From assembly GCA_000320545.1 (NCBI GenBank), contig ADNK01002758.1:62170-126169 (forward strand): 64,000 nucleotides of DNA, given 5' to 3'. Below, piece after piece: positions 1 to 64,000 of the stretch. The notes under the pieces were generated by a model. The model searched no databases and was not told the origin of the DNA. It saw nothing but the letters and a program-made list of their open reading frames with translations. Position numbers and translations under genes: made by a program. This DNA is from Bigelowiella natans CCMP2755. Taxonomy: Eukaryota > Protista > Cercozoa. Positions within the stretch are counted from its first letter, which is position 1, and each line of letters begins with the position of its first letter.

Positions 1-555
1 AAGCTGTGTTTTTCTGTCCACATCGCCGTTCATTCTCGTTTCTACTATTCCATTCCTCGTATCTACTCCTTCCCTCCTCGTGTGTTTTCTACCATCATCT
101 TTACTTTGTTTCTGTCTTCTTCTCCTAACTACTCTCTAACATACTCCAAAGCATCCTGCACAGTCTTCTGATCTTCTGAGCTTAACTCTTCAAAATGTTG
201 CAAATCGTCGATTGATTCAACCTGTGATAATGATAAATATTCTTGGTTGTGAATCAAGCACCTTTACAATTACCACGCACCTTTTTCGTTGTCTTTCGCT
301 GTCGGAGCTGCATCTGGAAAAATGGAGATACCTTATACCAAGTCGTCATCAAAGATCCGTCGTCTTTGAATGGGTTAGGACCTAGGCAAAACATAACCAT
401 CGCCCATTAAGAAGCAAACATAGTAGTAGTAGATGAGAAATATCATCACCGATAGAGCCAATCCTAAGCTCGCCCTTGGCAATTTTTTCCTTGGACTTCT
501 TACACTTGCTTCGGCCATTACTAGCTCTTTCGACAACAAAAGATCTATCTGCCAT
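1..555 (-). CDS. 5' end of a gene with an N-terminal PARP/DNA ligase III-type zinc finger (probable DNA ligase III-like; continues past the window start)
   Basis: Exons 555-450, 381-281, 221-~145 with GT-AG ends splice to MADRSFVVERASNGRSKCKKSKEKIAKGELRIGSIGPNPFKDDGSLMTTWYKVSPFFQMQLRQRKTTKKVESIDDLQHFEELSSEDQKTVQDAL. This follows the LIG3 finger pattern (CKKCKEKI.KG..RIG...PNPF......W......R.TTKK......EEL). The catalytic domains are outside the window. Confidence 0.75.
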
Positions 556-1199
556 TGACTTATTAGCGTTAAATTAAAATGGTTGTGGTCTTCTTCTTCT
601 TCTTGAGTCGTTGTAGTAGCACACGCTCGGTTGCTCCACGTCTCTTCGTCGTCGTCTTCTTGCTTCTTCTGGTTCGTTGGCGTTTTTTATCTTATTTAGA
701 ATATTTTATGTTGTCGTCAGTAAGAATTCCTTGTGATTTAATAAGAATTGGTAGTATATGCAAAAACATTCAAATCTGAACAGGCGACAATACTTGCGTA
801 GGAATTGTGGAGTGTAACGGCATGAGGTGTCCAGAAAAATGGAACCCACATGCACGTGACAATCTCTGTGTCTCCAGGTCACTATTGTGTCTGTCTGTCG
901 TTACCAAATAATTAAGGCTCAGAAGATCCTTCCTTAAAGTCCTTAGTTACTTATCTCAATTGCAAAATATCCGACTTTTATGGTTTTCTAAGCATAGTAG
1001 AGACCGAAAAACGCAGTAGCCTGTTTAAGTAGTATAGTATTTCTACCTTCACTTCATTCCCAATGGATAGAACAATAATCAACTTCCACTTTGATTGTTT
1101 CATGGAAAGGGATAAATTTCACCTGTGCGGCTGAACATTGAGATTGGAGCGAGTAGGAGCAGGAATCGAGAGAGAGAGAGTCAATATTCACATAGAGTC

Positions 1200-1597
1200 A
1201 TGAAGTCTACTGTGCGAAGAAACACGACGATTCCACCCGTCAACACCAGGTAGTTGAAGTATTTTCAATACAACATAAAAGTATTTAATATTTAATGTCA
1301 ATGATAAATTTCACCAGTCACTCGGATGGTGTTGATTAATGTTATTAGGATGAGCGTAATGTTTATAGTTACATGTGTGAATGATCTAAGAATCGAGTGT
1401 AAATAAATAGGCGACCAAAAACTTCTGAGGGATATACTATTCCGTCACGAAGAAGCACAAATCGTTTGACTTCTAGGAATAATTCCCCACCGCCTTTGAA
1501 GCTCCAATCAATTTCAAAGAGGAAGCTAAGTTTATCATCCAGAAGACCCGGAATTAAAAGGTATCCTACATCTTTTGAGCTTGGCACACACACACAC

Positions 1598-1634
<37 letters not shown>

Positions 1635-1798
1635 ATTTTCTCTATTAATGAGGTTCTTCTGAAATTTCTGAGAGAATCTTGGCTATTTGTTACCCTAGCG
1701 TTCTTCTAACACTCCACCGACTCTTTTCCTCCTCAAATTCTGTAATAACAGCCCCCCTTCATATAGAACCACTTCAAAACTAAGCAAAACCCCCAAAG

Positions 1799-1829
<31 letters not shown>

Positions 1830-1837
1830 TGTGTATT

Positions 1838-1878
<41 letters not shown>

Positions 1879-2158
1879 CGACCGACTTTTAATCTATGTA
1901 ACACCTATTATACGAAAGATGCGCGTAGATAGGTTCTTCTTTACTTTGATTGACTAATATCTAGATATCCTCTCCATTGTAATACTATGGGTGATGATCA
2001 TTATCATCGTTATCATTTCTCAGCCTCATTCAAAAAGATTTCTACCACATCGAGATACAGCCCTTATTTTGACCATGATGTAAGTTATTATTGGGGGTTG
2101 GGGGAAGACTGACTGGGTTATAGAATTCATGTGTCAAGTTGCCAAGAATGTAGTTCAC

Positions 2159-2210
<52 letters not shown>

Positions 2211-2493
2211 AAAGAGAGAATCTTTATACAAGAAGCGAAACCTATTATTTTGTGTGAATAATCCAATGATTACTACTCATAAATACAATTCTTTAGGGCC
2301 AAGCATTCAACTTCGGTGCTTCATCATCACCGTCTTCGTCGTTATCATCATCATCATCCATTGCAACAGGGAGAAAAGGAGGAGGAGGGACTGGTAGGAG
2401 AACTAGCAGGACGATGGTCATGTCTTCTTCTGAGGATTGTAGCAGATCTCAGGTAGTAATTGATAGCAGCTAATAGTAGTAGTAGTAGTAGTT

Positions 2494-2535
<42 letters not shown>

Positions 2536-4718
2536 ATGGTTATTATGGACAATATAGCAGTAGCTACAAGCAGTAGGGACATATTCTGTAGCTAATGGAA
2601 AATGAGGCAGCAGCAGCAGCAGCAGCATCACCTTTAATAACAGACAATTATTTTTCGCATTATTACCATATCAGGAGAAGAAAACCAGGGGAACATTGAG
2701 CGGCGAAGGATCATCGTCATCGTGTTCATCTCCTTCTTCCTTAACAGGCGCAATAAGTAGTTTTTTCAAGGTTAAAGAAGTTCCTAGAACTGTTGAAGGC
2801 CTTCGTAAACGAGTAGTGTCATTTAAGGTCGTAAACTACTAGTACTCTTAGTACCAGTGCTAGTAGTAGTAGTAGAGTAGTAGTAGTAGTAAGTAGTCGT
2901 AGAAAGGACACACACGATATTTTCTGGTAGTATGTGATGTTCTCCTAATTTGTGTTCCTTTTCCTCTTTTTCGGATGCAATGAACTTTAAACTGATATCC
3001 ATGTAGAAAGCAGTCTTTTGTTAATTGTGATCTCGCTTTGCATATTCCACAGCAAGCTGACCTATTCTACTCTTACTTCTATTTTTAGAGAAAGAGGCGC
3101 GGGGAACTCGAGACAATAGAACTCATGCAAACGGAATTAGGGAAAATTTTTCACACAGCTAAGCGTGAATTTAAGATTAATTCAAAAATCGCAACAAAGT
3201 TTTCGAAGCTGGATAAGCAACAAGTGGAGCAAATCCTACGTATTCAGAAGTCCCGTGTGTCCGTTCTTATCCAACGACTTTCGCAGCTCAAAATCGACTT
3301 GGAAGCTGCACGAATTGAGAGAAATTCTGTGGAATACTCGCTGGAATATCGATGTTACCAAGAAACAACAGCAAGAATTCTTCATCTAGGAAGAAAAATG
3401 AAGGCTGTAGGAAATCTCATAGCAGCGGATAATAGCATGAATAACAACTGCAGTAACAATAATATCAGCAGCTTTGTAGCGAAAGATAGAGACTCAAGAA
3501 GAAGCAGTCCAACACGTAGCGGCAACATCGACAACAACAACAACAACAACGAGGAATATAGCGGTTGTTATGTTTGAGAATTGACATACTCGTAGTAGTC
3601 GACATAGACTTAGTGATGACACAACCCTTTTGTGATGTAAGAATCATGTTAGCACCATCGTTGTTGCGAATTCAATCGACACACACACAACAATGGTTGC
3701 TTGTTGTTTATCGTTGACCTTTGTCCTTCCTTCTTTTTCTTCCTCTTCTTCTTCGTGTTCTTCAGAGAGACCGACATCATCGTCTTCATCATCACACTAT
3801 GGTATCCCAGCTCTTCCAAAATTCCAAAATGGAAGTGCTGATGGTGGTAGTAGTCCTCCTAATTTTGATGGTGGTGGTGGTGCTGCTGCTGCTACGACTG
3901 CACAAGCTGCAAAATTCAAGGCACTCGTAAATTGTGTAGCCAAAGCAGAAGAGGAGCATGACTTGCTTCAAGCACAACTTGATGCAATCTCAGATTGGGT
4001 TTATCTCAACAAAAAATACCCTAATAACTCGTCGTCATCGTCTTCTGAAAGCAGCAGCAGCACCCGCAGCAGCACAACAGTCAAGACAAACAAGAGTGAT
4101 GAAGAATCAATAGGCGGGGGCACTACTACTGAGTCTCACAGCGATGATAACAACGGTGACAACAGCAACGAAATTAAGATGAAAAAGAAAAAGAAGATAC
4201 GTAGTAGTAGTAGAAGTAATAGTAGTGCGGCAGTCGATAAGGAAGAGGAAGGAGAGGAGAATGAGAATAACAACAACAACAACAACAACACAGGAACGGC
4301 GATAACAAGACCTCTTGTTGCAACGACGAGAGAACAACTGCATATCGAGCAAACATGCAAGGAGCTAACACGGGATTTAGATGACCTCAATTTACAGCTT
4401 GAGGTAGTAGTAGTAGTAGTAGTAGTAATAGTAGTAGTAAGTGATGTTGCTGCTGCTGCTGGTGAGGATGATGATGATGACGATGATGATGATGATGATG
4501 ACGTAGGCTAATAGTGGAAGATGATGTGTACAATACTAGATGTGTGTGTGTGTGTGTGTGCGTGTTGCATAGATGAGTGAGCGTATATGCATACGTAATG
4601 TCTCTAATACTGCCTGGATAAAAATAATAGTGTTCATACTAGTTTAAATGATGTAATGAAGCTCTTCATGATGTATGCATGCATCAGTCGTCCTCATCAT
4701 CATCATCATCAATGCCAC

Positions 4719-4749
<31 letters not shown>

Positions 4750-6272
4750 CTTCTTCTGCTTCTTCTTGTTGTTGTTCTTCACAGGCGTTGAAGAGGCTAC
4801 GTAGCCGAAACGACGAATACGTAAGGAAGAGAAACAACGCAATGACAGCACAAAACCGGAATATACAAGCGAAACATGAAGTAGAGCTCGAGGAGGTGCA
4901 GGCAAAAATAGGTCAAGGACGAAGAGTGTATATAATAGCAGTAGTAACAATAGCGAGGACTGTCATTAGTAACACAGAAAAATGTAAAAATACTACCTCC
5001 AATATTATTAAATAGTGACGTGCATTCACATTCATCATCATCTGCTTTTTCTTCATCTTTTTTGACCACCATCATTATAACTGTCTTTCATCATTTAGAT
5101 TTCGAGAAGGATTCCATGGCGGAATCTGCTAGGAGATTACAACATTCTAAATTACGTGTGCTACGATTAGAAGAGAGTGTAAAAAGTATCAAAGGGGGTG
5201 GGGTGGTGAAAACCGGAGATGGGGAGCTATTAATGATTACAACGAGTCAAGAAGACGAAATTGCTGAGATAAAACAAGATCCTTCTGCTGCTACAAGTAC
5301 AAAGAAAATTATCAAAAATGGTGATGATGATTATGATGATGATGATGATGAGGGAGAAGAAGAGAGGAGGAGGGGGGGTGATGATGCTACTGAGATCCAA
5401 ACGCTCACGGCCATCGTTGCGAAGTGTAAGGAAGACATTGAATATGAATCTACTCGACTCTGTGAAATAGGAGGACAAGAAACGTAAGAATGAATTCATA
5501 AAAGAAGAAAAACAGCCAGTGTGAAGATCTGAGAGATGAAAAAGTATCATCACGAAGAAGAATCGTTCTGCCAAACCTGAGGCACACCATCGTCATTCAT
5601 CATCATTATCATTATCATCATCATCATCACCATTCCAACTTAACGAAGTAGAATAAGGGTAATTCATCTTCTTACTCTTTGTATGGTGCTACTTCTTCTT
5701 TTAAGGTTCTCTTCTGCCTCTGACCTTGAAATTCTCTCCGTGGAGGAGCTCAAACAGCACGTTCTATCGCTTCTTAGTCAATACGGAGCAGACTACTATA
5801 ATTACAACAACAACCCCGAGGGCCAGGGAGAAGAGAACACAGTTAATAATAGTAGCTTTACGACGTCAGGAGGCTACTACTCTGAGATGCGAGCAGCCTT
5901 TGAAGCACGCAGAAACCAGCTCAAGAAAGAAGAACAAGAAGATGGCAACGACTACTCTGATGACTATGAAGAAGATGGTGATGATGATGATAATAATGGA
6001 ATTGAAGGAGGAGGAACAAAGGCAAGAGTCAATAGAAACAGCTGTAGTAAAGAGCCTACCTCATCATTAAATACAACGAGCACATCAACAACAGCTGCAG
6101 CATCTAATGACAGCACAGTAGTCGCTCCTTCTTCCCCTGTGATTTCCGCAAGGATGATCATGTGTATAGTCAAGATACAAATTCGTTTCAAGAAGAAGCT
6201 CCAGCAAGCAAGAGAAAGAATCAAAGCTATTGTGCTACGGGTAGTAGCATTACCACTTCTATTACTACCACG

Positions 6273-6304
<32 letters not shown>

Positions 6305-7084
6305 CAGTCTCTAGTATGTTCAGTGAGTGGTATTTAGTACACAACATGAATGATGGCAGCATGATGAGAGCATAATGAGAATAATCGCAAAAGATCTCAA
6401 ATAATGGTGATGATGATGATGATGATAATCAGACAGAGCAAACGACTATTATTATTAGTTGTAGTATTCTAGTGAATATCTACTACTATGTTCAATATTG
6501 TTGGTTGACTCATACATCGTTCTCCTCCTCCTCCTACTCCTCCTAGACGAAAGCGGAGCAAGAAGCTGATCTAAAAGCACGTCTAAAACGAGGCAAAATG
6601 AAAGCAAACGTCATAGCAAATCTAGCAGGGTGGAAAGCTCATGGTTCACTAGTTGATGCAGATGCAGATGCAGGTGAGTCCTCTGGTGATAACAATAGCT
6701 ACGACGATGATGATTTTAGTGGCACCGAAGCTGAAGCAATTATTAGCAATGACAAAAAAACAGGAGATAGTATTCGGGTAAAAGCAGCAGGAACACCAAC
6801 AAAAGCGGTCCCAAAGGAAATACAGCAGCAGCAGCAGCAGCAGCAAGAAAAGGCAAAGGTGGCAGTGGTGGCCAAGAGTGCTTCAAGTGCTACTTTTGCG
6901 GCAGCAGGATCACTCGAGGTAGCTCTTATTTTAGTGTGGATGTGTATGGCGATTGGGGAATGTATTAGAGTAGTAGTGTTATTCGTGTTTTTAATCCGTG
7001 TATCATCCATTATTGTTAGTAATTTTTTGTTATTTTGCATTGTAGGCCGGAGGTGATAGTGATGATTATAGCAGTGATGATTAA
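1200..7084 (+). CDS. Multi-exon low-complexity coiled-coil protein of unknown function with an IQ-like motif
   Basis: Chain of GT-AG exons from ATG 1200 (MKSTVRRNTT) through the coiled-coil ORFs at 3125, 3693, 4784, 5100, 5708 and 6548, with a last exon 7046-7084 ending TAA. IQ-like segment CIVKIQIRFKKKLQQARERIK near 6165. The 5' exon phasing is not fully resolved. Confidence 0.6.
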
Positions 7085-7399
7085 GCAGCTTCTTCTCAAT
7101 ACCATACAGCTTCAAGAGCTTATTCCCCTTCTTCTTATTATTCACAATGCGGAAGGAAGCAGCTAGAGGAGGAGGGGGCATTGACTTCCTTATGGACTTA
7201 CTTATCATTATTATTACTTTGATAATAATGCCAGAATAATCTAAAGTATGTGCATTATTACTTTGATAACAATGCTGGAATGCTCCATTGTTTACGTCAC
7301 GGATGATGTATGGGCGCTTTTCCTGTGTAGGTATTAAAATCAACCCCAACCTGCGGTTGACGAATTTGAAATGAAGCTCGAGAATACAGCGTATATTTC

Positions 7400-8350
7400 A
7401 TTTATTTTTGAATTTTATACAGAGACGAATTACTCATGAACATGCTGTGTGTTTAGATGAATCTATGCATATTCGTGGCACGCTAGCTATAGTTTGCTAG
7501 CAAGTCCACACGGGAGCGCGTACGTAGCTAGGTGGATGCGATGCAGTTCTGCTACACATGCAATGATATCGTCTAAGTGCACAGTCGTCAGCATGGTGTG
7601 CATTGATGCCGAGCATGTTGACTATATTGCATGCACAGGAAGCAGTCGTCAAGCTGCATGGCAAGGTGATTTGTGAACAACATGCTATTGCGACATGTCA
7701 ATTTATACACTACATAGATGTGCATCATCACATCATCAATAACATAATGACTGCTATTAGCGCTAGTACTGTTTGTGCATGTTTGTAGCAGCTAGACTGT
7801 CGTGCCAATGATATCATGCAATTGTTGCGCATTCTAGCGCAATGCTATAGATTTTGCAGAGCGCATTAGTGCGCAGGTGTACGTATGCATATCAGTACGC
7901 GAGGTCGATCATTGATCGTACGTGCTACTTATGGCTACTTGCTAGCTTGGTTGTGGCGTATGTAAGAGACGGATGCAATGAAGTGATTAAATTTTTTCAA
8001 TGGTCATCCTAATGTAGCTATGCAAAGAGCGGCTACAGCGCTTATGTTGTATCTGTTCGTCTCTTCTATTATGTGTTTCATGCATTTAAAAGCATCTGTG
8101 GCGTATGTATATTTGTGGCAATGTCTTTGTGATGTGCCCGCCGATAAACTAGTATGGGTACGTGTGCATGTCATCAAGCTAGCATGGCCGTCGATCTAGC
8201 CGTGTGTACTTACACTCATCATCTACAGATGTGACATAGCGACGTGCATGTTGATGCGTGATAGCGATGTATTTTACAATGACCATCATTGAATAGGACT
8301 ATCATCATTGGGAGCACATCTAATAACTAATGCATTGATTAAAGCTCGAG
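7400..8350. other. CTAG/CATG/TGCA-rich tail-to-tail spacer 1
   Basis: Dense GCTAGC, CTAG, CATG and TGCA words with no long microsatellites, between converging genes. Confidence 0.75.
7967..8063 (+). repeat. Dispersed ~100-bp repeat, copy 1
   Basis: Aligns by eye at roughly 80-85% identity to the reverse complement of 50984-51085. Exact shared blocks TTCAATGGTCATCCT and AGCGGCTACAGCGCT. Confidence 0.9.
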
Positions 8351-8537
8351 ACAGAGAAATGACTTGTTGTAATTCTCCCAAAATAAAGCTACAAAATTTT
8401 CAATTCTCCGTTTCAATTTCCACGTACAGCCGTACACGTGCTCATACAATATATGTACACATATTTATGTGTATATTGCTGAAGTACACATACATATTTG
8501 ATACATACACATACAAACATGTGCATTATGCTGCTGC

Positions 8538-10287
8538 CTATGCGCTTGGAGGTGATCCATCGAAGTCTTTGTCCTGGTGTCGTAGAAGGTTAATAAAGCA
8601 CACAAACACATCATCAAATATTTAACGACAACTGAATTAGGATAAGAAACAGAAGAAAAAGCATAGTGAAAATAGGTACATGTATGCATCATCTCCCACC
8701 GAAAAAAGACTAAGAAGGCTAGCTTGTTATTACTACCTCCTCCCATGTGATCTCAGCACCTAAGATACGATGATGCGATTGAAAAATACCATAGACGACG
8801 ACCATGTTAGATACGAAACACTAACACTAACACTAACACCACCACCACCTACTGCTACTACTACTACTGCTACTACTACAACTACTACTACAAATACATT
8901 TCAATGTTCTTTGCTCATATGAATATCATGTTGTCGTGTTTTATCAACTCGAATATCACCATGGGTATTTACTACGACTACCTCCTCCTCCTCCTCCTAC
9001 TACCTACCTACTACTACTACTACTACTACTCCTACTACTACTACAAAGATGATGATGGTGATGATAATGATGATACCATATCATTACCAGGGAATTTTGT
9101 CCATAAAATGTTTTTTATCTTCGGCGCCTCCCTGAGAATGCGTGCACGTGATTGAGCGAGTGATGCGAGATTGATGACGAGCATTCAAACAAAAAGACGA
9201 AGAGGACCCAACACAACTACTAACTACTACTACTACTACTACTACTACTAGTAGTAGTAGTACTATATGTGTTTGAAATGGTGAGTTCGTTCTCCAAAGC
9301 TACGTGGACACTGACTACTTGCAACTGCAGCAGCAGCAGCAGCAGCATAAATCATCATCATCATCATCACGATGAATATCACCTTCGATCCAAAACTGCT
9401 TTTTGTAATGGAGGAAGTTTATCGTATTCCATCCAGATGCTCCACCCAGCCTACCACAACAACAACAACAACACAAGAGGATCGTAGGAGAGGAGAGGAT
9501 GATGATAATCAAGAGCACTTTGTGTAGAGATAGGTGGTGATTGCTGCGGAAGAGAATAGTAGATAGTAGTAATATTCGTAGTGGTGAAGATAGTAATAAA
9601 ACTATTCATATTAACAATAATAAGAGTGAGTAGGATGGATGGGGATGGATCATGGAATATCATCATGATCATCATGATCATACTGCTATAGACCTCTACT
9701 CGTGATAGTTTGCATGGTCCTTGGCATACTGTAGCCTCTGAGCGGAGTAGTGGTAGGTGGGGGAGGAGGAAGTAATAATATCAATCATGATATAATGATG
9801 ATGGTCAGACAATGACGCTGGAAAACGATAATTCGTGAACAACGACCTCTTCTTCTTCTTCTTCTTCTTCTTCTTCTCCTTCTTCTTCTCTCTCTACTTC
9901 CTTACTTACTCACCCTACTACTATAGTACTACAAGTACTACTCTTAGTAGCATCTCTACCTGCAGGGTTGAGCTTGAAGTAAAGCGTCTTGAATCGATCC
10001 GCATAGCATGTTCTACAACGCCACTCTCCGCTTGTGATAGGCCCCTGGCGACCAAGTCGCATTAGCAGTATTTAGTAGTTGGAATATTGAGAGGGGAGGA
10101 GGGGGATTAGGAATATTGATAAGAAGAATATAATAGGTAATATCAGCATTTTGTTTCTTCTTCTTCTTCTTCTTCGTATAAATAATATCTTGTTGTTATT
10201 TCCACATCATCGTCATCATCATCATCATCATCATCATCATCGTCATCTTCCATCAACATGCGTCCCTTTCCATGATCGAAGCAACGT

Positions 10288-10319
<32 letters not shown>

Positions 10320-10986
10320 TAGAAGAACATCATCTTAAAAGTAGCAGCGGGCTATTACTATCACCAATACTCTTCTAATGCTACAACCTGCTCGAATACG
10401 GGTTGTTTTGGCATATCCTTTGGCCTTTCTTGACCTAAATCCAAGCTCTATGTATTAGAAACCACCTCCCATTGCCGTTGTTGTTGTTGTTGTTGTTTCC
10501 CACCTTTAACGGTTGGATCATCTACAGCAAGCATCACCTATATAACAAAAACATTGTTTATAATAATAATTGATCATAAAATCATAGTAGAGAGACGATA
10601 AGAAGAAGCAGCAAAGGCAACCAATCAATCATACGGATTGAAGGAGAAGAAAGAAGGAAGAGGAGAAGAGCAATACCTCCCAACGCCATTTCTCGTATTG
10701 ACCAACTTTGTTTTTACGATCTTCAGGATGCGCCTGTGGTAAGATAATGATGGTGATCGTCATTCGTGTGCGTGCAAAGATCATCATCAGAAACCACAAT
10801 CATGATAAAAATACGAGAGTAGTAGATTCATTTCTGTGCTCTTTGCCCAATAATCCTCTTTTATATCCCCCCCCCCACACATACATATACACACACCACA
10901 ACCTGAACAACGCTCTCAATTTCACCAGGTAAGGGCTTGAAATAGCTTTCCACACGCTTCTTCGGTGCTAAGTTGTTGTTATTGGT

Positions 10987-11026
<40 letters not shown>

Positions 11027-11126
11027 TAGTAGGTAGGTAGGTAGAGGAGATAGTAGTAGTATTGGAGCTGGTGATCTCAGGACCTTGCAGTAGTAGTAGT
11101 AGTAGTAGTAGTAGTAGTTGCAGTGA

Positions 11127-11163
<37 letters not shown>

Positions 11164-11808
11164 AAGCGTCAATAACAACGCATCATCTTCCTTCCTCTCC
11201 TTCTTACCTTCCTTTCATCCCATCACCCCCCTCTTTGTTTCTTTTGTCATGCGAATTTTCCTTCGCCATCATAATAATACCGGGTGGAGCAATTCCATTG
11301 AGTGCCTTGACAGTGATCTTACTCAATCGAGGACCTTAGAAGAAAGAGAGAGTAAGAGTAAGAAGAAGAAGAAGACAACAACGCCGATAATAATGACGAT
11401 AATAATGACGATCTATGATGATGGGCTAGGAAGCAAGAAACCTGTGTGTGTAGGTAAGTCAGTAAGCGATGTGTGATGTAAATATCATCAAACACAACGA
11501 CAGTACTAAATCAACAAACGATGCAAGTAGCATCATCATACATGCTAATACCTCCAGGTGGTAGGCCATTCCAATGGTAAAACGTATAAGTATGAGCAGA
11601 TCGAAGCTCCTTCTCCTTCTTATCTTCATCATCACCATTATCATTGTTGCTGGTGGCCAAATCCTCTAAGTTGTTTGGACATTAGATGCTGCTTTACTTG
11701 CTTACTTATTTCATCGTCATCTCATCTTCACCACTCTCTTCTAACTTCGCAACCATTATCAACACCAAGAAACCTCGTTTACTTTGCACTACTTCCTTCC
11801 ACACGTCG

Positions 11809-11848
<40 letters not shown>

Positions 11849-12702
11849 GTACTTGCTAGTACTGGTACTAGTTACTAGTACTACCGTTTGACCACAGTGT
11901 AGTGAAATGATCTCCTCCATGCAGGATCCAAACGGGGGACTTGGGCGATTTCAATCTTTGAAGCGTGGGATGTGAGAAAAGAGCCAAAACAACGAATTAG
12001 AACAGAATAACGGGAGGGGAATAGGTTGATGATGATGCTAAACAACTCCTATGCTACGTACGCATCACAAACGACGATTCCATTCTTGAACTCATCCGCA
12101 GTGAGCAAACCTGTTGATCACATCATAATAATAACTGTATTACATCTTGAAAAAGAAGGAAAACGATGATAATAATAATCATTATCATCATTGTCATCAT
12201 AATTATATGTGATTATCACTACTATCTCTACTATACTATAATAGACTGACCAACTCCAAGGTCCATGTTGACCCAATTATGAGGACGTCCCATCAATGTA
12301 AACGCTCCTTAATAACACAACAACAACAACAACAACAACGACATACATACTCAATAATAATGATAACAACAATAATAAGGCAGAAGGAGTTATAAGTTTA
12401 AGTGAGTACGTTGCTCCTCCATCACATTATGATCACTATCATTATCATTATCATATCATCATATCCTAGAATATATGATCTATCTATATATATAATTGTT
12501 GATTGATATATTGATTCCCTACCAACATTTCCCCCTGCCTTCCCACGTATCAGTAAGCTAATCAGCTCACTAGTGCCTGGTCATCAATTGGTAAGAGAAA
12601 AGTACACATCATGCATGAATTATGATCATCTAACCATACACTTGCTGCAAATACCACTGTACGTTATTACTTAGTAGGGATTTGTAGCAGTATTACTCTT
12701 AG

Positions 12703-12733
<31 letters not shown>

Positions 12734-13953
12734 AACTAATACTAGAGTTGACTCCTGTGTGTGTGTGTGTGCGTGTGTGTGCGTGTGTTGTTGTTGTTGT
12801 TGTTGTTGCTGTCTCGCCTATAACGGAGGCTGCTGTAATACCATGAAGTGTGCACGTACAATAATATGTGTGTTTAGTGTGTACTTAGGGTGTGCGACTA
12901 CTTTGGACATGAACCCTTCCCCCCCCCCCCCCCTCCCTCTCTCTCATTGTTGCTCACAAAGCCAGGAGTTGTGAGCTTTGATTGTTAGGGGTGATCCGGT
13001 TTCTCCACCCTCGGATATGATGTCTTGCTTGATCTAAGGATCGTGATGATCATGATCATGATGATGATATATTTTTGTGCTTACTATAGGTCATCACACG
13101 CCTCGTTACTACTACTACTACTACTACAACTACAACTACTACTACCTGCTTGACCCCTCTTGTTAGAGCAGCGGAATACACCACCAAAACGCAGCCACCT
13201 TAAGAATATAATAGTAGCTACTCATCACAACGACGCACATATATTATAATTATAAGTAAGAACATCTGCAATGCATGTAGAGATGTTGATCGTCACCATA
13301 TGTTAATCATTACAAGAATTCATTTCATTCTTCGCAGCTTCTTGCACCACATACTGTATTGTCTAACAACAAGCGCATTGTTCACCATCATTATCATCAT
13401 CATCATCATCATCATCATCATAAGACCAGATGAGATGAATACCATTGACAACAATTCGCAGCAATGACATATATTACAGTGTCGTTCTCATCTCATCACT
13501 CAACAGAAAATACCATGCATACATCCTAGTAGCACTCATTATTACCACTTCCTGAGAAATATTTGATATTTTTGAAGACAAGCGGCTTTAGCTGGGTTTC
13601 CTTCTCACACTTGATCTCATTAACAGCTTCCCCTACTTTGTCACTCTGTGAACAACAACAACAACAACAACAACAACAATAACAACAACAACGACAACAA
13701 CAACGACAACAACAACAACAACAACAACGTTCACTACTACTTACATCATGATAACGTCATCATCATCATCGCCAGGAATCAACTGTTTTCTTTCTTCCCT
13801 TTATTATGATGATGAATATTGAGTGATATGGTTTACCCAGGTGCAGACGATGATGGGGTCGTCCTTTTCTTCCTTGCCCTTTGATAAGACATTGCTCAGT
13901 GTTAATTGAGAGAAGGAGCGCGAAGATACAGAGAGACGAAGAATGGCAGCAGG

Positions 13954-13993
<40 letters not shown>

Positions 13994-14257
13994 GAGGAGG
14001 AGGAGGAGGAGGAGGAGGAGATATATAATTGATGCTCCTTCGCATTCTGCCAATGTACTACTAGTAGTGCTATTAGTGCTGGATGGAATCAACTACTTAG
14101 TTACTATCATCATTTTTATTTATTCACTGCTGGCAACTACTTTTGCTGCCTGCAGCAGTATTGCCACAATAGCATCTGCCAAATCCTCATCAGATGGCTT
14201 GTACCTTAGCAGTGTGTGATGATGATGATGATGATGAAAATGATGATGATGATGAAA

Positions 14258-14291
<34 letters not shown>

Positions 14292-15433
14292 CGATGGCTA
14301 TAAGTAATACTTAGCATGGCAATTTGCATCACATCTATAAAGTAATAATCACAAAACTACTACTGACTGCTACCAATGAACTACTACTACTACTTTTCAG
14401 AAAAGTTTTCCTTCTTGCGACATTGTGATATAAGCACAGCCTGATTAATATTAATGCTAATATCAATCCAATTTATGCTTAGTCCACCCTAGATCTCAAC
14501 AACAAACACACATAAAACACAAACGAATATATCTTACAACGCCCCCCCTCCCCCCTCTCCCTCTCCATTAATTTCCTCCTAAAATCTCCCACTTGTAGCT
14601 TATTACCTGAACTGCTGCAAGAACGCCACAGGGACCGTTTTTGGGTTGCACAATTCCGAGAGGAAACTTGGCATCAAAGGATAGCCCCTGAGTTATTACA
14701 TTCTCCATCAATTTTTGATGCACACTGATACGCAAATGAATTTACATAATGTATGTGTGTGTGTGTGTGTGTGTGTGTATGGTTCACGGAAAGGTATGGT
14801 GAAACATACTGAAGGAGGGAGACTTCACCTACAACGAACTAACTAATGCTGCGTGTGAATCTCTTTCTCATGATACCGTCATTATCATATTCATCCTCCT
14901 CCTCCTCCTCCTACCTGCGTCAACCAAGCATCTGGGATGTTCTTTGCTTCTGGCCAAATGCTGCTATACCTTTTCGGTGAATGATGGTGCACAGTAATAA
15001 GGACTCGTAATAAGGACTCTACTACAAAAATAGAACCGTTACGTGGTTCCTCAAAAATTTATAACATGTGATGATAAATCTAGTATCAAGGTATTGAGTC
15101 TTCGTTAAAGGATTACAACAACAGCCGATGGAACGCTGCTGCACATCAATAACTCTTTTCTCAGTGGAAGATAATGCAACAAACTAAAAGTCTACTGTTA
15201 CCAATCAGGAACTTTGAATCCAAGAGAAGGTTTGGATGATGTCGCCCCTCCTCCTCCCCCACCTCCTCCTCCGTCTCCGGACATAGACAGGAATCTATGG
15301 ATACAAGAAGAAGAATGCACAAATCATCAACGAGAACGCAGAAACTTGCTTACAGAGAGTAAAATGGAGCAAAATCTCCGCCTCCTAATTCCTTTTATGA
15401 AGCGAGCATATGTTTTATTCGTTGTATCCTTCC

Positions 15434-15482
<49 letters not shown>

Positions 15483-15620
15483 CTCACATGCCTTTCTTTT
15501 CTTCCTCTGCTAAGATTTTTCAACTTACAAGTTTACAGCTGCTTCAGGATTTCCCCCAGCCATCTCTAGGTAGGCCTTAGCTTCATTTTCAGGAACTCCG
15601 AAGGCTACTAGGGTTTCCAT
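8538..15620 (-). CDS. MINDY-3/4 (FAM188)-family deubiquitinase with N-terminal UBA-like domain and inserted NZF/RanBP2-like zinc finger
   Basis: First exon METLVAFGVPENEAKAYLEMAGGNPEAA (UBA-like). Exon ~14608-14688 GIVQPKNGPCGVLAAVQ carries the catalytic Cys box. Further motifs: WLCTSELISLLIRGKAGGNV, LKSPKSPVWILHGGDHFTTLWS (catalytic His), FYHWNGLPPG, ILWTKFPG. Stop TAG at 8540-8538. Confidence 0.88.
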
Positions 15621-16283
15621 TGTTTTATGATGATGATGTATGCTCTATGAATGGGATGATCACTGCTGTGAGCAGTAGGTGGCAACTGTGGTTCCAGTGA
15701 CGATTTTTTTCAGGCCTCACCTACTTACTTACTTTTTGACCATTTAGTCCTTGTCGTAGGGCGAGAATGACCACCATCACAGTAATAATGAGTCGCATTA
15801 CTGAGGATTCCTATACCGGTAATTTATCGAGTAACAGACCAAAAAGCTGCGGTTTATCCTAAGAACAACTACAACACTGCTACGAGGATACGCATATAAA
15901 ATTTTCAGACTTTTATTTATGCGGTGATAATCTTAAAAGTTGTAATTTATCTTAACAACAAGTACAACAACACTTCTGCAAGCACCGCCCCTGCGATTCA
16001 TCCAGACAGAATCATTGCCTCACAAAGTAGGAGCAGGACACCATCTGTTTAGTATCCCTCTCCTGATCACCTATCTGTTTCGCCTCCTACTCCTCCTCCT
16101 CCCCCCCTTCTTTTCTTCTTCTTCTTCCTCTTCGTCTTCTTTTGCCTAAGAAACTATAAGCAATCTTAAAGAATCTAGCCACCACCAGCACGTGTTAAGA
16201 AGACATCTAATATGATGCACACGCCGATGAATATGAAGGAAGGAGGGTAATCAATAGCGTTGGAGAAGGCAATTCGTTCCACG

Positions 16284-19152
16284 ATGAACAAAGATTCTGC
16301 CAATACAGGGAAAACGACAACAGGGGCGGAGGTCGACAACATAGGTATGTATCTGCTCTCTTCTCTTTCTAATCGTGCTCCTAAACGTGAATGGTTGTTA
16401 TAGTCCTTACGGAAGGAAAATCTCCATCAATCGATCAAAAAAGTTCACTGAATAACAGCAAAAAACCGTAATAATAACAACGAGTAGCAACCAACCACCA
16501 CTAACTAGACACTCTTTCAATTGGCATATTAAATAAAAAACATCATGAGGATTTATAAGCATCGTCGTCGTCATCATTATCATCATCGTCGTCGTCGATA
16601 TGATTACTGTCTTCCAACCTCCTTGTTGCTGACTCACAACCACCTTGCACAGAATGACAGAAATGAAGGTGGATGGTGAAATCGTAACTTTGTACAATGA
16701 CGAACACTTTAGTACCGTGAGGACAAAGATTTTTAACGTAATAATACGAATCACAACAACAGCAACGATAATGATAATAATACTAATACTAATAATAATA
16801 ATAATAATCATAATAACATTTGGCGGTGGATGATCTCATGTTTTTTGCGCTGCTGTTTCTTTCTCTAGTTAAGTGATTATCAATAATGATGCATATTGTA
16901 GATAATACCTCGTCTTGTTTCCAACCTATGATTGCGTTATTATCACTTACTTGTTTTTTTGACTTCGTATATCCTTTATGATGAGATTGTTAAATCATCC
17001 ATTGTCGTGTTTGTTCTATTTCCTTCCTGCTGCTTGCTGCTGCAGATATCGTCAGCTGAAAATCTCCTCAAAGACTTTAAATTTGAGCAACTTACCCACG
17101 GAGGAGGTATATAAACAACCACACGCATTTACTAATAACCATAAGCGAGAGTTGTTAGTTCCTGTGCATGCACATTTCCAACAGTAGTTTCTTGGGTGTA
17201 GAGAGCAAGCAGCAGAGAATATTTTATGCGGTGGGGGACTGAAAAGAAGAGGGGAAGAAGAAAACACGCTTGTAATTATGATTGATAGTGTTGAATAACC
17301 ATAATTATCGTTGCCACTATTGTTGTCTATAAAATCAGCATGATATGCGATATAACACAACCACTGCCATTGTTGTTGTTTTTGTTATTGTAATAACTAG
17401 GCAAAGGGGGTTCTCCCTTAGCATTTCTGCCTAGTGGCTATATTGTGAAAGAAATAAACTCGGTAGTAGGATAGTAGGACACCACCACCACCACCAACAA
17501 TAACAACATTAACAACAACGTGAGTAAGCACCTATTACTACTCTCACGACAACTAATACAGAACAGATCACTATCCCCATTAGCAGCATCATCATCATCA
17601 TCATCACCATCATCATCGCCGTCTCCATCATCATAAGCACCACCATCCATCATTAAGGGAGATAATGAATCATTGCTGGAAATGACGGAAGCTTTGTGCA
17701 AGAGGGCATTGGGGAAAAACACCTTCATCGTAACCTTTCTTGCTCATTTTAAAACGAAGAGAAGTGGCAGGTAGGATACTACTATTGCTACTACTATACT
17801 ACTACTACTACTACTACTACGACTACTAATATCTACTAATATCTACTCATCATCATACGAAGAGAAACTTCTGTATTAGATGTTGGTTTCATTGCACTTA
17901 TTAATTCCGAAAAGAGCTCCTAAGCCATGTGTTTTCGTTGTAGTAGTATTCTGATTGTACTACTACTTAAGATCTTTTATCGATCGATGGTGTTTATAGT
18001 GAATGACCTCCAGTCTCTTATCACTTTATATACACATGATGATACTGCTACATTGGCTGCTGTGACCGCAGAAACTATGCGGCAATGTCCAATGCCTTTC
18101 ACGTTCATGGAGTCAGTAAAGATGCAAAGGTTTGTGCGTGTGTGTGCAATGATAATGATGATGATGATAATGATGATGATGCCGGTTATTCGTATTCGAT
18201 GTTAACGATGATGAGAAGGCCATATCCAAAACATGCACAAAACCTAAAAGTGGATGGTGGTAATGATGAGTAATGATGATTAATGATGATGATGATGATG
18301 ATGATGAAAGGTGTTTTGGAAGTACATGTTCGATCTTAAGGGCTGTAGGGATGATAGGATGATGAGATTCAACAATCAAAAAGTTCCGGTGAGTAAGTAA
18401 ATAAGTAAGTGAGTAGTGTGTGATGATTACTGCTGAGCGAATAATCAACCAATTAGTACTATCGGTGGGTGAGTGCTTAATCATTATTAATGCTGCTTCC
18501 AAAAAAAGGAGGGGGCACCAAACCACCATCATCATCACCATCACTGCTATCACTACTACTACCATGATGAAATCATCATATCAAAACTCCAACATATGGT
18601 CAATGTCGTGTTGGCGTGCATATATGTATCACTATGTTGTATATTCTCGAGTCCTCTTCCACTAGCCAAAGAGGTTAATATTAAGTCTAGTAGTAGTAGT
18701 CAAGATGCCAAGGGCATAATGATGATGATGATGGTGAGGATGATACTCTATACCCTCTACTGCATTTCCTCTTATACTATAATCTCTTACTTGCAGGAGA
18801 TTCACAAACGGTTTTGGATGTTCTACAACTGTTGGTGATGATGATGATGATGCTGATGATGAAGATGACAAATATATGATGATGAAAATAATGATGATAG
18901 TTTTATTCCGTTGAAGCAGTAGTTGTAGAAAATGCTATGTTGTGTTGTATATTATTAGAAAAACAATATGTATTTTTTGTATCGTAGCATATTTACCAAC
19001 ATGCTTCTTCTTTCCTCAATTTCTTAACTATACACCTCATAATTATTTTGAACACCGAAGGTATTGCTGCGATCTGTTTGAGTGTCAAAACTGCAGCTGT
19101 TGCGATCTTAAGGAGAGAGGCGTGTAAGTATATTTCAGTGTATTATATGTGA

Positions 19153-19198
<46 letters not shown>

Positions 19199-19812
19199 TA
19201 GAGAGAGAGAGAAGAAGAAGAAGAAGAAGAAGAAGAAGAAGATTATGATGCTGATCGTGATGGTTTCAGTATTTCAAAAACTGTTTTTTAAGTATTGAAG
19301 ACAAAAAAGTGATAATGGGGATCCTTGTTGGTTGGTGTTACTACTTTGGTACCCATGGTGGTAATAGTAGTATAAGTTGTTTCGTAGAGCACATCATTCT
19401 CTTCTATTATCATAAACATATACTCATCGAATGATTTCTTCTCATTATTATTATTATTATTATATGAACATCTACATTCTCATCTCCCACTAGATATTAC
19501 CAGGGGAAAGTGGAAGCATACCAAGGAAAGCTACAATTGACCAAAACACAAAAACACGTCTTTGCGCAGGTGTTAATGATATGATTAGTTTGACTCCTCG
19601 TCCACTGAGTAGTAAAAGTAGTTTGCTGTTGTTTGTTGTTGTTTGTTGTTGTTTTTTGTTGTTTGTTAGTAGTTATAGTAGAGTAGCGGTAGTAGTAGTA
19701 GTAGTAGTAGTAGCTATTATTATTGATAGGGTGAGCAATCATCAGTCCACACATCATACTGCTCATATTAACAATGAGCAATCATCAGTTCACACATCAT
19801 ACTGCTCATATT

Positions 19813-19843
<31 letters not shown>

Positions 19844-19844
19844 C

Positions 19845-19882
<38 letters not shown>

Positions 19883-20312
19883 TCTAGAGGCTTAAGGGCG
19901 ATGCGGAGTTCCTGAATAGTTTTGGGGTTATGGACTACTCGCTGTTAGTGGGAGTGCAGTCTTACAAATCAATCGAGGTGCTGCTGCTCACAACTACTAC
20001 TTCTACCACTCATCATCAGCTTGCATATGCATCTTCATCATCACGACGACTACAAACAACGATTGTAACATGTGCTTCTCCCTTCCGCTTCCACATTTTG
20101 AGCTTATTGTTTATGCATATATGAGCTTATTGTTTATGCATGCATGTATGTGTAGGAGGCAAAAAAAGCAGGAATATGGCCAAGAGCAGCTAGTGGTGGA
20201 AATGGCGATAGTGATGATCAGGGATCTCAATTCGTCTGCCGGATCAAAGATCAAGAGACCGGGGATATCTTGTACCTAGGTAGCACTAGTAGTAGTGGTA
20301 GTTGTTGCTGTT

Positions 20313-20350
<38 letters not shown>

Positions 20351-20552
20351 TCATATTGATATTATACTGGTAAAATTGATGAGGCTTATCTAACCCAAGC
20401 ATTCTTCTTTGGAATCGTGGATTTCTTCCAGAAGTGGAATGCTGCAAAGGTAGTAAGTTGTGTCTGCTCTATGCGAGTTGTTTCACCATCATCACACGAC
20501 AATTAAATAAACAAAGATTGCTACTACACCGAGGGTAGATCCTTTTAAAAGG

Positions 20553-20596
<44 letters not shown>

Positions 20597-21547
20597 GTGC
20601 TGCAAATCTTCTCTTATGTTCAGATCATAGCGAGAACAGTAAAACTGTGTTGCTTCTGTTGTGCGCCGAAACCACTCTCCACTGTCCAGCCAGGTATTAT
20701 TTGGGTTGATATTCTCATCATCATCATCATCATTATCAGCAGCATCGTCACCAATCTGTTGGCACTCATCACTCATCATATATTTCTTGTTTGTGTGTTG
20801 CTTCAATCAATGCTCTTCTCTTCTCATCTCAAGACCGTTATAGCGTGCAATTCACTGATCACATCACTAGGAAGTTTCTCGTAAGAACAACGCCAACATC
20901 AACGCATGAGAAAGAACGTTGGCAGCAGATGTTTTTGGATAAATAGCTCTGTAGCATTGATCCGTCGTTGACATACCCAAGTACAGCCTTATCGTCTTTA
21001 TCGTGACTATATATTTGTCGTGACACCTATTGTTCATTGTTTGGTACAATCACACAAACCATATTGTGTTTGCTAGCAACGCTGCTGCTCCTGCTGCTGC
21101 TGCTGGTAGTAGTGCTCTAAGTATACTTTGTACTAATTGCAAATATTCACGCAGCCAACAGGATGGGAGATAGATCCTCACGACAACGATGACGATGCTG
21201 CTAGTATCATCATCAAAGGAGGAGGAGGTGGCGGAGAGGAAAAGAACAAGAGCAAGAAGGCCTCCGGTGGTAGCAGCCAGCAGGAAAGCAAATCGATTCA
21301 TTCTTCCGGAGATCGAAAGGAGACCAATGAGAAGAAAATGACGACTAATGAAGCTGGGGAACCAACGAATTCCAACGTAAATGATGATGTATCACTTCCC
21401 CCACAAAACCCTTCGGACAGTGCTAAGGAAACTACTGACGGTGCTGATGCAAAATGCAAAGACGTGAAAGAGGGAAAGCAGGTGGAGCAGAAACAAGATG
21501 AGAACATCATTACAAACCCGCCTGAAGCAATTACTTCAGCTTCATAA
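16284..21547 (+). CDS. Phosphatidylinositol-phosphate kinase (PIP5K/PIP4K family)
   Basis: Spliced motifs GGGKGGSPLAF...YIVKEI (~17095-17460), YMFDLKGC (~18323), DAEFLNSFGVMDYSLLVGV (~19900), FFFGIVDFFQKWN (~20400), PLSTVQP (~20670). Acidic low-complexity last exon ends at 21547. The start is uncertain. Confidence 0.88.
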
Positions 21548-21559
21548 GTAGAGGGGAAG

Positions 21560-22500
21560 GCTGGTCATGTCTAGATATCATAAGGAAGAGAAAAAGCAGG
21601 TAATCCTCAAAACGGATACTGCACATGATGAGCATGAACAATGCTAGAATACCGCGTCAACAATGCATGTACCTACCTAGTTCTAGGGTTACGTAGCATG
21701 GGACTAACATGCAGATCTCATCATTAATTGATGCTATCATGCTAGCATGCACAGTCCTAGACTAGTAGACTAATAGAGTCTACCAGTCTAGCCAGTCTAG
21801 CAGTGTTTGTGTAATACTGGAATGTTTCGCTCGATTCGACCCACTAATGCTCTAGTCTAGCTAGAGTAGTGCTTGTCGGGCGGGCCATCTAGCTCTTGTT
21901 GCGGTTTGATCAACAGCGTGCGCGCATGCACATTGCTAGATTGAAACGTCTAGCTAGCTAGCACTACTAGTTAGCTAGACTAGCGACTGTACTAGCTAGC
22001 TAGTCTAGTAGTGTAGATCACACATCTCTGATTTAGCTAGCTATGCTAGCTAGCATGCGAGCATGCTAGCATGGCTAGATGGTGCAGTTAAAACCATGAT
22101 CAATTAAAAGCAAATCTGCTAGCAGTCTCGTCAATCAAGCAAGCTGTGGACATGCAGTTTACTAGCAGGCTAGCTAGCTAGCTAGTAGGTTGCATGAGCT
22201 TCACTAGTTCGATCATTTTGCACACGACACAACTAGACAAGCCGAGTACGTAGCACAGCTCGCTAGCTCGACAGCATGCACAATTACGTACATGCTAGCA
22301 TCTAGAGCATGTCTGAACAGATGCACACAGCTAGCCAACCTAGACACTTATGTTGCGCTATCTAGCTTAGCTATGCTACTGCTGTTAAATGTACATACAT
22401 ACATTGCCAGAGTCTGCAATCACCACATTTACAATGCGCACGAATCTATGGTACAAATTTGACTCATACCATCACATCAGCACGTTGAACGATACGTATG
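21560..22500. other. CTAG/CATG/TGCA-rich tail-to-tail spacer 2
   Basis: Runs such as tctagctagctagcactactagttagctagactag and gctagctagcatgcgagcatgctagcatggctag. Confidence 0.85.
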
Positions 22501-22655
22501 CTGAGTGTCAGCGTGTGTATATTATTGCTTAAATGGCACTTGCTTTATACTGCTTAAATGGCACTTGCTTTATTATATTTGAATATCATGATATCTGTGT
22601 CATCTAAATTTGGTCATACCGTATCGTCATATATGAAACAGCCTTTGCAGTAATC

Positions 22656-24850
22656 TCAGAAGAGAGAATACACGGCTTGTGCAACCTTACCAAGCTGCTG
22701 ATGAGCGCTGACAACGAAATCAGCTTCAAAGAAAAACTTAGGCAGAACCTTGGCAGCACAACGATGGATGTGGTAGAAAGCATTGACAATGCCGTGGTTG
22801 ACTGCAAAAGATGAAGCACGGAGTCCATCCACAACGATAAGACCGTGGGAGTGGTCAGTAATGACAGAGTAGATTCCTTCTCCCCTAAAACGGCCAATTT
22901 GAATGACTTTCTCAGGTCCATCCACTCCAGAAAGGCACATTGCAAGTGTGACATCAGATGCATGGTAGAGCTCAAATTTAGAGTCCTTCCCACAGTCGTT
23001 TGCAAGGATGAGGTGCTTCCTGGATAGCTGAATGCGGCTAGCCTTGTTGGTGGTCAACTCAAGGAAACGGATCTTGTGATTGTTGCCCTTGGTGTGAGGA
23101 AGGAAAACCACCTTACCATGAGTGAGACTTCCATCTTCAGCAGTCACAACAACCGATTCACCAATGGTGATATCCTTGATAGCCTTCTTTTCTCCGCTCT
23201 TGAGCGTAAGCATAGAGGACCCCGAAAAGCAAACATCGTCTCCGTCATCATCTCCATCATCCTCAACCATACCGTCAGCGGACAAATCGACCATCCCTGC
23301 AGAGCGATCGTTTGCAGCATGCTGTGCTACTGCATCGCTTCCAGAAGTAGCCCAGATCATGGTCTGAGGTCCCTGGATACCGATATCGAAGTCACCTCTG
23401 AGAAACAACCACAATTATAATTAGCGTACGTTAGAAAATGACCGTCAGTCGTAAGGTATTTGAAAAATGTCGTTCATGCATCTTATGTTGTAACATATGC
23501 ATGTTATGTTGCAATACCCTCTGAGATTGATCGTAAACTGAACGGTAGTCGTAGTCCCATCATCGAAGCAGAAGGTGTTTGAGATGGACTGGTTCAACCC
23601 AGCGATAGGTTGACGGCCGTTAAAGACGAAACTGTCGACCAACAACCAAGAAAGTCGGTTAGAATAACAGAAACGTTCAACTTCATTTGATCGGTGGTCG
23701 TCTATCGTCTCTAAAAACTTACTCTTCAAGAAGAGTAGGCTGCCCTCCATTTGGTCCACAGAATCCGATGATAGCTTGTCCGTTGACCATAGGAGTAGCT
23801 GCTATTGGACCTGCGAAGCCAATTGCCACGTATCCTACGACTTGTGCGCTGACTTGGAATGCGATCTGGGTTTGACTTACAGACCATTGGAAGGAGAGGC
23901 CATTGGTTGGGGTAGTGAAGGAACACTGGTACTGGCCTTGAACAACGTCACCACCCACAACACATGGCCCACTGATAGGAGGATCAAGGTCCACCTACGA
24001 TGTTATTAAGGTCACGATCATATCACGAATGACGACGATGGTATATTTGTAAAATGTGTCCAAATTATCACTTTCTGACTAAAAGAATATGAGGTTTTTA
24101 TGGACAACCGTATTAGCTCCACGGTCAGCAACTGCATGCTGTCCAAGCATGTCATTCTCGCTCGTGGCCCAGATCATTGTCATTGGCGTATCAGGCATGA
24201 TGTCGAACGATTGACTGAAAAATCAAGTACACCCTTTATTATGCCACTTGCAGATAGTAGTTCTTAGCGGGGCAATAAGAAGTACAACAAAGTGGGAATA
24301 TCAATATAAGTAGGAATATTACGTAAACACTTACGCGTTTGGTGCAGCCAAAGTACGGGTGAATCGAACCGTAGTAGTGAGACCAGTGTCCAAGCAAGAA
24401 GCGTCTGATAGAATGGCACCCGTAGCTACTGGCTGTCTTCCATTGAAATTGTACCTAGAGAATAAATCACAATGAGACTGAGGAATACGATGTCATTCAT
24501 GTATTGGTTGTGTGACATCCTGTGACTATTATTTTCGTCGATCAGTATTACTCCTGCACGTCCATGATAGTGCCACCAACGTCGCAGAAGCCAATCCAGG
24601 CCATACCGTTTAGCATCGGAGTAGCAGGAGTGTCCCCACCAAATCCAAGTCCCACGTAGCCGTCAGCATTAGCGGTGATTTCGAAGGTGATGTGGGTGCC
24701 ATTGATAGCCCAGGAGTATCGCAGCGCAGCAGGAAGCGTGGTCTGACGAGAGCACAAGTACTGGCCAGGAACGAGTGCCCTGGTGGTTGTACAAGCCTGT
24801 GCATCAGCAGCAGAGGCAAAGAGAGCCAGGATTGCAAGGACCGTCAACAT
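22656..24850 (-). CDS. Secreted protein: signal peptide + 2 DOMON domains + Hedgehog-type Hog (Hint + SRR-like tail) autoprocessing domain
   Basis: Six exons (approx. 24850-24552, 24454-24335, 24216-24109, 23994-23723, 23636-23519, 23398-22656). Hydrophobic leader MLTVLAILALFASAADA. Two similar DOMON units (GYVGLGF..TPMLNG..WIG..MIWA..QH and GYVAIGF..TPMVNG..IIG..MIWA..QH). Acidic linker, then CFSGSSMLTLKSGEKKAIKDITIGESV (Cys codon 23231-23229), IQLSRKHLI, GIYSVIT...LIVVDGLRASSFA. Confidence 0.92.
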
Positions 24851-25224
24851 GGCAGCTAGGAGCTTGGGTTGTGATGTGCGAGGGGATGGATCCAAGCAGG
24901 ATATTTTGCTCTGCCAGAAATAGACTTTTTTTTATAAAGTTGTTGCTCAGGCACAAGCCTTGCGTACATCTCACACGCACTTCTGTAGGCAATCATGTGA
25001 TGGCCATCGCAAAGGGGATTCCTCGTCTGCTTCAACGTAGAATTGTTGATTCTGTGTGAAAGACGGCATGTTGGATTGCAGCAAGCATGGTGGATAGCAG
25101 CGTGTTAACTAAGTGAGCCTGTCGGAGGACAAGACTGTTTGTGGAACCACAGAATCCCAATTGTTCATGCAATGCAATTCTGCTGCATTCTGCTGCATTC
25201 TGCTGCACGTGTAAAAAAAGAGCA

Positions 25225-26516
25225 ATGCCTCAAAATCCCGGAGCCTTACCCCGATTCTGGTCTGCGACATCATTCTTTACTAGTCGTACCGAATCTTACA
25301 GCCTCTTATCTCTTCTTTATATTGAAAATATTCAAATCGCAGGAGGATTTTGTAAAGTATGGATAGAATTAGATGTCGTAGATAGTAATTAGGTATTCCA
25401 CTAATAAATATCAATTCATCGATTCCAGCCTTGTGCTCGCAGAGAGGGACATCTACCATCGCATCCACTGTGAGCAGCACTCTATGCTTATTTAATGAGC
25501 TACTCGTATGACTGGATTTGCAGGAGCATTAGCAAATATATGATCTAAGAGAAAGCTGATTAAATTGGATGCGTCCTTGACAGGTGGATAGGGGTCGGAC
25601 TTCTACATGATGCATTATTACAATACCAACAGCAAACAAGTCGTCAAGCAGGTTGTAATGAGTACCACTGATTTATGAGTTTCAATTACTTGGATATTAA
25701 ATCTATTATTGATGGTGGTTGCTGTGGCGACACTGACGAATACCATCCAAACATAGAGGTTCCAGCAAGCTGATAAAGATAAAGATGGAAAACTCTCTGT
25801 CGAGGTAACCATTGGTGAATGGTTACAAAATATGAAAATAAACAAACGTTTGAAGCGTCATTTACGTAATACACACCTAATACGGTTTGGATGCTTTGCA
25901 ACGTGTTTGCCATTGTGATGGAATTTTAGTTCTTAACGAAGTTCTCCCTGCTTCCTGGCTCTTACTACCTGTAGGAATTTAGGCTGCATCTAAGCCAATG
26001 TTTGTCAGCAACAGAGGAGCAGGCAGGATTTTTGATGCATCAATTTGGTATTAAAAACTGTTCATATATTTGTCTTTTTTTCCCTTCATCTCGCATACTC
26101 GCAACATGAAACTCACGTTGATTTGCAAACGTATAACTATTCTGCTTGCTGGCTGCCGACTTCGCGTTGACTTCTTTGGCATTAAATCTTCGTATTGGAC
26201 GATTTTGGGATTCAAGACACAAATCAAGATCATTATGTAATTCAAGAACTTGGGGAAGGGGGGGGGGAAGACTGTAGTGCGCATATAGTATGCTGTGTAA
26301 GATTTCTCACACGATTTATGGCTCTTTGTGCACCAAATATTTACATGATCCTCCTCATTATGGCGATTTTGTTATCCTAGTTATTTTTAATGTTTAATTT
26401 TCTTCATCACCAATGATTATTCAGATAGATGAGAAGGAGTTCACAGTTTTTGTCGAGTATGAAGTATTGGTACGCGTGCGCCACGTGCATTACTGCTTAC
26501 ACACACACACACACTA

Positions 26517-26576
<60 letters not shown>

Positions 26577-27110
26577 GTATGTATTTATGTTTCTTGACAC
26601 CATTCATTTTTTATTATGATAGGCCAGGAAAGATGTTTCCTGCTGCCAGGTAATGTATATTTTAAAATCGTCGTCATGACAAGCACTGTTATTGAGGCTC
26701 TCTCTCTACACACCTAGGCGGCGATAATTGCCTTCTTGACTTTGTTCGCATATTGCTGTTGTATATGTACTCTGGGACTGGTAAGTCATGCCGAATGTGA
26801 CACAAAGATAATAACGGGCTAGCAGGGGGAATGGGGGCACAATGGTAGGGAAGGATGAGGATAAATATGCTCTTCTTTTCGGTTTGGCAGCACTATAATA
26901 TATCGACATTTGTATTTCACACGCAGGCATGTATACCTTTCTATTTCTATATGGAAGATATTGAAGTAAAGAACCGGAAGAAAATATTAAATAAGGTGAA
27001 TAAAATCAGATAGATTTGCAACTTCTATCATGGCTAACACTTTCTCTTGATATTTGGTACAGTTGACACAACTGTCAAAGCAAGTCGAACAAAAGAGAGA
27101 AAAAGTGTGA
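25225..27110 (+). CDS. Small two-EF-hand protein with a C-terminal Cys-rich hydrophobic segment (not visible in the ORF track)
   Basis: In-phase short exons give RFQQADKDKDGKLSVE|EFRLHLSQCLSATEEQAGFLMHQF|DTNQDHY|IDEKEFTVFVEYEVL|ARKDVSCCQ|AAIIAFLTLFAYCCCICTLGL|ACIPFYFYMEDIEVKNRKKILNK|LTQLSKQVEQKREKV*. Both 12-residue EF loops are canonical. The start codon is uncertain. Confidence 0.75.
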
Positions 27111-27279
27111 CGGAACAATTCTAATTGTTGAAATCAAATGTCAACAGTACGTATTCAAATAAGTTCTTGCACTACTCTATGACTGTGCTATGCATTTTGT
27201 TAGTTCAAATGTAGATTAATGAACACTTCGAATCAAACCTTCCCACAATTTTTCCCCGCACATGCATGGTATCACAGAA

Positions 27280-30260
27280 ATCTAGAACTGAAGAATTGCA
27301 TTAAGTGATTCATGAATACCAGCCTGATGCTTCATCGATGGCTTGCACATTGAGGCATGAGCAATTCTTTTCATCACATTGTGTTTCACCCGAGCGCATC
27401 GATCGTGGCTAGGTGGGAACAGTCCAATATCCATTTGCTGAACACCCAGATGCCCACCCTTCAACAAATCGGCTCGGCTCCTAGCTAGCTAGCCAAATTT
27501 GTCATTGCACGCTACTAGCAGCTCAGAGTTTTCAACAACCAACACCAGCAGGCTAGCTAACTAGCACTAGAGCAGGGCGTTGACAAGTCCTCGCAATGGC
27601 TTTTGTTGCGCAGGCGCTGTTGCATGCATTCAGTTGTTTCCCACGCCGTGGCTTTTGCGATGCGCGTGCGTGCCATGTGTGGCATTTTGGCATCGATGCA
27701 AAGTTCGGTGTTCAATCTAGCAATGTGCGTTCAATGTTCAGTGTTCAAACGATGCCTGCGATGCTCATTTCTCATCCTTGTTTGCTGCACGCTGCCCCAG
27801 TTGTGCAATGATGGACAAAGTGACACTGTTGTGCACATCACACGCACACACCTGGATTCGCACGTTGAATTGAGCGTGTCGCATCATTGCAACCAACGCA
27901 CCCTAGCGCCAGCACCAGAGCACGCTGGCATCGCAAGCACTCACAGTTTTCCCCAGCTCCAGCTAGCCAGAGCTAGCTTGCTAGAGAGCTCTGCATGGGA
28001 TGAAAAGGAGCTGCAGGAGGAGCGAGAGTTGTCTTGCGTGGACGGACGGGACAAACGAGCAGTTCCGGAGCACTGGAAAACCGAGAGTTGCTGTGGATGG
28101 ACAGGACAAATGAGTCAGTGAAGTGATTTGAATTCACAGCGGTTGAAGGGACCATGTTCCTAGCTGAACATGGGTCCGTGCGACGTTGAAGATCGATTTT
28201 GAACACACGGCGTCAAAAGATTGATTGACTGAATGAAGTGGGTGTTTTCTTCTTCATTGGTTGGCGTCTGTCTCTTGGTTGGACAAATGTGGCAAATAGA
28301 TGCGGTTTCCACCTTGAGACAACAAACGCTCCTGTGTGATGCTGCCCATGCCCGCTCATCATTTTGGCGTCTAGCGTCACGATGGTGGTGGTAGTGCACA
28401 ATGTTTTTTCCCCATTTGTTAGGAGGTTTCGACGAACGTTGTGAAACCTAGGCCACATCAAGCAGTGCGACAAAGAATATCCCAAATTTGCGATCGGAAT
28501 TGCACGTCCCATTTGTTTGCCACAACGTTTTCCGGACCAAAACTCAACAAGCTACATGCATCATGATGGCCACCGGCATGCAGATATCCACTGCAGATGG
28601 TAACGTTTTAATTCATTTTCACCGCTTTGGGCATGCTAACGTCTTTGTTTGTTACAAGGAGTCGCTCACGGTTTCATTAAAGATGAAAGTGACCCAAGCA
28701 TTTGGATGAAGGCTGTGAAACAATCAGGATTGCCCGATGGATTTGCTCGTGGTAGCAAATTGAGCACAAAACATTAAGCTCGACACCTCAATTTTGATTG
28801 CAGACTCAGCAATGATTCCATGTAATTTGCTAGCGTTGACTTACATGCTTTTGTCAACATCAGACATCTGTTGCATCATTGCTACCTGCGGTTTGTACGC
28901 GTGCTGTTGGAACCCCATCGCTGCTTTTGACAACAATGATCCCAACAAGATGACGAACATTACGTTCAATGACACTACGAAGGAAGTTGGAGTTCGAGTA
29001 CGATCAAATTACACTTGAAATGTGGCTATGACTCCATCTCATGATGTAAACATTTCAGGAACCAAATGCAGACATCAAGACATACAGTTATGCATCCATT
29101 GTACCAAAAGTAGAGATGAAACACACTGGTCTGACTGTCAACAATCAGCCTCAGTATGCTTTCTTCATCAGCCAACAGTCAGGTTCGCATCGAGTCTCTG
29201 CATTCCGCATCGAAACCTTATCTTAGCCTTTTTTGCAGGAGAATCAATTCAGATTGGGACTGAATTTTCAATGGTCCCAGGTTTGACGTTGCAATCCTAT
29301 CTGAGCTTCGTAGGCGCTAGATTGGGTGGAGCGCAAGGTGCAAATGCTCCCAACAACGACTCCACTCCTGCAGCGACCAACATGGAGAAATCCGTTCAAA
29401 TGATGTAGAAAGCTAGCTAGAGTCGGTCGATCAGTTTGAACCTCCACAATTGACCTCGTGACAATGATGGCTGCGTCTTAGTTTCATCAAAAAATCATCA
29501 TCAACAACAACGACCAAGTTTTGTGAATGCTTTGGCACGTCACATTTAGATGTGTCTTGCGACCGAACACACGTCTGGACGCACATCTAGACATGGTGGT
29601 TCGCAGAAATTATGCATTTAGTTGTGTGTGCTCCAGAACAAGCATTTCTTTTATGGTGTGAACAACACTCCAGAAAACTAGACAAATGGATCAATCTAGA
29701 AATTGCACATCTTGATATGCTAATGCGGTCCAAATCGAGATCGAAGTAGATGTGTGAAGATGAAATGCAAACACTGTGAACTCTAGAACAAGTGAAGGTC
29801 CAAATTGTGTAGATCGCTAGATCTGTCTAGCTATCTAGCTTTGCTATTCGTACTAGTGTGGTCTAGAAGGTGCTCTAGTGCTGCTCGAAACGGACATCTC
29901 TGATCTAGCTAGCTAGATATGCTAGCATGCTAGCATGTGCAAATGCTGTGAACGCAAATTAACACGGCTAGACGGGCTTTCCATCTTTGTGGCTCATGAC
30001 ACCATCTAGCCATGCTAGCATAATTGTAATGACTAGATCTAGAGATGAGCGCTAGAGCGTGAAAGGCTACCTAGCTACGTGATTAGTAGTTTAGCAGAAA
30101 CAAAGAAGATGCAATCTAGCAATCTACCGACTAGTTGACATGCAAATGCGAAATGTGCAACGATGTAATTCTTTCGCAACGTCTTCTAAGGTATCTAGCA
30201 TGAACATGATGATTGATGTGCAACATCCACAACACAAAATGGTTCATGATGAAGCATGAT
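27280..30260. other. CTAG/CATG/TGCA-rich tail-to-tail spacer 3 (contains the pseudogene relic)
   Basis: CTAG-dense flanks at 27480-27990 and 29410-30200. Confidence 0.8.
27990..29408 (+). pseudogene. Decayed, apparently intron-containing coding relic of unknown family
   Basis: Protein-like frames broken by stops: TAG 28449-28451 in CCTAGG context, and TGA 29016-29018 between same-frame ORFs 28794-29018 and 29022-29408. A GT-AG intron-like segment at 28600-28658 joins ...MQISTADG|VAHGFIKDESDPSIWMKAV in frame. Confidence 0.45.
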
Positions 30261-30306
30261 CACAAGCTTCGAATTTGTTGTCTCGAAAAATGTCGTATCT
30301 CAGTTG

Positions 30307-33300
30307 TCATGACAACCAAGCCTCTACTTTTGCATCTTCGTCCGCTGATGAACAATATCATGGTTGGGAAACGATTATCCAAACCTGAACGAAGAGGTCT
30401 TTAAACGTTGGATTTTTCACCTTGCTCTTTTAGTTTCCGAAGTAACAAGGAGTTTGGGGTCCGAATTCCAACATTCTTCCCTGTGTAAGGTCCAACGTCT
30501 AGAAGGAGAGAATCTCGGCCATTCACAACAACTGAATCTGCTCGACTTTCCACAATTGAATTTCCTGCCTGTGTTTTTTTAATTTGAGACCATCTTCAGA
30601 TTGGTCTGTACCAAGTAGAAGTAGAATCTCAAAAACACCGTTACCGATTCATGTGTGATAAATGATTGCTCAGTGTCATCCTGCATCTAGCAAGTCATTG
30701 ATATTTTATATTTCAAAGATCAGATTCATATTTCATAACAAGTATTACAGACATAAATATACCACTTGCAAAGTCAAAAGAGAGCCCCTTTTCGAAACAG
30801 ATGAGACAGAGGAGGTCCTTCTGCTGATTCCTTTTGGGGTTTCAATGGACTTGCCTGAGATACGGTGTCGTAGATACTTTATGCGCGTTTCCTGCAGCTG
30901 TTTTCTTTTCCATCGTTCCCTTTTTATTTTACTCATAAGCTGAGTGACATGTGAAAAACATCAGTGCAATTAATTCAAGAAATCTTGTTTGTTGAATTAA
31001 ATACCTCCTGGGCCATCAAAAGGTAATCGCGGGTACCCTTTGAAAAATAATCATCTAAGTCTTTGCCTTTCTCTAATGCTTTATCCGGTTTAACCATCTC
31101 TCTAACATTGCTTCCGCTTCGATATCCCTGTTTCCTTTCTATACTTCGGAACACCCTTTTTTCCTGAATGTAGAGGCATTTTCTAATCAACGGTTGCAAA
31201 GATGAGCCGATATTTCTTTTTGAGATCAGGGATTGAAGAATAAAAGGATGCTTTAGCATGTCTTCAGCGGAAGGCCTGATACGGGCATAGACTTATTAAA
31301 AACGCCGTACAAGCGAATAATAGCTCATCTACCTTTTCTTAGGGTCCTTTATCAGACACACTGCTAGCCATTGTTTGAATAAAGATGTCCAAAATGGCAT
31401 TTTGAGAAAGTGGAGAGGAGCTGGGTTTACAGCAATAGATCTCAATACACGAAGTCGAGTTAATTGAGCATATGGTGGTTCGCCTTCTGCAATTTCAATC
31501 GCTGTGATACCAAGAGACCTGAAATATATACAATACGTATCTACATTATATCTACACATACATACACATATGAAGGAAATTTATTTTAATATCTACATGA
31601 TATATCTAATATGCATTATTTACCAAATGTCTGCTTTTGCATCAATTGTTATAGCCGGTTTATGTGCCCCACCTGAAACAGCTTCCGGGGGCAGCCTAGT
31701 ATATAACTACCATTTAACAAAATTAAATTGAAATTTATACTATTACGCACCAGAGTGGAGATCCTAATATTTGATTACATCGAAGTGTATCCTTAATATG
31801 GTGGCTAACTCCAAAGTCGGCAAGTTTTACACCTCCACAATGTGTCAAAAGAATATTGTTGGCTTTAATATCTCGATGTATTATCCCCTGTAGATTACAG
31901 AAACCCATCAATAGATATGATGGCACCACTAACATTTATGCACCTTCTTATGAAGATAGGATAATGCTGAGAGAACAGAGGATAGGATATAGGAGATCTG
32001 AATATCGGTCAGCTGAGCTCTTGTTGTTTCCAAAAGTTGCATCACCGAACCAGCATCACATAAGTCCATCATAATCCATAGCCTCCCCTGAAAAATTTTC
32101 GTGGTTTCAACTTACCAAGCTTATTAACTTCTCATCCTTTAAATTATTTAATGAATTGCCTTGTTATCTGGTCCATGCGAACCGTAATATGAAACAATTT
32201 TCGGATGTTTTATTTGCTTGAGTATTTGGATCTCTTCCATTAGGTCTCCTAGGTTTTCCTGCATTTGGGTGGAAGTTGTGATAACGCTCTTCGCGACACG
32301 GGACATGTTTACATTACCTTTTGATCTGAGTTTAGATTTGTTGACGACTTGCAAACTATCTCGGTAACATTTTCATTGTCTTCGACGTTCTTTAAGATAT
32401 CTGTTTCTAATCCCTCATTCAAATTTGCCTTTGAAATGTTTTCAGTGGTCTGGAGGTTTAGGATCTTTATAGCCAATTCGAACTTGGCCTTCTTCGAGAA
32501 AATATTTTTGTTATGAGTGATCTGCAAAAAAATCAAAGAGTTCCCTTCAAACCTTGTGTACTGCCCTCCATACAGTGGCGAAGGAACCTTCTCCCAGCTT
32601 TGACTTCATTTCGAAAGCCTAGCACACAGATATCGGTCAGTATATTTCGATTTCACGATGCCAATACCCAGCATATCATCATAAAAGAATAATCAATGCT
32701 AAATAGTTTAGATGACATAATAACCTCCTCTAGAGACTGCCCGGTCCATCTTAAATCCCTTCCAACATGTGTCAGATGGGTCACATTGTAGGGAGCTGAA
32801 ACCTAAGAAACATATATCAACCATTTTTAGTGCCCCTTCGCTCAATAACATAAATGATTTCGCAATATAAAAGAATTTACTTCAGGATCCCGCACGCTAT
32901 TTCGAGAGAACAATGTCTGGGTGCTATGATTTAGTGATTTGACTCTAACACCTTTATTATTGACACAAGATTCATAATTATAACAATATACTATATCTTG
33001 CAATAACTTCAACCTTTTGAACCATTTGTGGTTATAGAATTGGCTGGTGTCACTGCTGGTTTCTTCCAATTAAGAGGATTATACCCCGAATCTGGTCATT
33101 ATTAACCATTCTGGTAAATAAAACGACATTACTCTAAGGGGAACCTATCGACCAGAACTACGACGCCTTCCTGAATGCCACCGCGACATAACTCGGGGTA
33201 TACTTTGAATGGATTTATGAGCATAAAGACCTAATAGTGTATAATGTATTTCACTTATGAATTCAAAAGCATATGCAGAATACCTTTTAAAGCATCCATC

Positions 33301-36300
33301 GTTGCATTTCTCATTCTCACCCGAGCAGAATGATTAAAGCGCCGTATTCGTTGTTGCTGTGTTGAGGATGCACCTAGGGAATTTTTAATCATACTAATAC
33401 CTGGTTTATGTATGCACCCTACCAGTTAGGTCTTGTATTGTGGACGTAATTACTGATACCTATGACGGTTACTAAATTCAATAGTGCCCTTTTAATTACA
33501 AGAGAATGTTTAAAATGTAAGTCAAGTTGCTAATATATCAGACCCAATTTTGATGCTCGGGGACATTCTTACATTGGAAGTGTAAAGGCCTATTCCTTTC
33601 CGCACAGTGAATGAGTATGCTAAAAAGAGGCGTTCCTGAAGTATATACATCATTAATTATGATTTTCTGGATATTGTTTTTTTCCTACCCATTGGAAAAC
33701 CAGCAGTTTCTTTCTGTGTGCCACGATCAGCGTTTCGTGTTAATTTGGCAGTGGAATACTTGGAATCTGTGTCCTTTGAACTAACTTCTGTGGTAAGTTT
33801 TAAAATACATTATGTCGCGCTGAGTACAGATGTACTGTTTTACCTTCAAGGATCTCGTCAAAGTCAGTTGAGCTTGTATCATCATTATAGTCATCCTCAG
33901 TCTTCTGAACGGCTGTATATGCAGTATGTAGACCAATTTCACCACAAATCTCATTCTTTATCGTACACCAAAGAAGTAAATCTGAGAATAGATAAACTCG
34001 TCGCCTCTTTTTCTTTCTTCCAGTAAGTAATACACCAGACTTTATTAGTGTCCGCCCAGGAATCTTGTATTCATTTTGTGGCAAAAGTTGTCTCGGAATC
34101 TTTTTTCTATCGGCGTATCTTTCAACATAAGATTGTCCCCATCGAAATTTTCTTATGATTCTTTGGAGGCGACTCGTAGAGTTTGATTCGCAATACATAA
34201 GGTATGTGGACAGCAGTCGTATGTAGAATAAAATCTTGGTTAAAGGTACAGACATGAGTTGCTGAAAGCCTCCTTTGCTTCGTAAATCTGATGGAAACTT
34301 CATCCATTCCACATGGAAGGAAGGTAACTTCTGCATACCATTCGGTATAATACTAAGTGTTTTAATCAGAAGATCCGATAAAATCTTGAAACTCTTGCCG
34401 AACAAAACATATTCTTTTATTAACCCACGAGATGCATTGCTGAATGCCTTTATCAGGCTTGTGGAAGCGATTTCTTTCATAAGAAGTTTATGAATGGATT
34501 CTATCCGAATGAGCTGATCCTCAAATTGTGTAATATATAGAGTCTCTTCAAACGATATTCCAAGTTCATCATCTCTCTTTTTTCCTGAGTCAACTATTGT
34601 TGCGCTAATAGACCTTTCTCTAAATCTGAAATAGTTGTTAATGGAATGGACAACCCTGCGCAGAGTAGATAAGTCCTCGATGTATTTTCTATCGACTGAT
34701 AAGAGACGTGATCTTTGCAAAAATAACTCTTCTTTTTGTTGGTCCAGAGATGTCTCCGAATCCTTAAGTGAATCTTTTGTGCCGTTTCTACTTGACAGAA
34801 TTTCGTGTCCTGATGGCTTTAAATTGTAGGGTGTCGATTGAGGTCTGTCCAATTTGTATTGTCCTTGGAATTTTGAAGGTCCTGTGACTGGCGTCTTTGG
34901 TGAAACGATTTTGTAGACGTCTTTAGAAGCTGGATTTCCGCCCATGCTCTCCTCCGATATTCTCATTTGGTTGGAATCAAATATCTTGTGACTTGGTTCA
35001 GAATCCTCGATGTAAAAGGACGCCATGCTACCTTCACTCATGTAACTATGAACAGCGCGAACATCATCTTTACTTTCTCTACGTATTAAATTCTTTGTTT
35101 TCCTTATTGACGCCCTTGGAAATGGTGAGGGGATGTCAGGGCATTCCAAGTTACTTTTAGCCAAACCTTTTTGATTCAGTAATTTTACACCGGTATCAAT
35201 TACTGATTCTGGAGGGGTTTTCCGTTCTAATTCTGAAATATCTTTGATTTCTTTTCGAAGACCAGATCTTGCATCTGCAACACAAATATCGCTCTGTATT
35301 TTTAAATGAACAATCAAATTCAACATATGAACATATTTTCAGCTATCTTCCATGATTACTGACCGAGATCATCCGAAAAATGCCTTGATCGGACGCGAGA
35401 ATGCACAGGCGTCGTTGTAGGGGGGGGAGGCTCCACAGTCAATAATGGAACATCACCATCTCTGTTAACATCCCCAATATCTTAATAAATAATAAATTAA
35501 TCGCCAATACATAAAAGATAACATATTCTGAACCTAATTAGAACACAATCGCCAGTTGTGCTTTCATGACCCTAAATGTGATTCAAAACAATCAAATCCT
35601 ATTGCTTTTCAACTTTCGACACATTTCTCTCATCTGATACTCTCTCGAGAAACGCAAATCAATTCTTACTAAGGGACTAAAATTTTGTCCCTTTGAATTC
35701 ATACTTTCAAATCCTTTCTTCACCTTTGTATCGGCATCAATTGAAGGAATCTTGTTTTTTTTAGTTTTGTTCTTTCCAGAGTTTCCATCATTTTTGCACA
35801 ATCTGGATTTCTCGTTTGGAACATAACTGAGCTTCCATGTAATGGCTGCAGACTGTAAATTTACTGGGGTTTTTGGTTTCCGTACAGGGGGCTTCTTAAG
35901 GATTTTTTTCTTCATTTTTGGGACAGATTTGCTTCGGAACTTCATTTTTGCAGATTGCATCTTGTTGGAAACACCCATTGAAGCTATCGTCAGCCTTGTG
36001 TGATTGGTAACTCGTTCCTGGTTCGCACTTCTACAACGAGATCTCCTCTTTCCCTTCATTACCCTTTTCGGGGACCGTTTGCCTTGAACTCTGGAATCTC
36101 TTGATTTTGACCTATTTCTTCGCGGGCTTTGCGTGGCTCTTTTTATACCCGTATAATATGTAGCTCCTGTAGAAAATGTTCTTGTTTTGGACAACTCTTT
36201 CCTTCCATGCATCTTCCGAACTCTGCCAGTAACTTTCCAACTATTTTTCGGTGAAAGTGACCGAGCCTTTCGAATTGATAATGGTCTTTTGAATGAAATG

Positions 36301-36449
36301 TGAGGGTTTCCTGTTTTTGATGACTCTTTCCTTCCATGCATCTTTCGAACTCTACCTGGAACATTCTCATCCTTTTTAGGGGAATGTGACCGAGCCCTTC
36401 GAATTAATAATGGTCTTTTTAATGAGAGATTAAGAGATGGGTTCTTCAT
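30307..36449 (-). CDS. STE20 (MST/GCK-like) Ser/Thr kinase with a basic N-terminus and DH(RhoGEF)-PH module
   Basis: Kinase motifs [96 protein letters not shown]. The 508-aa ORF 33800-35326 has DH-like helices followed by PH start [27 protein letters not shown]. Both gene ends are approximate. Confidence 0.85.
36180..36420 (-). repeat. Two copies of a 129-bp (43-aa) coding tandem repeat
   Basis: [43 protein letters not shown] followed by [36 protein letters not shown]. Confidence 0.85.
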
Positions 36450-38005
36450 GTTTTTGAGACTTTGATTCTGATTATCAAATTTTCATATTGTAGAAATATC
36501 AGGGTGCTTGAAACTTTGATTACAGTCATTACTTTTTTGTTGTTGGAATTCTTCGAGGTATAATTTCTTTTCGTTTTACGGATGATTGCTGAAATACGAA
36601 TGGCCAACTGAGTTTTAAATTTTTAATTTCAAGGATATTACAACGTGATTGCATGCGTTAGATTAATTTTTCACGTAGTAGAGCAGGTAGATTAATCTTC
36701 AATTTTGTTTCAGGGGTATCTTCGGCTTTAGCATCTTGATATGATTCAAAAACTTGTTAAGGTATCAGCTGTAGAATATGTAGCTTATTGTCATAAATCT
36801 ACATTGTTTCTTGTTGGTTTTTATGCTTTCGTTCGACACAGTTGCCTAAGATATAGTTGTTAAACCTGTAAATCAATGCCCAAGAATACTATACCTTTCT
36901 TCGAATTGATAATTCTTTGGGTCCTTTCTTTGCCTCCACGTAGTATACAAGCCGTCCTGCTGCGCTCGCCGATCGTTTTATGATTCGGCTTGGTCGTATC
37001 AGTCTCTGAAATGTAACAAAAATCACTTGAAACAAGAACGATAACAGATAACATGCAAGAATGTAGTTCTAACATCCACTGCATGTGCCTTAGAACATGT
37101 TTCTTTGTCTTTCCAAAAAGAAAGACGCTTTTGGAATCCTTTAGTTGCCTATAGATAGGAATAGAGTGATGCACAAGAACGTCAGATCAGTCATTCAAAT
37201 CCGCACGTACCTTTGTTGATGCTGGAGGAACAGATCGTTTTTTTTTTTCTTTTTCATAGGCACTGTTTTCACGTTTAGTTTACTGAAGACTTTCGTTGAG
37301 GCAGGGGGAACGGACTGGGCTTTTCCATTCTTTCTCATTTATCGTATTCGATAAATTTACGAGAGCTAACAAGTCGATACCATTGATCTACATTGACACA
37401 GAAAAGATGTGCGTGATCACACACCTACGACAACAACATTTGTCAGTCGTCACAAATGTCGATACCAGGCTTGAGACCGGTTGCTTCGAACCTTCATTTA
37501 GTGACAACCTACATGTTTTGTCGCAGGACTAAGAATCCCTGCCATGACGATTCTCAAGTGGTCTCAAGCTATGTTTGGCTGCTGTAACGCAGCGCCATGG
37601 AAATGTAGGCAAATTTGTCAAATGTGATTTTTTCCGTCCTTGGACGTTATCTCGTACTTTTGGTGCAAATAGGGAGTAATGTACGTCGCACCATGATTTT
37701 TAGTGTGATTTTGTACTTGAAAGCTTGTCCATTATTATTTAGTCAACGTTAACATCATCATCCTACATGTCAAATGTGGAATATGTGTTTTAGAGCAATT
37801 TGTATATTTAAGTATATTATTTCATTGTCGGAGGTAAGGGTATCAGTCCATGTTGATTGCAAAATTATTTCAGATAACAAATTCTATGCTGGGTTTTGAA
37901 AATGGTCGGCCGTTAAAAGTTTCTACATTGATGACCAACATCGATTATGTTATCACGAGCTGCTTTGGTTTTTGCAAACACAATCGATAAATCCCTCCAG
38001 CCAAC

Positions 38006-39227
38006 ATGCTTTTGCATTCAAGTTCAAATATAAAGGTGGATCCGTTAATTGAGTTTGGTCGGACTGATTACGAGCACACTCTAAAGGATGTCGATAGTCC
38101 TACTACATTAACTGATACGCATAAAGCGCACTGGTATAAAAGTCAAGCTTTGAAAGCAGAAAGATGCAGAACTACAAAGATGATGTCTATAGCTGCTATT
38201 GAACAAAAATTAAATGCAAGATTAAATCCTGGAGGAATAAGAAACAGATGCATGAAAATGACAATTAAAAACAAAATTGACGACAAATCAGATAATTCCC
38301 ATCGGAAAAAGCGCAGGTTACCTCGCGAGTTGCTACCCGAAGAGCGCTGGTATTGGTACTACAGCTTACCTTTGAGAGGATTTTTACCAATCGCCTCCAT
38401 GGCATTGTTGTTTATCTTTTTCTTTATTGAAACCATTATCTAGTCCCTATCAGTGTGGCCAATTCTATCGGAAAACGTCTACGGTAAGATTGACATACTT
38501 GATTTCTAGCCAATTCTACAAATACATACATTGACCCTTAAATGTATTCTTACCCCAGCTATCTAGATGGCGCCACATGAGACTATGTCTAAAAAGGAAA
38601 ACCAAAAACAATGGGAAAATAGGGAAGATGGAGAAACCATGTAAATTGCCTAGTGTAAAGCCACGTAAACTCTTCCAAGGTAAATATGTTTGTTTTGGCA
38701 AGCACATACAGTTCAAGTTGCTTTGATGTCTAGGAGTGTGCGAGATGAAGCTGCACCCTAAATTAAGAGCCCTGATGGTCGAAGAAGAGAATAAATCCCT
38801 TTCCTTAGCAATCAATCGCAAGGGCAGTGACATTATGATGGAGAAGGCTCGTTTCTCTGCGCCGGGTGACACTAGAACGGAAATTCAACACCCTTCTTCG
38901 AAATATCGTGCAGAAGATGAAACGAAGTGGTATCACCTTGCTGGTGGTAGATGTAAGTCACCTCAGCAATATTCGAAAGGTCAATGTAAATCTCATCGTC
39001 AACTTCGCAAACGGAACACGACTTTAGGAAGGTTTAACTCCGTAAAACAAGACATTCGAGGTATGGATCTAGGCAACGATGGCACAAATAAAAATAGCTG
39101 CGATATTAATCAAAATTCTGGGAGTTTCTCTTTAATAGACAATGATTTGCCTTCCGGATTACCGTCTCTTAAAAGCCTCTGTCCCGACATTTTTGGTTTA
39201 AAAAACCGAAATCAGCATGGAATTTAG
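38006..39227 (+). CDS. Protein with a single C2HC-type zinc finger
   Basis: Removing introns ~38350-38443 and ~38484-38559 gives EERCPYQCGQFYRKTSTLSRWRHMRLC (C-x3-C...H-x3-C). A further intron ~38660-38733 joins the 38736-39227 ORF. Ends uncertain. Confidence 0.6.
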
Positions 39228-39399
39228 TTCCTTTCAAAGATCAGCAACATCGGGAGACAATGGCGAGCTGTTTTTGACAGGGATCAACGTTGGTTGTATA
39301 ACTATAACAATCTCACTCGACTAACCACACATCCCTGCACATTGTTTACGTTTTAAGCATTTAACCAATTGGAATTCATGCAATTTGTCGCATTTGTTC

Positions 39400-39950
39400 C
39401 ATTTATCACGTTGTAAAGCGATGGACAAAACGCATGCTTTTATTGAAAAATTAAAAAATTGCGCCACATAGCACAATGCTCTAGGCACTAGATCACAGCA
39501 CCCTCTTCACATCTAGACATAGATCTCTACTCTAGTACTCTGGTACTGTCCAGATCTAGATGAATGAGAGATGCACGCACATCATATCTAAACATGTCAA
39601 TTAAATAGATTAACCTCGAAATGTAGCGCTAGTTCGCTGCACAGGCTACACTGTGTCTCTGGATTTCTAGATTTGTAATTGTTGATGTACATCTAGACAT
39701 GCACATCTAAATGTATATGCTCGAGCGTGTGTGCGCGCGCATGTGTGTGTAGTCTCTAGCTCTAGCTAGCTAGAGCTAACCATCTGCAAAACAACAACTG
39801 TGTGCAACCGTGCCTTTCTAGCTTTCATGATCTAAAGTGTGCATAGCTCTAGAGCTCTAGAACTAGACAACGCTTGCTAGCTTGCATCAACACTGAATTG
39901 AGTTCTAGAAACGATGAATAACATCAAGCCTTTGCGATGATTTAAACTAA
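39400..39950. other. CTAG-rich tail-to-tail spacer 4
   Basis: Repeated TCTAGA/CTAG words, e.g. ctctagctctagctagctagag and ctctagagctctagaactagac. Confidence 0.85.
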
Positions 39951-39975
39951 ATTCTTACCAACAGACTGCATTCTG

Positions 39976-40625
39976 TTAATTTACAACTGCCTGTCCTCGT
40001 CCTTTAATTGCACCGCCTTTATTTTCTGCTCTCCGTTTCTTATTGTTTTTGGCAGCGTTGTTGCTTCTTTTACCAGTGTTCGAATTGCTATTTCTATTGT
40101 TAGGTTTCTTTTTCCTTCCTGTGTTGAGAGGCGCCTCTTTAATCGTATCTGTGTACTCTGATTTCATATTTTTTTCTTCCTTCATGCGTTGTTCCTTGGT
40201 ACTGGCATTATTGTTCTTGTTGCTCTTCCTTATGGCCTGCCCACCCCTTGAACCGCGTTGTCGCGGCTTTCCTGATGCTACTCCCAGCTGCTCTTGCTGC
40301 TGCTTCTTTTGTTGCCGGCTACCCCTGGATCTCGCACGAGTTTTCACCCCAGTTACTTTTTGGCGGTGCTAAATCAGATAGTAGGTTGTTAATCTTATTT
40401 TAACATTCTCCCTTTTTTAATAATTTATGTGTACACCATAATTATTACCTGCTCCTCGAGAGGCTTGCTTCCCTGTCCTGCTCTTTTCTTTGTAATATTT
40501 GCTGGTGGTGAGCTGCTTGGAGGCGGCGGCTTCACGTTTCGTGATGACACAGGTAACTGCTGCTGCTGCCGCCCCATCTTTGTATCACGATGTGCTGATA
40601 ACATCTTAAAATTCTGAAAATATGA

Positions 40626-40694
<69 letters not shown>

Positions 40695-41874
40695 GGTAGC
40701 ATATATGTGCTCTCTGAGAATGCAATTAACACACCCTGTTATCTTTTCCAACCTCCTCCATTCTTTCTCCCTTCAAATATATCAGCCAGAAATACAAATA
40801 CACTTCTACGCGCACACTATATATTGACTTATGTGCATTATATGTGCCACAATACGTGTTTTTGTAAAATTGCGTTCCACACTGAATTTTGCTCAAGTTT
40901 ATGTCATTTTGGAGTTATTGATAATGTTGTCAAAAGCATCGATTTGCTCGTTCTTCTTACCAAGAGCTTGCCGTAGGTGGGATCTTCAAGGCATTGTTCG
41001 AATAACACTCGCTTTGAAACACCGGCAAACCGTGGACCTTTTTTCACTGCAACGGGTGTAGTACTCCCCTGTGTAGTAGCACCACTAGAATAGATTTTGT
41101 CAGTTCCTTCGTCCTTGTGTTGCTGCTGTCTTTCTGATCTCTCACTGCTGCTATGTGTCTCCAATTTGCTGCTGCCCTTCTTCTCCGTCTCCTTGATTTG
41201 CACACCTCTCCTGCTTGTCATCGGTCCTCGGCGTCGCTTATTCCCGACATCTAGTAAAATTGTGTTTTGGTTAGTATAATTTGATGGCATGTTGGAAATA
41301 GGTACGATATATACAGAACAAATCAATGCTTGTTGACGAAAATATAATTTATTGAAAGACTAAGAAAACTTCAAGTGCGTATTCTGTTTTGGCTAACTCC
41401 CAAATTGTAACGTTAACCATCTTTGGAAAAAACACTAAGATTTGATGACGCTGCCGCATGATATTAGAACGACCTTTCTCCTGCTGTTTTCCCTCCTCTG
41501 CAGCAGGTCTACTTCTGCTCTTCCCTTTCTTTGTCGATTTAGCGTTCCCACTTTTGTTAGCAACTGCCAAGGACTTTTTAGCTTCACCATTTTTACTTTT
41601 ATTTTGGTTCTGCATGGTATCTGTTTTCTTCATCCTCTTATTCTGCTGCTTATCTTGCTTTTGTCGGCGTGGTGTTTCTCCCTCCTCATCAGCGGAGTAT
41701 TTCTTTCTTGCAGATTTCTTTCCCTCTTTCTTTTGTTTTGAATTACTATCACTGCTATTCTTTTTGATTTTGCTTCTCCTATTACCATCTAATTTCTGTC
41801 TATTTGCTTCCCCCCCACCAGCTGCTTGCCCACTTGCTTGATGAGATGTGGAAGCTTTCGTGTCTGGTTTCTTG

Positions 41875-41908
<34 letters not shown>

Positions 41909-43194
41909 CCTTGATCCTCCAACGCTGTTTTGTCTTACCATTATGAGTTCCTTCCCTATTATTAGCTGCTGCTGATGCCTCTACTTTTGATGAAGTAGTT
42001 CTAGGAGTGCTTCCAGGAACTCCCTGGTCCCCCCCCCCTTTCTGCCCCTTTCCCGTTCTTTTCTTCCCGGAAGAGGTTCTAGATGACGTAGTATCATCGA
42101 TAGATCGGCTATCGACTGTTGATTTCTTGCCTCCTGTGTTGGACGTCTTAGGCACCCATCTAGTAGACTTTTGAGTTCCCCCTTTCTTTACAGTTGATGT
42201 GGTGGTTGTAGCTGCTGCTGTAGCAGTAGAAGCTTTTGTAGCACGAGGCTTCTTTGCCTTCTTTGCTTCCTTTGCGGACTTACCATCCGTTACTCTTTCG
42301 GTTTTATTGTTTGCTTTCCTCTCTGTCTTAGCCTTTTTCTGTGTAGTTTTTCTCTTCGCCTTTGCTGTGTTTGCTTTATTTCTCTTCTGCTCCGTTACTG
42401 TTGCTCGCACTTTCTTACTGTTAGTATTATTACCCTTTGCAATAATCGCCCTCGCGGATTTAATGCGAGCGCTAATGGAATTAATCGACGTTATGATGTC
42501 ATCTTGCCTCTCCTTTAGAAGTACCATGTTTTTGTTCTTCTGATGATGTCCTCCTTTCTGGTCGCTTTTTTTCTCCTCGCTTATCGTAGCTGCTGCGCTG
42601 CCCTTATCATCATTCTTCTCGCTCATTTTAGCTGCTACGCTGTCCTTGTTCTCATTCTTCTCGCTCATCGCAGCTGCTGCGCTGCCCTTGTCATCATTCT
42701 CCTCGCTCATCGTAGCTGCTGCGCTGCCCTTGTTCTCATTCTTCTCGCTCATTTTAGCTGCTGTGATGTCCTTGTTCTCATTATTCTCGCTCATCGCAGC
42801 TACTGTGCTGTCCTTGTTCCCATTTTCCTCGCTCATCGTAGCTGCTGTGCCATCTTTGTTCTCATTCTCCTCGCTCATTTTAGCTGCTGCGCTGTCCTTG
42901 TTCTCAGCTTGCAAAGAGCTCACTGCTTCATTGGGCTTCCCTGCTTGTTGCGATGCAATCTCATCCTATGAAAAAACACCACATGTGACAGTTATGATTG
43001 TGTCAGAGCATGCTGTTGACTGTGGAGAAGAACTAACTGCGTTCAATCATAAACATCTCTATGGTGACTTCATAAGCTCTGTTAGGAGGGTTTGAGCTTG
43101 CACATAGATTTTACTTTGCACCGGTGATGGTAACCTTTTTGGCTTGATCCAAACTTTGAGCTGCAGCCTTCTCCACGTCAGTATCTGCGGTCAT
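39976..43194 (-). CDS. Lys/Ser/Asn-rich low-complexity protein with N-terminal 14-aa repeats
   Basis: Exon 1 MTADTDVEKAAAQSLDQAKK (43194-43135) splices in frame to the 524-aa ORF 41349-42923, with further exons near 41230-40975, 40580-40449 and 40369-39976. No recognisable globular domain. Confidence 0.65.
42567..42902 (-). repeat. Coding minisatellite, 8 x 42 bp (consensus NKDSAAAKMSEENE)
   Basis: Eight consecutive 14-aa units are visible in the 41349-42923 translation and as repeated tcgctcat...gctgct...cttgttctca units on the + strand. Confidence 0.92.
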
Positions 43195-43824
43195 GACAAT
43201 CGTACCTACCGAAGGAATGGGGAACGAAAGGTGGCTGTGCGGGTTGAGGAAAACGAGAAGAATCCTGCACCTCCTTCGTAGAACAGGATAATTTCACAAA
43301 TAGGACCTATTTCTCCCTTGCGACTTACTCAGATGAGGGAATTCTGTACATGCAATGTCCAGCATCGAACAGATATTTTCGGCCTGGAAAACGCAATATG
43401 CGTCAAGCAAGAACGGAGTGATTCCGAAGGTAAATGGCTGTGCGATGCGTATCTTGCTGATCGCCGCTGGAAATCTTACGATATTTCTCGCATCGAGAAT
43501 AGTCTAAAGCTGCAGTGTTGATTACGGAAAGAAATCTAGGATATTCCTCCGATCGGAAATAGTAACAATCTGAGGCATGGGCAGTAGTCGAATTAACAAC
43601 CACACGCTTCCATGTACTGAGCCTACTAGATGAACAGGGAGGGGGGGAGGGATTACTGAGATTGTAACATACCATTCATCGCCGAATTTGTTTACATCAG
43701 AGCTAATCGATCTGAATAAGAACGGGGGGAAACAAGTTTCGTCAAAACAGCACTGCTCATGAAGAACATCCTCTAGACGCTGCTTCGCTTCCAATCCTCG
43801 AAGCAAATCCCATCAAGAACAATA

Positions 43825-44517
43825 ATGAATGTACAGGAGACTGAGGACGACAGCAAGGCGAAGTAAATTATTCTTCATATATCCCCATTATGTTCTGTTT
43901 GCATTTCCTTGACTGAAGGAGTTAAAGCAACCCCAAAAACTGTGTTGTTGGGAATAATGTTGGGGTACCTACGTCGTTGTCATCGTCGTTGTCGTATCGT
44001 CACACTAAATAAAGTCACAATAATCAGGCTATTGTCACCGTGTTCCCCAGCTTTGTTGCAAGATGTAGAAGGCAGTAGCATCCAGAACCAAGGCAATCAC
44101 TCTCCAGATCGCAAGGTAGTAGTAGTAGGCAATGCAGACGAAACACGTACGAATGAAGGAAGGGGGGGGATGAGGAGGAGGAGGAGGAAGGAGCATGGAG
44201 AGGGGCGATAGGATCCAATTTAGATTTGACATTTGATAGAAGCTAATTTGTATTGAAAGCGAGAAGAGGACCTCCGGATATTGGCAGTAACATACTCCGT
44301 GCTCTTCTCAAGGTAATGCCAATTCAATCAGCACGAAAATTGATTAGATGATCCTTGTCGATTATTCTTGTTGATGATATGCAATCTGGATATTATGGTG
44401 AACAGATACGCCATAGCGACTTTTCTCTCGTCGTTTTTCCCTACCTATGCAGAAGGTGATGATCAGACATCGGTTATCATATCAGACAAAATGATAATTT
44501 CACACTAAATTCTGCAT

Positions 44518-44582
<65 letters not shown>

Positions 44583-44758
44583 ACTATGCTCAGACAATAA
44601 CATTTCGGGCACAATATCTGGTCTTATCTTTGCGGCATATCCTTTGGGGATAACAATTACATCAGCTGTGGGAACAGATTGGATGCACAGGTACTACTAT
44701 TTATCTTGTAACTTCCTAATAATACTCATAATTACTATCACCTCAAATTGATGCTTGC

Positions 44759-44805
<47 letters not shown>

Positions 44806-44881
44806 TGTGTGTGTGTGTGTATGCCGCGCTTCGTTTCGAATCCTCTCAATAAAAAACACAACTTAATCAGTGTCATCATTG

Positions 44882-44914
<33 letters not shown>

Positions 44915-45160
44915 GGCTCGGATTGAAATCGTGTTTAGTTGTGGGAATGATAAACACAACATTGTTTACGTTTTTGTTTGGGGCAACTCCAACACTCTGT
45001 AAGGTAGGCAGATGATGAAAAAACAGCCCTTGTTATTCTCTCACTCACTGACAGCACTATAATAACAAACAAACAGAGGTTTGGATTTGGTGATCAAAAC
45101 CAGCAATGGTTCTTTTTGCTATTCTACTTCTTGGGAGGACTGGTAAGATCTAAATTCATA

Positions 45161-45204
<44 letters not shown>

Positions 45205-45336
45205 CTCTCCTCCCATGGAAGATCAACTTGTGACATCATTATGCATGCGGAGAGAATGTGTGTAATACGGTTTCTTTTCACCTCTTCATCAATATACTCT
45301 TACAGTTGTTCTCACAGAAATAACCACTTCCACCAC

Positions 45337-45372
<36 letters not shown>

Positions 45373-45389
45373 GCCAACAAGAACTAAAA

Positions 45390-45421
<32 letters not shown>

Positions 45422-46363
45422 CTCAGGGGGGGGCCGTAGCAGAAACGGGTTGCATCATGATCGCAAATTACCGTTTTCGAGAGAATTCTGGAGCAATTTC
45501 AGCTTCTATTGGGACTGTGTGTGGCCTGGGTAGTAGTAGTAGTAGTAGTAGTTGTTGTTGTTGTAGTAATTGTGCTTGTAGTCGGTTGCTCTCTTTTCCT
45601 TTATTCAAATACGGTGATGCTGCTTGAGTCAGTCAGGAGTTATTGATGATTCTCACCACTAGCGAATGACCAACTTATTCTTATCATTACAAGCACTACC
45701 TTTTCAATATCATCATGATTATCATCATCATCATCAATCATCATCATCGTTCTCGACTCAGTACTAATTATCGTTATCATGATCATCATGAAACTAGGAT
45801 GCATGGCTGGCCCACCTATGGGTACGTATGGTGACGACGATGATGATGATGATGGTGGTGATGATGATGATGAGGATGATGGTGATGATGGATAAGATAG
45901 CGAATGAAAGTCATATCGAGATATATTCTAATAACTCTCCTCTCAATAGACTTCCTTGTTGTCGTTGTCGTTGTTGTTGTAGTTATTGTTATTGTTGATG
46001 ATGATGATGATGATGATATCCATCATCTTTCGTGTAATTATTGCTATTGAGATGTTAGCTGACGATAACAGCCGAAGTACTGTTGTTGCTATTGTTGTTA
46101 TCTTCCCCCCCCCCACTGAATGATTGATTGATTGATTGATTGGTTGGTGTGCTGTGCCTGGTGGTGTATTATTGTCAAAGGTGGTATACTATATGACTAC
46201 GGCGCCTACACGGGGCTGACAGCGTTCTTCTTTCCATTTCTCGTCTTCTCTGCAGTGCCGTTTATCATCCTAGCTGCCCTTCCTTTTGCCCTTGGGCCAT
46301 CATTCTCGGTATGATGATGACACTATGTTGTTACTGAGTAGTTTTGGTGTGCGTGTTTGTGCG

Positions 46364-46419
<56 letters not shown>

Positions 46420-46523
46420 AGAGAAGAGTCATGGAGGCGGACCAGGATTGTTTCCCTTCGTGTTCTGAATTGTGTCTTCCTGTTCTTCACTAGAATAAAG
46501 TTTGATTTGCTATGAGATTTATT

Positions 46524-46557
<34 letters not shown>

Positions 46558-47426
46558 CTGATTGATTATGGTTGGTCCTACTAGTAAGAAGAAGCATCTT
46601 CCATTGTTTCATGCTTCTTTCATCAGTGAATGGTGTGATACACAAAACTGATCGTTGGCATACCTAAACACACAACTCGCTACCTCTATATCAGGACGAA
46701 GACATGTCTGCTTCACAACAGCAACAACAACAACAACAACGTTCCGAAGAAAGAGAGCAAATGCATAACGACGAAGAGCTGAACGGAGTTCCGCCTAATG
46801 ATAATGATGAGGGGAAAAATGATGATGATGACGATGATGATGGTGATACTACTACTTCTGCTACCACCTCTATCACCAAGGTATTGATGCGAACAAGCTA
46901 GGAAAAGAAGAAGAAGACGACGACGATGATGATGATGATGATGATGATGGGTGATGATGAGTAGCAATGGTAAGTATTCAGTACATTTTAATGAAGGTCC
47001 ACGCGCACCCCAGATAATAATAGTAATAATAAATCATAATAATATATAGCCGGGGAGCAGCCTTAATGGCATTCTTCTACGATCCCATCAACACCGTAGT
47101 TCATAATGGTGATGATGATGATATTGATGATGATGATAATGATGATGATGATGATGATGCTACTAGGTTATGACGAAATCACGGCTCGTGTCTTTGATCG
47201 CAATGGGGTAGGCTTTTGTGGCCGAATTACTACTTATAATTGTTATTATAATGATCGTTATTGTTATTATCTCTCTTTGGCGTGATGCTTGTTGCTGCTG
47301 GGTTGTGTCCTTACATAACAAGTTATATAGCTATATTCCTTCAAATTTGATGGCATCATCATCATCATCTCATCATGAGGACAACTTACATTGTACTAGC
47401 TCATGTCAGCCCAAGTATGCATGTAG

Positions 47427-47466
<40 letters not shown>

Positions 47467-48001
47467 TGTGTGCGTGTGTGTATGGGGGGTTGCGTGCGCA
47501 AAAGCAGCTTTTAAGAGTACAATCCTTCTACAAGTTCTTCTGACCTTCCTCCTCCTCCTGTAACGTCTTCTTGTTGTTCTTGTTCTTGTTCTTCTTCTAA
47601 TAATGTAAGTATCAATGGAGGGCTAGTGTCAAGCTTAGATCCAACTTTAGCCTACCGTCTTAGCAGCAAAGTAAACATTTCTCGATCCTTATCATCACCA
47701 TCATCGTCGTCATCATCACCATTATCATTATCAGTATCATCGTCATCATGTTCTTCGTCTATGTTTCTATCTTAGTCCATATGACAATCATCATCATCAT
47801 CATCATCACTATCAGCCTATTGACTACTCAAGCACAATGGTGGGGCTGGTGTTCATGGTATCTTCCATCTCGTACATCGTCACGTCAATACCTTGCGGCT
47901 ACATCATGGACTATTACAAGGTGCTGCTAGTAACTTGCTAAGTGACTATTAAACTACTACCAAGATGTGATCAATGTGGAAAACAAAGGAGGAGACAGCA
48001 A

Positions 48002-48035
<34 letters not shown>

Positions 48036-48404
48036 GTGATGATATCAGGGTTGTAGCTACGTATTTAAGGGGGTTCAAGCTGGCGGTCTGCTGTCTTTGT
48101 TTGTTTGCTTTATGATGCTCGGCCCTCTTCAATTGAGGTAGTAGTAGTAGTAGTAGTAGCAGTAGTAGTAGTACTTAAGAGAGATTTGCTGAAGAAGAGG
48201 ACGATTAAGCGATGTGTGCTCCTTTATGATGACGACGTATATGTCACAACAATTACTCGAAGTAGATGAGTGCAAAGTAGGAGTAGTAGTGGTAGTGGAA
48301 GTGAGCAGTTATAAGTGGTTGGATATAAGCGGTGTTGGATATTTGCCACCTGGTATCTAATTTATACTACTATCGTTTGCTCGCTCTCTCTCTCTTTCTC
48401 TCTC

Positions 48405-48447
<43 letters not shown>

Positions 48448-48515
48448 AGGATATTTCAATCTGCATTCAACAACGTTCCCTCTGCATGGATCGGCATGCT
48501 TCTGAAGGGTGATAT

Positions 48516-48550
<35 letters not shown>

Positions 48551-48765
48551 AACTCCTAATTATTGGTGTATTTACGCGCATCTCTTGGCAATAACAAACC
48601 TAGAAATGTTTTGATATCACTATTCTTAACATCGTCATCATCATCGTCGTCATCATCTTCATTATCATCATGATGCTGCAGGGATTGGTAGCACTGGCAA
48701 CAACGCAGTATATCCTGATCTCGTCATAGGAGTAATAAGAGACCATTTAGTCATCCTCCTTTCCT

Positions 48766-48806
<41 letters not shown>

Positions 48807-48891
48807 CTTAATATGTGTGTGTGTGTGTGTGTTGGCGGCGTTAATTTGGAGATGTATAGTAGTATATATAATTAACAGGGTGATAACAACG

Positions 48892-48923
<32 letters not shown>

Positions 48924-49145
48924 AATGACGATATATGCTTAATAACGTTAGTGCTTCTTACCAAATGAATAAGAACCTACTACCGCTACTACTATAGAAT
49001 TTGTTAATAAGATAGCAGTAGGTGATGGTGGTAGTAATGATGATAGAATGACGAATATTCTCGATGATTCTCTTATATCATTGGCTCTTAGCATTGGACA
49101 GTACGTAAAATTTGCACCATTATTATGATCGTTATTATGATTGTT

Positions 49146-49180
<35 letters not shown>

Positions 49181-50267
49181 TATCTCCTTGTTCTCCTTCT
49201 TCTTCTTCTTCTTCTTCTTCTTCTTCTTCTTCTTCACTTCAGATACGAGGCAACGATGAAAAAGTGCATGCAATGATATCAGGAGTTTGGAATGCAGTGT
49301 AAGTCTCCCAGTAACTAGACGATGATAGATCATCAATAAGCAATAGATAAAGAACACGAAGAACAAGAACAAGAAGAAGGGGATGTGGACGATGATAGAA
49401 ATAAATTCAAACACGAGGACCCAACGCAGTAAGATGTTCTCATAATGGCCTCTCTCTCTCTCTTTCTCTCTCTCTCTTTGCCTTAATTTTCATTCAGATA
49501 TGCTGTGGGATGGGCCATTGGACCTTTATATGGCGGAGCAGTATACCAGGTAGTAGCATCTAGTATTGTGAGTGTGTGAGTATTTGTGTGTGTGTGTGTG
49601 TGTGTGCGTATTCAGGGCCACTGTTCTTAAATTATCGGTTTGTTAATCATATTCTCCTTCCATCCGTTTCGCAAATGATCATCTCGATTTGTATGATTGA
49701 CCAACTTTGGTATGGTGTACTTTGTATCTTCTCGTAGGCTTTTGGATTTGCAGGATATGCCACCATAAATGCAATGTAGTGTGAGTTTTTTAGCAGTAGT
49801 GCCGCATGCAGTCCAATGATATCGATATATCACCGACCAGTAATGGCTCTCACTCATTTATTGCTTTATCAATTATTTGTTTAGTATAGCACTAGTGTGC
49901 TCATCGATGCTGTTCCTGACCTCGATTCCTTCTGTCTCGCATTATCTTAACAAAACAACCACAAAAGTATACGTCACCAGGTGTGCTCCTCCATAGCAGT
50001 TATTAAAGTAGTTCAATCTAGCTATTCATAACCTTTATTTTGGTCGATGCGACGAATTGCCTTACTTGTGTGCAATGCATGTTTGCATAATGATGTATCA
50101 GCGACAGCCTGACCACAGCTCCTCAAGGATTTGAACCAATACCGGCTCACGATCCACAGGACAATGACGTTGATGATGTTGATGAGAATGGTTATCGAGA
50201 GAAAGGAGTAGGACGGTTGGAAGGTATGCAAGAGGAGCGAAAGAGGCAACCAAACCACGTGCAGTAG
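43825..50267 (+). CDS. MFS transporter, SLC18B1 / vesicular amine transporter-like
   Basis: Many short hydrophobic exons: YAIATFLSSFFPTYAE, SGTISGLIFAAYPLG, GLGCMAGPPMGGILYDYG...FFPFLVFS, SLDPTLAYRL, STMVGLVFMVSSISYIVTSIPCGYIMD, YAVGWAIGPLYGGAVYQ, GFAGYAT. These match the MFS N- and C-half helix motifs. Confidence 0.82.
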
Positions 50268-50299
50268 AGCACTCTATAGAATGATCTTTCTGATTTCAC

Positions 50300-51240
50300 A
50301 GAATAATAAACAATTGATTGTTAAGAGTTAGCCATATTTAGTTATGATCATGTAGCTTAGAGTAGGCCATGCTTGCGCCTTGCTTTGTACATTTGGTGAT
50401 GCTCAGCGCTAGCCCATGGCGATGGGCCTGCAATTAAATGTACACACATATACTACTAGTCTAGAAGCACACATGAGCCATGAGCCATGCTAGCATGTTA
50501 CATATGTCCTAAAGGGTGTACGTTTTGTGCCCTATTGGCAGCCACGACGTACATGACACACACATGCTACATGTAGCATTGTACGTCAAAATTCATATGT
50601 GTCAGTACGTCTTTTAAGTGAATATGATTGCAAATGAAAGATAATTGTTGGCCACTGTTGCTTTCACGGCAAAAGCAATGACATCGTCTAGATCATATCG
50701 CCAATGCTAGATTACTCCGATGTGTGATCATGCACATGTGTGTGCTAAAAATACCGTGCATCATATGATAGACATATTGCTGTGTCTATTATTCATCGTA
50801 TGAGGAATCAGCTCACTGCCATAGTGATGCGTGACGACAAATAACATAAAGGAAAACATTGACTTGCCATGAATTCAAAGGAAACACGCACAGCTAGGCA
50901 GCTGCGCGAAACGCGCGATATTCAAGACCGAAACAACATGCATTTGCATTTGATTGCATGAAACACATTATAGCTGGATAGCGGAGACCAACAGATTCAA
51001 CATTAGCGCTGTAGCCGCTGTTTTGCACAGCTACATATGAGGATGACCATTGAAGAAATTTAATTTGATTTATTACATCCGTCTTACCATATGCGCAGCT
51101 AAATCGGGATTGAAAGAATGCAATTCATAACATCCATCTCATATATAATATGCTGCATATAATGTAATTTTGAATATAAGATCAACGTGTTTGACTTACA
51201 TTCCCATTGGGCATATGAGCGAATGCACGCCTGGTTAAAA
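50300..51240. other. CATG/CTAG-rich tail-to-tail spacer 5
   Basis: gcgctagcccatgg, actagtctag, catgagccatgagccatgctagcatg; contains repeat copy 2. Confidence 0.75.
50984..51085 (-). repeat. Dispersed ~100-bp repeat, copy 2 (inverted relative to copy 1)
   Basis: Reverse complement reads AAGACGGATGTAATAAATCAAATTAAATTTCTTCAATGGTCATCCTCATATGTAGCTGTGCAAAACAGCGGCTACAGCGCTAATGTTGAATCTGTTGGTCTC. Confidence 0.9.
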
Positions 51241-51247
51241 CTGTCCT

Positions 51248-51395
51248 TCAATGATCAAATGTGCCCCGAAGAATGGAAATATTTTTGTTAGCAAATCGTG
51301 TAGCGGTGCGATGAGATGAGCTAGCTGCTGAGGTTGCTAAAATACAACAGGTCTTGTACATCCATATTGATATATACATATATAAATATATACAT

Positions 51396-51429
<34 letters not shown>

Positions 51430-52533
51430 ATATATATATATATTTCGGTAGTGTAGAGCAAAAGGATGCTATCAACTTAAGAGTCGGGCTTTTCATCGTT
51501 TATGAACGACGGCGAATGAATATATCTATCGTAACACAATTCTTCCTTTATAGACTTGTTTGTCCTCCCGACCTTGCAGCACTATGTGTTCTTCAGTCTC
51601 TAATACATCCTAGTAAGTGATGATCATGGTCAATCAACACAACTCGATGACTACTACTACTACTACTACTACTACTACTGCTGCTACTACAATTCGGATA
51701 TCATCGAAGCAAATGAATATGTGTGCGAACAAACTAATCTGTTATGATGCTGCTAGATTAATTATCATTAGAAATGCAGTAATTTTCCCCCATTACTAGC
51801 ACCTACCAGTGCTTGGTGGACGTAGAAAAATGGAGAGGAAAACGACCCCTCAACCTCTGCAGAGATGACTCCTCTTCCTGTGTATGCCATAACACGCACC
51901 ATCATGTCATCCTCTTCTTGCGAGTATGTGTATTGTGCTCGATTGCTAGAGCGCCTCCCCTGCTCCTACTCCTCTCCATCAAGGGCAGGGATGTACAAGC
52001 GATGGCCTTTACTACATAGCTAGCACCACCTTGAGGCCCCTTTACAGTGAACATGATCTGAAGGCGATTTGGCCGATACCAACGCGTGATAAAGCCTTGG
52101 TATTTGGCTCTTTCCTCTGGATCTGTCCTTATACCCCCTTTTGGTAGTAGTAGTAGTAGTAGTAGTAGTAGGAGTATGAGTAAGAAAATGTATAATAGTC
52201 GTCAAATTGCCATCCCTTGATAGGTCAGAAACAGCACCATGCACGTATGCATTATAACCTATAATTATTGTTATTGTTATTTTTGGTACACTTATAAAGC
52301 ATATTGGATATATGATGCTACTATCATCATGCGGCAATATTACTGTGCAAATACGATAACCTGGAATGAACGTGTAGGCTCTGAATTCACTGAGAGGCTT
52401 GATGGGGGTGCCAAGCTTCTTCTTGATAATGGGGTCACTTTGTAGCGCTAAGTATTTGTTGTGGGGAAAAACGGAATAATATATATATAAATATAATTTT
52501 ACATAAAGCATTTATAATAAATATTAAAAAATA

Positions 52534-52570
<37 letters not shown>

Positions 52571-53006
52571 TTTTTTATAATTATATATATTATGTTAGCC
52601 TCGATTGTTTACACCTCTCATCATTCCGCGATACACCATTTCCGGCCTCAAGGACAGAAAACTGAATGATAGCATAGAAGAATTACATATGTTCATCAGT
52701 ATCTTAATTGTTGTGCAAACATCGAATCATCTTGATAATCATAATCCTGCTTCTCTTTGTTTCGCCCTCTCGTTCATTCATTCTTCCTTATCACTAGCCA
52801 TTCATTTTGCTACTGCTATGCGAAGAAGCACCTTCTTGAAGTGAAGTAGCAGACAACAATAATAGCCGCTCCGGAAAAGCAACCGAGTAGGAACCCGACT
52901 TTAAGGCCATCCCATATCGTCACCCCAGAGAAGAACGACTTTGTGGAAGCAGCGACGCAACAGCGATGACAAATATATTAAATGGATGATGATACTTATA
53001 TGTAAG

Positions 53007-53042
<36 letters not shown>

Positions 53043-53692
53043 ATAAACTTATCTGCAGTTGCATTGGCGCATCGACGCAACCCCCTCCTTCCCCCCTCCA
53101 AAATCATGATCTCCTCCTATTTGTTGTTGTTGTAGTAGTAGTAGTAGTAGTAGTAGTAATAGTAATAGTACCGCAGTTTGATATCCTGTCTTGAGAATCA
53201 GGTAGATCGCAAGGCTAGCACCCCCAATCATAGCATATGACCTAAGATACCCCGGAGAGAAGTAGGCTGCAAGCTGCTTCACACGATCTGTATGGTGTGG
53301 GAGCGACATTTATCAACTGAGAATTACTATCACCATTGCAAAAATGTGGATTGTAATGTGCATGATGAGGAGCAGCTGAGAGAGCATCCCTACCTCACCT
53401 CAATTCAGAATACAATATTACCAACAGGTTCTTTGCTTGAAGAAGAAAGCAGACGAAGAACTTTTCGTCTTGGACCCGTTGTTCTCGAGATCAACGCCAT
53501 TGGACTGACCTTCCTCAAAGATGCAAACCCTCTTCCAAGTAGACCGCTATTCCGAGATGACAACCACTTGCTCGCCGCAGAGCCTTTGGTAATGATGGAT
53601 GAGAAGCTCCTAGATCGACCCGATGAGAGAGGAGATACATGGAGAGCGTGAAAGGATAATATTTGTCTAGGCCGAATGATGCTACGAAGCAT
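51248..53692 (-). CDS. Mitochondrial inner-membrane Tim21/Coa1-like protein
   Basis: Arg/Ser-rich, acid-poor presequence-like N-terminus (MLRSIIRPRQILSF...). TM segments, then FLSLRPEMVYRGMMR|ALQSDPIIKKKLGTPIKPLSEFRAYTFIPG and RLQIMFTVKGPQG, matching the Tim21-like P..VY..A...L....LG.P....RAY...F.V.G pattern. Confidence 0.7.
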
Positions 53693-54362
53693 TTCGTAGT
53701 ACAACTAGTAGTAGGATCCTTGGTGGGCTTTGATAAACGCGTGTGCGCTCACAGGGGTCGATATGCGAGGGGGCGAGGATTTCACGAAACCTAGGTGCGA
53801 CTTGGCAACCATGTTGTCGCAGTATATCTATGCATGATACTCTCTGCAAATTGTGATATTCAGAGATATCGCATGACGTATCCACGATTCAACTTAGCAT
53901 TCAGGCAAATCTCAATCTACGACAATTTTGAAAAATGGCTTCGAATAAGACTTACCGGTACTTACAGGAATTTAGAGGCGAAATAATGTTTGTCGCGATT
54001 TCCAAACGCGATGCAATTTTACATAGGTCTTCGGTATTTGTGTGCACAAAACGAAGTTAAGCTCACAGGTAATTTCTCATCGATTTGCGATTGCTACTGA
54101 TGACAACCTTTCCACAAGTTGTATTTCCTTGAAAAACGAGAAGATATTGGCTCAACATTACTAAAAATGGCCTGCGTTTATACAAAAACCGGTGCTGTTC
54201 TTTCTTCTCAACGCCTCTCCTGTGAGAGCACTACCCGCTCCGACCCTCCCCCTTCACAGCAACCAGCTTGCTCTCCTACCAGGCGGCGATCTTGCTTGGT
54301 TCATTTCTTTTTTTAAGCTGATAATAGACTTAGTTCTTGGTGCACTGGTACGAAGGCAGGCG
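53693..54362. promoter_or_regulatory. Putative bidirectional promoter (also 556-1199, 15621-16283, 24851-25224, 43195-43824, 61727-62137)
   Basis: Short gap between divergent ATGs, with CpG retained (acgcg, tcgcg) and few CTAG words. Inferred from position only. Confidence 0.5.
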
Positions 54363-54605
54363 ATGGGGAACCATTCTGGGAAGGACAAGAAAACAGGTGA
54401 GGATACCGTCCTCTCAGAGACAACCAGCACAGAGGATGGAAAACAACCTAAGAAACAAATTAAAGGAGGAAGGAAACGCAAGTCAATAAATCTGGAGGAA
54501 ACTTGGAAAATATTCGACGACGATCCGGTAGCTATAGTACGAGGCATATTTTTTAAGGAAACATACCATGTACACAACCATTTTTTTGCGAGATATTAGC
54601 AACAT

Positions 54606-54652
<47 letters not shown>

Positions 54653-55817
54653 GAGACGCAAACATAAATGTTGTACGCTCGTCCGTCATTTTTAGGAGGT
54701 ATTGAGCGATGAAAAGATCGAGAAGGTTGCCAATGAGCTGGTAGAGAAGGGAGGGCTCCCAGGAGCCTGTTGCGGCATCATCATTATGGACAAGAAATCG
54801 CTTATAACCACGATTCGACTGGGATGTGCAGGTAAGAGACAGGCAGATGCGAGGAAGAATTTCGTTGAAGAGGGCGACAAATGGCACCTAGGAAGCTGCA
54901 CTAAAGCTATCACAGCAACTATCGTTGCACGCTTCATTTCAGAGGGTGCCTACGGGTACTATATGTCCAAAAATTACTTATTCGAACGTTGTCCTTAATT
55001 CTGGGAGCGATAGATACACAAATTATGACTTTTTCATTCGACAATACAAAAGGTCTTGGGAACAAAATCAATGCTAACAAAAAGCTTGCTCTTACTTTGT
55101 TTGATGCTTTTATGATTCGCTTAGTCCCTTTCACTGTTGTCCCCACTACTTTAACCATACTTCTTACAAATTCCTATTATATTTCCTATCCTGAAACAAA
55201 TGAAGATGAGAATCATATGACCTACGACTATTTTAGATTTACATGGGAGACGACAATCAGTCAGAGCTTGGGCAAAAAATTGAAGGGGGTGCATAGGGGT
55301 TATCACAACTGCTCACTACTTAATCTTATGACGCATACTTCAGGAATCGCCGCACATCCTGGGTAGTGTTAGTATCCCTGCCATAATCCGCAAAAAATAT
55401 GTTTGCTTCAGAGTATGAATCTTTCGAAATAAATTTGTGTTTGAGTCCATGAGAGGAGTATGTGATAACAGCGCAACTTTTGAATTAAGTCGTGTGAAAG
55501 TGTTAAGTCACTTCTTCATCGAGGATGCTATTCGCTACTACTGCCGATAAATTCATGATAAATACATAAAGCTTGATTCTTCTTGTTCAGGAACCATGTA
55601 TGGACAACTGCGTGGGGAATGACGGAGCTCAATCCCATGATACAGCGACACAAGTACGCAACGGCCATACTGTCGCAGAGACCCGTCAAGGCCATCGGGC
55701 AGTACCTTTATTCCAACTCAAACTACGCGGTTCTTGGATGCATTCTTGAGGAGGTTTCAGGCCATTCATTTGAAGAACTCGTCATGAGCCTCATTGCGAA
55801 GCCTCTTGGTTCGAACC

Positions 55818-55878
<61 letters not shown>

Positions 55879-56889
55879 AGTCTAGTTAACTAGGGACATG
55901 ACAATCGCACGTTATATGTTGTATCTAGACTATTATCCTTATCCTTATTTTTCCCGCCAATAACTATGCACGACTACTGCTGTTGTTGGTTTATTTTCCC
56001 AACATCACAATCGTTCGCTATACCTACCTGTCTGACTGTGTGCTGCTTCATTATCGTGCAACATGGATGATCATCCTGTCAGGAATCAGCACCGTAGGCA
56101 TCGGACCAGCTGGGTCGAAGGAAAAGGATAAGGCAAAGGCGAAGGCCAATCCGTGGGGCCACGATGCACATCAAAACCCTCAAGATCCGCACAGAATCCA
56201 ATCAGATAACCCTGAAGCCATTGCTCCAGCAGGAAAGCTACACATGTCTATGGGAGATTGGGGAAGGTTTGTGTCTGTCCACATGCATCCAAAGCTTCTA
56301 CATCGCCTCGTATCCTATGACGGGGAAGACAACGTTTCTAGTGAAGACAAAGGCCCTTTCAACGTTCTACATCAGCCACTATCCAGTCGTCCCCAAGCGT
56401 AAGTAGATTGAGTTATTGATGTCATCATTCTCATTCGTCGAGTCATGCACGATGATTCGGTTCTAGACTATGCTGCTTACACCCACATACAGATGCAAAT
56501 AAGTTGCAATTTTGAGGTGTCTTGTTCTTCTTGTAATAAACACAACCTTGTGTTGCTGATATTTTGTTAGATATGCATGCGGGTGGCTTGTAAGCAAGTA
56601 CACGTGGGCAGGTAATGTGCCGGTACTTGAACATTCAGGAAGCAATACGATGAATTACTGCAAAGTTTTGGTTTCTCCAGAGAAAGGCTTTGCAGTCATG
56701 ATCGCATGCAACATTGGCGGGAAAACAGCGAAAGTACCTTCCCGGCGTGCACAGGAGCAATTAATCAAAATAGCACGGAACTATTTGCGTCGTACTTCTC
56801 ATTCATCTGGCCATCGTTCCTCTCACCATGACCACCACCATCATCATCACCACCACCACTATCATCACCATCCCGAGGGGACCAAGTGA
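54363..56889 (+). CDS. Serine hydrolase of the beta-lactamase / penicillin-binding-protein (class C-like) family
   Basis: WHLGSCTK (SxxK), LLNLMTHTSGI, YLYSNSNYAVLG (YxN), PAGKLHMS, LEHSGS (HxG box) spread over about six GT-AG exons. N-terminus MGNHSGK, C-terminal poly-His. Confidence 0.9.
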
Positions 56890-57039
56890 TCACTATCATT
56901 GATTTATTTGTATGCGATCTGCGGCTGCCATGCATGGGTTATATGTGCCGGAAAAAGTACGGTTACAATTGGAGAAATTGCTGGATTTTATTCTTTTGCG
57001 GTTGCTTCATAGATGTATCGAGCAAAAGTATACGATTTT

Positions 57040-57650
57040 GCAGCGCATGGATGGATGGAAAAACAAAATTCCATCTCAAGCATGCTAGCATGTCTAGATT
57101 ATATCTCTTGCTAGCTTGAACAAAAATAACTAGCAACCAGTGCTTTATTAATGTTCTCGAGTTCTGGATTTTGTAGATTAGCGCACGTGGCTGCGTGATG
57201 GTCATGCATGTCTAGATTTATATAGCTAAGCACGCCTCAAGCACCTATCAGCTATCTAAACGTGTCTAGTTGCTTTTGGCGCATCGCATCGCGGCTGCTA
57301 TCTATCTATATAGCTCTTTTACTAGTTTAGTCTAAACCACAAACTTCCATGCTGCGGTGCGTATCTCGATCAAAGTTAGAAAGGCCGCGCGCATGCTTTT
57401 CTAGATTCTTAGCCGCATGTTGCAATCAAGGGGAGAGAAAGTTACAAATACAAAGTGCTCGGAGCCGCCTTCTAGCCTGGGCTGTCAGCTAGTCGGATTT
57501 TTTACTTTTATTAAACATTGCTAGCATGCAGTTGCGCTTCCATATTCATCACAACCTCAAAAGCTTCGATACCGCTGTGAATGTTTCTTTCTTTTACTCT
57601 ATTCGAACCGAAGAGAGGGGGCAAACTAGTTACGCTAGAAGCGCCATCGT
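57040..57650. other. CTAG/CATG-rich tail-to-tail spacer 6
   Basis: gcatgctagcatgtctaga, catgcatgtctaga, actagt, tctaga, gctagcatgca. Confidence 0.8.
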
Positions 57651-57715
57651 TCTGCCATAAGAGTCACATAGTAAAAATCAAAACTAAAAACTGATAACTT
57701 TAACATTAGTGATGC

Positions 57716-58729
57716 TTAGGGGGCAACGATCTGGTGTTTATCCAATATTATCTCTTTTGAATGATGGTTTACATAATTATTACCCGTAAAGAACGAATAA
57801 CATAAGTTTGCGCCTTTGTTCGATTATACTATCACCCTTCATATTCTAAGAAGATTTATAATGTATAAGTAGTGGTATTGGTGATTCACATTGACGATAT
57901 TAATTTTGCTTGTGAGTTGGGATAGTGACGGTAAAGACGAATTCAGAAGAGCAAGCTAGAAGCATGAATACGATTGAAATCACCTTAAGCCCTAAATTTT
58001 TGATAGCTTGTGTGAGGTGCTTTTGGTTCATTTTCGCAACTCCGTCCTCACTGAGAGAAACCTGCGTCATAGTCAACGGGTGGTGTGCAATTCTAAAGTG
58101 GGTACTACTGGATGCAGATTCTCTTTGAAAAGGGCTGTTACGAATAAATTACTGTTGAAGCATAAAGTTTTCTTGCTTTTGGGTACTTCAGCGAAGTCAT
58201 TCCTAAAAGCAGCATCCGTTCAGTGCATGAATGAATCAATACTTAGCTGAACAAATAATAATATCAATGTATCAGTGACGTGATTATCCTTCTAGACATT
58301 TTCATTATCACAATTTTTATCACTGATAGCACCGATGACCTTCCTTGAACGTTCCCTTCTCGGTCTTACTCCAATTATTTTTAATATTGAAAAACCCTGA
58401 AGAAGTAGTAGTGCATCGGGGACATCATACATGATGACCAAAAGTGGAACAAATTTAGAGCAGAATGAACTGAGAGCGAGAGAAAATACATACGTCGGTA
58501 AATAATATAGCGGATAAAAAAAAGTCGGGGGAGTCCGTCTCCTTCTTTTTCCTACGCCTCCTCCCCCTCCCCCTAACCGCTATTTTTCTCTCTCCCTGCG
58601 TGTGTATGGTTTTCCTTGGAGTAATTACTATGTCCGTTTTTCTTCGCCGTTTCGATTGTCTTTGATTATCAAAGTCAAAGTCAATATATAAATAGATGCC
58701 AAACTCTCTCTTTTTCTCTATCACACTAT

Positions 58730-58782
<53 letters not shown>

Positions 58783-59697
58783 ACAGATTACGCCTATACT
58801 TCAGAAAAACATAAAAGTGATCTGATCGACAATGGGGCTAACCCACTTCTACTAGCACAAAACTGCTGTTAGACTACCTTGCGAAGCTTCTCAAAATGTG
58901 CGGCTTGCATCTGTTCTTTATTGTTCCGCTGCTCCAACGCCTGTTTACGCTTCTCCTGCTCTTCTATCGACCGGGATTGTATCACCTAATGATGATAGTA
59001 ATGGTAATCACGATAATAACGGTGAGAAAAGGGGCGGAGAAGAGTGTATGATATTATTGAATTCTACTACTACAGATTCTTCGGATGGTAGATAGCACCA
59101 TCATCGTTTTTGTGGTTTAAGTATTGGTGATCGATCATTCTCTCAAAAGAGTGACTTGACTTGACTACCCGTTCCACCATGTTGTTGAGGGTCACACTTG
59201 GAATTATGGGCAAACTCACCTAAATTGATGGCACGAGGTATAAAGAAGGATTCAGAAAAGGAACCCCCTTTCCACTTAGGGGAGGAGGAGAGGAGGGAGG
59301 AATAGAAGAGGGAGTGACGTTATAGGAGGTAACATGCACTTCAAACTCTATCGATTTGGAGCGGAAAGAAGGTCAGGTTCCCTCTACTCATTATGTTTGT
59401 TGCTTGAGGTCGAATTAGAACGTAAGACACCTTCTTCCGGCAATGAGGGCACTCATCTCTACGGTTTAAATATTCCGTTATGCAGTCTTCGCAAAATGAA
59501 TGCGAGCATGGCAGTGTGCAAGCCTTCATGAACATGCTGCAGCAAATGCTGATCAAGTAATGGAAGAAACAGTAGCAAATGGCGAGTTAGAAAAAAATGT
59601 TGCACCGTCTTTTTTCAACAATTCTTGTTCATAAAAATAGCAATATCTATGTATTACGAATACACTTAGATTATGTGTATATATGCGACCAGTTGAT

Positions 59698-59773
<76 letters not shown>

Positions 59774-61726
59774 TATATAAATATGTTATAACAATGTTGG
59801 TAAGTGAATATGGGGAAGGCAGAACCAGCATTCCAATTCCTCTTCCATGCTCTCGTCTAAGTGCTGCCTGATGGGGTATGTCGTAAATATGACGATGATA
59901 ATGAAGTATGATAGTGGTACGATAAATAATATAGTCACGACCTCATTTTTTCTAACTCTTGCTTCGCTTTTGTGCCGTCCTTTACCTGCAAAGTTCCGAT
60001 AGATTCTGGTTTAGATGAACTGCACTACAGGACGGCACATACGGAGCAAATCCATTGAACTTGTATTCAGCGCAGGCAAGAACTAAAAACATGTGTAACC
60101 TTTGAATTTAATGCCTCTATTTCTTTTTTCAGCTTCAAGGCCTCTTCCTCTCGGATCCTACTCACATGATACCGAATACAATTATGAAACACGCCTTTCA
60201 TTTCTTTGATAAGTCTTTATTTCTGATGCCTACATCTGTTTGTATTCCACTCACTATTCATCGCAGACCGTAAAATAGCGTCCTGTTGTTGACGCTCTTG
60301 CTCTCTCTTTTTGTTTAGTTCTTCGAGAGATTTCTGGAGCTTCTCCGATAGTTCCTTCTCCTTTTCCTCAGTAGCCTTGCGTTGCTTCTCTTCAACTATC
60401 CTTTTCTCTTTTGCTATTTGCTCCTCTTTAGCCTTCGCTTCTTCACGTATTCGAGTTATTTCTTCTTGTGCCTTTTGGTATCTTCTTTGTTCAGCCAACC
60501 GCTCCTGACAACGTTCGGTCTCCAGTTTCTTTAATCGCTTCTTATATTCCTTTTCATACACAAAGATGATGGTATCTTCGAGTGCTCGATAGGTTGGGTA
60601 CAGTGGATGAAATACCGTGTCCTCATGTTGGAATTTCCTTTTTAAACCAGCGATTTGCTGTTCTTTCTCCTGCAACAGGGCAAATTCTCAGACAAATACT
60701 GTAGCACTGGGGTTTATCTCCTACTTCCTGCATAAGTCCTAGCAAAACTAAAACCCCATGAAATGCCGCACCTACCATTTCTTTCTCCTTTCGTATTCTC
60801 TCGACTTCCTCCTGTACAAGCTTCTCTTTTTCAGCACGAATACGTTCAATCTCATCTTTTGAAGCCAGACTTTCAACCTACTCTCCCGATGCACGGCAGG
60901 GGTTGCAGATGAAGAAAACAAGTAAATCCTTGCTTGTCTAATCCATGCTTGTATAATGAGAAGTAACAATCCCAACCCCGACCCATTACAACTGTAGCTT
61001 TTTAACCGACCTCGTATTTATAAACGAATTCGGAGGAACTCATATTCACCCCAAAAATAATGATATCCCCGGAACTGTATTAGTGAGAAGGGGGGTTATT
61101 AAGTAAAGGAGGGAGAGAAAAGGAAATAATGAAATGTAAGAATGACAATGTAAATATATGAAGTTTCATCAAAGTACACGTACAAGACTAGCACGAGCCA
61201 ACCTCAATGTCTGCGGTTCTTGTTTCGGGATCCTTTCAGAGTTTAGATAAACCCTGTAAATTGGGTGGTTACGTGAGTCGTATATATATATAATTTTCCT
61301 GACACCTGGTAAACGTAATGGCGGTGATGACGTGGAAAACCGTGAAGAGTAACTACCCATTGGTGCTATTGTTGTCGATGATGAACCATTTTCCTTCGTC
61401 GTACTTGAAACGAGCATGGTTCCGAGAAATCATATTTTTTGTGACTCGTGAATCAAGCACGTAATCGTTTGTTCTGGGATCCCTTCCCACCTTCACAACG
61501 TCACATTTGCGTGGATCTGGACGGAAGATTAAATGAGAAATGGATAGGCTTCAAAACGGCAAGTCTAGATTAAGAAAATAGTCGATCAACGCCTCAACTT
61601 AAACCGGCCTTTCCGGCAGTATGTGTTAAACGCAGACTACTATTTGCTACTACCGAGGATCATCTGCCGTGCAATCCCCCATGAGTTCCTCGAAGTCTGC
61701 TTTAGCAGAGTTCCGATGTTGATCAT
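57716..61726 (-). CDS. RNF8/CHFR-like FHA + coiled-coil + C3HC4 RING E3 ubiquitin ligase
   Basis: FHA motifs VKVGRD...MISRNHARF...IIDNNSTNG|VYLNSERI...GDIIIFG. Coiled coil at 60217-60900. RING EEELECCICCSMFMKACTLPCSHSFCEDCITEYLNRRDECPHCRKKV. Ends approximate. Confidence 0.85.
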
Positions 61727-62137
61727 GTTATTTCAAAGGATAGAATAGAGCAGGGGTTCGATGAGGGCATCGATAGAGCCCGAGGGAGGCGCGTGCTGGG
61801 AGGTGCGATGAAGTATGTTTGGGAAGACGAAGTTCTTCCCGCGTTAAATTCCATTCCTTTTACAAAGGAAATCCTCTACTTCGGTGCGAAAACGACAACA
61901 ACAACGACAACAACAACAAAGAGTTCTGCTAAAATTAAATCGGTCCTACTACTTGCGAGGAAGGAACTAAAGGATGGGAAGCTGCCATCATTTATGACCA
62001 TTGTTCATCGGTATAATCACCTACCAAAATAATACTTAGCTGCACAACAACAACAACAACAGCAACAATAAACAATGGCAGCAACAACAATCGCAACAAC
62101 AACAATAGCAACAACAACCTTCTGCAACCAGTTCCGG

Positions 62138-63970
62138 ATGCCCCCCCCTGAAAGTCGCAGCCGCAGCCGTAGCCGTAGTCAGAGCCGTCGCCGCCGTCGC
62201 CACCGCCGCCGAAGCGATCGTGACCAACAGCGTCGCCGGTATGAAAGCGACTCGAGCAACAGTCCGAGACGGAGCAGCCAAAGGAGAAGGGGAGAGAGGA
62301 GGTAGTCTCTGTGCATTACCGACCGAATGGGAAATAATTCTCTCTTAAACAGGAAGAGAAGCCGCGAGGATCCAAGGTTCTCCTCTAGTAGAAGGAGAAG
62401 GAGAAGAAATCACGAGGCGAGACCCGCAGACAAATCCAGAAGAAATACAACATCGCGGGGAGGGTTTATTGCTTTCAGAGAGGCGGCCACTCAGGCAGAA
62501 CCAAGCGAAGATGCACAGACGCATTCTATGCAGGGAAGAACACCATCGTCCTCCTGTGAAAAGAGTAAGTTTTTGAGCGAATACGAGAAGAATGAGCTTC
62601 AGCGACGAAGCGACTTGAGGAAACGGTACATCATTACCTGACCATACCATCACGATTAGGAACATTATTGGACCTGATAACCCCCTTCCTATTCCGTCAT
62701 CCTCCTTTTCCCACTCAATCAGGATACGAGATAAATTATCCAAGAAGTCGACGACAACTTCTCCGCCGTCAACAGTGGATTCTACTTTGCAAAGAATGCT
62801 GAAAAGCTCTCATGACGAGATCAAACACGTGTGTCTCAATTCGAATGTCCCTCTCACAAAGCTCCGAGAATTATATTAACTCTGTATTGTCAATACAGGT
62901 AGCCTCAAAGGACGCTAGTTTGACAAAGGTTGTTTTTAAATCGCTGCAAGATGATGAGGAGGACATGAAGAACAGAAACTATTGCGTTTCTTTGACAGAA
63001 CTGCGCCAAAAATTTGATAGGTAAGTAAAAATTAGAAGGATTGTTTTCAATGAGATATGACAGAGGCGCGATCTTTTTGCTTAGGGATGAGAGGTACAAG
63101 TCGATGATAAAAGAAGTGGAAAGTGAAGGAATTGAATCTTTAGCGGACAAGTTCCAGCCTTCTAGTACGAAATCGCAACATCAGGTTAAGACTCTGAATT
63201 ACAGCTTTGCTGTCGAATCTTAAACTTGTGATGACCTTTAATTTCTGGTGACAATATACATCTAAGAATAAATATGCATATTTTTTACATTAGGACACTT
63301 TGGTGGATGATGCCCATTGTGATGCCATCTTTGGGAACCCATTCCTCACTGAGGAAAAACTGCGAGGAGGGACTGGAAGTGAAGATCTCACCGGTCGCCA
63401 AGGAAAGCGAACGGAGGCAAAACCAAAGCCACAGCATACTAGTGGTAAAACAGGGAAACTGCATCTTCGACAGCATGGTCGGTTTAGACGCGCGGGTCTT
63501 GGATCGATATCGGACCAACAGGTCTGAAAAAGTTTTATGGGATCGCAAGCGATCGTAATCATCGTCATGTGTGTTTCTCTCATTTCATTATTTCATTATT
63601 GTGGTATCTGGTTTTGCATGGTCAACAATGTTGTTGTATACTATAGATTTCGCGATTGCAGACTGAGGAAGAACGATGGGCAGAGGAAAGGGAGCGTAGC
63701 TGGAAGGCGTCAAAAAACAACGACGATGACTCTGACTCAGATAGCAGCTGGGGAACCAACGGCAGTTGTGATTCACAGAAATACGTAGATATTGAAAGGA
63801 GAAAGTACACACAAGATCTTCGTGCTGAACCAGCAAATAATCTTAGCAGCACCGCCTCAAAAAGCACATCAGCGGAAAATGCTAAACCAGCAAAGCTATC
63901 ATGGAAAGAACGTATTTTAGCTAAGAAAAGAAAGTCTGCATCAATGCCAACGACATCTACAAAAACGTAA
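62138..63970 (+). CDS. Arg/Ser-rich nuclear protein (possibly RSRC1/SRrp53-like)
   Basis: MPPPESRSRSRSRSQSRRRRR N-terminus. Spliced exons continue through IESLADKFQPSS, HCDAIFG and LSWKERILAKKRK to TAA 63968-63970. The family assignment is weak. Confidence 0.6.
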
Positions 63971-64000
63971 CAATAAAATCATCCCCCCCCCCCCCTCTCC

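Follow-up and report, generated by a model that had tools for sequence, protein, structure and literature searches.

Alternating gene strands and two classes of intergenic spacer in a 64-kb window of the Bigelowiella natans genome

The orientation of neighboring genes is close to random in most eukaryotes. Bidirectional gene pairs are defined by opposite strands, facing 5' ends, start sites within about 1 kb of each other, and a common regulatory region or co-expression; where they have been described, they constitute a minority of genes, about 10% in humans, and operon-like divergent pairs, such as those of histones, bring together partners that act in one pathway or complex. In yeast-type compact genomes, the orientation of neighbors affects expression noise and 3'-end overlap, and divergent, tandem, and convergent arrangements occur in near-random proportions, with roughly half of all junctions being tandem (PMC5654408, PMC6993858). 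Orientation is highly ordered in the alternating unidirectional blocks of dinoflagellates (PMC8110479) and in the polycistronic units of kinetoplastids, where tens to hundreds of genes share a strand and switches coincide with special DNA.

The window, by which we mean the whole 64-kb stretch of B. natans DNA that was analyzed, resembles each of these systems in part. Intergenic regions are short, as in yeast-type genomes (PMC5654408, PMC6993858), but no tandem junction was recognized. Orientation is ordered and switches coincide with a special class of DNA, as in dinoflagellates and kinetoplastids, but here the block is a single gene, the opposite extreme. In contrast to the minority status of bidirectional pairs elsewhere, all recognized genes in 64 kb belong to head-to-head pairs that tile the DNA and may share promoters, and their partners, unlike those of operon-like pairs, are functionally unrelated. 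Among the papers searched, there was no account of such a layout for Bigelowiella, nor of nearly genome-wide tiling by divergent pairs in any eukaryote.

Gene order and the basis of strand assignment

An earlier note had proposed that 14 genes in the window alternate in strand without exception. Independent rederivation of the gene order recovered the same 14 genes (g1 to g14) on the same strands, minus then plus throughout, with a strand switch at 13 of 13 junctions (p = 0.5^13 = 1.2e-4 under random orientation); the alternation stands within the reach of sequence-only methods, but the words "without exception" cannot be proven. Seven head-to-head pairs tile the window and account for every recognized gene; as judged from transcript, Pfam, splice motif, and open reading frame (ORF) evidence, the members of each pair are adjacent, lie on opposite strands, and face each other with their 5' ends. 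No same-strand neighbors of the kind that make up unidirectional or polycistronic clusters were found among the recognized genes of the window. Same-strand neighbors would, without transcripts, appear as one long gene, and the switch count is consequently biased upwards. The gene density of 14 genes in 64 kb (4.57 kb per gene) is similar to the genome mean of 4.36 kb per gene for 21,708 genes (PMC12730881), which probably leaves little room for hidden genes. No gene was recognizable at 8.5 to 11.4 kb, 14.8 to 17.7 kb, or 28 to 29.4 kb by these methods, which cannot establish silence. As far as sequence-only methods reach, the alternation is partly confirmed as a real, nonrandom layout.

For nine genes, the assigned strand is supported by a transcript, a domain, or a splice motif. 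RNA support was available for g7 only of the 14, in the form of a 5.5-kb transcript, L015; the strands of seven further genes are based on Pfam matches (five clear, two weak but supported), and that of g6 is based on one splice junction that yields a complete, canonical EF-hand. The five genes g1, g8, g9, g11, and g14 were assigned from ORFs and composition, with a weak zf-PARP match in addition for g1. Pfam searches of long ORFs were mostly blank, and the useful matches came from small protein-like ORFs picked by eye. A 4-mer strand classifier was correct for 45 of 48 test windows in leave-one-gene-out trials and gave stable results when the transcript gene was held out. Neither the Hint gene nor the membrane-protein gene g10 is classified correctly, and the unprocessed segmentation amounts to noise. 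First-pass gene-finder models were used as supporting evidence only. A self-trained version drifted onto low-complexity DNA, lost a verified gene, and flipped strands, and a run with repeats masked was too insensitive. No further transcripts for the lysine-rich exon or the largest g2 exon were found by word-index protein search, and exact look-up of ten ORFs and metagenome scans likewise gave no match; such blanks do not indicate absent expression. Neither Rfam nor tRNA scans detected any RNA gene in the window.

The leftmost gene, g1 (positions 1 to 1641, minus strand), is the 5' part of a gene that continues left of the window; it comprises protein-like ORFs at 132-263 and 1372-1641, a zf-PARP match with an E value of 0.006, a negative k-mer strand track, and a first-pass model with 12 exons on the minus strand that stops at the window edge. 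Its partner, g2 (2129 to 7056, plus), is a large gene for a charged, low-complexity protein, with six consecutive ORFs of 135 to 291 aa spaced 60 to 170 nt apart, the top codon score of the window, and a positive strand track between 2.5 and 7 kb. A MINDY-3/4-type deubiquitinase gene, g3 (11514 to 17728, minus; candidate ATG at 17728), carries two colinear PF13898 matches, at 14571-14741 (profile positions 18-51; E = 2.7e-4) and 11871-11996 (profile 249-273; E = 0.014), in small exons within microsatellite-rich introns, and the actual 3' end of the gene may be closer to 8.6 kb. It is paired with a phosphatidylinositol-phosphate kinase gene, g4 (18423 to 21547, plus), in which a PIP5K match (PF01504, 19888-20121; E = 1.9e-7) exceeds the curated cut-off, the last exon is the ORF at 21137-21547, and the strand track is positive. 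The third pair joins g5 (22656 to 24850, minus), modeled as six exons encoding a secreted DOMON-Hint (Hog-type) protein of 552 aa (Hint PF01079, E = 2.7e-20; DOMON, E = 9.6e-5), to the EF-hand gene g6. Two exons of g6 were verified (25757 to 26049, plus) within a gene of roughly 25.2 to 27.9 kb: exons 25757-25804 and 25975-26049 flank a phase 0 GT..AG intron (25805-25974), and their join, DKDKDGKLSVEE-F, reads by eye as a canonical 12-residue EF-hand loop, the first exon alone giving an EF-hand_5 match (E = 1.4e-4).

The RhoGEF and protein-kinase gene g7 (30158 to 37359, minus) has about 27 exons. The 5512-nt transcript contig L015, which is 99% identical and probably derives from a sister strain, maps from 37359 to 30158 with GT-AG introns of 49 to 152 nt, and kinase domains were found on its product; a RhoGEF match had been obtained from the window itself. 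The small gene g8 (38006 to 39227, plus) consists of an ATG ORF of 145 aa and an ORF of 163 aa, with a four-exon model and a positive strand track. The strongest strand signal of the window belongs to g9 (39976 to 43194, minus), which encodes a lysine-rich repeat protein in a 538-codon open frame containing eight 42-nt (14-aa) repeats. Its partner, g10 (43825 to 49560, plus), is assigned to an MFS-type transporter from a weak MFS_1 match (47675-47938; E = 7e-4) and transmembrane-like fragments; its tiny exons lie within microsatellite-rich introns, and it has two weak paralogues elsewhere in the genome. The probable membrane-protein gene g11 (51235 to 53309, minus) is represented by protein-like ORFs, including an ATG ORF at 53052-53309, together with minus-strand gene-finder models and a negative strand track. 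It faces g12 (54192 to 56889, plus), a beta-lactamase-family serine hydrolase gene with colinear PF00144 matches at 54696-54995 (E = 8.4e-4) and 55577-55840 (E = 2.8e-10), which may start at 53292 or 54363. In the last pair, g13 (58295 to 61917, minus) has an RNF8-like layout of FHA (61356-61550; E = 7.5e-12), coiled-coil ORF (60217-60675), and RING (59344-59586; E = 1.8e-8), and g14 (62327 to 63970, plus) runs to the window end from an ATG ORF at 62327, with a six-exon model and a strongly positive strand track.

The partners within a pair have no evident business with one another: deubiquitinase with phosphatidylinositol-phosphate kinase, DOMON-Hint protein with EF-hand protein, RhoGEF-kinase with g8, lysine-rich protein with MFS transporter, membrane protein with beta-lactamase-like protein, and FHA-RING protein with g14. 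Because the paired genes are functionally unrelated, we regard the pairing as architectural rather than operon-like.

Divergent gaps and convergent spacers

All seven head-to-head gaps measure approximately 0.37 to 0.7 kb, with that of g11/g12 possibly about 1 kb; most are ATG-to-ATG distances from models, and several ATG positions, hence several gap sizes, are model based. The earlier description of six of these gaps as similar in size agrees with our estimates, but its value of about 1.5 kb for the seventh was too large. That gap, between g7 and g8, is about 650 to 670 bp, given the L015 5' end at 37359, the first g7 ATG at 37338, and the g8 ATG at 38006, and it joins the size class of the others because L015 reveals RhoGEF-kinase 5' exons up to 37359. 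Two gaps are constrained at both ends: that of g7/g8 (37360 to 38005), with 646 nt between transcript end and ATG and a copy of the heptamer TGTCGCA at 37519, and that of g9/g10 (43195 to 43824), with 630 nt between model ATGs, in agreement with the earlier figure. The start sites of g7 and g8 are therefore less than 650 nt apart, against a criterion of about 1 kb for bidirectional pairs; the other six gaps are model-based ATG-to-ATG estimates. The g3/g4 gap (17729 to 18422) extends from the candidate g3 ATG to the first plus-strand ORF, with model-based limits, and is without an island of the kind described below.

In the 157 kb of DNA compared in total, there are 18 copies of TGTCGCA, 10 of which fall inside putative divergent gaps, which account for about 8% of the sequence. 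The heptamer is not enriched across the window overall (9 copies versus 6.8 expected) and is enriched only within the divergent gaps. This enrichment is the one hint that the putative gaps may act as shared bidirectional promoters.

The spacers at converging 3' ends are of a different class, as had been suggested previously. They are longer, from 0.75 to about 4 kb, and are saturated with the motifs CTAG and GCATG. Islands rich in these motifs, located blind to the gene models, occur at each of the six internal junctions where genes converge and are absent from all seven divergent gaps (Fisher p of about 6e-4), and they split the window into exactly seven minus-then-plus units. The island between g2 and g3 (7232 to 8531) has 24 copies of the motifs, compared with about 2.6 per 400 nt contig-wide, and ORFs between 8.3 and 11.5 kb gave no Pfam match. 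The densest CTAG island fills the second spacer (21548 to 22655), with 43 CTAG in 1.1 kb. The third spacer (27082 to 30157) contains two islands (27082-28931 and from 29432) separated by a 0.5-kb core; its DNA is single copy apart from simple repeats, and no Pfam match or transcript was found within it. The fourth (39228 to 39975) is covered by an island at 39132-40231, the fifth, between g10 and g11, contains an island at 50132-51081, and the sixth (56890 to 57881) lies in an island at 56182-57881. Throughout the 157 kb, Pfam- or transcript-verified genes that adjoin an island all point into it: g2, g4, g12, an ankyrin gene, Rsa3, and a second Hint gene on the plus strand to the left, and g5, g7, g13, cobW, and RPB2, as well as GDPD beside a weak island, on the minus strand to the right.

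A proposed self-maintaining layout and its possible extent

We suggest, with a probability of roughly two in three, that the genes are arranged as head-to-head pairs with short 5' regions that meet tail-to-tail across island-filled spacers and that this layout maintains itself. Each pair would share a 5' region of about 0.4 to 0.7 kb, serving as shared or back-to-back promoters, and neighboring pairs would meet tail-to-tail across convergent spacers that are longer (0.75 to about 4 kb) and packed with insertion debris rich in CTAG/GCATG, both converging genes terminating into what would be silent DNA. This scar-like debris may mark the spacers as sites of DNA breakage and rejoining. A divergent pair remains a divergent pair when reverse-complemented, and inversions, insertions, or translocations with breakpoints in convergent spacers would therefore keep the alternation. 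A break inside a compact 5' gap, on the other hand, would part a gene from its promoter, and a tandem junction would allow read-through into the next promoter.

Extension of this layout to nearly the whole B. natans nuclear genome, with divergent pairs tiling some 21,700 genes, a switch rate above approximately 85%, and breakage confined to convergent spacers, is a tentative proposition to which we give somewhat less than even odds. If true, the divergent pair would be the unit of genome evolution, at the opposite extreme to the gene arrays of kinetoplastids and dinoflagellates, and the pairing of almost every gene would constitute a natural experiment on promoter bidirectionality, transcriptional interference, termination, and insertion-safe DNA. 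The rearrangement model is testable in that breakpoints should occur only in convergent spacers. The layout would be useful for annotating an intron-rich genome, since orientation and island positions would predict gene starts and stops, and for expression tools, in which short two-way promoters could find new use. Data from RNA-seq, ATAC-seq, KAS-seq, and Hi-C are publicly available for B. natans (PMC8887012; RNA-seq runs in bioRxiv 10.1101/2025.03.17.643675).

Evidence from beyond the window bears on how far the layout reaches. The left half of the contig is compatible with it but includes same-strand stretches measuring about 14.7 kb and 8 kb. Its approximately 7 to 9 recognizable strand blocks in 62 kb approach the random expectation at average gene density, which would suit a reading in which alternation is real here but the genome as a whole is only moderately enriched in divergent and convergent neighbors, the window being a lucky or most noticeable stretch. 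At 32 kb to the left of the window, an island that contains a dispersed repeat has the 5' end of a minus-strand gene on its left, and this junction may be a tandem exception. Island density across the 157 kb, about 1 per 10.5 kb, is only weakly above random expectation and points to a switch rate closer to 0.8 than to 1.0, with a wide error. We nevertheless consider a merely moderate excess unlikely: the long blocks of the left half may each be one long gene, like g3 (6 to 9 kb) and g7 (7.2 kb), and a 31-kb stretch of an unrelated contig, selected on other grounds, alternates in the order cobW(-), Rsa3(+), RPB2(-), an unassigned gene (+), TM(-), and Hint(+), and all of its convergent junctions carry an island.

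The self-maintaining layout is also preferred over a gene-model artifact, in which errors among the 14 genes, or genes missed in the long spacers, would make the strict pattern partly illusory. The gene finder and k-mer classifier did misassign the strand of the MFS region and strayed into low-complexity DNA, the Pfam blanks at 8.3 to 11.5 kb and 28 to 29.4 kb do not prove emptiness, and the TGTCGCA copies at 27877 and 28466 could belong to an undetected promoter that lies between the islands of the third spacer. An artifact is improbable, however, given nine genes whose strand is backed by a transcript, a domain, or a splice motif, blind-found islands that give exactly seven minus-then-plus units, and a gene count equal to the genome-average density, and a hidden minus/plus pair between the islands at 27 to 30 kb would leave the alternation intact. 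Pure chance under random orientation is far less probable still; a 1-in-8000 run could occur somewhere if very many windows were surveyed, but the layout recurs on the second contig and is perfectly associated with the islands, an independent sequence class.

Strand order of the fourteen genes

The 14 genes recognised in the window, g1 to g14 from left to right, lie in the strand order - + - + - + - + - + - + - +, with a switch at 13 of 13 junctions (p = 1.2e-4). The earlier note had claimed alternation without exception, in modular divergent pairs; we re-derived the same strand order, corrected the size of one gap and, within the limits of evidence drawn from sequence only, consider the observation of alternation to be essentially right. 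Strict divergent pairing is accompanied in the window by two spacer classes, short 5' gaps and long 3' spacers. To call genes, we read both strands for short protein-like open frames and tested these against Pfam; our own gene finder and k-mer strand classifier were of partial use, being misled by low-complexity DNA, which by our own mask makes up a third of contig C979, and by membrane-protein genes. These methods do not distinguish a tandem gene pair from one long gene; switches are easily seen and non-switches easily missed. The density of 14 genes in 64 kb, or 4.57 kb per gene, matches the genome average, and therefore few missing genes are possible: the relevant passages of PMC12730881 give 21,708 genes with a mean length of 2,834 bp, 7.8 introns per gene and 32.9 Mb of intergenic DNA for B. 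natans, from which we computed one gene per 4.36 kb. The window, the right-hand 64 kb of the 126,169-bp contig C979, is intron-rich with a G+C content of about 40%; its short GT-AG introns and the size of the assembly (91.4 Mb in 3,736 contigs) agree with those published figures. Scans of the 64 kb for tRNA and Rfam genes found none.

The gene that matters most is g6, because without it g5 and g7 would be tandem. The plus-strand gene g6 was called from splice signals and an EF-hand match: exon 25757-25804, which by itself matches EF-hand models, is followed by the donor GTAACC, the intron ends with CTGTAG at 25974, and the phase-0 join to exon 25975-26049 reads FQQADKDKDGKLSVE followed by EFRLH, by eye a canonical EF-hand loop of 12 residues that has Glu at position 12 and is followed by Phe. 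To its left, g5 (minus, 22656-24850) carries DOMON and Hint domains by Pfam. To its right, g7 (minus, 30158-37359), a RhoGEF-kinase gene, has transcript support: its largest exon matched a protein of 1,156 aa with 99% identity, the source of which was the 5,512-nt transcript contig L015, and the alignment of L015 to the minus strand, 37359..30158, comprises about 27 exons separated by GT-AG introns of 49 to 152 nt. Further transcript searches were blank, and RNA support is limited to g7. L015 (relative to window 35364-36734) has its coding sequence in three separate frames, 144, 297 and 1156 aa long, whereas our own g7 model, with slightly different splice sites, is a single frame of about 1,700 aa; the broken frames suggest that L015 is an alternatively spliced or intron-retaining isoform. 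One g7 intron, at 32087-32158, has an apparent GC-AG splice pair in place of GT-AG.

Left of this trio, g1 (minus, up to 1641) was called from protein-like frames and a weak PARP-type zinc-finger match, and g2 (plus, about 2.1-7.06 kb) from six successive long frames spaced just 60 to 170 nt apart. Pfam identified g3 (minus) as a MINDY-3/4 deubiquitinase, exon 14571-14741, with the catalytic Cys, covering profile positions 18-51 and exon 11871-11996 positions 249-273, colinear on the minus strand; g4 (plus) is a PIP kinase gene with a match in exon 19888-20121 (E 1.9e-7) that exceeds the curated cut-off and a terminal exon ending at 21547. On the right, g8 (plus, 38006-39227) was called from one open frame of 145 aa and another of 163 aa, and g9 (minus, 39976-43194), which encodes a lysine-rich repeat protein, from a 538-codon frame whose N-terminal part (42571-42906) holds eight tandem 42-nt (14-aa) repeats of the form MSEENENKDSAAA. 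The MFS-type gene g10 (about 43.8-49.6 kb) is a run of transmembrane-like fragments on the plus strand, one of which matches MFS_1 (E 7e-4) and recurs in other parts of the genome as two weak paralogues; placement on the minus strand was rejected on this evidence, and the classifier failed here because the codons are hydrophobic and T-rich. The exons of the MINDY and MFS genes (8300-21000 and 44500-49600) are tiny and sit amid introns full of di- and trinucleotide microsatellites. Minus-strand frames define g11 (about 51.2-53.3 kb), one of them giving an N-terminus that starts with ATG and contains a transmembrane segment; g12 (plus, up to 56889) is a beta-lactamase-family hydrolase gene with two colinear Pfam matches; g13 (minus) was called from Pfam and open frames, with FHA (61356-61550, E 7.5e-12), coiled-coil (60217-60675) and RING (59344-59586, E 1.8e-8) regions; and an open frame and gene model place g14 on the plus strand from 62327.

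Divergent gaps and convergent islands

Stretches dense in CTAG and GCATG were mapped without any gene model, and these islands (7232-8531, 21332-22681, 27082-30481 in two parts, 39132-40231, 50132-51081 and 56182-57881) coincide with all six internal tail-to-tail junctions and with none of the seven head-to-head gaps (Fisher p about 6e-4). CTAG is enriched sixfold in the islands, where GCTAGC, GCATGC and TGCA are enriched too; its contig-wide count equals the mononucleotide expectation because it is depleted outside them. L015 terminates within an island, and across the 157 kb read every island-bordering gene verified by Pfam or transcript points into the island. The convergent spacers measure 0.75 kb (g8/g9), 1.1 kb (g4/g5) and about 2 to 3 kb (g6/g7), the g2/g3 spacer would reach up to about 4 kb if g3 truly ends near 11.4 kb, and the others are about 1.2 to 1.6 kb.

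Among the divergent gaps, the 630 nt between model ATGs at g9/g10 reproduces the figure reported previously. The g7/g8 gap had been put at 1.5 kb with uncertain 5' exons (36450-38005), a size that does not hold: L015 adds four exons at the 5' end, so that g7 reaches 37359 and its first ATG is at 37338, and the gap is 646 nt from transcript end to the g8 ATG (38006), or 668 nt from ATG to ATG. The remaining gap sizes hinge on imprecisely placed start codons, that of g11/g12 being 0.4 kb or about 1 kb. Relative to the window, G+C is above the mean in three of five measured divergent gaps and CpG is higher in four of the five. The heptamer TGTCGCA/TGCGACA has 10 of its 18 copies in putative divergent gaps (window 25263, 37519 and 53815; C979 52372; L011:5663 and 5830; L012:2424, 9307, 9419 and 9624), which make up about 8% of the 157 kb; copies elsewhere are mostly in CTAG islands, and no longer consensus was found around the 18 copies.

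The earlier interpretation, of bidirectional-promoter gene pairs separated by a distinct spacer class, is partly supported: divergent pairs and a distinct class of convergent spacer were both recovered. We suggest that the 5' gaps may serve as promoters, either shared or back-to-back, and that the layout may preserve itself. Alternation would survive rearrangements or insertions with breakpoints in convergent spacers because a divergent pair is, in layout, its own reverse complement; breaks in the compact 5' gaps, like new tandem junctions, would harm promoters or leave them open to read-through. The arrangement is not operon-like, since pair partners are functionally unrelated. Bidirectional gene pairs are well known but elsewhere form a minority class; in compact genomes of the yeast type about 50% of junctions are tandem, and the long unidirectional arrays of dinoflagellates and kinetoplastids mark the opposite extreme. 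A full-text search on Bigelowiella and chlorarachniophytes, whose reach stopped short of the original genome paper, returned no description of gene-orientation bias in B. natans; it covered the pertinent passages of the paper on the Amorphochlora genome and of papers on B. natans chromatin.

Alternation beyond the window

A 31-kb stretch of another contig, chosen solely for its Hint paralogue, carries in order GDPD (-), inverted-repeat DNA, cobW (-), Rsa3 (+), RPB2 (-), a probable plus-strand gene, a membrane-protein gene (-) and Hint (+). Wherever strands could be assigned, its islands at 7.0, 13.05, 21.45 and 26.4 kb have a plus-strand gene on the left and a minus-strand gene on the right. 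GDPD and cobW may be tandem, or a small plus-strand gene may be concealed at their junction; two TGTCGCA copies in opposite orientations lie just upstream of GDPD. Between these two genes, the DNA at L011:5890-7000 (C2409 65890-67000) adjoins an island, is G+C-rich and open for 115 to 233 codons on both strands, and contains the peptide GGFTPPGFGPCHAR, which recurs in inverted copies.

The left half of C979 also fits the scheme, with islands at -48, -31, -15 and -4 kb (counted leftward from the window start) enclosing minus-then-plus units; two long runs on one strand, 14.7 and 8 kb in length, may each be a single gene or several. At -32 kb the 5' end of a minus-strand gene faces an island containing a dispersed repeat, a possible exception to alternation. 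Over the 157 kb, the island density of about 1 per 10.5 kb corresponds to a switch rate near 0.8, with wide sampling error and on the presumption that each convergent junction holds one island and that islands occur nowhere else. A Pfam search of the dispersed repeat (L007:345-1637, window -31824..-30532, inside the CTAG island) gave no match; both of its strands are open (201, 233 and 251 codons), and copies 86 to 91% identical occur on contigs C485, C1096 and C1064.
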